Below, in pieces: positions 1-64,000 of a stretch of DNA of 64,000 bases. The first letter of the stretch is position 1, and the number at the start of each line of letters is the position of its first letter. The translations under genes and the position numbers were made by a program. The stretch lies in the NCBI GenBank assembly GCA_964036045.1, contig OZ038378.1:170438001-170502000 (forward strand), in the 5' to 3' direction. Under the pieces are notes generated by a model, which worked only from the letters and a program-made list of their open reading frames with translations, did no database searches and was not told the origin of the DNA. The stretch is from Eutreptiella sp. 'Long Island Sound 2002' (taxonomy: Eukaryota; Protista; Euglenida).

Positions 1-17
1 ACAGCGGCCTGCCAGGA

Positions 18-503
18 TTGTGCTATGGTGAGGAGTTTGGCGAAGTCATGCTCAGTCGACTGGGGTCCATGAAGGATCGACACACTTGGGCTGTCACACC
101 CAGCGACGTCGAAGATTTGTTTGTCCAGTTCTGCCCTGCGAGAATTAACAGACGCCTGCTGGTTAGTGGTTTGTCCTCCGACATCGAAACCGAGATCCGA
201 CAGCGCTTGCACTCGTATGTTATTGACGACCGCCTGAGAATTCGGTACTGTCCTTGGAAGTCGGGTACGTCGACCATGGAGAGACACTGGGAGGCTGATC
301 CAGATTTTCCGTCCGACCCTTACAGCGAGCCGGACGTGGACACATACAGAACTCTGTTAACCGATGTTTTGCGTACATTCCTGAGGCAGCCCCGGAATTT
401 CTCACCTTCCGTAATACGATTGATGGACAACAAGGTTCCTCTGCGGTCTGATGCGCAGCGCACGAACATTCTGGACACAATCTGGGCCTTTACCGATGCA
501 TAA
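18..503 (+). CDS. 3' part of an unknown protein (5' end lies upstream of the window); probably cargo of the element ending at ~3954
   Basis: Open frame from the window start to TAA at 501-503 with protein-like composition; no recognisable motif. Confidence 0.5.
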   Translation: MCYGEEFGEVMLSRLGSMKDRHTWAVTPSDVEDLFVQFCPARINRRLLVSGLSSDIETEIRQRLHSYVIDDRLRIRYCPWKSGTSTMERHWEADPDFPSDPYSEPDVDTYRTLLTDVLRTFLRQPRNFSPSVIRLMDNKVPLRSDAQRTNILDTIWAFTDA

Positions 504-585
504 CATCGGGTTTAGGTTGATTCCCAACTCTGTTGTTGTTGTTGCGCGCACACCGGTGCTTTTGCTCACTACTGCGTGTTCGGAA

Positions 586-3500
586 TGCGAGCCCTCGCAA
601 TCGTCTTTTCAAAAAGTGCGTTTTTGACTATATGTTGTTACCTTAATGCGAGGCCTCGCAATACGAAGTAGGTAATTGAAGGCAAATACCTATAATGTCG
701 ATTGCGAGCCCTCGCAATCAAAAAATAAATATGTACATTTCTCTCCCTTTTTACAGGCCTATTTCAACATGGCAGAGAGTTTGACGCCAACAAAAGCGGG
801 TAGAGCATCACCAGACACGTCACAAGTACCATCCACGCAGGAAACGGTGCCAGAGGAGTTCTTGAGGTTCTACAAGAAGCCTTTGCAGGTGGAGGTTGAC
901 GTTGGGAGCCTTTCCATCGACAAGAAGAAGAAGTACGGCCAGATCCGGAAGTATCAACAGACGCGAGTGGACGAGGTTATGAGAAGTCTTACGGCAAACC
1001 CCCCAGAGGAGCCCCTGACCGTGATTGCATGGCAATCACCAGGTACGTAACGCGGTCGCACCGCTGCTGTTTCATGTTCATCCTCTGAAGCCCATGTTTT
1101 CATCTCCAGCCGACGATTGGATCGTCATTGCAAAGCAGCACTGCGTCTGTGCGCTGAAAGCACTCCGAGACCAACGTCTTGAGAAGGGCCTCGACCCACC
1201 GCAGTGGATGCAAGTGGTGAAGGTCAACCTGTTGAAAACGGAAACCAGTTGGGCTACACGAGTAGCAATCGCCGGTCGGAAGCAGGCCATCGATCTAGAC
1301 ATCTCCGCCGTGCCACCGTCGGAAGCAGCTGACAACTTCCTTATGCATTTGCGAGATTCGCCGGCTGGGCCTGACGAGACTGCAAGGGAACACATTCACC
1401 GCACCATCCCGAAAGCCGCGAGCGGAAGTGCCTGGGTTCCACCACAAGTTTCCGACGATGAACTCCAAGTATGTTCCATTGTCGAATGCGAGGCCTCGCA
1501 ATCCGAATATGGCTACTCATCCTCCTCATGTACAGAGTTATTCAGTCAAGGCGTTTGGACCGTTCTTCACTTGGGTGTACCATGCGGAGGACGCAGCGGT
1601 GACGTCGCTGGATAATTTCGAGAAGATGGACATGCCGGTGACGATGAACCAGCTGAAGTTCTTGCAGGGTCTGTACGAGCCATCGCTCCTACAACGGGTC
1701 GCCGCCGACATGTCGAGACCGAAAACGAACATCAAGGAAATCCAGGACCGGGCCTCTGCCTACCAGAAGCAGCAGTGGATCAATTGGCATTGGGGAGCCG
1801 CGCCGAACAACGTTATCCATCCGACCCGCAGTATGTTCCCCTCACAAGCAGGTAGGCAAACACGCAAACAAGGTAAACGCAACCTTTCCTATGTTTCCAG
1901 AGGCGAGTCCGGCAGAGAAGGTACCGTTGCACGACTGGGATGTCCTTTGGTTTCGGATCCCTTTGGGGGCTTGGCAGTGGAAACCTGAGGCTCCGTCGCC
2001 GAAATGGGAAACGCTCAGCAAGGCGCGATTCTGGACGGCAATGGGAAATACTCATCCAAAGCATGGGTCATCAATGGACCTTGGTCGCCTGCGTGCACGA
2101 CTGGCATCACCCTTGACCGAAGTCAAGTCCACGGAGTCCGGAAAAGTGGACGTGGTGAACATTGAGGTCAGTGGAAAGATGGTCAAAATGCTGTGTGCCC
2201 CCTACAAAGATCCGCAAGATCCCCTGAAGTTTTTGGAGGCTCTGGACACCGACATGATCATTCTGAATGCGAATCTGGCGGACGGTGTAGATCCTGTGAG
2301 TCCTGTTGTGATGGCCAAGTTGATTGACAACCCTGAAACTGTGCTTGTGATCTACGGCGAGGTGGAGACTGTTTGGGACGCCCTGCAAACAGTTTTGGAG
2401 ACGCCTGGAATTGCGGAGAACGATTAATGGTATGAAAAAGTGCAAGTGTGTTACTGGCTACCTGGCGCAGGCAAGATAGGAAAAGGCGGAATTCAAGTTA
2501 AAGCACTTGTTCTGCTGGCCGGTGTAAAGATCAAGAAAAAGGTATGCACAACGCTTTCGGATTGCGAGGCCTCGCAATGCCTTTGCCATCTTGCTACTCC
2601 TCACTACAGATCCCACCATACATCGGTTTGGGTCGCCGCGAACGTGATGAACCAGGGTTCATGCCCCTTGTGCTTTATACGTGGATGGCAACGCTAATGC
2701 GGACCAAAGACCGCACGGAGAACGTCATGATCTTCGATCGCGATGTGCACATGGCGGCGAAAGTGGCAGCGTTGGATGATCCTCCGCAAGTTTGTTCTCT
2801 GCAATTGACCAAACAGAAGCGGTCGGATTGGGCACGGAGCTACCATCACGAGGTGACGCAGCGCGTGCAGGCGGGAATTGACCAGACCAGGTTGGCGCAG
2901 TGCGAGCTCTGGATCTAGTTCGGCATGCCAATGTGGGTTGAGGACGAGCACGTGGGGTATACGCGTCTCGAGGTGTCCGCGGCAGCAGAGGAACCAAGTC
3001 AGCATGCCCATGCAGAAGGTGGAGACGAAGACGTGGATGAGCCTGGGGACGATGACGATGAACCGCTGCTGACAGGATCTGATCGGCGATCTCCTCGGAA
3101 GTCCACGCAGGTTCGGGCGTTCCAGGCTGGCGAGGCAGATGAGGACGAGCCGAGGGCGAGCCAGGCGCCGAAGCCGAAAAAGCCAAAGACCCACGCGGCA
3201 GCTGAGCCGAAGCAGACGACACTGACGCAGCCCGAGGGAGTGAAGAGGACGCTGAGCCTTCCGGATCCGGGAACAGCAGTGGGCTCGGCAGCGCGGAGCA
3301 AGATGTTGGCAGCGGGATTGAAGAAGAAGAAGAAGCCTTAAAGGGCGTTGCAGTCCTATTTTGCGTGATATGTTGTCTCGCATTGCGAGGCCTCGCATTC
3401 CAGTTTAGGCAATTTGCCATTTCAGCTCTGTTTTCAGAGGCGTAATTTGGAGATGACGATTATACTGACCCTAAGGCAACAGTCAGTATTGCGAGGCCTC

Positions 3501-3641
3501 GCATTCCGAAAGCCTCACGTCTCGACGCACAGAATGTACTGATACTCTGCATTCTGTTTTTGCTTGTTTCTGAGTGCTCTGAAGCTGTGTGTAATTGCAG
3601 TGAATTGCGTTGTTGCATGTCTCGTATTGCGAGGCCTCGCA
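586..3641. repeat. Eight dispersed copies of the 14-bp palindrome TGCGAG(G/C)CCTCGCA
   Basis: Cores at 586, 647, 703, 1487, 2563, 3384, 3490 and 3628 (586 and 703 carry one mismatch). The copy at 3622-3647 extends to a perfect 26-bp palindrome. I saw none elsewhere in the window. Confidence 0.95.
769..3341 (+). pseudogene. 5-exon gene (~766 codons): N-terminal ParB/Srx-like domain, central/C-terminal degenerate N4/N6-methyltransferase-like region, acidic then basic tail; two in-frame stops
   Basis: Exons 769-1042, 1110-1468, 1536-1830, 1901-2541, 2610-3341 join in frame (2301 nt) via GT-AG introns of 67, 67, 70 and 68 nt. ParB-like segment: GQIRKYQQTRVDEVMRSLTANPPEEPLTVIAW..DWIVIAKQHCVCAL. 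In-frame TAA at 2425 and TAG at 2916, with the frame continuing after each. Confidence 0.6.
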
Positions 3642-4736
3642 ATACGAATAGGAAAATGGTGTCATTTTGCAGCATTTTGGAAACGAGAGGCGTAAAAAGT
3701 GAATTTTTAAGGCAGGAGAAAAAAGCATGCAGAGGAGAACAACAAAAAACAAGGTTTTCTAGTTCGAGAACCCCCAAAATGTGGTGCATTTTAGAGAAAA
3801 GTGGGTAAAATGGCAAAAATTGTGAGAGCTTTTTTGGAGGAAAATCACGCATTTTTGTGGGTAATTGGGCCAAAAAACTGAGTAGTCAAATTTTGTGGTA
3901 GAAAAAAATAGGTAAATCGGGCAAATTACCCCTACCAAATTTGCAGAGACCCTGGTACAAAAGCGTACCTGCTTCGGCCGCCTAAGTCAATGGAGGTAAA
4001 AAAGGGGATCCAATGAAGGAGAACAAGGGCACTACCCTGTTGTGGCAACAAAGGCTTGCGGCTTCCTCCCCCAGCCCCGCTCCCGTTCCAAACTATGCAA
4101 ATGGATGGAAGAGTGGTTCTGGAGGGTAGTCACCATTCTTGATCTATCGCCAAGCTATGCAAAAGGAGTGATTGCGGAGGGTGACAACCGTTGTCACTTT
4201 ATGGCCAAGCTATGCAAAAGTCCTAAACTAATACAGTCCGTACACCTTCTGTAGATTAGAAAGGGCCCGCTGGCACATAGGCCATATAAATGCCAACAGA
4301 CACTTCAATGGCCACACAACAGAAGACCACCTTCACCTTCACCCATGCCAAAAGGCATGCAAACACAAGACGGTGATTGGTACATGATTTGTTCACACCC
4401 ATGTTCCCAATGGAGCACAAGGCTATTGGTAGACTGAATTACAAATGAAAAACCAATACACATACAAATGACTGGATGCCCAGGCTCAAAAAGAGGTTCC
4501 ATGGTGAGCTGGTGTAAGAAAGGATACCCAGAATGCCCAAACTTCCCCCAAATCAAGCCGTGTGGGTTCAAGTGGGCAAACACTGACAAAATAGATTTGC
4601 ATGACCTTATCTGGCTTCCAAGTTCGTCACCAACCCAAATCTTACCCCCCCTGCCCCTTGTCCAAGCAATGCCTATGTCCAAGCAACACTAGGCGTTGGT
4701 TGCGTCAATCTCTGGTCATTTACCGTTGCTTGGACG

Positions 4737-4770
4737 GTGTGTGTATGTGTGTGTGTGTGTGTGTGTGTGT
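4737..4770. repeat. (GT)n microsatellite
   Basis: Direct reading. Confidence 0.95.
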
Positions 4771-5574
4771 ATCTGCACTACTTTTGTACCAAAGTACATT
4801 GGGCCCAAATTAATATGGCCCCTATGGCTGCTGTATGCCCCCAGAGTCAGAGTCGCGACGACAGTGTAGCTAGGCCCCTGGAGGGCAATGACGTAACCCT
4901 CCACAGACTTGACACTTGACACTTGATCCTTATGCTTGTCAGTGGTACCGGCTGTGCACCAGTGACTATTGTTTCACCAACCGATGGCAGGTTGGCCCTC
5001 CTGTGGCTTCCTCCATGCACGCTTCTGTAGGTGGGTGGTTTTCAGGTTGTTCCCGGGATAAACACAGTAATAATTGGCTCTGTGCGAAAACGCCCCCTAT
5101 GAAATGCAACCCGCTGATTCTTCTTGGCCTTCATTCTTCTACGTGCTCCAGTAGCACCTTGGGATGCGTGTCATGTGCGCTACCACACTGAGCTGTGGGA
5201 CAATCGTAGCACTGTACTGCTCTGATTCCTGATTCTGAGAGCTCTCTCGAGTACCGTCTGGTAAGAGGGCTATGCCAGCTTACCCAAGTCTGAACCCCCC
5301 CAAAAATTATGGCCCCTATGGCCCCTGTAGCTTAGACAAGACCAAAAGCAGGTCACAAACGATATGGCACAGGGCGCCGGCATGACGTATTTCATGGTGC
5401 CCAGCTGGCCTTCACGGAACCCTCCATCCGCCCTCTCATTCCAAGGCTGTAGGGCCCGGGGCATTTGCCAATCCCCGTCGATGCTCAGGACGGGTTCATT
5501 GCTGGGTTGGAATTCTGTCATGTGATTGCCGCCATCCTGGCGTTTCTGCCACCACAAACTGTACAGAATCCCAG

Positions 5575-7488
5575 ATGCAGCCCGCTCCGCCGCATGCGCA
5601 CGCCCCACTTGTGGTCTGCCCCGGCGCAACCCGGCACGTATATGACACACACACCACCCTCGCCCCGGCGCCTGCCCCCAATCCTTGGTCCCTGCCAGCG
5701 CTGTCTGTGGCAGTTCTGGGGGTTGTGGGGGCGTGCTACTTGCTGACCCTGCCCTCCAGCAGTTCGTCCCTCTGGACGCTGACGACCCCTCGGGTCGCAC
5801 AGTCCCTCCCCCACGCGAGCGAGTCCCGGTCGCGCCTGCACACCTCCCTCAACAGAGACATCGGTAGTCTGCTGAGCCCCACCGCCCGCAAAAGCCCCGG
5901 CATCCCTCGGCCCCGCCCGACCCTCCCAACCGGAGCCCATGACGCAGGGGTCCCCGCCTCCGCCGCTCTCAATGGTCCCCATGGCCATGAGTCGCTTAGC
6001 ACAGTAACAGGTGCCGTATCCCATGCTGCCGTGCCCGTTGGTGGGCTCCTGGGCATAGGAGTGCTGGTTGCTTACTTCTTTGGCTTGTGGCACAAGTCCC
6101 AAAGACAGGCCGATCCTGTGGTGGACCTGCAGCCGCAGCCCCTCGCCATGTGCAGTACCACAAGCACACACAACACAAATGGTGGTGAATCTTTGCCCAC
6201 GTGGGAATCATTAGCTCCGCTGGTGCCTACCGCACAGGACCCTGGACCTGAGGTGTTGGGGATTGCCCTGGATCAGCCCCCTGCCCAATCTGGTCGCCTG
6301 ATTTTGTACCGGGACCGCAATGGCTGGTGCCCATACAGTGAGCGTGTGTGGCTGGGGATGATGGAGAAGGGCCTCGAGTTTGATGAGGTGCTCATCAATC
6401 TTCAGGGCCGCAAGCCCAAGTGGTACTATGATGAGGTGCGCACCGGAAACACTCCTGCCATTAGGTTTCCGGATGGCACCGTGATGTGGGAGTCTCTGGA
6501 TCTGCTGAAGGAGTTGGATGTCCGATACCCTGCCCCAGAGTACCCGGCCCTGTTCCCAACGGATCCGGATGAAAGGGCTGAAGCTGAGGCACTCATTCAG
6601 GCCTTCTCTTCTACAATGCCCTCAAATTCAAGGCCCTCTTCAAGGGCTGCATTTTTATTCCGGGGATGGGGTGGCGATCTGATTCCCAAAGGTGAGATTG
6701 TACAGACATTTGATCGCCTGGAGAAGCTGTTGGCAAAGCATCCTGCAGGCCCCTTTTTCATGGGCGCACAATTTACTGCTGTTGAATGTTGCTGGGCTCC
6801 ATTTCTGGAGCGGTACACTGTGCAGGTGCCGCTGCTGCACGAGGGCATTGACTTGACTGATGCCTCCCGGTGGCCTCTCCTGAACAAGTGGTTCCAAGGC
6901 ATGCACGAGCAAGTCTCGACCTACCTTCCTCGAGTGAAGGGGGACAGCCACACATGGTCCTATGCCTTGGCCGAAGCTGTGGATGATGCCCGTCGGTACC
7001 CCGGCTTGCGTGCTCTGATGAAGGGAGACCAACGTCATGTGGCCGCTGAGCTTGAGGTATTAGATGCTGGTGATGGATCCGTGTGGGATGAGTACTGCAA
7101 AGCGCGGCCAGGAGTAGCCGCCACGCCGGCCCTTGAGGCCGCGGCACGGGTACTCAGGAACCATGAGGCTATCAAAGAGGATGCCCTTGCTGGATGCGCC
7201 ACGCAGGGAGTCACTATTGCTCTGGTCGACAAGGTCCTTCGATGCCTCGTCGTCTTGCTCACCTCGGAATATATGGCGGACCCCTGTTCTCAATGCAAAA
7301 GTACTCTGTTGTTGGCGGAAGCCCAGACGCTCTGTGTTGAGAATATCAGCCCGGAAGAGGGCCCTTTGGCAGCAGACGTGGCGCGGTTCTTGGCGGGACG
7401 GCTCTGCGTGCCGAGGGATATGGGATCGCTACCGGCAGCACATTTCAGAGCTTGCTTGGCGCTGCTCCGTGACTCTTTGACGGATTAG
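5575..7488 (+). CDS. Plastid-targeted glutathione S-transferase-like protein (Cys-GST, omega/lambda/DHAR-like) with a C-terminal extension; intronless
   Basis: 637-aa ORF. GST N-domain: LILYRDRNGWCPYSERVWLGMMEKGLEFDEV...GNTPAIRFPDGTVMWESLDLL. GST C-domain: GPFFMGAQFTAVECCWAPFLER. The presequence has two hydrophobic helices (LPALSVAVLGVVGACYLLTL; VPVGGLLGIGVLVAYFFGLW) flanking an S/T/P-rich transit region. The exact start codon is uncertain. Confidence 0.85.
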   Translation: MQPAPPHAHAPLVVCPGATRHVYDTHTTLAPAPAPNPWSLPALSVAVLGVVGACYLLTLPSSSSSLWTLTTPRVAQSLPHASESRSRLHTSLNRDIGSLLSPTARKSPGIPRPRPTLPTGAHDAGVPASAALNGPHGHESLSTVTGAVSHAAVPVGGLLGIGVLVAYFFGLWHKSQRQADPVVDLQPQPLAMCSTTSTHNTNGGESLPTWESLAPLVPTAQDPGPEVLGIALDQPPAQSGRLILYRDRNGWCPYSERVWLGMMEKGLEFDEVLINLQGRKPKWYYDEVRTGNTPAIRFPDGTVMWESLDLLKELDVRYPAPEYPALFPTDPDERAEAEALIQAFSSTMPSNSRPSSRAAFLFRGWGGDLIPKGEIVQTFDRLEKLLAKHPAGPFFMGAQFTAVECCWAPFLERYTVQVPLLHEGIDLTDASRWPLLNKWFQGMHEQVSTYLPRVKGDSHTWSYALAEAVDDARRYPGLRALMKGDQRHVAAELEVLDAGDGSVWDEYCKARPGVAATPALEAAARVLRNHEAIKEDALAGCATQGVTIALVDKVLRCLVVLLTSEYMADPCSQCKSTLLLAEAQTLCVENISPEEGPLAADVARFLAGRLCVPRDMGSLPAAHFRACLALLRDSLTD

Positions 7489-7945
7489 GCCTGCGATACA
7501 GGGACTGTTAGGGCAGGGTCCTGTGTGGCACACAGGAGTTGGGTTGATATCGGCCAGGCCCCCAGTTTACGGCACAGATTGCCTCACCCAACCAGTGTCA
7601 GTTGGCTGTCGACAGATAGCGGTGCTTGATGGCGTGTATGGCAATGACATGGCGGTGATGGATTGGATAGCATTTGATCGTTGAACGACAGGAATTAGTG
7701 TCTGGTGGTTGCTGCTTTCTCAGCATGAACTTGAATGGAGGCCAGCAGTTGCCTATTTTTGTTCAAGACCGCCGTGGATCAGCGCGCGGAAGGAGCATTA
7801 GGGCTGATATGTGTGCATGGCCCTCCTTGAGCCAGTTTGTCCTCGGGGTATAACCACATCCCACATGGAGAGCCTGTGGAGTTCCCCATCAGATATGTGG
7901 CAGGCTGAGCCTGAGAGATTGCCTTTTATCTAGCAGAAAACTTTG

Positions 7946-8902
7946 CTATGGAACCCTGGTGCTCGTACATGCCTCCCCATCTCCAGTTGTCCCCCACAAA
8001 TTGCAAAGCCCCTTGCCAAGCAACCCAACCATGAACCAGTTCCAACCCTCCTTTCCCCCATCAGCAAGCAAGTGCAGCCGCAGCATGCCGTACTTCGCTT
8101 TTTGCATGTAGGGACCTGCTTTCCATTTGCCCTTTTCATGACTGGTCGGACTGAACGCCACCAACAACACCTCAGGCAGCAACTAATTGTTTCAATCTGG
8201 AAAATCTGCAGACAAAGCAAATGGTTGCATATCTCTCTGGGACATCCGGTTCATGCCAACACGGAGCGTTTTCACATTTTTTCAGACTTTTCTCAACTTT
8301 TGGCGTAATGCACCAAAATGTCGTCACCTTGGGGGGGGTATGTGTATGCTTTTCGAAATCTGTGGGAAAACGCCGTTTCAGAAATGTATGGGTTGGGGGG
8401 GGTAGGTGGTCACAGTTTTGCGCACCGAGCTGTACAAGGGAGGACACACAGGGCACAGGCAATGGTCCAGGGATCACTCATTATTCCGAATCCGATTCGT
8501 TGTCATCGTTGCCCCTTTCTGCAAGGGCCGGGACTCCATTGGGGCACACATCCCCGTGCTTGTGTACTTCTGACGACCTGCGTGTTTCACATCTTGCTCC
8601 AAATCGACGTCGATGCAGGTTGCCAGAAATTCGTGTTGCGAAGCATTGGTGGGGTGAATCTTTTTATCCCAAAACTGGGCTGCAAAAGCCGCGGCCTCAG
8701 TAGTGGATAAAATGTCGTGCTCTGTGTGGGCGCATGCAGGCTGCTGTGACCCACCGGTACGAGGCTTTTTGGCGCGCAAGTCAGGCCGCCGCGTCACCTG
8801 CACCCAAGTTTCACCCCCAGATCGCGCTCTTTTTCGCACCAAAGGTTTCAGTGGCGCATCAGGGGAAGCAACAGCACGTTGTGTGAATTTGTATGAAGAC
8901 AT
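7946..8902 (-). pseudogene. Decayed coding remnants of unknown family (probably TE-derived)
   Basis: Short protein-like ORFs (8474-8902, 7946-8182) are interrupted by repeat sequence; no assignable motif. Confidence 0.25.
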
Positions 8903-9155
8903 GGTGGCTGCCTGTTAGCAAAAATAGGCAGCAGGCAACACAGGCACTGTCCAAAGCGGAGAAAAATCTCAAACATGTCGTTAGCACAGCATGCAAACCT
9001 GGGGTGTTCCGAATAGCCCTTTTCAAGGGCTTTCCGAATATGCCCCACATACCCCCCCCAACCGGACACTCAGCGGGCACAAATGAGACCACAAAGGCAC
9101 CAACCCCTGAAAACGCTCCGTGTTGGCATGAAACCGCACGTCCCAGAGAGATATT
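8228..9155. repeat. ~50-bp dispersed repeat (core GCCAACACGGAGCGTTTTCA) in inverted orientation at ~8228-8275 and ~9107-9155; third diverged copy at ~63537-63585
   Basis: Reverse-complement match read directly. Confidence 0.75.
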
Positions 9156-10158
9156 CTGAAATGTGTAAACACATACCCAATGTACCACAATCTGAATGGG
9201 TGCGGTATGTTGCTCTTCGTGCCCCAAGCCCTCTTCCTGATTGTACTGCTGCAAGAGTTGCATGGTGGCATGCAAAATGGGAGGAGTTTCCCTTTGCTGT
9301 CCAGCATTGCTGGTTTTCTTGTCTGCTGCCCTCGCTCTGCTTGGCCAAGTTGAGCGAGCGTTCAGCTTGGAGGGCCATATCCAGAGTAAGGACCGGCTGC
9401 ATATGGGCGACAACAGTTTACGCATGTGGCCATGTCGCATGTTAACAAAGCCACCACAGACAATTTGGATGGTGAAAGTGATTAATTTGGCCCAACAGAG
9501 TTGTGCATATTGTCTGCTGTTTGTGAGTTCAGGGTCCGTGGAAAGTGGGTAACTGCAAGTGCAGTTAGAAGCATGCTGCAGTGTGCTGCAGATTGCCGCA
9601 ACAGCGCGAAATTTGCCTGGGGACTGCACTAGCTTGCCCATCAATACCCAGGAGGCTTTGAGAAATATTACTTGGCCTGTGGGGGAGGGAGGGAGGGGGG
9701 CATGGGACAAGGCCAGGTTGCACTACCCAGTGCAAGGCTGTGGTGCAGAGAAAACAGAGTTGCAGAATTTATGCAAGGGGGCTTCAGACGTATGGTTGTG
9801 TTGCAGAATCACATTGGTGCTTGGTATTTGCCCTGTGTGTCAAGACAGACAGTCGCTGAGCGCACACGCGATACACAAGCCGGTAACAAATGGGGGTAGA
9901 GCCGGGGGCCGGAGCAATTTACGCCGTAAATTTACGTAAATTTTTGTAAATTCCTCGAAAAGTGGCGTAAATTCCCGTAAATTTTTGTAAATTCGGCGTA
10001 AATTAGGGGTTTTACATGATTTCCTTGCCATTGCTGGCAGTTGCAAATATTTGTGAGCTAGATTCTTGTCCATTTTGGAATGTAAATTGTGCAAATGCCC
10101 CTTCCCTGTGGCAGAGTCTGCTGGGGCTGTGTAGCCAATTCGCCGAGACCGGCACCTG

Positions 10159-10523
10159 GAGATCCCTGCCTCGAGCTTTACCCCGGCTCGAGAAGGAGGC
10201 ATTTAGGGGCTTGGAGATCCCTGCCTCGAGCTTTTCCCCGGCTCGAGAAGGAGGCATTCACGGGCTTTCTTTCTTCCTTTGCTTTCTCGTGCTTTGCGTG
10301 TCATTCCCTGCACTTACCAATATTTGTGAACAACATTTGTGTCCATTGTCAAATGCAAACTTTGTTGCTGCCCGTTTCCTATGCTAGAGAACACTAGACC
10401 GAATCAGGCAAGAAGAGTGAAGATCCCTGCCTCGAGCTTTACCCCGGCTTGAGAAGGAGGCATTCAGGGGCTTGAAGATCCCTGCCTCGAGCTTTTCCCC
10501 GGCTCGAGAAGGAGGCATTCAGG
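10159..10523 (+). repeat. Four copies (two tandem pairs) of a ~53-bp unit GATCCCTGCCTCGAGCTTT(A/T)CCCCGGCTCGAGAAGGAGGCATT
   Basis: Direct reading. Each unit has internal GCCTC..GAGGC complementarity and (in most copies) two CTCGAG sites. Confidence 0.9.
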
Positions 10524-10581
10524 GGTTTTCTTTCTTTCCTTGCTTTCCTTCCGTTCACGCTGTTCTAGCTTTGTTATGTAA

Positions 10582-11127
10582 ATGTGGGTGCGGAAGCAAG
10601 GCGGTGATGCCGTGTGGCAACACTTTGCTACTCTGGCAGCCGCGCTCCGCTACATCAAGTCCGAAGGTGCCCCCTCAAATTTGCAGCAAGTGCAGATTGA
10701 GCGTGCGGCGAAGAATTCGAAAGCGCACAATGGTTTCGAGTTCTCGGTCGAAGCCCCCAAGGCACCACCCAAGCCCGCGCGAACGACAGCCTACACCCCA
10801 TCGGTCGCCTCGTACGTTGACGTCCTCAGCTCATCGTACTGTGCGAGCTGCCGCGGCCGGCTATGCAGGGTCACTGCTGCATGCTCCCAGTGTGAACGGG
10901 GGCTGCATGAGCAGTGCTTCGTTGTTGTGAAGGGAAACACCGGACGGGTGGAGGTGGATGAGGAGGGCGAGTCGGGAGATCATCGATGGTGTTTCACATG
11001 TGCATGTCGCGGGTGTGCCAAGCCTCTAGGGGACACTGACACTCAACAGTGCATGCGATGTAAATGCTATGTGCATGCCACGTGCATTAATGATGGTGCT
11101 TGCCTCTCCTGTGCTCGGCCCGCTTGA
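10582..11127 (+). CDS. 181-aa protein: NUMOD1-like HTH N-terminus plus two PHD-like Cys/His zinc fingers
   Basis: N-terminal WQHFATLAAALRYIK...QIERAAKNSKAHNGFEF. Fingers CxxC..CxxC..HxxC..WCxxC and CxxC..CxxC..HxxC..CxxC. ATG start and TGA stop. Confidence 0.6.
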   Translation: MWVRKQGGDAVWQHFATLAAALRYIKSEGAPSNLQQVQIERAAKNSKAHNGFEFSVEAPKAPPKPARTTAYTPSVASYVDVLSSSYCASCRGRLCRVTAACSQCERGLHEQCFVVVKGNTGRVEVDEEGESGDHRWCFTCACRGCAKPLGDTDTQQCMRCKCYVHATCINDGACLSCARPA

Positions 11128-11387
11128 CTGTCGTGAAACCCTCAGGAATGCCTCTGAGGGACTTGCAACAAGCTGGCATGCTGAGGGGTCATGCACTGCT
11201 GGTCCACAAGACGTGGGCCTCGGACTCACACAGCAGTGCAGAGTCCACATCTTCCTCTGGGTCGTCAACAGACGACTCTGGGGAGTCTTCGGAGTAGTGT
11301 GGTGAACGGGGGGGGGGGGGGCAACGGCGCACTGGGGTGGGTTTCAATTTTCCTGTTCCCTGGACCAGATTGTAAGTTTTTTCAGTG

Positions 11388-12185
11388 ATGAATTCGCTGA
11401 TGCTTCAAAGTCAACTGCAACAAGCGCTTCATCAGTGGCGGCCCGATGTGCCACCGGAAGGACAAGGAGCACTATATGAGAACGTCCGGAAGATCATCCA
11501 GAACGTGGCGCATCTGCGGCAAATCGTTGATGGGGCAAAGCGCGGAGATTTTGACCTGCCAGTGGAGATGTTCTACACCGCCACGTTGCTGAAAGTACCA
11601 AAAGGTTGTTGTGCTGCATGCCCGTACCCTGTTGCCTGTTGCCTGGTGACTGAATTCTGTGATCTGGGACGTCTAGCCTATTGCCTGTTGTCTTGGACGT
11701 CTAGCCTATTGCCTGTTGTCTGTTGACTGATTTCTGTGGTTTGGGACCTGTTGCCTGTTGCCTGGTGACTGATTTCTGTGATGTGGGCCTGCGGTCTGTA
11801 ACTGATTGCCTTATTGCCTGTCACCTGTTGCCTGATGCCTGTTGCTTGTTTCATTGCAGGAAATTTACCCCGACTGCCACCGCATTTTGGCGCGCTGCAG
11901 CTGTACCATCTGCGGCGTGGCAGCCTACCCCCGGAGCTGGATGAAGAAGCGTGCCGGTTCATTGGCCGCACACCCGGCCAATCCCAGCTCCCCGTTCCCC
12001 AACGCCAAGCCGGCACCGCGGAGAACCCGATCTCGGTGAAGGAGCAGGAGGAGGAGGAGGAGAAGGAGGAGGAGGAGGAGGAGGAGGATGGGGACGAGAG
12101 GGAGCGAAGGGAGTGGCTGCATGGGCAGCAACACGATAGTTGGAAGGTGAGGGAGATGGAGGGCAGCGAGTGGCCCCCATTGTAA
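11388..12185 (+). CDS. 2-exon hypothetical protein (180 aa) with a poly-Glu tract, inside the hAT-like element
   Basis: Exons 11388-11604 and 11860-12185 join in phase 1 across a GT-AG intron filled with CCTGTTG tandem repeats. Confidence 0.5.
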
Positions 12186-13659
12186 GCACTTGTGCATGTG
12201 CATGGGCATGAGCATGGGCATGCTATGTGGCGGCATGTATACATGCATCAACGCAAATCTAAACTAATGTTAACCCAATGTGTGTAGCTTGATCTTTCCA
12301 CCCTCATCTCTAACCCACACACTCGAAACCAACAACATACAACCAAAACTAACGTATGTACCCCCCCCCCCCAACCCCCCCCACACTTGTACGGCGCTAA
12401 AAGAGGGGCAGTGGGGGAAAAACATTATGTCTTTAGAAGTGAAGAGATACGGAGGCCCGCGTAAAAGATTTTAAAAAAACCCGCACAAGGTCCAAAAAGA
12501 AAAAAACTGTATGGACCGAATGGTTGACGCAATGGGGCAGTTCGGCAAAAAAAAATTTTGCAAGGTCCCCAAAAAAGAAAAAAAAGCGGCCGAACAAAAA
12601 GGAGTCAAAAAAAAGGTGGAGAAGACTCCAACGTCAACCAAGCGCCAAGTGTGCATGCTCCTTTCCTTACCCTCACCCAACAACCTCTTGCCCTTTCCGT
12701 TGTTTGCAATGCGCCAGAAAATCAGTTGTGTTTTTGAGGGAGGGAACACGTTTTTGACCCGAGCCCGGGTCCATGGTGCAATCCCCAACCCCATACCCCC
12801 CCCCCCCCCAACCCCCGGCAGTCCATGGGCAAACCCACCAAAAAAAACCCTGGCTGTCGGTATATATAAGTATGTATTCACACACATTCTTTTCTAATCC
12901 AAACACCAAACCAATCATTGAAACGGTGGGAAAACGCCACTTCGGTTCACAAGGCCGAAGCAACCAACCTTCAAAACATTGAGCTTCTCTGTTTTGAGGT
13001 TTTGATGTTGGTTGAGCTGTTGAGTGACACTGTCCGTTCTACTAATTTACACCATTTCTTGGGAATTTACGCCACTTTTCTTGGGAATTTACGCCACTTT
13101 TCTTGGGAATTTACGCCATTTGGGGAAAAATTTACACCCATTTACACCACCTGGTGGCCGGGGGCCGAAACAAGTGTAAACCCCCGTAAATTACCGGCTT
13201 GGCGATACATACAGAACAGTAATGGGTCTATTGTTATTCCCATAGGGATCCTGAATGGCTCATTTGTATTCCTTTGATGTCCCAAGCATTGTGAACAAAC
13301 AATGGCCATAGCGTGGAGCCACTGCTTGTTCTAAAAAGGAATACCCCTTGATTGACCCTGGCAATTGCAGACCATTGGGCCCACTAGTACTGAGCCATGC
13401 CCCCCACCCCCCAACCCTTTTCCACACAGAAGTATCCACGCATGTGTTGCACACCAACGTATTGCACATTTTTCTGGTTCTCAGAAACTTGTGTTGTTGT
13501 CCATTTGAACCATGGAGGTACCACCTTGTGTGCAAATGTGTTCACTAGACGAAGGAACCCATAATGCCGCTGCGACTCTTTTGCCGGCCATGTGAGCCAT
13601 TTCTCCCAGTGTTGTATGCTTGGCATCATTTTGGGATGAGGATAGCCATGTTTGTGGAA

Positions 13660-14425
13660 AGCCAATATTGAGTTTGTCCCCTGCTCTGCAGCGTCGGGGA
13701 CCCACGAGACAGCAGGGTTATGTAGCCAATCCGCCCAATGGTGGGCCACTGTTGCTTTTGTCCCCCGCTATAAAGCATTGGGGACCCCGCAAGATGGCAG
13801 GGGTTATGTAGCCAATCTTACCAGTTGTGGGCCACTGCTTATTTTTTCCACCACTCCAAAGCATAGGGGACCCCCTAGGACGGCAGAGGTTGTGTAGCCA
13901 ATCCGCCAACTTTTGGGCCACAGCTGATTTTGTCCCGCGCTGAAGCATTGGGGGGGGGGGGGGGGCAGATGGCACGGGTTACATCGCTGTGCTTCATTCC
14001 CCAACGTGGGTCCCCTACGCTTCAGAGCGGGGTCAAAATCAGTAGTGCCCCACAACTGGGCAGATTGGCTGCGTAACCCGCGCTGGTTGGGGGGTCCCCA
14101 ACGCTTCAGAGCGGGAGACCAAATGAGCAATGGCTCACAAGTGGCAAGATTGGAAACATAACCCCTACCATCTCATGTGTACCCTACGCTTCATAGCGGG
14201 GGACAAACTCGGTATTGGCCCGCAATTGGGCCCATTGGCTACATAATCCCTACCGTCTCGTGGGCCACCAACGCTTTAGAGCACGGGACAAAATCAGCAG
14301 CGCCCGACAAGTGGGCAGATTGGCTCCAGAACCCTTGCCGTCTTGGGGGGTCCCCAACGCTTCATAGCATGGGACAAAATCAGCAATGGCGCACAAGTGG
14401 GCATATTGGCTACATGACCCCTGCG
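13660..14425. repeat. ~85-86-bp satellite, ~3 units in one orientation followed by ~5 in the opposite orientation
   Basis: A GGGTTATGTAGCCAATC-like motif at 13715, 13801 and 13887; its reverse-complement form at 14063, 14148, 14233, 14318 and 14404. Confidence 0.9.
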
Positions 14426-14432
14426 ATCTAAA

Positions 14433-14795
14433 TTACCTTTTGGGGACATGGATGGAGAGACTCACGGGGTATTGGCCACGCAAGGCATTGGCATTTGGCA
14501 CACCAACTAGCAGTGCTCCTGCGCACTTCCAATCGGCAGGGCTGCCATCGGCCCCTGGGCTTGTTGCAACCTCATCCTCCCCTTCAATCTCTCTAGGAGG
14601 GGGCGCATCATCATCGGCGGGCGGTGCAGGTGCAGCAGCAGCGGAGAAGAACTGTGTCATTGGCAACTGGCGCTTTGCCTTCAATGGCGGAGCTATAGTA
14701 GCCTTGTGTTTCTTGCCCTGGCAATGGGTGGCAAATTGTTGTGTGTCCGCTCCCCACAAATGCAATTCCAAACATTCGCAGTGCGGATTGCCCAT
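14433..14795 (-). pseudogene. Fragment of a zinc-finger protein (U1/matrin-type C2H2-like), probably a transposase N-terminus remnant
   Basis: HCECLELHL..QQFATHCQGKKHKA followed by KRQLPMTQFF; the ORF is truncated by the satellite. Confidence 0.35.
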
Positions 14796-16242
14796 GCACC
14801 ATCTAGTGAGGAAGAAAGCAAGTGAGTTGACATTTGCTGGGATCTAAAGTGGAAAGGAAGATGGGAGTCTGGGGGCTTGGGATGCTAACCTTGGGTCCGT
14901 ACACTTCATGACCTATGCACAATGCATACATCCTGTGAGAGGAAAGCAAGGAGCACAATGGGACAAGGGCACGAGCATTGGCAGATTTTTGGGGAAGAAC
15001 AAATCATCACATGCAATATGCAATGTGCACAGAGGTGATCCAAGTACATTAACTAATTTGGTGCAACCACTACCAAAATTGTACAATTTGTTGTCCAAGA
15101 GAAAAACATTTCCAAATGATACAATTTTAGTGCGATAGTTTTTTTTCGCGGCCAACCCCTGGAGGGGGGAGGGGGTACTAAAATTTTTTCTAGGCGCGAA
15201 GTTTTTTACCACCCCTCCCCCTTGGTCACCAGAGGCCTTTGGATGATGCCTGGTCCCCTTGGTCACCAGAGGCCTTTGGATGATGCCTGGTGTTTCTTTC
15301 TGCCTTGCAGGGGGATTTTTGGGGGGTAGTAGTAGGCCCGATGGATTGCCCAGTGTGCAATACCAACCCAAAGATTATGCATACCATGGCAAACATAATA
15401 GAATTGAAGAAACAATGCCTGAACACATGGGCGTGGTCCTCAACCTTTGAGGGGACAAAACTTCCTCCCAAGAGAAGGTTCATTGGAGATACGTTGATAG
15501 TATGGGGACAGTTTCCATGAACCCCCCTTGCACCGGGGTGGCACCGGTTGGTGAATCCGGGGAGAAATTGCTGTGTGCGGAGGTAGCACAATTAGCAGTA
15601 GCAGCGGCAGTAGTTCAGTCAGCACTACAAGTAGCAGTACCAGCATCAACAACAGTAGCAGCGGTAGCAGCAGAAACCTAGCCTAAAAGAAGGCACCTGC
15701 AAAGAAGGGCACCAAGCAAGCAGCACCTTCGGAGGGCAGCGACAGCGAATACGATAGCCAGACCCCAGCCAAAAAGCAGCCAATTAGCAGCCAGCGCCAG
15801 AAGCGGCCAACAGCTTCCCAAGGTGGGAAGGCCAAGAAAGCCGTCGCTACTGGGGTGACAACAAGCAAGGCAACTTGAAACGCCAAACGACTCGAAACGC
15901 GAAACGTTGCAGCATGCGAAGCGAAATGACTACATGATAGAAATGGGCACCCTATCATGTAGTGGGTCAGGCAACACACACAATGCCCATTTGCAAGCTT
16001 GTTGCATGGTGGGGGCGGGGGGGACGAAAAATGTGCAACACGGTGCTTCTGACGCGAGCGGTGCATTTTTTTTGATTTTGCAAATTATCCTTTTTCTCTC
16101 TCCTCATAAGAATTGTACCATGTTCCTCAGAAGGCAAACACAACCCAAAACAAACATCGTGTTTGGTTTATGGGCACATATTTTGGTTGCGATGTGCGTG
16201 CAAAAATCACGGAGTGCCGTGGCACACACATCCACATACACA

Positions 16243-16245
<3 letters not shown>

Positions 16246-16298
<53 letters not shown>
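16246..16298. repeat. (CA)n microsatellite
   Basis: Direct reading. Confidence 0.95.
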
Positions 16299-16299
<1 letters not shown>

Positions 16300-17188
16300 C
16301 CATGGTACAACCAAGTACTTAGCCATTGTGTGACATGTTTTTGCTTGATCCATGGGGTATGGGGAAAGAAGTAGTATTGGGGCTTCTGACCGAGGGAGCA
16401 ACGCCCCTCCTCCTTAACCATGGTTGAAGGGTGAGGCTTCCCCACCGCACTTTGCACGTTGAGCTGGGGCCGTAGTCTTCACATTGATCGAGTGATGGTG
16501 TCAAAAGATCAACGTGCACCGTTTGTCAGTTGTCATGTTTGCTTTCTATATGATAAACTGACCATTCAGCTAGAAACATCCACATCTCATGGAAATTTTG
16601 GATATATGTGTAAGGAAAAAATTTTCGTACCCCCCCTCCCTCCCGGGGGTTGCCTGCGAAAATAACACTGTATGCCGTAACAAAGAATTTTTTTTCCGCC
16701 CCCCCCCCCCCCGTCTAACGACCATCCACAAGCATTTGAGAACACCCGCCATAGTGGTTTGCAGTGAGCCTATCTTCACCGGGTAAAATCTCCAGAAACA
16801 TCAGAAAGGTGCCGCACCATTCACGCACCATGCGACAACACCCTCTTGGAGGCCTCCGGATGACCCATGATTGGTGGAACCTCTAGCCATGTAGGGTACT
16901 TAGGTGATGATGAAAATTCTCCATGTAGACCCTTCCTTTCAGGGGCCTGCACCTTGGCAAGTTGAAGCGGAGGGGATTGAGAAGGGGTGTCACAGGCCAT
17001 TGAGCCTCTGCCTGGCCCACAAAAGCCTCTTCTTTGGGGTGCGGTATGGGCAGTCCATGCTGCACTGCCTCACTGTCCTGACCCTCCTTCTCCATTTGGT
17101 TGTACGTCTAGCCCTGCGGCTCCTTTTCAGGCTTATACCCACCACTCTTTTTTAGTCAATGATTCAACAATTGTTGGCCGATAGCACA

Positions 17189-20100
17189 ATGAGTTTTTTA
17201 TTTCCGAACCGCATGAAGACAGATGTCATCGACGTGGACCAGGTGGACCTGAACACCGGGGGGGACGAACCTGTTGCACTCAAACAACAAGAGCCTGCGG
17301 ACCGCTCGGACCCGGGGATGGCCTCAGACCATGACGAAGTCCAGCTCCGTCAACGTTCTGCCAGCGGCGCGCAGCTGCGCTCTCTCACCCCCTCCCCCGC
17401 AAGGCTCAGCTCCGGCAAGGCCGCGGCCAATGCTCCACAGACCCCCAGCGGGTCATCCCCTAACCCACTGGCACAGTACACCACGCCCTCAACGGACCGG
17501 CGGCTGTCGTTTGTAAGTGCCGCTCCGGAGCCGGACCCTTTGGAGGTGCACGCTGCGGCATCCTCTTCGGCGGTGTCCCAGACTTCGCTACTTCCGCCCG
17601 TGGACGGCCCTCATGTCCCTCCCCCAGCCCCCAGTCCCCCAAGGGCGGCTGGGCCCCTGGGGATGGCCCAGCTGCCCTTGCCAGCCCACCTGTTCTCCCC
17701 CGTCCAGACCGACAAGCTCCCCCCCTTGGCACGCTCTGCCACTCTGCTCCCCACACGCCCTTGCGCTTCGCAGGAGGCGCCTGAGGCCCGCATGACCACG
17801 CCTCCTGCATCACGGCCCTCCGCCATGGGGCAGCCCCAGCTGGTGCTGTTCCCTGGCCAGGCCGTGGGCGCCACGCCCCCTTTCGACGTCCCCTCCAGCC
17901 GCGCTGCAGGCGTCACGGCCTTCCCCTGCGCCTCATCCCCCTCTTTCCCATGGCCACTCCCTCCGCCCTTCCCCATCCCCTTCACGTTCTGTGCTGAGTC
18001 ATTTCTCAATCGCAGTGTTAATAATGACAACCCTGAGGTGTGTGGGGAGTCTGTGTGTGTGGGGAGTTGGATGTTGGTGGAGGGGGGGGGGGTAGTGGGC
18101 TGCGAGTTTGTGCCTGCAGTGTGTTGGGAGGGTTTTTGTGGAGGAACACCGTGTGTGAGGAGTGTATGTGCGGGAACTGTGTGTGTCCGAGTTTGCAGGG
18201 TTGGTGATACGAGTTTTTTTTTTATTTTGTCAGGGGGAGTATATTTGGGGGCTTGGGGCAGTTAGGCGCTAGGGTCATCATAGGCGCTCTGAACCATGTG
18301 TTGGGAGTGTGTGTATATTAGGTGTGTTTGGGGAGTGTGTGTGCAGAGTTGACACTGGAAGTGGGGGGGGCGGTGGGAATGGGGATGTGAGGATAGTTTG
18401 TGGGAAAAGTGTTCTGTGGATTTTGTGTCAGGAGTATTTGCGGAGTGCAGTTTGGAGTGTGCATGTGTTGAGGGTGGGGGTTAAATGTGTGTGTAATCCC
18501 GACACAGAATCTGTGCACACATTTGCCACCTGCACCCCCCAACACACACTCTCTGAGTGTTGGGAATGTGTGCAGATTGTGTGTCAGGAGTGTGTACAGA
18601 GTGTGTGACGGGTGTGTGTGTGCCATTTCGCAAGAAGATTTCTCACATCATTATAGACAAAATATGGAAATGAGGTGCACTGTCTTCCAGGGGTCAGCAT
18701 GAAAGGTGCAGAAGATGCAAGCGCAGCCTGATGACTTGGCCAGCCCCAATCAACCGCCACACGTTTAAGCAACTAGCACGTCTTTTAAGGATTTCAAATG
18801 TTCATCTCTTTGGACGGCACTGTGTGGTGATGTTTGCAGGTTGCAACGCAGATGGTGAACCCCGGCCAACACCAGCAGCTTCATGACATTTTCCAGAAAG
18901 AGCAGGCAATCCAGCGTAAAGAGGAGGTATGGAAGCCTCCCCCTCATTGACTCATGAAGGAGCCCTCTTCCAACAACAGAGCCACAGTTGATTGTGGTAC
19001 GTGGGCAGGACATGCTCTCACAACATGCTCCTCAGGGACTGTGTCGCATGTCACACATGTCACTTGGGGTGCTGTTTCACTGTCTAGCCTAAAGATGCTC
19101 TGGACTCTGTACTGCCACTGTCCTCCCTCCCGATGTTTACCCATGTTGACGTGTTTCTGGCAACTGCCGACATTGGTTGCTGTTTGTGCATTTGTTTTGT
19201 CCTGGATGTGAAGTAACACTAGAAGTGTTTGATGCAGGCCGTTGCTGGGTGAACCCCCCCTCCTGCATGCTCCAGGCTCCATGATTGGGTCCAGAGAAGT
19301 CACCAACGCTCACTAAAAGTACTGCAAACATCAGTTCTGTCTAGAGATTCGCATTACACCGCGAAACAAGAAGCATTTCAACAGATGGATAGCTGTTGCA
19401 TGGTTCAGGGTGGAACTACATGACAACGAAGAAGGCCTATGCAAATCCTGAAATTGGTGCGATTACAAATGTACCGATCCGTAAATATTCACTGTTCATT
19501 ATGTTCCATCAAGCACTATCCAAGCAGGGCCACTGCTTCTGCTGTTGTGGCCAAACAACAGACACGGAAGATGCCTGATGTGTGTTTGAAGAGAGCGAGA
19601 CTGTAATGATGGGACTGGGGATCAGGAGCACCGTGCTTGTGTTGACCTCTATTTGGAGAAGGATCTGAAGTTTGGATGCACCTTGATGAAGTGAATGGTC
19701 GGTCTGGGAATGAGACAGGCATTGCAGTTCTGAGACACCTGACGCAAGAAGCAGTGCAAACGTGGGCACTCTTGGGATTCTGGGGAAAGGATTGATGTGC
19801 ACAGCAGTCTGGGAAAGAAAATCAGGACACAGTGCTTGGGAGTGCAGAGTTGCATAACAGCAAGTGAATGTGTTGGCATGGAGGAGCACCGCAGCTTTTT
19901 CACTGCATGAGTCAAAGGGATTTTCACAATTGGTGCATAATCAAATGCTTTGTTTCTGAAGACGCAATTTTTTTGCGGCATAATTTGCTGAATCACATTA
20001 TTCCCCGGATACTTTTTCCACCACTTTCCCGCAGTGCACCAGGGTTCCTCGTGCACATCCTGGACCCCTGAGATAGTTACCCTGGAGCACTATTGTGTGT

Positions 20101-23100
20101 GTTGCCCAGTCCTGGGGCCCTTGAGGGCGCGTGCGCGGTGTATTTGCCCGGCTCAGATCCGTAGACCGCACGCACACATCACGTTACCTAACCTGCCTTA
20201 GCCAAGAATCGTAACGCCACATTCTGACCGGGAGAACGCGTTGCAATGGCAGCGGTGGTTGCCTTTTGTGGCAGTCTTCAGCACACCTCCAATGTTCATA
20301 GTACTGCTATAGGTATATCTGGTGGTGCAAGGGGGTTCTCGTGATGGCCTTGCGGAAGACGGTTTTGTTGTGGGAGTTTAGCAACCTGTCAGTATTTTCG
20401 CTACAGGGAGAGTACAAGTAGTGCAAGTAGGAAATAGCGATTGGTACCCAAACTGAGAAAAAACATTTTTTTTCTGTTTGAAATGTTTTTTTTTCTCAGT
20501 TTTGAGAGTGAGCACTCAAAAAAAAAGTTATTTAAATCAGTTTTGAAACTGAGCAGAAAAAAACCCTGCCAAAGACACAAGCCAGGCCTCATCTACAAGT
20601 GTGAGTTTTGTGATTTCACATGAAGCACATATTTGCCACCCCTCGGAAAATGCCAAAAAAGCACATCCATGCAGGATGGTTTGGCCTTGGTGAGTCACTA
20701 CTGTCAAGAGTGGTTGGGAAATATCCCGGGGGCACTATGCTCTCGAACGAAAACACTATTTTCTACCAGAGAAGAAATGAAGTAAAACTGAGTAAAAATC
20801 TCGAAAAACTGCTGAGTAAAAAATCTTTCGAACTGACTTTTACTTCATTTTTACTCAGTCTTGCTTCATTTCTTATTAAGTCTTTCCAAGCACCCAAAGT
20901 GGGGTAACACAGCTTTTTTCGTGACATGCGGGGCAGCCATCAATGTGCAACCCCCTTGTTCCGTGCAGGAGCTCAAAAAGAAGGAGAAGGATTTGGACCG
21001 GCGAGAGCTGGCACTGCACACGAAAGAGCTGGTGACAGGTGTTCCCCTGCCCTTGTCTTTGACAGCAGCCTCTGTTGGCAGGAAGTTGAATTGAAGGTAA
21101 AATTGATCAGCCAGGGAGATGGGCCACAGACTTGCTCCATTCCCCACAATCCCAAAGTCGATTCCGGTGCTGCTGAAGGTCTGCCCTGGTAGTGATTTTG
21201 GTTTCAGCCAAGGCCCCAAGACGAGTGTGCGCGAGCAAGGGAGTGCAATTGCAACCTGGGCACCTGGGTAGCGATGCCAGTACTGTGTCCGCCCCGTTCC
21301 ACCACAGTAGACCACCCACCCACAATAGGCATGCGTGCACCTGCCAGACATGTACAGGTCTAATTTGTCACAGAGTACCTATCTGACCCATTCCTAGTGT
21401 GATTGGGATGTATCTGTGGGTTTTTTTTGCTTGCGAAATCCTGAATATAGTATACGCAAAGCCTGATTTTTAGGCGTAAAAGGCCGTTCTTCATTCACTG
21501 TGACCCTCCATGAAAATCTGAATTGGAAGGAATACTTGTGTCCGTTTTAGTGTGCCGATCAAATTGAACCAGTCACATGCCAAAAGGTCGGACGGGTACG
21601 GAGTGTGGCATGCAGCTTGACGATAGCCATTCCAGCACAGGGTGGGAGATACCTGTTTGGGGTGGTATGGGTATGCTGGCGTGATTTGTTGAGTGGGTTG
21701 GTGATGTATATGTGACCTGCTGTGTGACTTGCGTGACTTGTTGTGGGTGGTATGGGTCCATGTGTCTTATGGGTGCGTGCCTCTAGTGGGTGGTTGTGCC
21801 CATCGCTTGGTCAGGGAACGCCAACACTGCGGTGTTGTCTAGCACGATGTGGAGCCCTTTGGGAACATATGGGGTGCGCATTGGGCTTTTTGGAGGCTGG
21901 AAGTGGCTGTGGGCGGGGTCATCTGGCGATCACTTTCCGAGCATGCACGCATGAAGTGTTGTGTGTGGATGTGTGCATGCCGTGACAGACATGTACATTC
22001 GGTGACCGCATTCGGCAATGGTCAGATCGAGGGGCACGGCAAGGAGCAGAGGGAAGTACGGGAGTCTGGACCAGAAACTGGGAGACTCAGGGGCGGTCGC
22101 AGAGCGACTTGTGGTCAGTGCTGTTCACATTGGGGCATAGGCAGGCCTGGGCCAGTCCCAGTGCAGCAATGGCATTGTGCTCGTGTGACCTGCGAATGGC
22201 CTCATTTTCAGGCGCAGGTGGCACTGAGCGTGCAAGCAGTGCCACTGCTGGTGTCGAACGCTCCATGCTAACGGTCCTGACCCCTGCACTTGATGCACTG
22301 CGGCAGTTCAAGGATCCTGTGGTTGGCGCTTTGTGCACCACGATCAAAACCTTGGGCAATCGTTGTGATGTTCTGATTTCTGGTGTGTCCTGGACTTTCA
22401 ATTGCCCCCATGACCTCACAGCCCTCAGGCTCTCTCCGTATCCTTGCGACTGTCCTGCGTGCATGCATCTGCAGTGTACATACACACAATTGCCCCCAAC
22501 CTTCTCCCTGCACACTAACCCCCACATACTCCCCACACGCCCTCCCCATTTTGACCTTCTGCTTCATGCGTTTTCCAAGATTTCTTTTTGATTTGCAGAC
22601 ACATGGATATACGCACGTGCAATGGACGCATTAGGTTCAATACATGTGCAGCCTAGCCATCTCTCCCTCTGTGCGCTCAGCCCAACGGTTGTGCTGTATC
22701 CGCCTTTGCAATTAGTGATTTCAAAGAGGGGTTCCTTCAGAAGTGGGTTTTTGCTGCAACATGGTGGCATGATCGCCGGTCCGTTGGCTCTTTTCACCGG
22801 GATACAATTGGGCCCACAACACCAGCGTGCAACCCCTGCCACCGGACATGTCTGCCTCTGCCCCTCAGGGCACACTGGTGTCAGCACATGCTCACTGTCG
22901 TGGGTTGAAATGGGAGGGGGAGACTGCTTCGGCCTGATGGCATTTTGCATGACTGCGTTTGGCACCGACCCGCGCCTGCAACCACCATTTTGAACGCATC
23001 CACCCCACGATCACGAAATTACCTCAAATACGAACAAACTCCTGGCGGAATGCGTTTTGAATTCCAAACCGCGAACCATTGTTACGAAGACCAGCATTGT

Positions 23101-26100
23101 GCAACGGATTCCGTGTGGTTCAGTGTCAATGTCCACAGAAGACCCAGACAAAGGCCACACAAAGCCCACACCCCTTTGCTCTCCTTTGTTTGATACAACT
23201 CCTTGCCACAGGACTACAACAGTTGGCGCAGATCAAAGAAGTGGCCTCCGAGATCTCCAACAATCCATTGGACGGCGTGGATTCGGCTCATTTGACGACT
23301 CAAAAAGAATTGCAACAAAAGATCATCGAGTTGCAATACACAGACGAAGATGAGCCGCTGGAGATCGACCGCAAGATTCGAGAGCAGCTCATGGCATTCA
23401 AAGCGTTCAATTCATACCAGGCAAAGATGATCACCGACGTCTCCGGTCTGTTGCTGTCCCATTCCTCAGGGTTCCTTTGTTCCTCTGTGTGAGCACCACA
23501 AGTTTCGTGCGCCTGTCTGCGTGTGCGCCGAGTGTATGCATGTGCGTGTGTGAGCTCCTGTACTTGCTGCATGAGCTGAACTGTCCGTCGGGGGAGAATG
23601 AGTAGTACTATGTGGTCCCCTCTGCAGCGCCTCGACAGTTTGCAGAGCTCTGTTTCAGTTTCGGTATCGCAGTCTGCAGTAGCCTACTGGCAAGACTCGC
23701 TGTGTTGCTGACACAGAGGGTTGGGGTGCACCATGCACAGGCGTCCTGGTAGTGACGTGCGTGCCCACCCCCTGTGCGCATTTCCCACTCAGCAGGATTG
23801 CAATCACCTCTTCAGGGAGTCACGAAACATTTTTGAAAAATTTTCGGTGCAAGCGCCGTAAGAAAATGAAGGACACGGACGTGCCATGCAAAACAGGGTG
23901 AACAACAAGATTAAGTTGATAATCAACATGTGTGCTTCACAATGTGCATTATGCATATGATATTTAAATGAAACTCACAGATATTGAGATAAAGGTTTGG
24001 GGTAATCCAGAAAACCTCCAGGACCTCTGTGCCCCACACCCATGAGCCCACGCAGGTGTGGATATCATTCAACGCTTCTCGCTTGGGGTGAGCGGAAACA
24101 CATAGGACCTGAATTTTTTTTTGACCAGACAGAAAGGAACCACCCTTGGGCAAGGTGGGTGACTGTTTGCAATATCTGCCATGTTTCACATCGTTTGTGG
24201 TAATCTAGGATAATAAGGGGTAGTTGGCATGAATGGGGGGGGGGGTTGGGGGCACATCCTCAATACGCCAACTATTGGGCGCCGCTGACACACAAACGGC
24301 ACACCATGCCACATTCAGCGCAGCCTCAACACACCAACTACGGGCTCCACAAACGCGGAAACGACACCAGCAAGAGCACCGGCCGCAGCGGCCGACAGAA
24401 AGCAGCAACCCGACGCAACATGCGAAGGGAAGAACAGGTGACTGTCCAGGGCCCCGTAAAAGAACAACAACCAGACGGAATGTCACACAGGGGGGCACCC
24501 AGACAGTTAGAAACAACCCTTGGAGCTGGCCACAACCGCCCTCCATGAACATCTTCCCCTTTTCTGTGTGGTGTGACAAGCCTGTCATGCTAGAGAACTC
24601 CCAAAGAAGTGCCTTTCAAAATTTGACAGAAGCAGGAGCTCCAATAGAACAGCACTGGGCGCCATTACAAGTAGTGTAATGTACAACACAATGCCCAATG
24701 CTGTTCTACAATACAATAGTACAATACAATTTCACAGTCATGTACAATACGGCAGGATAGGAATATTAACAGCTGCTTGAACTCAGTGCAGAAGGGTTTA
24801 TGTGTTGGACAACAGCCCAAAACAGAGGGCTGGACGAGACCAAGTTTTGGTCTTGAGTGTTGGAATTTGTACCTCCTTCGACCATCAAAAAATCGCAACG
24901 CGCAAAATGGCACCTCCATGTAGCAACAAGGCTGCACTGGCGTGTGTGGCACACAATGCAAACCCCACTTTGGGGACATATGCTGACATTGTTGCTGAGG
25001 CCAGAGAGGTTGGGGCCCCAAGAAACCCAGGATGCACACAAAATGGCGAAAACGCAAGATTTCACCGATGATACATGGTCCTTTTGGTGAGAATTTTATG
25101 GTGCTACGCCCGTGCTTTTGGCCATGGCATTTATCAGCCCACTACCAAACTATATGCTATTCTCTTCCCTGCCTTTCCCCCCATTCGCCCCCCTTTCCCC
25201 CCAGTCTTCTGTTATGGGCTCGGGCTCGGGTACATACTGTCTAGGACTGTGTAGGACTGTGTAGACTGTGTAGGAGCATTGGACCAGAGCTGGACGTGGA
25301 AGATGCCTATGATGGGTTGCCTAAGACTGTCTCAAAGACCAAATGCTATCGGTTGACCAGCTGCCACTGGGTGGGAATGCTGCAATGTGAGCACCCTGCG
25401 TTACTCTATTTGCCATGGTGTAGATTCACGTGACCATTTGCATATTTGTTTGAAGTGCCTACCTTGTTTCCCTGTGCACGTCCAGTGTTATTTATGGTGT
25501 GAGCACTGCAAAAAAGGCGTTCTGCTATATTGTAAAGGTTTCCCGCAGTGGATTTGACCACGGGCCCTTAGCTTCTTCCATTTTGGATTTGCATGCAGAA
25601 AAGGTGTTTTGCTGAAATAGTTGCTGAGAAATGTGCCCCTATTTGTTATTTTGTTATTGGTGTTTTCTTGTGGTTGCCCTGAAAAAATGCATGGATGGTC
25701 ATTCAAAATATATCCATTTTCTTGCCTACGTTTTGCTGCCCTATAAGCAGGCAATAAATCTTGGGCCGTGGAGGGCAATAGGCCTGACGCAAGATTTTTG
25801 TTGCCTCAAACAGCCCCTATTGGTCTAAAATTTGAGTAGATGATCGTAGGTGTTCACCTCCTGTTTTCATTTTTCACCCAAGTTATGTTTTGACCAGAAA
25901 GTCTATCCCAGCGTCAAACAGGTGAGGTGCATGCAACCCTGTGCGTTTTTTTTTATCATTTTGCGGTGCGCCTCTACTTGGAGGGAATGTTAGCATGCCG
26001 GGCACGCGCCGGGCACGCCGGGCAAAGTTTCAACCGTCACTGTCCCACCTCCAACCATTTGGGGGCATGTGTCTGTATGGGAATTCTGACCTAGCCTAGC

Positions 26101-26806
26101 ACAGTGGGATTGGGCACTTCTTTTAGTGCCCAAGAGAGCAAGCAATTTTTTAAGAGAGGTTGATATTGTCATTACACTCCCTTGCCACCACTTCTTCCAA
26201 TCATGCATGAATGAGTTGTACTTTTGCTGTTGTGAAAAGGGCACCCCAAGCTCAGTGGAAAGCATTGGGATAGATGGTGAGAACATTTATTTGGATGCTG
26301 AGCGCGCGCTGGGCAAACGTTCCCTCTTGGGCCGTTGCAGGGCATCCTTGTGGATAGTGCACCCCCAGAGAAGGGGGAGCCGGCCCCTCCACGGGTTTTG
26401 GACAGTCAACGCCGCTGCCGCCCCCATTTTGGGAGGGAGTGCAGAACAAAAGTTTTCCCATTTCGCATGGCTCATCGTGATTAGTGCGACCCAACGATCA
26501 TTTTTTTTTGAGTCGTATGTGTTGTAAACCCCCCCCCCCCCCGAGTTTCGCCAGATCGCAGGGGGGGTAGACGCAGCAGGACCGGGTCCCCACCCCCTAA
26601 CCCACCCTACCCCAGTTGCTGAGCTGCCAGGAAGCCTATGACAGGTGGAGGCCGGACATAGCCCCATCACGATCACATAATAGTGAGGGTGAGGACCTGA
26701 TGGATGGCTCTGTTGGACACACTGGCACTGCTTGAAACTGCCCAGAGCTGAGAACCGCAGCTTGACTTTCATGCCCTCCAAACCGTCGTGCATACTGCCG
26801 GATGCC

Positions 26807-26867
<61 letters not shown>

Positions 26868-29808
26868 CAGTTTTCGTGCACGCACCTTTACGTGTCGATA
26901 CCCCGCGTCCCTAAGCTCTGTCGATTGCGTGCTGGCCTGTCATCCGTGTCCCCTTGTGGTTGGTCCCGTTCACATGTTTTGTTACCCACAGACCCATCTC
27001 CCCTCTCTTTGGCATGATCTGTCTTCCCCCCAATGCAATCCTGCACAGGGCTCAGCAAAAAGGTCCACAGTCCCACAGCCTGCGATACGATTACCACCTC
27101 CGTCGCGCAGCTGCAGTCGTACTGCCAGGCCTTGGCATCAGATATGCAGGAGCTGCTGGCGCACGCCCGCGCCGTGTGTACTCAGCACGAGCTCTCTTGT
27201 GCTCGGGATCAGGCAAATTTCGTCAAGGAGCAGCACCAAATCTTCGAGACCAACATGAGCCAGTGGACCACATCTCTGTCCACGTACATCCGGCAGCGGG
27301 TCTGTGCTACTCTTGGGGGCCGTTTTAGTGTAATTCTGGACCCCAACCCCTGCGCGAGGGCGTGAGGGCAAGGGGCAGGGATGATAGTAATGTTTTTGTT
27401 CTTTTTTTGGGGGGGGGGGGGCATGTTTGACCCCCCCATCAGACCCCCCTCCCCCTTGCGAGATGTCATATCATGTCATGTCATGTCAATTGGCTGATGT
27501 TGTAGTCATCCGTGCCGTAAATAAGGACCTTGGTTCTTTGTGGGGTTTTTGTTGAACGTGTTGAACGCAATGAGCCCCCTTCCTCTACCACCAAACACGT
27601 TTTGCAAGGTCTAAGAAAGTGGCCATCTAGTCAGAGTTGTGCCGCATCTATCCATGCCATCGTAGTTTGCTGTAAGTCATCGGAACGAGTGAAGTTTTAA
27701 AGCTAATTTCCATCGCATGGCAGCCAATTCTAGTTGAGCTTTGCAATGTGGGCTCCTTCCTCGGAGTCCTGACCCCGACGGAAAAAGGCAAAACAATCAG
27801 TTGAAGAAATATATTGTCGCGGCAAATCATGGGATCACCTTTGGGAAGCAACTGACTGGTTTTGCGGAAACCGTCAGTGGCGGGCAATGTGGATGTTCTG
27901 GTCCCTCCATAAGTATGCAAACAAGATGGACCGGCGTGGAAAAGCATCAGGTTCCAATTTGAATATCATTTTCCCATGCTCACTTACACCAGACAGTCAA
28001 GTTTTCCCTGCACACTGGATAACGAATGCTTTGCAGCTGGCACAATATGGAGTCGTAATTTGGCAATCAGTATTGAGGGGCCCTTTAGTGCCCGGGATGT
28101 AGATTTGCACTATGTTTGGTTGTTTTCAGAAAAAAAAAAAGGTAGTGCAGGGGGTGGAGGGAGTTGTGTAAGATTTCTGCCGGGTTTCCGACCTGGCAGA
28201 AGCATTTGGTACTATCATGTCTCTGGTCTAATTCATGGATAACGTCGTGGTCGCGGGTAGGCGGTCCACAGGCACACATCATAATAAGCGAGGTGAGCAG
28301 CTTTTCGTTGGGTATTTGAAACCTCCATTTCCCTGTTGCATTAGGGATGAGTGTCTCTCACGTCTCAGTGTGTGCTTGACTCCAAGTCTTCAGGCATCAT
28401 GTATCAACGTGCATGAACATGGGCCAGGGATCATGTGTCGCCCCCCTTGGTCCTTGATAGCCGACTGGTCCCCGACGCATTTACCCCCCCCCCCCCTTTG
28501 CAATCTCCCCCCCCCCCCTTGCAATCCCCCCCCCCCCGGGAGACCGTCACTTCCATGTTTTTCTAGTTGACATCTATTGCGCTGGTTTGTGTTGCCCATC
28601 TGCCTTACACATGGCCTTGCATTGCTTTCCCATTACTTCAAATCAATCACCTATGTGTTCTGTGATATTCTCTCTCCAAAGGCGTTGTATGGGTGTGTTG
28701 TGTTTCTGTTTCAGACCCAAGATGTTTTCTCCCGGTGACCGAATACGGTACCACTCACGCACACTTGGTGCACATGTGTTGGCCACTGTCATGGGTCCTT
28801 CACCAAATGGGCCACATTTTTGCCACTTTCGCAACATACTCCCTGGTGGGGTCACTCCGGTGGATCACGAGAGCACTCAACTCTCAAGGCTAGAGGCTGT
28901 GGTGGTTGGATCGCCCAAGTCTCCAGAGTCACCGGACGTTACCCAAACCAGCCCCGCGCGCCATTGCCTCCTCCTCATCAGTGCAACTGTGCCTGTCATG
29001 CAAACTGAACTCCTTGCCCCCCTTGGAATCCCCCCCCCCCCGGACCGGGAGAACGTCACTTGGTGACCGCCCCCCCCCCCCCAACCCGGGAGACCGTCGC
29101 GCGCTAACAGGGGAGATTGCAAGGGGGGCGGGGGGTGGGGACTAAAAGGTCGTACATGGCCATAAACAGCGGTAGAGGTCGGCAGATGGTTGTCATGGGG
29201 TCCAAGGGGAGTAGCACCAGGGCGATTAGAAAAATGCCTCCCGAAGGAGTGGAGGGGTGGCAGGGAGGCGCAGCAGTTTGGGGAGGTGGTGGAAGAGGGG
29301 CTCGAACGATCCACCCAGCCCCACCACCCACGGACAAACCTTTTTCCCCCTCACTCTTGGTATTGTATTTTGAATGAGCTCGAAAGGGGCATGCACATCA
29401 CCCCCATTTCCAGCCCTCCATCCAACACTCCTTGCATTTTTCCGCATGACTCCAATGGCACCTGTTTTCATGCAGGAGAAGATGCTGGAGTCTGATAAAG
29501 AGCATCTCGCAGAGCGCAGGAGCCAAACTGAGAAATACCAAGCTATTGACCCAGAGCTGACTCCAATTCGCAAAGAGATTGACCGACTTCAGAAAAGGGT
29601 TGCAGATGCGCATCAAGCCATTGCGCATTGGCGCGAGCAGCGCACGGTCATCGCCAACCTTCGCCTCAGTGTTGCCACCAACTGCCCAGAGCTCAAGAGG
29701 AAACGCAAGCGCAGCCAAAGCAGCACCCCCACCGTAGAGGAGCCGCCAGCACAGCGGCGGAACATTTTCAGTGGTGTGGGGTCGTGGTTCGGTCTGGGCT
29801 CCGCATGA
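17189..29808 (+). CDS. Multi-exon orphan protein: P/S/A-rich disordered N-terminus, helical coiled-coil core, basic NLS-like KRKRKR near the C-terminus
   Basis: Phase-compatible GT-AG exons 22212-22382, 23212-23445, 27049-27299 and 29476-29808. Exon 1 runs from 17189 (or 17159) to ~17910 with an uncertain donor; a further exon near 21990-22115 is possible. Confidence 0.6.
24258..24496 (+). repeat. ~240-bp dispersed intronic repeat (SINE/MITE-like), copy 1
   Basis: Closely similar to 45759-45996 (CCTCAATACGCCAACTA...CGGAATGTCACACAGGGGG). Confidence 0.9.
26811..26866. repeat. (TG)n microsatellite
   Basis: Direct reading. Confidence 0.95.
28490..29128. mobile_element. Small TIR element carrying a Tudor/SH3-barrel-like ORF fragment
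   Basis: CCCCCTTTGCAATCTCCCC at ~28492 versus GGGGAGATTGCAAGGGGG at ~29111. Internal FSPGDRIRYHSRTLGAHVLATVMGPSP. No TSD identified. Confidence 0.45.
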
Positions 29809-32800
29809 CAATGTGGAATATGAGTGGCGCCAATGCATGAAATTGCTGGCAGCGCGCGGAACTTGAGATCACTGTGAACACTCAGTCAATTGCTGCCGAT
29901 TTGGGGTCCAGGAACCTTTGCAGCTCACTGCGGTGCGGCAGGCTCCCTAGAGGAGTGCAGACTGTCTGTGCAATACACCGCAGTTCGTTCAAAAAACAGT
30001 GTACACCAACATTTCAACAGTTTTTGAGAAGTCTATCCCGTAGGACATGAGTTTACGGTGCAAAGCACAGCACGTGTACAACAAGAGGCCCTGTTAAAGG
30101 TACTGACGCATCATCCATTTGTGTATCGGTGGCTCTCTGCCCTTTGGAATTGCCAGTTGCCCTTTTTGGGCTCCCATAACCCGAACTTACTCTGTTTCAT
30201 CCGCAAGTCCAAAGTGAGAAGGCTGTGGGCCGGTCAGTTACCGCAATGTGATCGAAGTAGGTTGTGGTCCTTGAGGCTTGTTTCTGTTGTGCACGATTGC
30301 AGTGCCGGAGCCGCTCCCTCTGAGCCCCTTTATTCCGTCGGTGATTTGTTGGCAGCAGCCGCTAAAAGAAGGGTTGGTTTCTCATGTAGTGTCTCAGGTT
30401 TATCGCAAATCACCTCCGAATTCCGGATTCGTGGCTGAATGAAAGTTGGACAGATGATTCAGCTGCGCAATGTTTGGTTTTTTTCGACAGATTGGGAAGT
30501 AATGGGGGCTGACGCCTTGGAGGCGCATGGTTTGGGCAGCGGCTGCGACGTTTTTTCCCCAAACCAACCCAAATCTGCCGGTTGTTGTTCCTGTTGGGCG
30601 CGGAAAGGGTACTGTTTTGCACCACCTCTCGCCTGTTGTAACATATCCCTTGAACGGTGTATGCAATGATTTGCATGATCACCCATCCAGATCTAAGGTG
30701 CTGTGGCGCACGGTTGGCCACGGTGGAGAAACCGCTTGAGTAGGAAGAGCAAGCGGTTGCACAACCGTTGGGGCCGCAGTTGGAGTTGAAAAGACGCGGT
30801 TGGCGTGGAACCGACAGAAGGGAGGGCGGCGTTCTATACCTGTTGTAGAGGGTAGGATGGGAATTTCCCTCCCAGCGTAGGCCCGGATGGGCAGTATTGC
30901 GAACGATCCTGCACGCAAACACACTTTTTTTCAGCCACAAAAATGGTGACCCGGGACTAAGATGTCGGAGGAGCGTTGCTCGGAACATTGAATCTTTGCC
31001 AGGCTGCCAGTGCTGGGGACTCATTTAAAGAGTTTTTTTGCCCGGAAACTGAACGATCAGATGAGGTCTCAACTGAGAGAATTGGGTTTCACCATTGTAT
31101 GGGACGTGGCTCTGGCACTCATCGCATGAGTGCTGTGCTCAAGCATGTTCCCACATTGCAGTGCCGGTTGCCAACCTTCCAACTGGGTACTGCCCATTAC
31201 ATGCTGCTGCTGTGTTCTGGAATGGAATTCTAAGGCCAACACATTGTCTGAAAATACAGGCCGTTTTGCCCATTGTCGAGTCCTGAGCCTGCCAGGGGTC
31301 TGTGTGCCAGGGGCACCAGCAAAAGGCCCCCGTGTGACGTTTTGAATGACATATGCTGCTTCACTCACATTGACTCCTCTCTTGTTTCTTAGCACAAACG
31401 TGTGGCAGATTTTGAACAGAGAAGATCCACATCAAATGCTCATTGCAACATTCACCTAAGCTAAAAGCTGCTGATAAACTTCACGAAACTGCACACTGCT
31501 CTTGGTCGGTGAACTTAGCCCTTGGAAACATGGGTCCAACGTCGCAGTCTCAGATTCAATGGTGTCACGTTTGGGTGCAGCTGAGAGAGAAGGGGGCTGA
31601 GAACAGCTCATGACAAAATGACGATTAAACAGGACTGGCAAACACGATTTGTTGGTGGCGGACCAACTTTCAGTATCAACGCGCTTACGTGTTTCTGTTC
31701 ATGTGGGGAGAAGCCCACGCCTCTGCAGGTTCTGTACACCAGGTTGAAAGGCGTCCCCTGCATCATTTTCTACCTGTGGCCCCCAAGAGGTTGGCCTGGC
31801 ATTGGTCAGTCCCAGGGTTTGTTTTGCCGATCCTGGTCTGGCACGCAGCCGTTCCTGCCGCTGATGCCTGTCTTCCTACGCTTCCAATTCCCAATCCCCG
31901 CCTTCACTTAACCTTGACGTTGCGTCATGAGGTCTTGGCCCCGCGGGTAATGTACATACACCAGATCATTTGTGGCAGAAGTAGACAGGCCCCGAGTCTG
32001 TCCAGGCTGGGGCCCGTGGCCCCGTGCACCGGTTATGTTATCTCCCTCATTGGGACTGTGACAGATGGTGGCCAATTTACGTGCCGCTGGTGCTGCTTGC
32101 ATGAGGCAGGTGTATGTGCGAGGTGTGTCTGTTAGTGTTGGGCTGCACTGCACTGCGTGTGCACAAACCGCGCCTCTAATACCACAGGTCATGCCGACCA
32201 GCTGGCGCGACGTATGGCCTCCTATTTTTTTGGAGTGGCAGCAGTTTGTTGATGGTAGTGGTGGACTTTTGATGCAGGACTTGTTGTTGATCTGCCGAGG
32301 TCCCCTGCCCTCCCCTTGAACGCAATCCACCGTTACAAGGCAACCTCAACATTGCAAACCAGCTATGCCTGGATTTGCAACACCAATGCTGCAGATGGAA
32401 TGGCCATGCAACCTCCTTTGAATTTAATGGAGCCGCATGGGGTTGGGTGTGTTGTCCGTGCAGGCTGTTTCTTTCAGCTAGCACGGTTTTTACCGCAAAA
32501 TGTGCGTGTAGATTAGTAGACCCCTCCCTTCCTCCCCCCACCAACCCCTCATCGCCCCTATATGCCCCTCGGCACCCACGGGGCTGGGTGATTCGAATGC
32601 CCTGACGTTCTACGGCGGTCTAGGGGGTTGGGCTGCCCAAAGTTGCCCACCATAAGCTGACGGGTCATTAGCTCTATCATACAACAGCCTAAATTCCGTG
32701 GGTCAACTAAGCCTGAATTGAAGAAGCGCTACTGGCAGGGACTGCGATAGATGGGAGCTTTTGGCCCATGTCCCAGGGATCCCAAGGAGTTGCCCCCCGA

Positions 32801-35800
32801 ATTCTTGCACCATCCATCCATCCATCCACCCCCCCCCCCCCTGTTGGGGGGCTCTATTGACCCCCCCCCCCCCCCAATGAAAGCCCACCGCCCCCTGGAC
32901 AATAACCGCAGTGTGCATATGCACTGCGCAAGTGCAACCCCCCCCCCCCCGGCAGCTTTGTGTGACGTTTGGTTTGATGTTTTCGCACCCTTGTTGGTAG
33001 CCAACCCCCCTGGCAGCTGTTTGTGGGGGCTGTCCTCACTGACCCAGGTCACAGCACATCCATCTACCAAGGGCAAGGGCCCACTCAGCCCAATTTTGGG
33101 ACGCTTGCCCCCATGGTCAGGTGCAGCGCTGTGCTGAGTGTCCTGTCCAAGAAACACCGCTTTAGTGAGCGTTAGTGGATTTGCTCTTGATGTATTAAGA
33201 TGGCAAGGCCACGGATGCATGGAAATAGTGAGTAAGATGGCACACTGTGGATATTTGGAAAATGCTGGTGTGGCTGAATCATTCCCTTACAATATGGGCA
33301 AAATGACTTGCTCTTGGGTGGTACCCCAGTGTCTCCTCATCTACCTGAGTATTCAGCTGGAGGGATCGGAAGTGGCCAAAATCTGTGTGTGGGTGCCTCC
33401 CTTGCTCTGCAGCACCCCAGGCTATTCCCCCACGCTACTCCCCGAGGGGCAACTCAACTAGGGGTAACGCACCATCGGTGCCGCAGGGCAACAGGGCAAC
33501 CAGGTGCAGAGAAAAGGGGAGGGGGTGGTGGAGGAGAGGAGGAGGCACGTACAGCAAACCCCCTGCACTCGGAATCCCGGATAGGCAGTGTCACAAGTCT
33601 CAGTGGTCCACAGGTAGTCGGGCCAGCATCGTCGGGCAGCTCAAGGCGATCCCAGCGCTGTCTACTGGGCAACTTCAAGCAACCAGAGCCCCCCGTGGCC
33701 GCCGGAACCCTCGTTCCCAGTCTGTTGGGGATGGCTAGAGCCATTTGGGCGCCCACACCATGAGAAGGTCACCGGCGCCGGGTTTCCCTGGGCACGGGAG
33801 TAAGGGGGGGGGTCTGGGAAAAGGGCTCAATTGACAAGGACCATTATTTCCATTTGTGCCAAGAATGATAGAAGGAGGACTTTGTCATTGGTGGCCTACC
33901 ACAAAAAAGTCCATGATGCACGCATGTCCACCACATGTTGCTGGCATTCGTCCTAGGGTATGTACATTGAGCAGCAAGTATGCAACTGCCCTTGTGACCT
34001 AGTTAGCATCAGGGTTAGGGTCACCGAGATGGTGTTAACCATCTGCGTTTTTTTACCCTCTTGTGTCCACGATGGAGGTACCAGGTTTGGCAGCAAGCAA
34101 GCGGCTAGCAAGCAGCACCAAGCACGCGTGAAATGGGCAAAAATTAGAGTTCTGTGGTGGTACTTCAGATGCGGCCAAAATTTTGGTGGATGAGACCTTT
34201 TGGTGTGAAGTACAATCACAAAAAAATTTGAGAGAGAAACTCAACGGTGGCGGTCGCTATGGAGTGTCACAAGCGGCGGACCAAGGTTTCAAAACCTGTC
34301 CACAATAGCAAAAAAAAAAGCCTTTTTGGGGGCAATTTGGGTGCCTAGCATGTCCTCGGAGGGGCCCATTTGCAACGGAACCAACCTAGATGATGAACAA
34401 ACCCCTTTGATCACTATCTATTGGGGTTTGCACCCAAGTAGTGGACTCAACGTCCTCTTTTTGGGCCCAAAATACCGCAAAATCGGCCTTGAAAAGCACC
34501 CTTTTCGCAAAGTTTTTTCAGTTCCACCCTCTTGTGCTGTGTTTGACTGCCATGGATTCCGTTGGGCACCCTTGTGTTAATAAATAATGATGAAGGGGAT
34601 CACTTACAAGCTATTTGTCGCTGTCAACACCCTTCTACGCCCCATTGGCACCACGGAGTGTTGCGCACGGCACACGTGCTAGGACAGGGTTATGGGGGTC
34701 ACCTGTGGGTCCAAAAGTGGTCAAAAAAGTTTTTTTCTACTCAAACAAGTTGTTTAAGGCTATTTTGAGCCATTTCCGACCCATAGTAGCCCATGCAAGT
34801 TCTCAAAAAGCCTTGATATGGGCAATTTAGGGATTGGCAGTGCAGTACAAGGGGGTGCGGGGGGAATGCACAGGGGGGAGGGGGGGGGATGGTCTCTTGA
34901 GCATGCGAAGGGAGTGAGGACGGGTTTTTTGGGGGTTATATGGGAGGGGTGCAGGGGGAGTGCTTGGGGGGCATGTCTCTCGAGCGAGGGTATAGGGAGG
35001 GGGGGGGGGTAGTGGCCTGAATTGTTCATGGTGTCCCTCAACATGTGTCCTTATTTGGCCCCTTTTTTGAGTGTACCTGATGTTTCCCCAACCATCTCGG
35101 TTCCAACGTTCGGTCTTGATTGGGGTGAAAGTCCATCCACCCCAAGAGGCGTAAAAAGACCCACAGTGCTCCTCAAGGGACAGCTTCACTTTCTTTTTTG
35201 GTAATGGAGGGTGTGGGACCGCCGCGTGCCATTCCTCAGGGCACTGCTATTGCCTCTTTGGGAGATGGCAGGAATAGATTGCCAATGAACACGGCGGATG
35301 ATGTAGTCTCCCAAATTTGCTTTCTTTCACGTATTCACTTCCAAACTTGGGTTCTTACCCATGAGGGCATGAATAGTGTAGGGACCATTTGGATGGGAAG
35401 TTTTTGCAAATGAGTTGTGTCCAATGCGACGCATGAATCAATTAAGTCGGTCATGTGTTAGTGGCCATTCTCTACTTTATGGCTCATCACCAATTTACTC
35501 GCCTATGAAATGCCCATTTGGGGGCGCACTGTGTGGCAAGCTTTTTTGGTCAAAAGTGGGTCCACTGAAACTGGGATACAGAAAATGTCTAATTGCCAAG
35601 TTTAATTGATTATGCACCCCAAACAGCAACAAAACCGGGCACAAAAATAAAAAAAACTTACCAAAATAATTGATTTTTGGTGTTCCACCCTCCGGCCAGA
35701 AAAATAAATCAAAAGTTTCAAATTTGCGTGGTACGTTGGTTATGCTTTCACCGGGCACAGCATGACAGGGGCGCATATGCGCATATGCGCATATGCGCAA

Positions 35801-36188
35801 AGCACCGCTAAAGGAGCTCAGCTATCATTTGTGCGAGGAAGAGACCAGTCTCGAGGCCAAGGGCACCTTGGTCCTGGGGCGGTGGTTACAGTTGTAGCAT
35901 CAAACCCGAAGCAGAAGCCTCAGCGTGGGCATCCATCCAGCTGAAGACAGACGGGCGGTGGCGGGCATACAGCACACTGGGCACAACACAACAAGGTGGC
36001 CAGAAACTTGGGTGGCAAAGAGGCCATGACCGATCTGCAGAATCGCTCAACTTGAACCAAATTGTTCTCGGATCGCTCCTTCAGGCAGCTCCGGTTGCAA
36101 TACAGCCACGCGCTCAGGTACCCTGCGCATCCTCAAGAGCATGCCCACCAATTTACAGGTGAGAGCCATGTTCCTGTGATCCATCGCA

Positions 36189-39100
36189 ATGGTGCGGTTT
36201 GAGTTGTTCCACAAGTCGCTTGAGCAGCTCCAGGCGCTTATCCCCATCTTAAAGGCGAATGGAGTCACGGCTGTGAACCTCACCAACAAGGGGCGGAATG
36301 AGCCCCTCTTGGAGAGCATCCGGCTGCTGCAGAAAGAGATGCCCGGCGTGGATGTTTGCCAACACTTCAGCGTCAAATACCAATACCAGGTCCTTGGGCG
36401 TCCTGGTCCGAACACCTCTTTTAGGAGTGGGACCGTGGGAGAGGTACACAAGATTTGGTATATTTTCTCCCTAAACATTGAGGCCTGTGGTTTGGGGCAC
36501 AAAAGGGCTCCAAACCACAATTATGAGGACGACTGAAGGTGCATGCGGTGCAAGTCCCCCCCCCCCCCCCATGTGCCCTGCTGCAGTTCCCTTGTGCATT
36601 TGTGTTTGGTGTGCCTCACTGCGGCTGCCTCGCTCCATGTGCCCTGCGGCGGTCCTGTTCTTTGCCATCGCTGCACTGTGCGCCCCACTCCCATTTATCG
36701 TCATTCAACAGAGGAGCGTCGAGCAGACCTTCTCCCACTTCCTGAGCTTTTGTCGCACTGCCGGCGCCGCCAAGATCCTCGTAGTCAGTGGCAGTGGGCC
36801 CCGGAAAGGGCTGGACGCTGTGCAGTGCGTGGAGAGGCTGGCCAAATTAGGACCTGCACCCTTGGGTCGAGTGGAGGTGGGGGTCGCGTTCAACCCGTAT
36901 TTCCCTGACGCCGAGGCGATGGCTGAGGAGCGTCGGCGGCTGGAGGCGAAGCTGAGGACTGGGACCGTGGCGCATTTGTGGCTGCAGTTCGGGAGCGACG
37001 TGGCTTCTCTGGAGAAGGGGCTGGACTTCATTGCAGGTGTTGTGGGAAGGTCCCGATACATTTGTACACATTTGCCCTATCCTAACGAATTTGAAGCTAA
37101 TTGTCCTTAGGCAGGCTTATCTTGTGACACCTGTGGTACATGCGGCATGCCCTGTGGTGCACGATTTGGGTACCCCCCCCCACCCGCCTGCGAGAACAAC
37201 CCCTTGTCAGAACAACAGTAGGTGTTGTTTCCGCAACTTCTTTGCCCTTTATACCCCCCCCCCCCCCCGCCGCTGTCAAAGCAACAGTTGTTTTTTTTTT
37301 TTTTAACTGTTGCTTTGTCGCAAGGGGACGAGGGGGGGTAGTTATCCGGAAACAAGGAAAATGTAGTTGAATGTGCAATTATCCCGCTATGAATTGTTCA
37401 TTTCATATTTATTCAGTGTATTGTGCCGAATTGTTGTGTATTATTATGTATTGGGCCTCTTCTCTTGACTAATGGTGCACATTGTGCCTGGAGATTGTGC
37501 CATGTCCAACGCCGAAGAACAAGGATCACCCAAGGTGGCAAGGTAAGCACAATCATGGGTGCACTGCAACGGAAGCACTCCTGAATCCTAACCCCTTTAG
37601 CCCCTCTGGCCATGACAGTCCCCGAGAGAAGGCACACCATCACCAGTAAGAAGGGAAACTCCATTGAATCCCTCTCAATGGCCTCTACTTAACTGATCCA
37701 GCACTCGAAACTAGACGAACAAGGGGGCAAATAGCCATTGAAAGTTAGAAAATCACTCAAGGGTGCCTTTATCAGGGGACCCGAGTTGAGGTGCATTCCG
37801 GCTTTAGCAAGTCTGGGGGGGAACGTTAGCGCGCCGGGCGCGTGCCGGGCATCTTTTTGGACCCGTGCCCGTCTAGTGGCCTTTTAGGGGGTGCACTAAG
37901 GGGGCGCACTTAGCGCAGTGCAGCTATTTGGGTGCCTGGCTGTACTAGAGACCCACACTTTGAGATACTAGGAGCATCATGGTGACCCCCTAGCGTAGAT
38001 TTTGACTTCTGATTTTGTCCCCTTTGTTGGGGACCCCCGAGAATGCAGGGGTGACGTAGCATTTCCGCCCTCTTTTGGGCCCCAACCTTCCGGTGCTATT
38101 GAGGAAACCGGGACAATCTTTGAATCCACGCTTTGTTGCGTGGAGCATCATGGTGACCCCTGGCGTAGGTTTTGACTTCTGATTTTGTCCCCTTTGTTGG
38201 GGACCCCCGAGAATGCAGGGGTGACGTAGCATTTCCGCCCTCTTTTGGGCCCCAACCTTCCGGTGCTATTGAGGAGAACGGGACAATCTTTGAATCCATG
38301 CTTTGTTGCGGACCATGGGAGCATGTCCCGCCTCAGATTTGGACTGACCAAAGCAACTCGGCCGCCACGCAAGATGAGGCAGAGGATGAGGCGGAAGTGT
38401 GTGTGTTGTGTTGCCAACGGCGCTCCACCGTCGCAGTTTGTGATGAGTGTAAGGGGCACTATTGTAATGAATGTATTGACACCCACACTTGTGGGACCAA
38501 TGTTGTTTGTTAAGTACACTACAAATGACAGTTGGAGTGGTTGAATTCACAGATATTGCTTTATTTTGCAACGTGCTTTGTAGGGAAGGTGTGCAGTGCA
38601 ATGTGGTCTACTTGGGGGGCTTCTCCATGAGAGGGTAAATCTGGGGCTGAAGTCGGGATAGTTAATAGAAAAGTAGCGCGCCGGGCGCGCGCCGGGCAAA
38701 CATTCCCCCTGGGGATGGTTTTAGAGGGTTTGCTATTTCGTGGGTTTCACCAAATATCCACTTACTGCAAAGACATTTCCACTCATCCACTCACTCATGT
38801 GTCCAGTCTGTTTAAGGCTCTGTTGAATTGGGTGTGGGACGTGAACTGGAGAAGACCATTCCACCAATTCCAAACTAGGCATTGCACATGCACATGCTAG
38901 CGCAGCCGACCTCGATCCCCATTAATGTCCCCTCGTCTTAACCACTGTTCGCTCGCTCACTCACTGCCTTACTCCCTCAGTCACTCGCTTGCTCATTCGC
39001 TTGTTCATCTCCCCCACCCCCGCCTGCATTGAGCATTGCTGAGAATTGTGTGAGATTGGAGAGGGTTGCACAAGTTCAGACCACGACCCACGGGAGAGAA

Positions 39101-40244
39101 TGGCTGGGCTTGGAGGAACTGCTGGGCTCCACCAACAAAAACTAAGCCCGCAATGTCAGACAAATCTGGACGACTGTTCTGCTCCACTGACCAAAGTGTG
39201 ACGACAGTAGCAAACAACATGAACAAGATCACAGGCTTTGGCGATCCAGGCGTGAACTGTGCCTGAAGTACATATAAGCGGAACGTCCAAGACACACAGA
39301 AGCCTCCCTGTCATTGCTTAGCACAACACCAAACTGTGTGTATAATTTGCGGGAGTGTACAGCAAATTCACGGGCTTCTTGTCTGCTGCCAAAGAGAAAG
39401 TATCAAGGGACGCCACAAAACACCTAAACCCATTTCAGGCAAAACAACCCCAACCCATGGCAAGGTACTGAATAGACTGGACATGGTGTTGTATAGAATG
39501 GGGTGTCCAATGTCTTTTGTGTGACGTGCTTTTGTTGTGAAATGGGATTGTTCGGGGGCATTGTGGGGGAAACGGGTGCCGGGAGTGCAGTTGTGCCGGT
39601 GTGAGTGGGAGACCTCAAATTTTGAGTTAGAAAGAACGTTCCGGGTGATATTTAGTGCACAAACCGATGGATCTCAGATCCCCCTTCCGCCCGCCTCCGG
39701 CGGCTTCAAAGCGTGTTTGCCCAGGGGGTTTTGGATCGCCTGGTGGCGCACTGCATTTCCAGGCCATTGGACTGTGGTGTACTGAGGGGGGGGGGGGGGC
39801 GGAGGCGCCAGCGACCAGCCTTCAGTGAGACGCAGGATTGTCCTGTGCATGTCCATTCGGGGGGAGGAGGCGCACCATCGCAAATTCGCCAACGGCCGGG
39901 GGGAGGGGGTTGTATTTGTGATTTGTACCGTTGCTTTGTCTCAGGCCTTGACCCGGCGCTGACCCACAACGTCCGCATCATCGGGTCCCTGTTCATCCCC
40001 TCGCCCTCCCTCTTGGCCCGCATGCGATTCCGGCCATGGAACGGGGTGTTTCTCAGCGACCGCTACCTCAGCGCGGTCCCCGAGGCCGACGCCATCACCG
40101 CGCAAATCCTCGCGCTGTACGCGCGCCACGACGTAGAGCCGCTGGTGGAGACGGCGGTGACCAACAGTAAAGAGTTTGACCGCGTGTGGCGGCTGCTGAA
40201 GGGCGTCCCGGTGGACCCCAGTCCGGCGTCTCTTGTCCGTGAAG
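36189..40244 (+). CDS. MTHFR-like (FAD-linked oxidoreductase TIM barrel) domain, exons 1-3
   Basis: By-eye correspondence to MetF motifs: RFELF (SFEFF), CQHFSVK (HLTC), ILVVSGSG (ILALRGD), [26 protein letters not shown] (K..AGA..ITQ), IIGSLFIP. Also contains [14 protein letters not shown]. Confidence 0.75.
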
Positions 40245-43200
40245 GTGTGCGGGTCGCTGGCCCGGACCGACCTCCTCGTCCTCGTCTCTCCGTGTCCCTT
40301 ACGACCCTCTGCGGCGCCGATGAGGAAGCACTTGACGCCCGGCACGCGCATCACAATCATGAGGGCCATGGGAGGGGCAGTCCCGCGGGGGTGGCAAGAG
40401 CGTCGTAGAGCGTTGGGGATGGTGCCGTGAGACCCAATCCGACGAGGCGTGGAATGGCCCTCTGAACAGTAGCGCGCGTTGTGGACGCGGTGCACATTCT
40501 CTCCCGACCGCCCTCCGCAGCGCTCTTCGTCCCTCCACCAACCTCGACAACCCCCCACAACCCTCCACAACCCTCTCCCAACGCTGTACAACCCTCCAGA
40601 ACCCTCTCACAGCCCTGTACGATAACCTGTTTGCAGGGCTTGCTACCAACGCGGCGTGTGGGCGGGCGTAGTATGAGTAGGTGTAGGAAGGGTAAGGGCA
40701 TCGGAGACGTCCACAAAACCTCTAAAACCCTCTCCAACACTCGTCAGCCCTTTTCCAGCCCCCACGACCCTTCACAGACCGAGTTATGGCCATTTTAGAC
40801 GCCCGGCCGGCCACGGCCGGGCAAAATGTTGTAGGCCGAAAACGGCCCGAAACGGCAAAATTCGCGATTTCCCGGGGCTACGTGCATTTTCAGCAAATTT
40901 TGCCCGTGGAGAAAAAAAATTTGAAGAACGCGAAATTCCGGATTTGATGGTCCGGGTTACTGTGCTTTTCCACCCTCTACAACCCTCTACAACCGTCTCA
41001 AACGCTTCACAACCCTCGAAACCCCTCATCACCCCTTTAAACCACTCTGCAACTCTCTAAACCACTCTACAAACCTCCACAAAACCTCCACAACCCTCTA
41101 CAACACCCTACAACCCTCTACCACCCCGCACACCCCTCTGCAGCCCTGCAGACTCCACCACAAGACTGTTCGGCTCAACGTCTTGCAACGCCACCAGGAC
41201 AGTCTTCGGTTCTTCACCCTCATACTACCGGTCCAGAAACCCCTACAATATCCCCCGATGCCCTGCAGCCCTCTACAACCCAAAGCCTCGTGCCCTGCCA
41301 GTCATGGGCAGCAGATCAATCACACATTCATTCATTCATTCGTTCACAGCGACCCTGGGGAAACGCGCCTTAGAGCCACCCGCCACTGACCTAAAGCGAC
41401 CGAAGGCCGATGTTGCGCCCCGCAAGACCGGCGTGGCAATTGTGTGGTTCCGGGCGGACTTGCGGCTGATGGACAATCCGGCCCTGGCCCATGCGGCGGC
41501 GGAATACACCGCAACCGTGCCGCTGTATGTCTGGGCCCCAGAGGAGGAGGGTGAGTGGGGCCCACGGGGTATGTCCGAGCAACCCACGCTCCTCAAGTCT
41601 CCCCCAGTCGCATTTTGTTTGGGTTCGCAGAGGTTACCGGTTCATAGGCAAATTGTCAACGGATCCAGCTCCTGCGGGCCCAATAGCGTTGCTGCTGTAC
41701 CTCACCCACCCTGGCCTCCATCAGGTGCCACTGCCTCTCAGGGCAGGGCTGCGGTGGGGTGCTTGGGTCTGCAAGGGGGAGTTGGAGGGCTGAGCGGCAT
41801 GGGCAGTACCCAACGCTCCCACTCCAATGCCAGACAAGCGGATCCTGCTGGGCCGGGCTGGGTCATGCAGCTCGACAAGGAGCCTCTGGAGGCCGCATCG
41901 AAAAACATACGCGCAGCATTTTTGTCCGAAAGGGTACACATTGCCAGGGCCATCCAGTGCCATGCCGCTGAGTGGGGTTGCGATGAGAAGATATGCTACA
42001 ATGGACCTCAACGCTTACATATTTTGCCCATTTCATCGCATCTCTGAAACCGGTGGGCGTCCGGACCGGTTCCACTGCAACCAGCCACCAACCATCCGTT
42101 GAAAAGGAGGGGGAGGGGACACCCTCTACACCTCAAAGTCATCGCCATGTTGCACTGATCATTTGAAGATGCGTAATTTCGGTAACCAGTTTTCACTGCC
42201 GGGTAACCGGCTTTCAAAAAGGACAGGGGGGTGGGGCCTGCGATCCCTGGTTCCAACCTGAAATTCTCAATTCTCAAGATTATATGGATCCGATGACCAG
42301 TGCTTCCATGGCCAGGCCCACAAATTGTTGGGACCAAGAGAAAAGAAGCAATGAGGATAGACAGGGGGGGGGGATTTCTATCAGCAGAGTACACCAGCAA
42401 TGGTGAGAACAGTCTGAGCACAAGGAAGAAAATAAAAGGAAACGGACGAAGACTTTGCATGTTGCATTGATTTTCCGGGATCCATTCCTTCATCTTCCCC
42501 AGGACAAGCGCTCCTGACACTCACTGACAGAAAAAGGGCGTATCCAGGGTTTTGCTGAACCAAGCAAGCGGGGGGGGGGGCGGACCCAGGCACCCAGAAG
42601 TTTGGGAAACGGAAGACCCACAGGTGTCCCACCCCCACGGCCACGGCCACGAGAGGGCCGTAATTCCCACGTGAAGGAGGTGAGTTGTGGGAAACTGAAC
42701 AAGCCCTCCGCAGCACCAAACAATCCAACGAAAGCATCGCTCTCAATCCACTGCAACCCATGCAAACCGCCAGCGCTGCGCAACACGCCTGAACTCTCTC
42801 CAACACTCTGTATTCCTCAACCATCCTCTTTGCAACCGCGTGCGACCCTCTATGGCCCTCGGTAACCCCCTGCCAGGGATGCATTAGAAGGGAAGGGACC
42901 TCAGAGGCGGCCCCAGAAGCGCTTAGGCAGGCGGATGGAGGAGGTTGCCAAAGCGGTTGGGGGCGATTACTGTCGGTTACAAATGCCATTGCAGCTGGCA
43001 CTTGGCGTCAGGGAGACAGTGGCTGGGCATAGGCTGGGCGCCCCGAGGGGGGGGTGGGGGTACGCCCCACCCTTCCAGTCCAGACCCCCCCCCCTTCCCC
43101 TTGGGGTGGCTCCCGTGATGGGAGCCCCGCGTGGGCCCACAGGGGATGGGAAAGGGGGGGGGGGTACTCCAACAATGTTCGCCACGACATGCTGATCATT

Positions 43201-46200
43201 TTGAGGTACATCACGGGGAATCTTTTTCCGCATTGTTTTTCTGGGCTGCTTTGCAGCCCGATTTCTCAGCCAGGACTTGTCCTCAGACTGCCACTTTAAA
43301 AGGGCTCTGTCATGGGAGCCCCCCCCCCCCTCCAGGGGGTCAAAGGGCTTGAACTACCCCCCCCTCCCCCACGTGCAAACCGCAAACCTGTTTGGGTTGG
43401 GGTGAGGGGCTGCAGTGGGAATGTTGGGGAGGCTGGTCCTGCCCTGTCCTGATCAGTCCGTTCCACCACCCGTTAATCCGGCGAAACCGGTGGGGCAGGT
43501 ACCCCCGCCACGCCCTTGTAATCCCCCCCCCCCCCAGGGGCGGCACTTGGCCCAAAAAGCATAGGAACTGCCTGGCGCCGAAGAAAAATCTTCCTTAGGT
43601 TATGCTGGAACTGCTGCAGTTTAGTGCTACCATTGTGTGGTGCCCTGGGGGGGGGGGGGCGTCGCTTCATGACCGCCCCCCCCCCCCCCCTTGGGGGGGA
43701 ACCGTCATGACATTGGGGGGCAGTTTTAAAGGGGTGGGGGGTAGAGGGTGTGGAATGGGTGGGGCGTGGGTGGGGCGTGGGGGGGGGAGACTTGGGTGTC
43801 ACCGTTGGGGCCTACGTAGGGATTGGGCTCAGGCCGGCACCCGTGCGATCCGCTGCGGTCGCGGTGCGCCTGCTCTGGGCACACGGTGGGGCCGTCCCCC
43901 CCCCCATCCTCCTCTTTCCCCCGCCGCTCCGGTGCGCTGGACAGTGTCCGTGGCATGGGCTGATGCCGTGGCCCGTCGTGCACCGGGCAAAAGGGTCGAG
44001 GGTATCCGGTGGTTTGGCACATCGGTGTCCAATACAGGGGGGGGCTTTAATTGGGCGGTGGGAAAATTTGTTTGGACAAATTTCGAAGCCCTCCCTCGTA
44101 CCAAATATTTCCTTCAATTTTAAGGATTCTTTGTGCCATATTGTGTCAGGGGGTGCCATAACGACACCCACCTTTTTTTTCTTCACTATGACATCCACAC
44201 TCTGATGTTACAGCTCTGCCAGATTCTGATGTAGCTTAGTTGGTAGTTGCGCTAGGTTCTAGTTCCAAGGGTCCTGGGATCAAACCTAGCTTAGGGTGTA
44301 TTTTTATATACCTTTTTTATGTCTGCACGTCTGCATGTCATCTGAACGTCATGCCCACCAGGAAATGACAGTATCCATCCAGAGCCCACCAGGAAATATC
44401 AGTGACCATCCAGAGCCCACCAGGAAATAACAATACCAATTTTTTACCCCCTTAATTTTGGTCATCCGAAAAAAAAACCTCTTAAATTAAAGCCCCCCCC
44501 TGTATTGAGACATTTGACGGGCGTGCGCTGGCGCTGATGGGTCTGTCTGTCTGTCCGCAGGAGCGCAGGAGGTGTGGCTCCGGGAATCGGTGCAGTGCCT
44601 GCACGCGTCGCTGCAGTCCAGAGGCAGCGGGCTGGTCCTCCGCGGGGGCCCGGCCGGTGCTGCCCACGAGTTGTTGGCGGTCGCGAAGGAGACGGGCGCG
44701 GCGGCGGTGTTCTTCAACCGGCGCTACGAGCCTGCGGTATGCGCCCGTGTGCCGTGTGCCGCGAGCCCCCCCCCCCTCCCGTGAGGCCGCCGGGGGTGCG
44801 AACGGCCCCCCGCCGCACTGCCCCGCCACCGCCCCCCCGTCGCTCTGCAGGTCCGCGCCCGGGACGAGGCCGTGGCGGCGCAGCTCCGGGCCGAGGGCGT
44901 CGACGTCAGGACGTTCAACGGGTCGCTGCTGTACGAACCGGAGCAGGTCTGTGCCGCCGGGCGCTGGGGGACGGAGGCCGATCCGGCCCCCACAGCCCCC
45001 CACCCCCAAGCCTCGCCCCATGGCCCCTGCCCAAGGCCCATCCACAACCCGCTCCATTGCCCACCGGCCCTTGTTGCCGCGTGGGGCCGAGCCCCCGATC
45101 GCCCCTACCCCCAACCCTTTGCCCCGATGCCACGGCACCCCCCCCCCCCCCCGTCACCCCTGCCCCTTTCTCTCGCCCCGCCCTCCCACCCACGCCCCTT
45201 TGCACTCCTTGGGCGCCCGTGGGGATAGTCATCTGGCAAACCTCCTCCGTCTCAAAACCCTCCAGAGCCGCGTATATCGCACGACGTCGCCGCCACCCCC
45301 CAGACGTGTGTGTGTATGTGGGGGAGGGGGGGGGGGGGGGCGGCAGACAAGGAGGAGGGGCGCAGCAAGGCAGGAGAGGCAACCAGGACAGGGAACCAGA
45401 ATGGAGGGGATGGGAGAGCGTGCGCATGGGAGGCAGCAACAACAAAGGGGATGGCCTGGCCAGCCAGCCCTGTCGCTACCGGGTGCCAGGGCAACCCCTG
45501 CTCAACCGGCATCAGGTGGGGGGTATCTCCCGCAGCCCAGATGGGCTGTTTGCGCAACAAGAGCGGGAGCCCACCAGGGGCAGACCAGCCGTGAGGGGGA
45601 AAGGGATATATGGTGTACGGCCGGGACAACGCGTGGAGGAGCAGGGCACCTGGGCCTCACGCACACGGAAACACAGCGAGGCAGGTTATGGACGGCCTGT
45701 GGACAGAGGCGTGTGGACAGCAAAAACAGTCAAACGACGCTGGCAACAACCAGCACAACCTCAATACGCCAACTACTGGGCGCCGCTGACGCGCAAACGG
45801 CACATCATGCCACATCCAGCACAGCCCCGGCACACCAACCACTGGGCTCCGCGAACGCGGAAACGACACCAGCAAGAGCACCGGCCCCAGCGGCCGACAG
45901 AAAGAAGCAACCCGACGCAACATGCGAAGGGAAGAACGGGTGACCGTCCAGGGCCCCGTAAAGGAACAACAATCAGACGGAATGTCACACAGGGGGGGGG
46001 GGGGGGCGCCATGACCACACCTTCGGTGGTTTGTAGACATTGTCTGCTCCGAGTACACACGGTCTGCGCATTGTAGACGGGGGCGCCGTGTTGTAGATGC
46101 GGTTGTTTTTTGTGAGCGGTGTGGCACGGAACGCCGAAACGTGCCGACACGAAGCGCGCCGCACCGCAGCGGGTCGACTGTTTGGCCCCGGTGGTCTGGC

Positions 46201-49200
46201 GGCTCGGCCCCAACCGCCTGCCTCATGTCCCGGACTGTGCGCCGGTGCCCATGCGCGGCCAATGAACACGGGGCCTGTGAGCACATCCGCAGCGGTCGTG
46301 CGATCCGCGTTGATCGCAACCGCTGAGGTCGTCACGGCGGGTCATCAATAACACATTTCACTGGGGCGCCGGGTGCACTACGCGGTCACCCACCCGTAGT
46401 CCCCCCGACCGGACGCCGCACGATGTGCCCCAATCGTTCCTCAGATTCATATGCCCGGCGGTTGGGGCGGAGGCCATTGGGGCACGCTCACCCCCTTCGT
46501 ACGCCTCTGCGAGCGGCTGGGGCCGCCTTCCAGGCCCTGCGCCGCCCCCGCGCAGCTCGCGGTCCCGCGTGACGGCCTTCCCAGATCCCTCGGCATCGAC
46601 GAACTGGGCATCGCTCGGATGCCCGTGTCCGCGAAGACCGGACAGGTCCGATGCACGTCCTCCTGCACCGCGTCTCGCATTTGACAGGGCGGTGGCACGG
46701 GGGGCTCTCGGAGGAGGCAGCCCCCAACAAATCGCCAAAGAGCCCTCTGTAGCGCCTTTGTTGGCACTCTCTGATGCCCCCCCGCCCGCCCCCCGGCGTT
46801 GTCGGGTTCCGTCGACCGCGTTCGGTTACCCGCCAACCGCCGTCGATTGGCAGCCGCTCTAGACCCTGCCAACGGCAGATAATTTCCTTTCATTCTTTTT
46901 TGCCTCAAAACGCACCGGGACCCCAGAATTGGGGGAGGGTGGGGGGTTTCGGGGCCGGTGTTGCGTCAACCCAAACAATCGTCCGATGCAACAGCGTAAG
47001 CGTCCGTGAAATGACACGCATCATCGTTTTGTCGTCTCATTCACGTACCGATTTTGTGTGCAAAGCATGGGAAGTAGGGTCCATGGAGCCCCCTTGCCCT
47101 CAGCGCGCGGGGCAGGGGATTGCCATGAAACCGGTGCTGAATGCGCAGGAGAACCGCACTCCACTGACGTGCTTTGGCCCCCTGCGGCATGCCGCGTGCC
47201 CTCAAAAACGTTTGGGACTGTCATGGAAGTCTCCCGTTTGATATGCGGTGGTGCCTTGATCGTTTCGGGGCTGTTGCTCTGCAAGGAATGCCATCCACAC
47301 GCCGCAATCAGTGTCGCCTGGAGGGCAAGTCTGGTGCCAGCAGCTGCGGTACTTCCGGCTCCAAGAGCGTGTACACATGTTGCTGCTGCTCAAAAGCTCG
47401 TAGTCGACCCCTGGGCATGGGGCATGGGGCATGGGGCATGGGGCATGGGGCATGGGCCGAGCATCGGGGGCTTTGCTCGACGCAGGATTTGACGAATCGT
47501 CGTTCAGCCACACCGGGTTTTCTTTCGAGAATTTCGAGCGGCCCCTGTTGTGCTCCTTCCCCTCGCCACGTGACGCCACATTCGGTCTCTGCCTGGGAAC
47601 ACACGGTCTCCGTCCTCTGTCCGTCCCGGTCGTGGGACGTGAACGAGATGTTAGAATCGATGGGGCATTGGATTTGAGGTGTTCTTTTGGCCAGTGGGCC
47701 CGCACACTTGTCTTTTTACTTTGTCTGGGCGCGCAGGTTGTGGACTGGGGCAAAGGCATCCGCGATGCATGGCGCTTCGGAGAGCAGCACGCGTTCGCTC
47801 AAATGCAGGCCTTCATCAAAAGTGGTCTCCCGCAATACGAGGTCTGCGGATTCCGCCTCCCGCTTCGGCATCGGACGCCTGGGCAAAGCCCGTCTCATTG
47901 CTGCGCCGCCCAAATGTTTCCAGTCGCCCGCCCAACCCCCCCTTCCCCCGCCATTTGGACCCTTTTCTGCCGCGCGGGACCCCCACGCCCCAGTCCCTTC
48001 GGAGTGTACACAAAAGGCGTCATCAGACGTCTTTTATCGGGTGCAATTCCCGGAGGCATTTGAGACAACTGCCTTTGCCTTCACGGTTGCCCCTGCTCCG
48101 TGATACAAACCCGCAGCTCGGGTACAGAAGTGCCCGGGATTGCTTGGCCTATGGCATAGGGAGCACACTCCACGAGCAAGACCACGGGCACAATGCCTGG
48201 AAATGCAGTGCGCCACGAATGGAAAGCATTTGGTGATCCAGAACCCCGTGGCCCTGCGTTGCCTGATTCGTGGTTCAGAGCACTCTGATTTTGACAGTCT
48301 GGGAAGGACTGCATGACATCAGATAGATGCTGTGCATGCACGAAGGAGGACTGTGGGCATGCATAACGTCCGGGGCGTTCCTCACATCAGAATCCTAGAA
48401 TCAGTGCTGGTGTATTTTGAGGGTGTATTTGGCATCAAACTCCAGATTGAAGGGGAAGGATGCCACTGGACCTCCCTCGAGGCTGAACTGAGTGTTGACC
48501 CCACCATCAATCTCATTGCCGTCGCCATGCAACAACAGGGAAATTCCAATGATCCCATGCACAAGCAATGGTTATGTTTCCATGATTGCCATTCCCTCAA
48601 TGCCAATGTGCACTGTGCTCCCTCACAGGCCTACTTTTCCCCAAAACGGTGATTTACTCCTCCCCCTCTGAAAAAGCATCCCACAACAGAAAAAAAGGTA
48701 TGTCATGAATTTAATGCAAACCGTTACTCACTCACATGGTGGAAACCCTATGCGGTGGATGCCATGAGGTTCAGAAGACTACGACAGACCCATGGCAAGG
48801 ATTGAGGTCCTCGATTGGCACTGACACCTTTTTTGATATGGTGGCTGCCCACTACAAGTACGTACCAACTGCGCTGCTGAGCACACCGTAGGCCCATCAC
48901 GGAGCACGGGCATGGAAATTGGGCCAAGTGCACAATTTTGGACGAAGAAATGGCCTACATCTACATACAGATCTATTGGCATTTCGACCATTGCATGTCT
49001 GTGCTCACTAAGCCCAACTGAAGAGTCCCGAGTTTGTTCCCTCTTTTTAGGTACAGAAGCACTACCTTGTGTAGAATATTGAATCACGAGCAGTTGGACA
49101 AAGTTGCACACTTTGTTGCACAAGTGTCCACTTTCTGCATGCGCTGTGCAGTTTCTCTCTGCCATGCTTCCCAAGCCCAAAACAGATGAACGTCAGGAGA

Positions 49201-52200
49201 AGATTTTGGCAATGGCTCGCTCCACAACTCACCACCAGCAAGTGATATCCACCCTCCAAGAGTCAACAGCAACCCACCGGGATCAAACAGCAACCACCAG
49301 GAAGTAACCACTAGCAATTACCAGCAAACCGCTATGTAGTCCAAAGGCAAGGATAGCATCAGGAAACGAAAACATTTCTAGCAACATTCCCATAAAAACA
49401 AGCTGCAACAAGCCGAAAAGCACTTTAATAAGGCAAGTCTAGCATTGCCAAAGGCAGGCTCACAGCATGTGGGCGCGAAATTGGCCACAGCAACTTCGGG
49501 ACTGCATGCGAAACCCGCGTTGAAATTTTCTGGAACGAAAAAACCCCGGTGCAAAATCCCCCCTTTCTGTACCTCCGCACAACCCCCGCCCCCTTTTCCC
49601 CAACTGCAGACCTGATCGGGACCTTTCCCCACCTTGCTTCCCCCGTTCTTTGCAATGCAGAACAAGAGGAGCTCTGCGGATGACTCCTGCGTCTCCCGAC
49701 TGTCGCCATTTCTGAGATGGGGAGAATTATCGCCGCGGCAGTTGCACTGGGCTGTGGTGGATGCAGGTATTGGGACCGGGCGTGGAGGGCTGCGTCAAGG
49801 ATGGGGCTGTGGGGCACCGCATCCCTGTTGCCTGCGGTCTCTCGGGTGCCCGCTCCCGTTGCATGTTCAGGGCTGCCCAAAGAGAAAACAAAGACTTTTG
49901 GCCGGCGCCTGTTCTGGCGAGACTTGGCCTATTTCCAGCTGCACTCGTTCCCCGACATGCCCACAGCCCCGATCCGGCGGCACTACAGCCTCCTGCGATG
50001 GAGTGGCGACGATTCAAGGCTCAGGTGTCCGGTCGATGGCTGCCCTCTGCTGCGAAGTGCGCCCCTAGCACAATCCTGTCAGCACTTGACATGAGGTTGG
50101 ACAAGGGCCCACCGGTCCCCAGCTGACCTGGGGGGGGGAGGGGGGGCAGGTCGTTTGGGGCTCCTGGGGGTGCTCGTCCTGCGGCGCGCAATTCGGGTAA
50201 TTATCGTGGAACAGGGGAAATTGTACCCTTTCGTACCTTTGTACCTGCAACTCACTCATGGCAAAGTGGATATATGCATTTGGGGCTTATTTGGGGCTCA
50301 GTCATGCATCGTCGTGTCTTCCATCCCACTTCTTTCGCCCAGAAATGAGAAAAGTTGATGCGGTGCTAATCGCCCGAAAGCTAATTACCTTTACCCTGCG
50401 GCGCGCTCCCCCTGCCAACCCTGGCCAAGCCCCCCCAGCCCCCACCAGACCACAGGCAGTCTGCGGCTCTGCGTGCACGCTACGGGCAGTCTGCTGCACT
50501 GGTGGGCGGTGGCACAAGCCTTCCACTCTGATCCACAAAACAGCCCTTCTGCTCCCTTTTACTCGATGGACAACAGCGAGTCACTGCAACAGCGAGGGCT
50601 GGACGCCGGTGGTACTCCAAGGTCACCGACCAGCCTCTTTGGACCGACCCCATGCATATGCACGGGTCAAAAGTGCGCCCCCCCCCCCCCCTTTTGAGCT
50701 TGGCTCTGCTTGCCAGTCCCCTTTCGGAGATCAGTCGGCAGCAAAGTGGATGTACACGCAGACAGTTTGACTGGGCACACTCAGTCCTGCGACTGAGACG
50801 ACCACTCTCCTGCCCTTGATCTTGTGTGGCAGGGCCTGGCAGAAGGGGAACACCGGATATCCGATGGTGGATGCAGGAATGCGAGAGCTGTACGCGACCG
50901 GGTACATGCAGCAGAACGTGCGAATGGTGTGCCTGCAACTGCGCTCGGGTGAAAAAAGCCCCCCGCCCCCCCCCCCCCCCCAGTAATGCCCGTGCAAGTG
51001 TTTGTGGGCACCCTTCTTCCACGCTGACACTGTGGAAAATGGTGGTAGACACTCACGCCCAGGGCTCCTTTTCACAACTCAGCACCACTGGGGGGTGGGG
51101 GGCTGGGGGGTCCCTGGACCCACCCAACCTGGCCTGGGGTTGGCTCGCCCTCACCACCGCCGTGCCCGACCAGTACGTCGCTGCCCACCATCACGTGGTG
51201 CATCAGCTGCTTCCCAGACCCCCCGACCTGCCCAGTCTCCTCCGCCTCCTCACCACTTAGCCTCTCCTTCCCCTTGAGCTGCCATGACCTCGAGACCTAG
51301 TTGGCCACAGGAGGCTGCCGAGGTAGAGTGCCGGGGGGGGGGTGCAGGGAAGGTGCCCGCTGTAGTTGCTGCGCAGGACCCAGTGCAGGGCGGCGCTGTG
51401 ACGCAGGGACATCGTGCCTGTGGTAGGGGGGGGTGGGGCACGTGTCCCAGAAGTGGGGGAGGCCAGGCCGTGATGTGCAAGGGGATATGCTCGACGGCCG
51501 GGGTGAGGTGAGGGGCTGGGTTACCGAGGACGTCCATCAGGGGCGCTGTGAGAGACGCTCGGCCTGCAGCATCCAGGAGGGGAGGGCGGCTGGGGTCAGG
51601 GTTGACTCGCCAGGCACTGGGCAGGCTGAAGGCTAGCTACGGCGCTGGTGACCGTAGACGCGGCGTGGGGTGGTCGGCAACAACGGACACTTGGGCATGG
51701 GGGGTGGCAATGCCGTAGACGCCCACGAGCACGGGGGAATCTCCTGCTGTGCATGGAATATGGGGGCCACGGTGAACAGGATCCAGGCCAGGCGTACGTG
51801 AAGGGCGAAGAAGGGGGGGGGGAGTGGTAGAGGAGGTGGGCGTTGGAGTCTGAGTGAGGGCGGTGGCAAAAGGGGCACTTGATGCCATCATAGGACGGGG
51901 GGTGGTGCTGTGCATGGAGCAGGCGGAGGTGCATGATGCGGCGGAGCGCCAGGGGGGGGGGGGGGGCTTCACGCGGTCCAACGCCTCATGGAAGATGTTG
52001 GCCGACCAGCTGGGGTGCACCAGGGGGTGCCGAGCGGCGAACTCAGCCTGAGCCGCGGTGTTGTAGGCCGACTCTGAGGCGCGTGAGGGGTTGATGAAGA
52101 CGGCGCCGCCCCGGAGGGCCCAAGGGTATGGTGGCGGGGAGAGCCGTCAGAAGTCCTTGGTCAGCCAAGGAGCCGGGGTAGGCGTTGAGGAGGGCGAGGA

Positions 52201-55200
52201 GAGTGCGGTCCCAGGAGGTGTGCTGGGCCGGGAGCCACACTTCGCGGAGGGCGGCGCAGAGAGCAAGGAGGGCCGCACAGTAGGGGACACACAGGGCGGA
52301 GGATGGGGAGGGGCCGCGGGTGGTGTCACAGAAAAGGGACGCATGTGAAGTCGGAAGCGAGAAAGAGCTTGCTGGGCCAAGGGCCGAGGGCGAAGAGGAG
52401 GTCGAGCTTCGCCAACCACTCAGCATCGATGGAGTGGCCGGAACCCCGGAGGTGGGTAGTCGAGCACCGAGAGGTTGAAGGAGTGTACTGAACGGAGGCA
52501 GAGCACGGGGCTGGCGCCGCTGTGCGCGTCTGCCCGCTGGGCGCGTTGCAGGGCGTTTTGCGCCTTGTTGGCGAGGGATAGCTCGGGGAGGACGTGGACG
52601 CCAACCACTTCGGGGGGGAGGGGGGGGGGGCAATGGCGGTGCCAGTGGGCTCGGGTATGGGGATGGTGAGGAGGGCCGCCCGGCCCGAGCGGGAGTCGAT
52701 GAGAGTGAACTGCTGCTTGTTGGTCGACGGCCATGGTGGCCACAGAGGCAAGGGAGGGGTCAATGAAGCGGCAGTCGTCACTGTAGGTGATGAAGGTGGC
52801 TGGGAGGACAGCATGGAGGCCCGGGATGGAGAGGGGGAGGGTGATGGCCGTACTGGCCAAGGTGATGACCAAGCTAGGGCTTTGTAGTGGAGCTGGGCGA
52901 CGCCATCGCCCTAGTTGCCGCCCTCATCGTGGGGGGGGGGGGGGGGGGCGAACCCCTTGCGGGGGGCCACACAGATGATGAGGCGGCTGTAGAAGCTGTC
53001 CGCCCAGGGGCTGAAGACCCACGTAGTGCGTAGGTTGGCGCATAGCTAGGCGGTCTCGTGGCACAGTACACGGAGATAGGCGTCGGATTCGTACCAAGGC
53101 GTAGGTGCCGTGTGCGGAGAGGGAGGCGTAGACTGTAGCACGGCACACCCTCGCAAGGGTGAGCGCGTTGTGGCCCGGGCGGTAGGCGAAGGAGACGGGG
53201 GTGTACGTGGAGGTGATCTCGAGGTCGGCGGAGGGGCGGTCGGTGGCGATGCCGGAGATGGTGCTGGTGATGCCAGACTCCACATCTACCGGGCGGAACG
53301 ACTGGGCGAGGTGGAGGGCCGGGCTTCTTTAGAATAATTAAATATCAAGGGGGGGGAGGGGGAGGGGGTCCAAAACCCCCTCCCTCCCTCCCACAAACCC
53401 CCTCCCCCCCTCCCCCCCCCCATTCCAATTCTGCAAAAGTTCAGTTTTGTGGTTTCTGACAGTGCATACTTACTGGGGGCCCCCCCTTCATCGTGGGGGA
53501 CCAAATCTGCTGTCTACCCCCCTCTCCTTGCTCTCGACTCTTCCCACCCTCCGTTAAACAGAGCATTGGGGGCCTGAGACTGCGTCACTTGCAAAACTTT
53601 TGTTTCTCTTTTTGTTATCTTTTCTTTCCTGTTAGTTAAACGACGCTGTCTGCAGGTCTGGTGCCAAGGTAGGCCAAGGGGTTCTTTGGCCGGGTGTGGG
53701 GGGCCGAGAGGACGCCTTGGCACCAGGGAGTCCAAGAGAGCAAGGCAGAGGGTTGCCTTAATACTGTAAATAATGCCCCTACGAGACTCTCGGCCCTCCC
53801 TTACCGGCAACCCCTCCTGCTTCGGCTTTTAAAGGTGTTGGTTAGGGGAAAATTCAGTGTAGGACACCGAGGACAGAATCATTGGGATGCTGCACTGTCT
53901 TGCCACCCCCCCCCCATTTTGCCTGTTGTGTTGTGTTCAAAATATGTGCTCTGTCTGCATATGTCTGCACATTTCCGCTCTATCTGCTTTGTCTGCACAT
54001 GCATCTGCTTCAATTAGACACTCATTCATGGCAAAACGCTTTTTAACTCCAAATGCTCCCCGGGCAAAGGGTTGTGCACTGCTCCAGGAAGTTCAGAATA
54101 GGTCCATGAATTAACAGCAACCCTCCAGGAATGAATGATCTGTTTTTACAACAAAACCCCAGCACCAAAAGGAAAAAAACCTGCTGTGATACATTTTGGT
54201 GCGCAAAGACAAGGGGGGGGGGGTGCTCTGGCCAAACCCCCCCACTCCCTCCCCCCTCAAAACCCCCACCCCCCCTCCCCCCCCCCGCTCAAAAGAAGCC
54301 CTGGTGGAGGGGAAGAGGCTTGGTGGGCTTGCCCTTGTAGAGGCCGTAGCGGACAGTCTTGTTGGTGGTGGAGGGGGTGCCGGCCTTGAGTTGGAGGGCA
54401 TCATGGAGGAGCCCAAAGTGGACGCCCCTGCCAGAGCGGAATAGGACCACACGGGGGATGTTGTTGCACGCAACAGTGAGGGAGGATTTGCCTTGGCGTC
54501 GAAAAGCGAGGGATGCGGAGGTGACGAGTGGGGGGGGGCAAGCTTGGAACAGGCGTAGGTAGACACGGACGCGGGGTTCGCGGGGCGGGCTCTGGCCCGC
54601 AGGAGGTCCTGTAGGAGGGGAAGGGGGAGTTTGGCGGGAAGGTGCTGGAGGGGCCACCAAGCGTCATGCGCGCAACGCTCCGTAACGAAGGCGTGGTTCA
54701 TGGGGATGTCCCGGGCGGCTGTCTGTGAGTGGAACTGGGTTGTGACCTTGGCGAGGGGCTCAGAGCGTGTGGCGAGGACTGGACTGGGTTGGGGGAGAAT
54801 GCCGTGGAAGGGCTCTGGCAAGGGTGTGGGCAGGCGGAGGGCCACGCGGGTGGTCTTGGTGATGCAGTGGGAGGCAAGAGTCTCAGAGCGGGAGTCTAGG
54901 CCTCTGGCAGCTACCCGCTGGCCCCTGCCCGGCGCATGTTGTGTGCGCCCCACCGCCGCCGCCCCCCCGCGCGGTCCTCAACGTCCTCGCCACGACCCTC
55001 CGAAACCGGCGCGCATCCATCGCCCTCTTGGCCAGAGGGGCCGTACGAGCACTGCTCCCTTGCGCCCTTCCCAGGGAGAGCGTGTTGGCAATTTTCCCGC
55101 CGGCATGTGCCGGGCGCCGCAGAAACCAAATTGGAGACCCCCCCCCTCCGCCCTTTTAAAAGGAGGTGTACTTGTTGTTTGGGGTGTTGGCCTGTCCTGA

Positions 55201-58200
55201 TGGTGGGAGACGGCTGTCCATGATTGCCCATGTGGGGAGGGTGAGCAGGGCAACACCACCCCAGTTTGTGTTACGATTCCAACATCATTCGTGGTGGAGA
55301 GCACCCGCCAAATCCTCACGGTCTGGGAATGACTGAAAATGAAGGCTGCTGGCGCCGGCAGTGGACTGGACCCCACAGGGACAGAAGCACAGGGACAGCC
55401 GTCTGGGTCGTCTGTCAGGATACGCTGCCCCACAAACGAACAATGACTACAATTTCCTCTCCAAAACTTGAACAATTGCGCATATCCGGAAGTACGAAGG
55501 GCATGCTTCGTTAGCCTTTGTGGCACCCCCCCCCCTCACGGTAATGGGGGTGTGCCGGCGTAATGTGCGCCGCCACAACACATGACTTGTTCTTGTAGAT
55601 CTGTGCATCGTTTTTGGTTGAATACCTTGATATCAGTTGGGTTGAAGGAGAGAAGTGGTTTCATGACTGCCTTGTGGATGCGGACGTTGGTATGCCGAAG
55701 GAGTTCTGCAAAACCAGCGTCGAAGGGGCTTTATGCGTCTGGGAAGTCGGTTTTTGAAGGCGGCGGTCTGATTGAATTGCCAAGACCTGGGTAACAGGGC
55801 GTGCACCGGCCGTGGAAGGGGTTGGGCCTGAGGCTTGTGATGGTATGGTGGTGTGGCAGGATTTGCATATGCCAACTACAGGGGCTACAGACGGCAGCAG
55901 CAGGACAGGGAGGGCGCACGGAGGAGCAGATCAATGAAGACGGCAGCAGAAGGGACTGCAGTTGCAGCAAAGGGCGAAATGGCGTGTGGGCCAAACGGAC
56001 ATGAGGAAGCAGCTGTCAAGCTCTGGCGGAAAGATGGATGTGGGTCAGGGACGCCGCGTATCAAGGCAGGGTGGTGCGAGGGAGGGAGGGAGGGAGGGAG
56101 GGAGGGAGGGAGGGAGGGAGGGAGGGATATTTGGATTTGGATTTGGGTGCCGATCTTAAGGCTCACAGGACGCCCGGGGGGGGAGCACGATGGCGTACCT
56201 GACGACTCTGCAGATCGGCTGGCCAGGGGGAGGAACGGAGGGACGGAGGGAGGGATTGGATTGGATTGGATTGGAGAGTGTCGTTTTGGCTGGTGCCACT
56301 AGTCCCCACATGGACAACTCGCAATTTTTTCTAGGCTGGATGCACCTACATACCACCTTTACCACCCAACCCACTGTACATACACTCAACACCAACCCCT
56401 TCTGCACAGCACGTCCAATATCAAGGCATTGTGGCCCGAGGGAGGGAGGGAGGGAGGGAGGGGAGGACAGGGCAGAATGGGCAGGACGGCACTCTTGGCC
56501 TTGGCCCTTGACCAGCCCAGACATTGCACAGCCCAAGCAATAGACCCCCCACGCCAGGGCTTCGGCCCTTGCTGGCATCGGTGTGCCCTGGCTGCATGCA
56601 GTCCGCCCCCGCCCCCTCGGGATTGGAATGCAACAACAATCCTCAGCCCAAGCTCAAGCTCAAGTGATCATGGGCGGTCCAAGCGTTTGGGCCACGAACG
56701 GGGGTGGCCTCAGCCCCCCCTGCGTGAGGCATGGCGAAGTTCAAAGGCCCATGACGGTTGGCAACCAGAGGGTCCCTGGGCATCGGAGGCGAGAGTCAAG
56801 GTGCAAGAGTTGCCCCGACGCAGTGGTGACTTCTCGGAGAAGCAAGGGATTAAGGATGTGCAGGCACAGCCGAGTGAGGGCAGAGGAGGATGGGGGAGGA
56901 GACTGTCCCATGGACAATGCCCACCAACACAAAGGCGCGGTGTTGTGCAGGTAGTAGGGGTAGGAGATCGGAATTTCAGAGATTCGTTTTGGAGGGTTCA
57001 CACGTAGGGACCACACAACAGCCCGTCTGTCCTTAGCCCCCCCCTCTCCCCCTCTTCCCCGCGCCTCCCTCCCTCCTTCCCTCCCGGCCCTCAACACCTG
57101 AGTTTAAGAGGTGTTTAAATTTTTGACCGTGGAGTTGATATTGGGAGCGGCTGGTCCTCCGCAGGATGTACCCTCTCTGTTCTCTGACTGACGAAACGCC
57201 GCACGCGCTGTCTCACAGCCATCAACGCAATGATGTGGCAGAACGCCGGCAAGTCCGGCATCGACCAGTGGAATTTCACAATGTCCCCAGAGAACGGATC
57301 GCAGGTGTGCTCGCTGCTCCAGGCAGCATCGCCATGTCGCACAGACGTCATGAAATGAATTCCCGCCGCACCGTTGTTCCGCCACATCCGTCCCCCCCCC
57401 CCCCCCCACGCACCGATAATTTTGGTCAACAAAGCAGATCACCCAACAAACATGGCGCTGGACACCGGCCGCACCCTACGGCACCCAACAAGCCTGTCTC
57501 AAACATCCCTCGACTGGGCACCCCAATGCCGTGCCAGCCCTTTGTTGTTGGCAACAGACCTGCTCTCTGCCACAAGTGCTCTCTCACCCTCGACCCGGGC
57601 CGCAGTGAGAACGGAGACACAAGGAAGGTCCAACCGACAATGCCCCTGTGTTTGCGTCTGGTGCGTGTACTGCGCCTTTCCCCGGTGCCTTTGTCTCAGC
57701 CCTTGCGCTTGGAGGGGGAGGGTGGGAGGGGGAGATTTTTAGAGGGCGAAAAGGTTGTTGTAGACAGATTTGGAAGCCGCCCCTCCGCGCAAACATGTCC
57801 TTCAATTTGAGGGATGCTGTGTGCTACAATGTGTGCACAGGGAATGACAGCAACCATCCACAGCCCCCTCGGAAACAACAGCAAGGGACCTTGTACCAAA
57901 AATTTCTTTCATTTCTACGACGGAGTCCAAACAACTCCCCTTAATCTGGGCCCTCCCAAAAAAAAAACCCTCAAATTAATCGAACCCCCCCCCCCCCACA
58001 GCCCCAATTTTGGGGCGAGGGTCCGCCCTGCCGACCGCTTCAGTCGGCCCCAACGCCGCTCCCAGCGGTCCGTACCCGCCAGCCATGGCCTCCCGACTGC
58101 TGTTCCAGCCGCTGGTAACACTTCTGCAAGCCCCCGTGAAGGCCCTCTTCAGCCCACCGCCCCCGCTCAAGCGCACGCAGCCGCAGGGGAGTGGACGCAA

Positions 58201-61200
58201 GTCCAGGGGGAATGCTGCAAACGCGAGTAGTAGGACAGCCGTTCCCGCTGTCCCCCGGAGAACACCCCCCCCCCCTGCCCCCCGAAGACTTACCTCCATC
58301 AACAAAAGCAGGCCACGCAAAGAACATGGCATTGGTTGCGCGCGGTACCTCTCCAGCCCGTCCACGCTGTCTATCTGTCAGCCAGTCATTTCTGCTCTCA
58401 CTTAGAAATGGTACGTGCAGTAGCACCGCGTGTGTGCGCCGGCCTTGTGGATTACCCCCGCCCCCCGCCCGTGTACGTCGTAAGTGGGGCTTTTTTCTTC
58501 GTTTGCCAGTAAATGCAAGTAAAAGTCATTGAACTGCTGTGATGTCAGCAGCTGTTTTTCCTGCTGTACGTTGAGTGAATGTGGCAATGCGAGGGGTCTT
58601 TGCATTGCAGCGGAATAGAAATGCCTCGCACTACGAGTTCCTGGGACCCGCATTACATTTGCCTCCCCCACACGTGGCCTATCAACGCCCCGGGGCGTGC
58701 GTGGGGCACCGAGGGGTTCGGTTGCGTCACGACTGGGGCTCGCATTGCTTAAGTCCTCTGGAGGTGGACCGCGTACACTAAAGCACTGCTGAGGGGGTAT
58801 ATGTGGAGGCATAGGACGGGCGTAGGGGGGGGCTCATTCCAAGCCATTCCCCCGTGCCATGGTCCTCTGAGCAGCGATTTGGACCCCGGCTTTCAGATCG
58901 GTTGTCCCCACATGTCACGATGGCCCCGGCCGAGGCTGATGCGTCCCATTAGAGCCGTCTGCAAAGCTGTACAAGCCCGAGATGATCGCCAGTGTGCCAA
59001 GCGAGTTGGTGTCAAACCGGGCCATTCCATGAGGACCGGGCCATGAAAGTAATGCAAATGGGCAGAAGGAGAAGGAGAAGGAGGAGAAGGAGGAGACCGG
59101 CATTTGCATAGAGTTTAGAGTGGCATACTCAATGGATTGCCCCGCCGCCCCCGCATTGCTCAGCATGAACCGCCCACAGTCCCAAGGCCTCCCTCTGCAG
59201 CACTCAACAAGGATGGGACACTGCAGACTGCAGTACTGATTGGCCTATTTTCTTGAATGAATGGGTCAGCCCCCCTCCCCCTCCCCCCCCCACGTCTCTC
59301 CATCAGCTCTTGTGCACCCCCTCATGCCTCAGGATCCAAGTGGCAAGTACACGCGCCAGTGGGTACCAGAACTGAAGCGGCTCCCCAATAAGTACGTACA
59401 CAAGCCCTGGCAGGCCCCAGCGGATGTGTTGAAGCAAGCAGGGGTTGTCCTGGGGCAGACGTACCCGGAACGCATCATCGAAGATCTGCGCAAGGCCCGC
59501 GCAGTCAGTGTCGCAAGTACAGCCCCCCTTCCCCTCTTCCTCCCGCGCGCGCGCTCGCTCCTTCGCTGCCGGACCACAATCCAGACAACAATTTGTTGGT
59601 GTAATGTAGGATAGCACTGTTTTGTGCCGCGATTGAAGTCTCCTTGACTCCCATCAAGCACCGTAAAGGGGTCCCGTGACTCAGCCGTCATAGCACATGA
59701 CGCATGACCGAGAAGAAGCCGGTTCGAGTCCCATGTTGGGCAGGGGCACCTAAGCTGGGGCATAGGTCGGCGAACTACGTCCGGGGCGCTAGGGGCGTCC
59801 TCGGTGATCCCACGCATCCGCGCTTCTTGGGCGCCTGGACGTCGCTGGGATGTTCCACCTCCTCCTACCGCCGCAACAGCCGTGCAAGGGGGAGGCGCTG
59901 TACGGGACCCGCCCATGCCAGGCCCAAAAAGTACAAGTTCTTGAAGTGCCAGCGTATCCCTACACGGGCCGGACCGTAGCCTCCTCCTCTGCCCTTATCC
60001 CGCTTGTTGAGGGGAGTCACCAACCCCTGCGCTGGTGTTGGTGGGGGCCTTTTTCAGGCGAAACCCCTGTCCCTCCCAGAGGCACCGGACAATCAATCCA
60101 GACGCTGACTTCTTCCCGAGATCCAAAAGAGTTGGGACCCTGCAGCCAGTAGGGGTTTCTCTTCAGATGCTTCAAGCATGATGAAGTGGTTTCAGAACCG
60201 CATCCCGCTACCCACACTGGAAATGATCGCCAACTCGACAAAAATTCGGTTGTATATTGTATCCCCAGCCGTAAGCCCCCCCTCGCCCCTCCTCAAAGAG
60301 GCTGGGTGGGCGAGTTGTTGGATGCTCTTCTGCTTCGAACCCCTCTGACGTTGCCCCCATACGCACACCGTCGGTTGGTAGCTAACCGCCGTCACTCAAC
60401 CGGCAACTGCCATTGTGGACTTGGCCCTTCCTGGTAGCGGGCTGCTGCTGATCGCGATGTTGTTGACGTTGTTGACATGTGTAGTCCCAAAAAAACCTGT
60501 GGTCAAGCAGTATCTGACCTGTCTTCATCCTGCTCCAGATATGTTGGACATGAAGCGCCAAACGCTGCAGCACATCGATAACGGGGGCTATGACATCATC
60601 GTTCTGCCGGACGGCACAACGACCCGGGTGTTTACCAAGCAGGTGTAACTCCCCTCCACCGCTTGAGCCCTGACGAATCCTTTGGCAGGTAGGTCACTGC
60701 TGGGGGGCTGGTGGGGGACTGCTGGGGCCCAGTTCGTTGTAGTGGAGCCGACGTTCTCAAACGTGCTCCTCGTTAACTTGAGCAATAGGTGCAAGAGGGG
60801 ACACCTCAATTTCGGGGTCTGTTTGATGCTCGCAGCTATTTGATGGGGCATATACGTTCATTGCAATAACTTTTGTGTGTTCTATATGTGATTTACACAT
60901 TGTTGTAGGACACTACATTCAAGATTGACTATATTTGATCTCAACTATCACACATAGTTGGCTATTTCTTTTCAAGACCTTTGGCCCCGGTAGTATATAA
61001 GAGCGGTAACTCCGTGTGGGGTTCTATTTGTTCAAGGCTCTTCTCTCTTTGGTGTTAGTTTTTTGACTGTCATTTGGTCTATGCAAAATGACTTGTGGGA
61101 CTAATGGAGGTGGACCTTCATAAACATTCATCATGGGTTTAGTCGATTGCTATTTGCTTTGTTATTTTGCTTTTGCTATTGTTGTGTGTCAATGTGCGCG

Positions 61201-62644
61201 CGATGTGATATCTACTGGGATGGGATCAGCGAGGATCAATATTTGTCTATGTATGGCCCTCGGTTTTTCAGCCCAAGCCTGGGCCAAGTGGAGTGAGAAA
61301 GCATTATTGCCCTATCCTTGTGGAGGGGAGTCACAGAGGAGCCGCTCATGTTTGTGCCAGACCCCACATGTACCTAGACATGTTCGCATGGCATGCTCAA
61401 CATTCAGGATCCGCGATTTGCCTGCACAAATGGGCCGGCATCTGGGCCGACCGAAGAGCCTAGCATATCACCGGCGATCCAACTTGGCAGCTCGGCCCCA
61501 AGGTCCTGCCTTTAATTACCCTTACCCTGCGGGGTCGGGGTCTGCGGCGCGCCCGCGGCGCGTAGTAAGCGCTACAAACGACTCAGTGTCCGGGCCGGGA
61601 TTTGCCTGCACAAATGGGCCGGCAGCCGGGCCGGGATTTGCTTGTACCAATAAGCCGGCATTTGGCCAGCCAAAGAGCTTGGCATATTGCCCGTTATCCA
61701 ACCCAATAGCTCAACCCCAAGGTCCCACCCCAGCAGCCTATACAAACAAGCTCGCGTCCGGGCTAGGATTTGCCTGTACAAATTCGCCAACATTCGGCTG
61801 GCCCAAGAGCCTTGCATATCGCCGGTGATCTGGGCCGGTGGCTCGGCCCCGAGGTTCCTCCCCGGTTGCATGTACAAATTGGCTGCCAGGCCCAGCATAT
61901 GGATAGCCATTTCGGTGTACAACCCAGGAGCATACCAAGCAATATTGTTGCCTTGCCTCCAATATTGGGTTGCATATACCAAGCAACCTTGCCTACCAAT
62001 CTTACCAGCAACATATATTTGGCAAAAGTGCCCTACCTTCTTTAGCTGTCTAGCTTCATGTGCAGCTGCCTAGAGGAGTGTAAAGTGAGCCCCCCCCCCC
62101 CCGCCTCCCGGTCAAGCACATCCTTGAGGCCCTGTGCAACACATGCATGTTGCAGACCCTGTTTGTTGTATATGGTCTAAGGTGCAGCATGCTGTACCGA
62201 ATGCGTTGGCTGGCCAATCCACCAATTTGGCAGGTTTGGAGCCTGGATCACTTGCACGGCCAAGCTGAGACTGCCAGCAAGCCCCACTGCTGCACGGAGT
62301 TAATCAGCTGCCCCTTCACCCCGACTTGTTCTCGTCTCAAAAGCACTGCACCATGTGCCCCTTTGTCCCCTCAATTCAGGTTAACCTCCATTTCCTTCCC
62401 CTGCATTTTGCAGGAGTACCGCCTGGATAAGTCCGGTCAGCTCTTGCCGCCGCCTCTGAAAAGAGAGCCCAGGCCCTCCAGCCCTTCACATCCCTCAAGT
62501 CCTTCAAGTCCCCGCCAGACTACCCTCGACTCATTCCTTGACCTTTCACCAGAGAAAGCCGTCAAACGGGAGCGTGGCAAGGCAAAGGGAAGGACAGGCA
62601 GACTGCAGGGGGCTTTCGGGGGGTCAAAGCCAAGAGCACAGTAA
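36189..62644 (+). CDS. Fusion protein (890 aa): N-terminal MTHFR/MetF-like FAD-linked oxidoreductase domain plus plant-like (CryP-type) cryptochrome/photolyase with a C-terminal extension
   Basis: 16 GT-AG exons: 36189-36389, 36712-37036, 39945-40244, 41350-41568, 44561-44736, 44851-44946, 46445-46645, 47737-47841, 49661-49766, 49871-50024, 50833-50926, 55599-55689, 57219-57304, 59333-59516, 60539-60642, 62414-62644. Total 2673 nt, every junction phase-compatible, no internal stop. Confidence 0.75.
37817..38709. mobile_element. MITE (possibly PIF/Harbinger-like) in intron 2, containing a ~175-bp tandem duplication related to the 86-bp satellite
   Basis: Termini GGGGGAACGTT / AACATTCCCCC with a possible 3-bp TSD TGG. 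The duplicated block lies at ~37975-38325. Confidence 0.5.
40545..41280. repeat. Degenerate CAACCCTC(T/C)A minisatellite in intron 3
   Basis: Repeated AACCCTCTAC/AACCCTCCAC units at ~40545-40620 and ~40970-41130. Confidence 0.75.
41350..62644 (+). CDS. Cryptochrome/photolyase family domain, exons 4-16
   Basis: Motifs [126 protein letters not shown]. Confidence 0.95.
44227..44298 (+). pseudogene. tRNA-like sequence (tRNA pseudogene or SINE head) in intron 4
   Basis: A-box-like TAGCTTAGTTGGTAG and B-box-like GGATCAAACC at tRNA spacing, followed by a T-run; the anticodon arm is degenerate. Confidence 0.45.
45759..45996 (+). repeat. ~240-bp dispersed intronic repeat, copy 2
   Basis: Matches 24258-24496. 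Confidence 0.9.
47412..47456. repeat. (GGGGCAT)n heptamer repeat
   Basis: Direct reading, ~6 units. Confidence 0.95.
51270..53290 (-). mobile_element. Decayed non-LTR retrotransposon (LINE-like RT plus C-terminal zinc knuckle) in intron 11
   Basis: FAYRPGHNA (RT domain 2/3-like), [12 protein letters not shown] (QG motif region), ITYSDD (catalytic YxDD), [16 protein letters not shown]. Multiple frameshifts and stops. Confidence 0.75.
54290..54900 (-). mobile_element. Second decayed LINE-like RT fragment
   Basis: [11 protein letters not shown]...[15 protein letters not shown] resembles RT domains 3-4; frameshifted and truncated. Confidence 0.45.
56080..56127. repeat. (GGGA)n microsatellite
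   Basis: Direct reading. Confidence 0.95.
58920..59046 (+). mobile_element. Possible tyrosine-recombinase (DIRS/Ngaro-like) remnant
   Basis: [13 protein letters not shown]...KPGHSMRTG resembles the YR HSxRxG motif; very short. Confidence 0.25.
61410..61885. repeat. Internally repetitive element in intron 15 (GATTTGC(C/T)TG(C/T)AC(A/C)AAT x4; AAGAGC..GCATAT x3)
   Basis: First motif at ~61415, 61599, 61634 and 61767; second at ~61453, 61673 and 61806. Confidence 0.7.
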
Positions 62645-64000
62645 CTTTTGTCATGTGCCATGCCAAAGCACACACCTACACTTGTGTATATGTCTCAGGG
62701 ACATCCATCATGTGCCAACTCAACAACTCAGAGCAAAATGCTGTTTTCCTGAATTGGGGCTTTTCACACCATTTTGTGAACAGTTTGTCAAGCAGAGGGG
62801 CACATGTGTATACTTCTTCAAACATGCATGAAAAGGGCTTTTGCAAGAGCCTTTGGGCAGCTGTGGGAGTGAGAAGGTCATGTTTCAATCGCCGCGGGCA
62901 AGGGAACACTATCTGCAGGCATGACAACAGATAGCACACGACGTTCCAAGCTTGCGGGGGTCATACCTCAAAATTATCGTTGAGCGAGGGTAAATTGATG
63001 CATTTCGATGTGCAGAAATCCAAGGCAGATCCCACCCTGCAACCTAACAACATTCTTGGAAGGTGCAGGCACTGCTTTTCGGAAACAGGCAGATTTCAGA
63101 GACTGAAAAGTCCTGGAGACCAGGGGATCAAATGTTGAAATTGTCTCGGACACGTTGGGGAGCTGAGAGAGGGGACATGAATTTTTCGATTCTGCCTGTG
63201 AAACTACCTCCGCTAGACTACTTTGCTCTCGACTCAACATACTGACACGTTGAAGCAGTTGGCGGTGCAAGTTCCAAGTGCTGCGAGCGCAGGCAAAACC
63301 TGGGCAGCAGAAAAACCTGTGACTGTTCAACATGTGTCCTCGATTTCTCAAACACCCTGTCTCCCTAGCAACGATTTGTACCTGCCCGAAACGCCCAATT
63401 CTTGCAGGTTTCAAAAAGGGAAAGGGGCAGGCAAATGCATAGATACACGTATATGTATTCGTGCATATGTGTAGGTGTATGCATACGTACCTGTATTTGC
63501 AGACGTATCTGTGTCTGCGTATGTTTGTATATGTATGTCTCTCAGGGACCCAGAAACGCGCCAACACAGAGCGTTTTTCAGGGTTGGGAACAATGTGCCC
63601 TGCTGGGTGGCTACATACCCCGTTCACAGTTTCCTTGTCAACTAAATTTCGACAAAACAAATGACCATTTTCGATGAGTACCGGTTTGCTGGGGCTGTAC
63701 GGTAAGAAGGGGTGGGACCTGCTGGTGGGAGGGCTCGCGGTTGCAAGGACCATGCCCAAAAGGCAGTGGATCTTCTTTGAGGATTCGCTGTGTTCCATGG
63801 CCCCGAGCAGCGGGGATAATCCAATCGCGTTCAGGTCTGCGCAAGCACTGCGGACCCAGGCTCCGGCTGACTGCCATGCAAAATGGAGTCCGATCGGGTG
63901 AAGATAGCATTTCTGCAGGTCCTCAGGGCGGCCTTCGAGGACTCAGTTCGTTCTGTCTTGTTCTTTGTATCCGCAGCCACAGTTGGTTACCCGCCACCCT

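Follow-up and report, generated by a model that had tools for sequence, protein, structure and literature searches.

A candidate MTHFR-type barrel joined to a cryptochrome in a single gene of the euglenid Eutreptiella sp. 'Long Island Sound 2002'

One gene of Eutreptiella sp. 'Long Island Sound 2002' probably encodes an 890-aa two-domain protein, in which an MTHFR-type barrel with a predicted folate role is followed by a cryptochrome with a predicted role in light perception. We hold this reading with moderate confidence. The gene lies in a window of 64,000 nt (assembly GCA_964036045.1, contig OZ038378.1, positions 170,438,001 to 170,502,000), and all coordinates below refer to this window. 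Here we show the structure of the gene, the recurrence of its architecture, the fold of its N-terminal domain (N-domain) and the conservation pattern; the original prediction, taken as a whole, is partly supported.

The original prediction had placed 16 exons in a single reading frame of 890 aa, and an independent rebuild of the gene reproduced it. All exons lie on the plus strand between 36189 and 62644 and join in frame into 890 codons and a stop (spliced coding sequence, 2673 nt). GT-AG borders are present at 15 of 15 introns, and codon log-odds are positive in each of the 16 exons (0.02 to 0.50). The features are as follows.

36157-36158, plus strand: AG acceptor (ttacag/gtgaga), 30 nt 5' of the start codon
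36189-36389, plus strand: exon 1, start codon and barrel strands β1-β3 (MVRFELF...), with invariant residues R3, E5, N30, K34, H59 and S61; supported by an RNA contig
36712-37036, plus strand: exon 2, barrel β4-β6; supported by homologues and RNA contigs
39945-40244, plus strand: exon 3, barrel β7-β8 and start of the linker, ending at the phase-1 donor AAG/GTGTGC
40245-41349, plus strand: intron 3, 1105 nt, separating the two domains; contains a high-copy repeat (about 40400-41000) and degenerate ACAACCCTCT-like runs
41350-41568, plus strand: exon 4, basic NLS-like linker (GKRALE...), then start of the photolyase-homology region (Pfam DNA_photolyase positions 1-45, E 4e-12)
44561-44736, 44851-44946, 46445-46645 and 47737-47841, plus strand: exons 5-8, rest of the α/β domain and inter-domain loop, from tblastn colinearity and splice refinement (exon 5, DNA_photolyase positions 48-100, E 5e-11)
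49661-49766, 49871-50024 and 50833-50926, plus strand: exons 9-11, FAD-binding helical domain, shared with exons 12-14 (Pfam FAD_binding_7 positions 3-38 in exon 10 and 46-76 in exon 11)
55599-55689, 57219-57304 and 59333-59516, plus strand: exons 12-14, FAD-binding helical domain, shared with exons 9-11 (FAD_binding_7 positions 77-106 in exon 12 and 140-194 in exon 14)
60539-60642 and 62414-62644, plus strand: exons 15-16, C-terminal motif, basic Ser/Pro-rich tail and stop codon

RNA evidence came from contigs of estuary metatranscriptomes. The splice between exons 1 and 2 is seen in a contig that joins 36174-36386 to 36709-37033, and the one between exons 2 and 3 in a contig that joins 36781-37033 to 39942-40235. 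The donor of exon 4 is supported as well, as RNA contigs leave the genome at 41569 and continue into the following exon. Letters 11-239 of one contig correspond to 36158-36386, and its letters 1-10 are non-genomic. These ten extra letters ahead of 36158 may represent either a 5' leader or an upstream exon.

The same architecture recurs elsewhere. In databases, at least 81 proteins between 560 and 1060 aa long have, in the same order, the N-domain, a basic linker, the photolyase-homology region and a common C-terminal motif, which corresponds to exons 15-16 and is shared by both fused clades (P0010 and P0028 types). The named ones are all from diatoms, several of them from transcriptomes; fused relatives include Odontella, Cylindrotheca, Nitzschia, Thalassiosira, Amphora and MMETSP transcripts. 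When exon 2 was searched against 1.84 billion representatives, 291 homologues were found; seven long matches carry DNA_photolyase behind the N-domain, and five of these seven FAD_binding_7 too. By tblastn, the gene is colinear over its whole length with residues 22-859 of the fused homologue P0010. A chance origin is excluded because of this end-to-end colinearity with fused homologues. The claim of a single fused gene is thus borne out by proteins of other organisms. The architecture was thought to be without a characterised example, and indeed our literature search found no paper on a barrel-cryptochrome protein, nor data on the cofactor, activity, localisation or phenotype of any family member; it is not unique to this genome, however, but widespread among diatoms and across metagenomes and transcriptomes of marine origin.

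The N-terminal ~265 aa are, as part of the same best explanation and with the same moderate confidence, assigned to an orphan branch of the MTHFR barrel superfamily on the basis of modelled structure. The AlphaFold model of the N-domain is a (βα)8 barrel with pLDDT >90 over most of the barrel. The MTHFR likeness that had been predicted for exons 1-3 was confirmed when this model was searched with Foldseek against the PDB: the best 50 matches are all MTHFR, with E about 1e-10. In VIA-align, 31 MTHFR-type entries reach Z 16.9-19.5, clearly separated from other barrels (≤15.1), and the neighbours of the N-domain in AlphaFold DB and the ESM Atlas are MTHFR and MTHFR_2. The best structural match is MetF/MTHFR (PF02219; E. 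coli 1ZP4/1B5T; Z 19, 243-250 residues aligned), with which the barrel is colinear strand by strand. Identity to MetF is only 12-18%, under every sequence-family threshold. The N-domain gave no match in Pfam or NCBIfam, and a profile search of the PDB found none either with E as high as 10 allowed. In hhalign, its alignment to E. coli MetF has a probability of 2%.

Retention of MetF E28, H88 and Q183 had been predicted, and their equivalents E5, H59 and Q159 are indeed invariant or nearly so in the family (E5 100%, Q159 94%). Together with K147, the equivalent of K172, they represent the catalytic Glu of β1, the His of β3, the Lys of α5 and the Gln of β6, which binds the pterin. H59, K147, E140, N128, S190, R205 and W207 are nearly invariant in fused, stand-alone and Prochlorococcus members. 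The near-invariant residues gather in loops or where strands end. Of the polar residues at strand ends, about 25 hardly vary between Prochlorococcus, diatoms and this gene. Unlike MetF, the family is fused to a photoreceptor domain and carries an invariant RFRPWNG loop of its own. As predicted, the position of Asp120 is altered (VSGSG versus LRGD in MetF), and TYG is replaced by (L/T)NK. TYG and RGD are, we presume, flavin contacts of MetF, and neither is kept.

The predicted flavoprotein nature of the N-domain is less secure than its fold. FAD-independent MTHFR-fold enzymes (Mfr; MSMEG_6649, M. hassiacum 8BGR/7WMZ, PF19345 MTHFR_2) match nearly as well (Z 16.9-18.4), and the presumed flavin-contact motifs are missing. 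As in Mfr, the Gln is kept and the chain has its catalytic Glu very close to the N-terminus (E9 in hMfr, E5 here). No sequence relationship to Mfr was detected here, and Mfr, unlike the fused protein, is a stand-alone bacterial metabolic enzyme. It was previously shown with Mfr that the fold works without flavin and that the role of Asp120 can be supplied from another loop (bioRxiv 10.1101/2022.11.18.516900). Asp120, TYG and RGD are missing, and both folate chemistry and flavin binding by the barrel are putative.

Stand-alone relatives of the barrel (260-285 aa) exist in Prochlorococcus and in green algae (prasinophytes). They are true members of the barrel family, with 30-35% identity along the whole protein and the invariant residues in common, but unlike the gene described here they lack a cryptochrome. 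These proteins are annotated as 'hypothetical / paired amphipathic helix repeat-like'. Of 80 fetched stand-alone loci, from Prochlorococcus and two Synechococcaceae, 66 have as their immediate downstream neighbour, 0-87 nt away, a gene for an FAD/NAD(P)-binding Rossmann oxidoreductase of 385 aa, itself uncharacterised.

Could the barrel be fused and no longer serve as a folate or pterin module? It might help the photoreceptor to dimerise, serve it as a scaffold or pass on its output, or it might accept an unrelated substrate. TIM barrels often switch substrate, the N-domain has no sequence-level membership in MTHFR families, Asp120 and the presumed flavin contacts are gone, and the Prochlorococcus members bear only the annotations given above. 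We consider a repurposed barrel rather unlikely: the roughly 25 near-invariant polar residues at strand ends are typical of a ligand site and not of a scaffold, all 31 of the best structural matches bind folates, and the Glu of β1 and Gln of β6 are kept, which are common to FAD-dependent MTHFR, FAD-independent Mfr and Mer, that is, to all methylene-tetrahydropterin reductases (PMC11094777; bioRxiv 10.1101/2022.11.18.516900).

In the cryptochrome part, the Pfam matches to DNA_photolyase and FAD_binding_7 follow in order along the exons, and the photolyase-homology region is complete. With homologue P0010 as query, the best PDB sequence match is the class III CPD photolyase PhrA (4U63, E 4e-75), followed by plant CRY2 and then CRY1 (6K8I, 1U3C = plant CRY1/CRY2 entries), in agreement with the original assignment. 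Like these proteins, the fused protein retains the Trp triad and the equivalent of Asn378, the FAD-site Asn; unlike them, it has an N-terminal barrel, a basic linker and a C-terminal motif of its own. CryP, a plant-like cryptochrome that has been characterised in diatoms, carries both FAD and methenyl-THF, and about 70 aa extend its C-terminus (PMC8591175); a relationship of the fused family to CryP, taken from this published description, is putative.

It is very unlikely that the C-terminal part is a working photolyase for some lesion, with a barrel that does no more than make, keep or regenerate the folate antenna. In favour of this are the class III CPD photolyase as closest solved structure, the retained Trp triad and Asn378 equivalent, the NLS-like linker with the nuclear location that it suggests, and the use of methenyl-THF by class III enzymes and CryP (PMC8591175). 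Against it, the residues of CPD repair are substituted (E274 by Arg, W384 by Asn, N341/R342 by Gln/Asn), and all family members have IDQWNF and a deletion where the conserved PYFRIFNP segment would stand. In contrast, a Phyllobacterium photolyase related to PhrA retains E274, W384 and N341/R342. MTHFR chemistry yields methyl-THF and not methenyl-THF.

The junction between the domains and the linker read exactly as originally described: the donor after 40244 (GAAG/GTGTGC) and the acceptor ahead of 41350 (TTCACAG/CG) are both in phase 1. No listed RNA contig bridges 40244/41350 (one stops at 40235, one begins at 41380), and therefore the junction, and with it a fused mRNA in Eutreptiella sp. 'Long Island Sound 2002', is suggested by the homologues, by the reading frame, by the splice consensus and by coding statistics. 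That missing bridge, the stand-alone barrels of other organisms and an ATG at 41304, in frame with exon 4 and with no stop between, would suit two genes, a barrel mRNA running through 40244 to the TAG at 40406-40408 and a cryptochrome mRNA that either receives a leader by trans-splicing to the 41349 acceptor or has its start ahead of ATG 41304. This is highly improbable. The TAG and the ATG are present as predicted, both within intron 3, where DNA word depth is 5,000-38,000 across 40400-40999. Codon scores are intron-like for the read-through past 40244 (-0.10) and for ATG41304-41351 (-0.22), and RNA depth in the estuary contigs is nil at 40245-40399, while exon 3 is covered, and at 41200-41379. 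Past the acceptor, the frame offers no ATG before the M of LRLMDNP, which follows the conserved WFRxDLR strand (here WFRADLRL), as had been claimed. The phases match, and the donor hexamer GTGTGC recurs after exons 11 and 13. Homologues from many taxa, transcripts included, have the domains joined in this order and share the basic linker motif that exon 4 encodes here: KRxK/KRxR at this site in fused homologues, and KRHRP after the barrel in the nearest N-domain relative, P0007.

In the single-gene reading, a basic, NLS-like linker of ~45 aa ties the barrel to the photolyase-homology region. Across homologues it is low-complexity and about 45 to 130 aa long, and this length and variability fit tethered domains better than a fixed interface. 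Dualchrome, a phytochrome-cryptochrome fusion reported from marine sequence data in one species only, Pycnococcus provasolii (PMC8591175), is likewise an algal cryptochrome with a large additional N-terminal domain. Here, by contrast, the partner is an enzyme-like barrel instead of a second photoreceptor, and the family is uncharacterised but widespread, occurring in diatoms, other marine algae and now a euglenid. Its C-terminal part would be a blue/UV-A flavin photoreceptor and not a CPD repair enzyme, and the conserved C-terminal face of the barrel may be where a reduced folate or pterin binds. Both domains would cooperate, with the nucleus as the probable site, and in this way light state and folate/one-carbon state may affect each other, in a light-gated enzyme or a ligand-gated photoreceptor.

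The window DNA is eukaryotic, with long introns and a GC content of 0.49-0.63. To rebuild the gene, we extended frame-preserving GT/AG pairs from the three anchor points of the original prediction, followed by tblastn and junction scoring guided by fused homologues. The resulting model consists of 16 exons separated by 15 GT-AG introns. Its 2673 nt comprise 890 codons and a stop codon at 62642-62644, which is the same number of in-frame exons and residues as originally predicted. The features needed here are:

36189-62644, plus strand, whole gene (N-terminal barrel, basic linker, cryptochrome part)
36189-36389, plus strand, exon 1, barrel
36712-37036, plus strand, exon 2, barrel
39945-40244, plus strand, exon 3, barrel and first part of the linker
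41350-41568, plus strand, exon 4, basic linker and first part of the cryptochrome

The donors of the gene follow the consensus (C/A)AG^GT(G/A/C)T(G/C)(C/T), in which the caret marks the cut. The donor after 40244, where the two domains are joined, reads AAG^GTGTGC, and its hexamer recurs at the donors of exons 11 and 13. On the other side of the intron, TTCGTTCACAG followed by CG forms the acceptor before 41350. Both sides are phase 1, as had been claimed, and the split codon G^CG encodes an Ala inside the linker. The TAG (40406-40408) and the ATG (41304), named originally as the possible end and start of two separate transcripts, are both present in the window sequence. Past the 41350 acceptor, the first in-frame ATG encodes the Met of LRLMDNP, which lies behind the conserved WFRADLRL strand, again in agreement with the prediction. 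Codon log-odds were positive in all 16 exons (0.02 to 0.50), compared to -0.25 on average in intron windows (95th percentile 0.03), -0.10 for the 54-codon read-through past 40244 and -0.22 for ATG41304-41351; as the scoring was trained on the gene itself and exon scores are not leave-one-out, these values are supportive only.

The fusion was assessed mainly through its homologues. With the 108 aa of exon 2 as the query, phmmer returned 291 matches, most of them 270-370 aa long, from a set of 1.84 billion cluster representatives. Among the long matches scanned, seven carry DNA_photolyase behind the N-domain, and five of the seven carry FAD_binding_7 as well. When the 887-aa fused homologue P0010 was used as the query, at least 81 relatives of 560-1060 aa were found, most covering more than 90% of it. 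The named fused relatives are all diatoms (Odontella aurita, Cylindrotheca closterium, Thalassiosira exigua, Nitzschia inconspicua and Amphora coffeaeformis). Among the fused relatives are several from MMETSP transcriptomes, and therefore the fusion is present on one mRNA in those organisms. The window gene is colinear with residues 22-859 of P0010 in 16 blocks, and its protein is colinear with P0010 and three further fused homologues (P0028, P0151 and P0153). All four features of the fusion family are found in the window protein: the barrel, a basic KRx(K/R) linker, a photolyase-homology region (PHR) with an altered segment, and the C-terminal motif NDxGGYDxIxLPxGxxxRVFTKxEYR. The linker motif is encoded in exon 4, downstream of the 41350 acceptor, and the linker predicts a nuclear location of the protein. 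Taken from sequence comparison, these results support the predicted fusion in the window gene, and it is very probable that the window organism produces a fused barrel-cryptochrome mRNA.

Near-identical RNA was available from three estuary metatranscriptome runs (depth 3-6x), the contigs of which were placed on 36000-41999. One contig links 36174-36386 with 36709-37033 and another links 36781-37033 with 39942-40235, confirming the splices from exon 1 to exon 2 and from exon 2 to exon 3. The end of exon 4 at about 41568/9 was seen in two contigs, which run on beyond the stretch compared. None of the contigs listed for 36000-41999 crosses 40244/41350; one ends at 40235 and one begins at 41380, and in these runs there was no RNA depth on 40245-40399 and 41200-41379. 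The RNA depth in the middle of intron 3 is that of a high-copy repeat, with a DNA word depth of 5,000-38,000 vs a baseline of about 4. At the 5' end, the first 10 letters of one contig are non-genomic, and its match to the genome starts at 36158, immediately after an AG. This AG before 36159, 30 nt upstream of the ATG at 36189, looks like a leader acceptor. The 5' UTR (36159-36188) holds an upstream ORF of three codons (ATG TTC CTG TGA, 36168-36179), 9 nt before the main ATG.

Intron 2 harbors a repeat of very high copy number (37800-38800; DNA word depth 100,000-420,000 vs a baseline of about 4-5), which is also found in RNA contigs. Within it are a Cys-rich, zinc-finger-like stretch (CVLCC...) and a tandem duplication of about 170 nt, in which two ORFs (38002-38175 and 38172-38513) start with the same peptide. 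The repeat of intron 3 mentioned above (40400-41200) is a second family, flanked by degenerate ACAACCCTCT-like runs. These runs read as a long open frame with a PQPSTT-like peptide and look like a low-complexity satellite that is not coding.

The closest homologue of the window N-domain is P0007 (48% identity), which was called as a stand-alone ORF of 352 aa on a 4.6-kb metagenome contig (L084, 1680-2738). Its barrel has no introns, and the Ser/Pro-rich tail behind the barrel carries AAKRHRPAP, similar to the linker motif of the fused proteins. Since P0007 carries this motif despite its label, 'stand-alone' labels are unreliable. Judging from its sequence, P0007 probably belongs to a fused gene, with the cryptochrome exons located past an intron or past the contig end. 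Cryptochrome exons were looked for in the 1.85 kb downstream of P0007 and in the 8 kb downstream of the gene of Amorphochlora amoebiformis, and none were detected. Along with chlorophytes, A. amoebiformis is among the eukaryotes with stand-alone members. In the N-domain tree, the window sequence groups with P0007 outside two well-supported fused clades, with weak support for the backbone (81-88).

In the cryptochrome part, exons 4 and 5 match positions 1-45 and 48-100 of PF00875 (DNA_photolyase), and exons 10, 11, 12 and 14 match positions 3-38, 46-76, 77-106 and 140-194 of PF03441 (FAD_binding_7). The two domains thus follow each other in consecutive order along the window exons, as expected of the cryptochrome/photolyase family; full-length homologues match both (E 1e-24 to 1e-64). 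The nearest solved relative of a homologue's PHR is the class III CPD photolyase PhrA (4U63, E 4e-75), followed by plant CRY2 and CRY1 (1e-59 to 1e-54) and then E. coli photolyase.

Residues were compared in an alignment with E. coli Phr (NC_000913) and a Phyllobacterium photolyase related to class III PhrA. In E. coli photolyase numbering, W382, W359 and W306 form the Trp triad for electron transfer, N378 faces the flavin N5, and E274, W277, W384, N341 and R342 bind the lesion. All three positions of the triad are Trp in the window protein, and the N378 equivalent is Asn. Among the lesion-binding residues only W277 is kept: E274 is replaced by Arg, W384 by Asn, and N341/R342 by Gln/Asn, and the PYFRIFNP segment is replaced by a shortened IDQWNF. 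The same changes occur in every fused homologue aligned over the region, and the Phyllobacterium photolyase keeps E274, W384, N341 and R342. This residue pattern speaks for a photoreceptor and against an enzyme of CPD repair. In the Phyllobacterium plasmid pPT1018 (L003, 1-1725), the photolyase gene is immediately preceded by a DUF1365 gene with a 4-nt overlap; this gene pairing is known from other bacteria.

Over its entire length, the spliced N-domain (275 aa) can be aligned to stand-alone proteins (265-350 aa) and to the N-termini of fused proteins. Sequence profiles did not assign it to a family. Pfam gave no match for window exons 1-3 (each alone), for the homologues that stand alone, for the N-terminal portions of the fused ones or for the Prochlorococcus protein, with neither PF02219 (MTHFR) nor PF19345 (MTHFR_2) above the curated cut-off, and NCBIfam gave no N-domain match. 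A profile of 59 family sequences matched no PDB sequence at E up to 10, exon 2 found nothing relevant there, and hhalign of the barrel family against E. coli MetF alone gave a probability of 2%, below significance.

AlphaFold2 was run on the family alignment with P0007 as the first sequence, so that the model is that of the homologue, not of the window's own spliced protein. It forms a barrel of eight β/α units (mean pLDDT 82.6, above 90 over most of the barrel). The top 50 Foldseek matches in the PDB are all MTHFRs (E about 1e-10, 12-19% identity), with TM scores by target of 0.61-0.71 for single-domain chains. After re-ranking with VIA-align, 31 MTHFR-type folate enzymes stand at Z 19.5-16.9, including MetF, eukaryotic MTHFR, FAD-independent Mfr, a Sphingobium enzyme and a Clostridium protein crystallised with 5-methyl-THF; unrelated barrels come next (Z 15.1 or lower). 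Neighbours in AlphaFold DB and ESM Atlas agree with an MTHFR-type fold. A repair barrel of the UV-endonuclease or Endo IV type was ruled out for the N-domain, as the 31 best structural matches are without exception MTHFR-type. In VIA-align, the P0007 model fits enzymes that depend on FAD and enzymes that do not about equally well.

Conserved residues were examined in 124 non-redundant family members including Prochlorococcus. Invariant or nearly so (window numbering) are R3, E5, N30, K34, H59, S61, G94, A126, N128, P129, E140, R143, K147, Q159, G161, D163, G189, S190, P194, R205, P206, W207, G209, Y234 and E244; most of the conserved residues are located where strands end or in the loops behind them, and they are kept in the window protein. 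E5 on β1 is conserved in 100% of the members and Q159, in WLQFGSD, in 94%. The hhalign alignment with MetF (1-265 vs 24-295) is of low confidence and not significant, but colinear, and it served solely to map residues. The map pairs E5 with E28, H59 with H88, K147 with K172, and Q159 with Q183 in ITQFFFD (β6). In this map, and with the family conservation, the equivalents of MetF E28, H88 and Q183 appear to be kept, as predicted. Together with the model of P0007, the hallmark Glu and Gln uphold the term 'MTHFR-like' at the level of fold and hallmark residues.

MetF D120 is the β4 Asp that binds the pterin N3/NH2. Its predicted loss was also seen in the hhalign map, where VVSGSG lies opposite ALRGD, with R118 replaced by Ser and D120 by Ser or a gap. 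It was previously reported that Gln183 and Asp120 of MetF bind the pterin, that Glu28 is the proposed catalytic acid, that Glu and Gln are common to MTHFR, flavin-free Mfr and Mer, and that Mfr fills the role of Asp120 from another loop with Glu55 (PMC11094777; bioRxiv 10.1101/2022.11.18.516900). The β1 Glu, with its catalytic role as described in PMC11094777, corresponds to E28 in MetF, E9 in Mfr and E6 in Mer. Since Mfr supplies the Asp120 function from elsewhere, the loss of D120 is compatible with folate binding by the barrel.

When prokaryote genomes were scanned with the family pattern, 162 relatives were retrieved. The top 80 of these (29-35% identity, full length) are Prochlorococcus but for two Synechococcaceae-labelled loci, and the Prochlorococcus barrels are named 'hypothetical' or 'paired amphipathic helix repeat-like' in the source. 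Of the 80 loci fetched, 66 have a gene for a 385-aa protein next to the barrel gene on the same strand, following it after 0-87 nt in alignment coordinates. It is the only neighbour that recurs in the Prochlorococcus loci. The pair is found, for example, at 6019-7979 of L009 and 5986-7972 of L026 (neighbour of 381-385 aa), and the called ORFs overlap by 4 nt in L009. At its N-terminus the neighbour carries an FAD/NAD(P)-binding Rossmann motif, and no family or PDB match was closer than this motif. Barrel and Rossmann oxidoreductase could form a two-gene unit in a very abundant marine cyanobacterium; because these genomes are syntenic, the pairing counts as one weak hint.

Cryptochromes are described as a PHR followed by a C-terminal tail. 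An N-terminal enzyme-like domain is mentioned neither in recent algal photoreceptor reviews nor in an open-ocean survey, which cover plant, plant-like (CryP), animal-like and DASH cryptochromes as well as the dualchrome; the dualchrome is the sole cryptochrome fused to another large domain in the algal reviews of 2021 and 2025. A search for the architecture (MTHFR, cryptochrome, diatom) found no paper, within coverage that misses many subscription-only papers. With the window gene, this widespread and uncharacterised cryptochrome variant has a euglenid member.

How the two domains might work together can be stated as hypotheses. We hypothesize that the barrel may be a flavoprotein and that the fused protein may couple light to folate. 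A further idea, which we regard as rather unlikely, is that a flavin-less barrel would act as a redox enzyme on a reduced folate or pterin, with the photoexcited FAD of the PHR donating its reducing equivalents or switching it, making the protein a nuclear, light-driven or light-gated one-carbon oxidoreductase. This is hinted at, not proven, by two facts: in most of the fetched Prochlorococcus loci the stand-alone barrel gene lies directly upstream of one for a separate FAD/NAD(P)-binding oxidoreductase, and in algae the barrel has another FAD protein as its fusion partner.

By itself, the barrel constitutes an orphan family of MTHFR-like proteins that occurs throughout Prochlorococcus and has no functional annotation there. 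Joined to a cryptochrome, it represents a second, widespread type of cryptochrome fusion, known from many diatoms, from abundant clusters of marine metagenomes and now from a euglenid, and the fusion partner is an enzyme-like barrel of the folate-reductase superfamily that keeps both hallmark residues of that superfamily. If the domains cooperate, the protein would give major primary producers of the ocean a direct link from blue light to folate/one-carbon metabolism, or from folate status to light signalling, and might provide a natural template for light-controlled enzymes.
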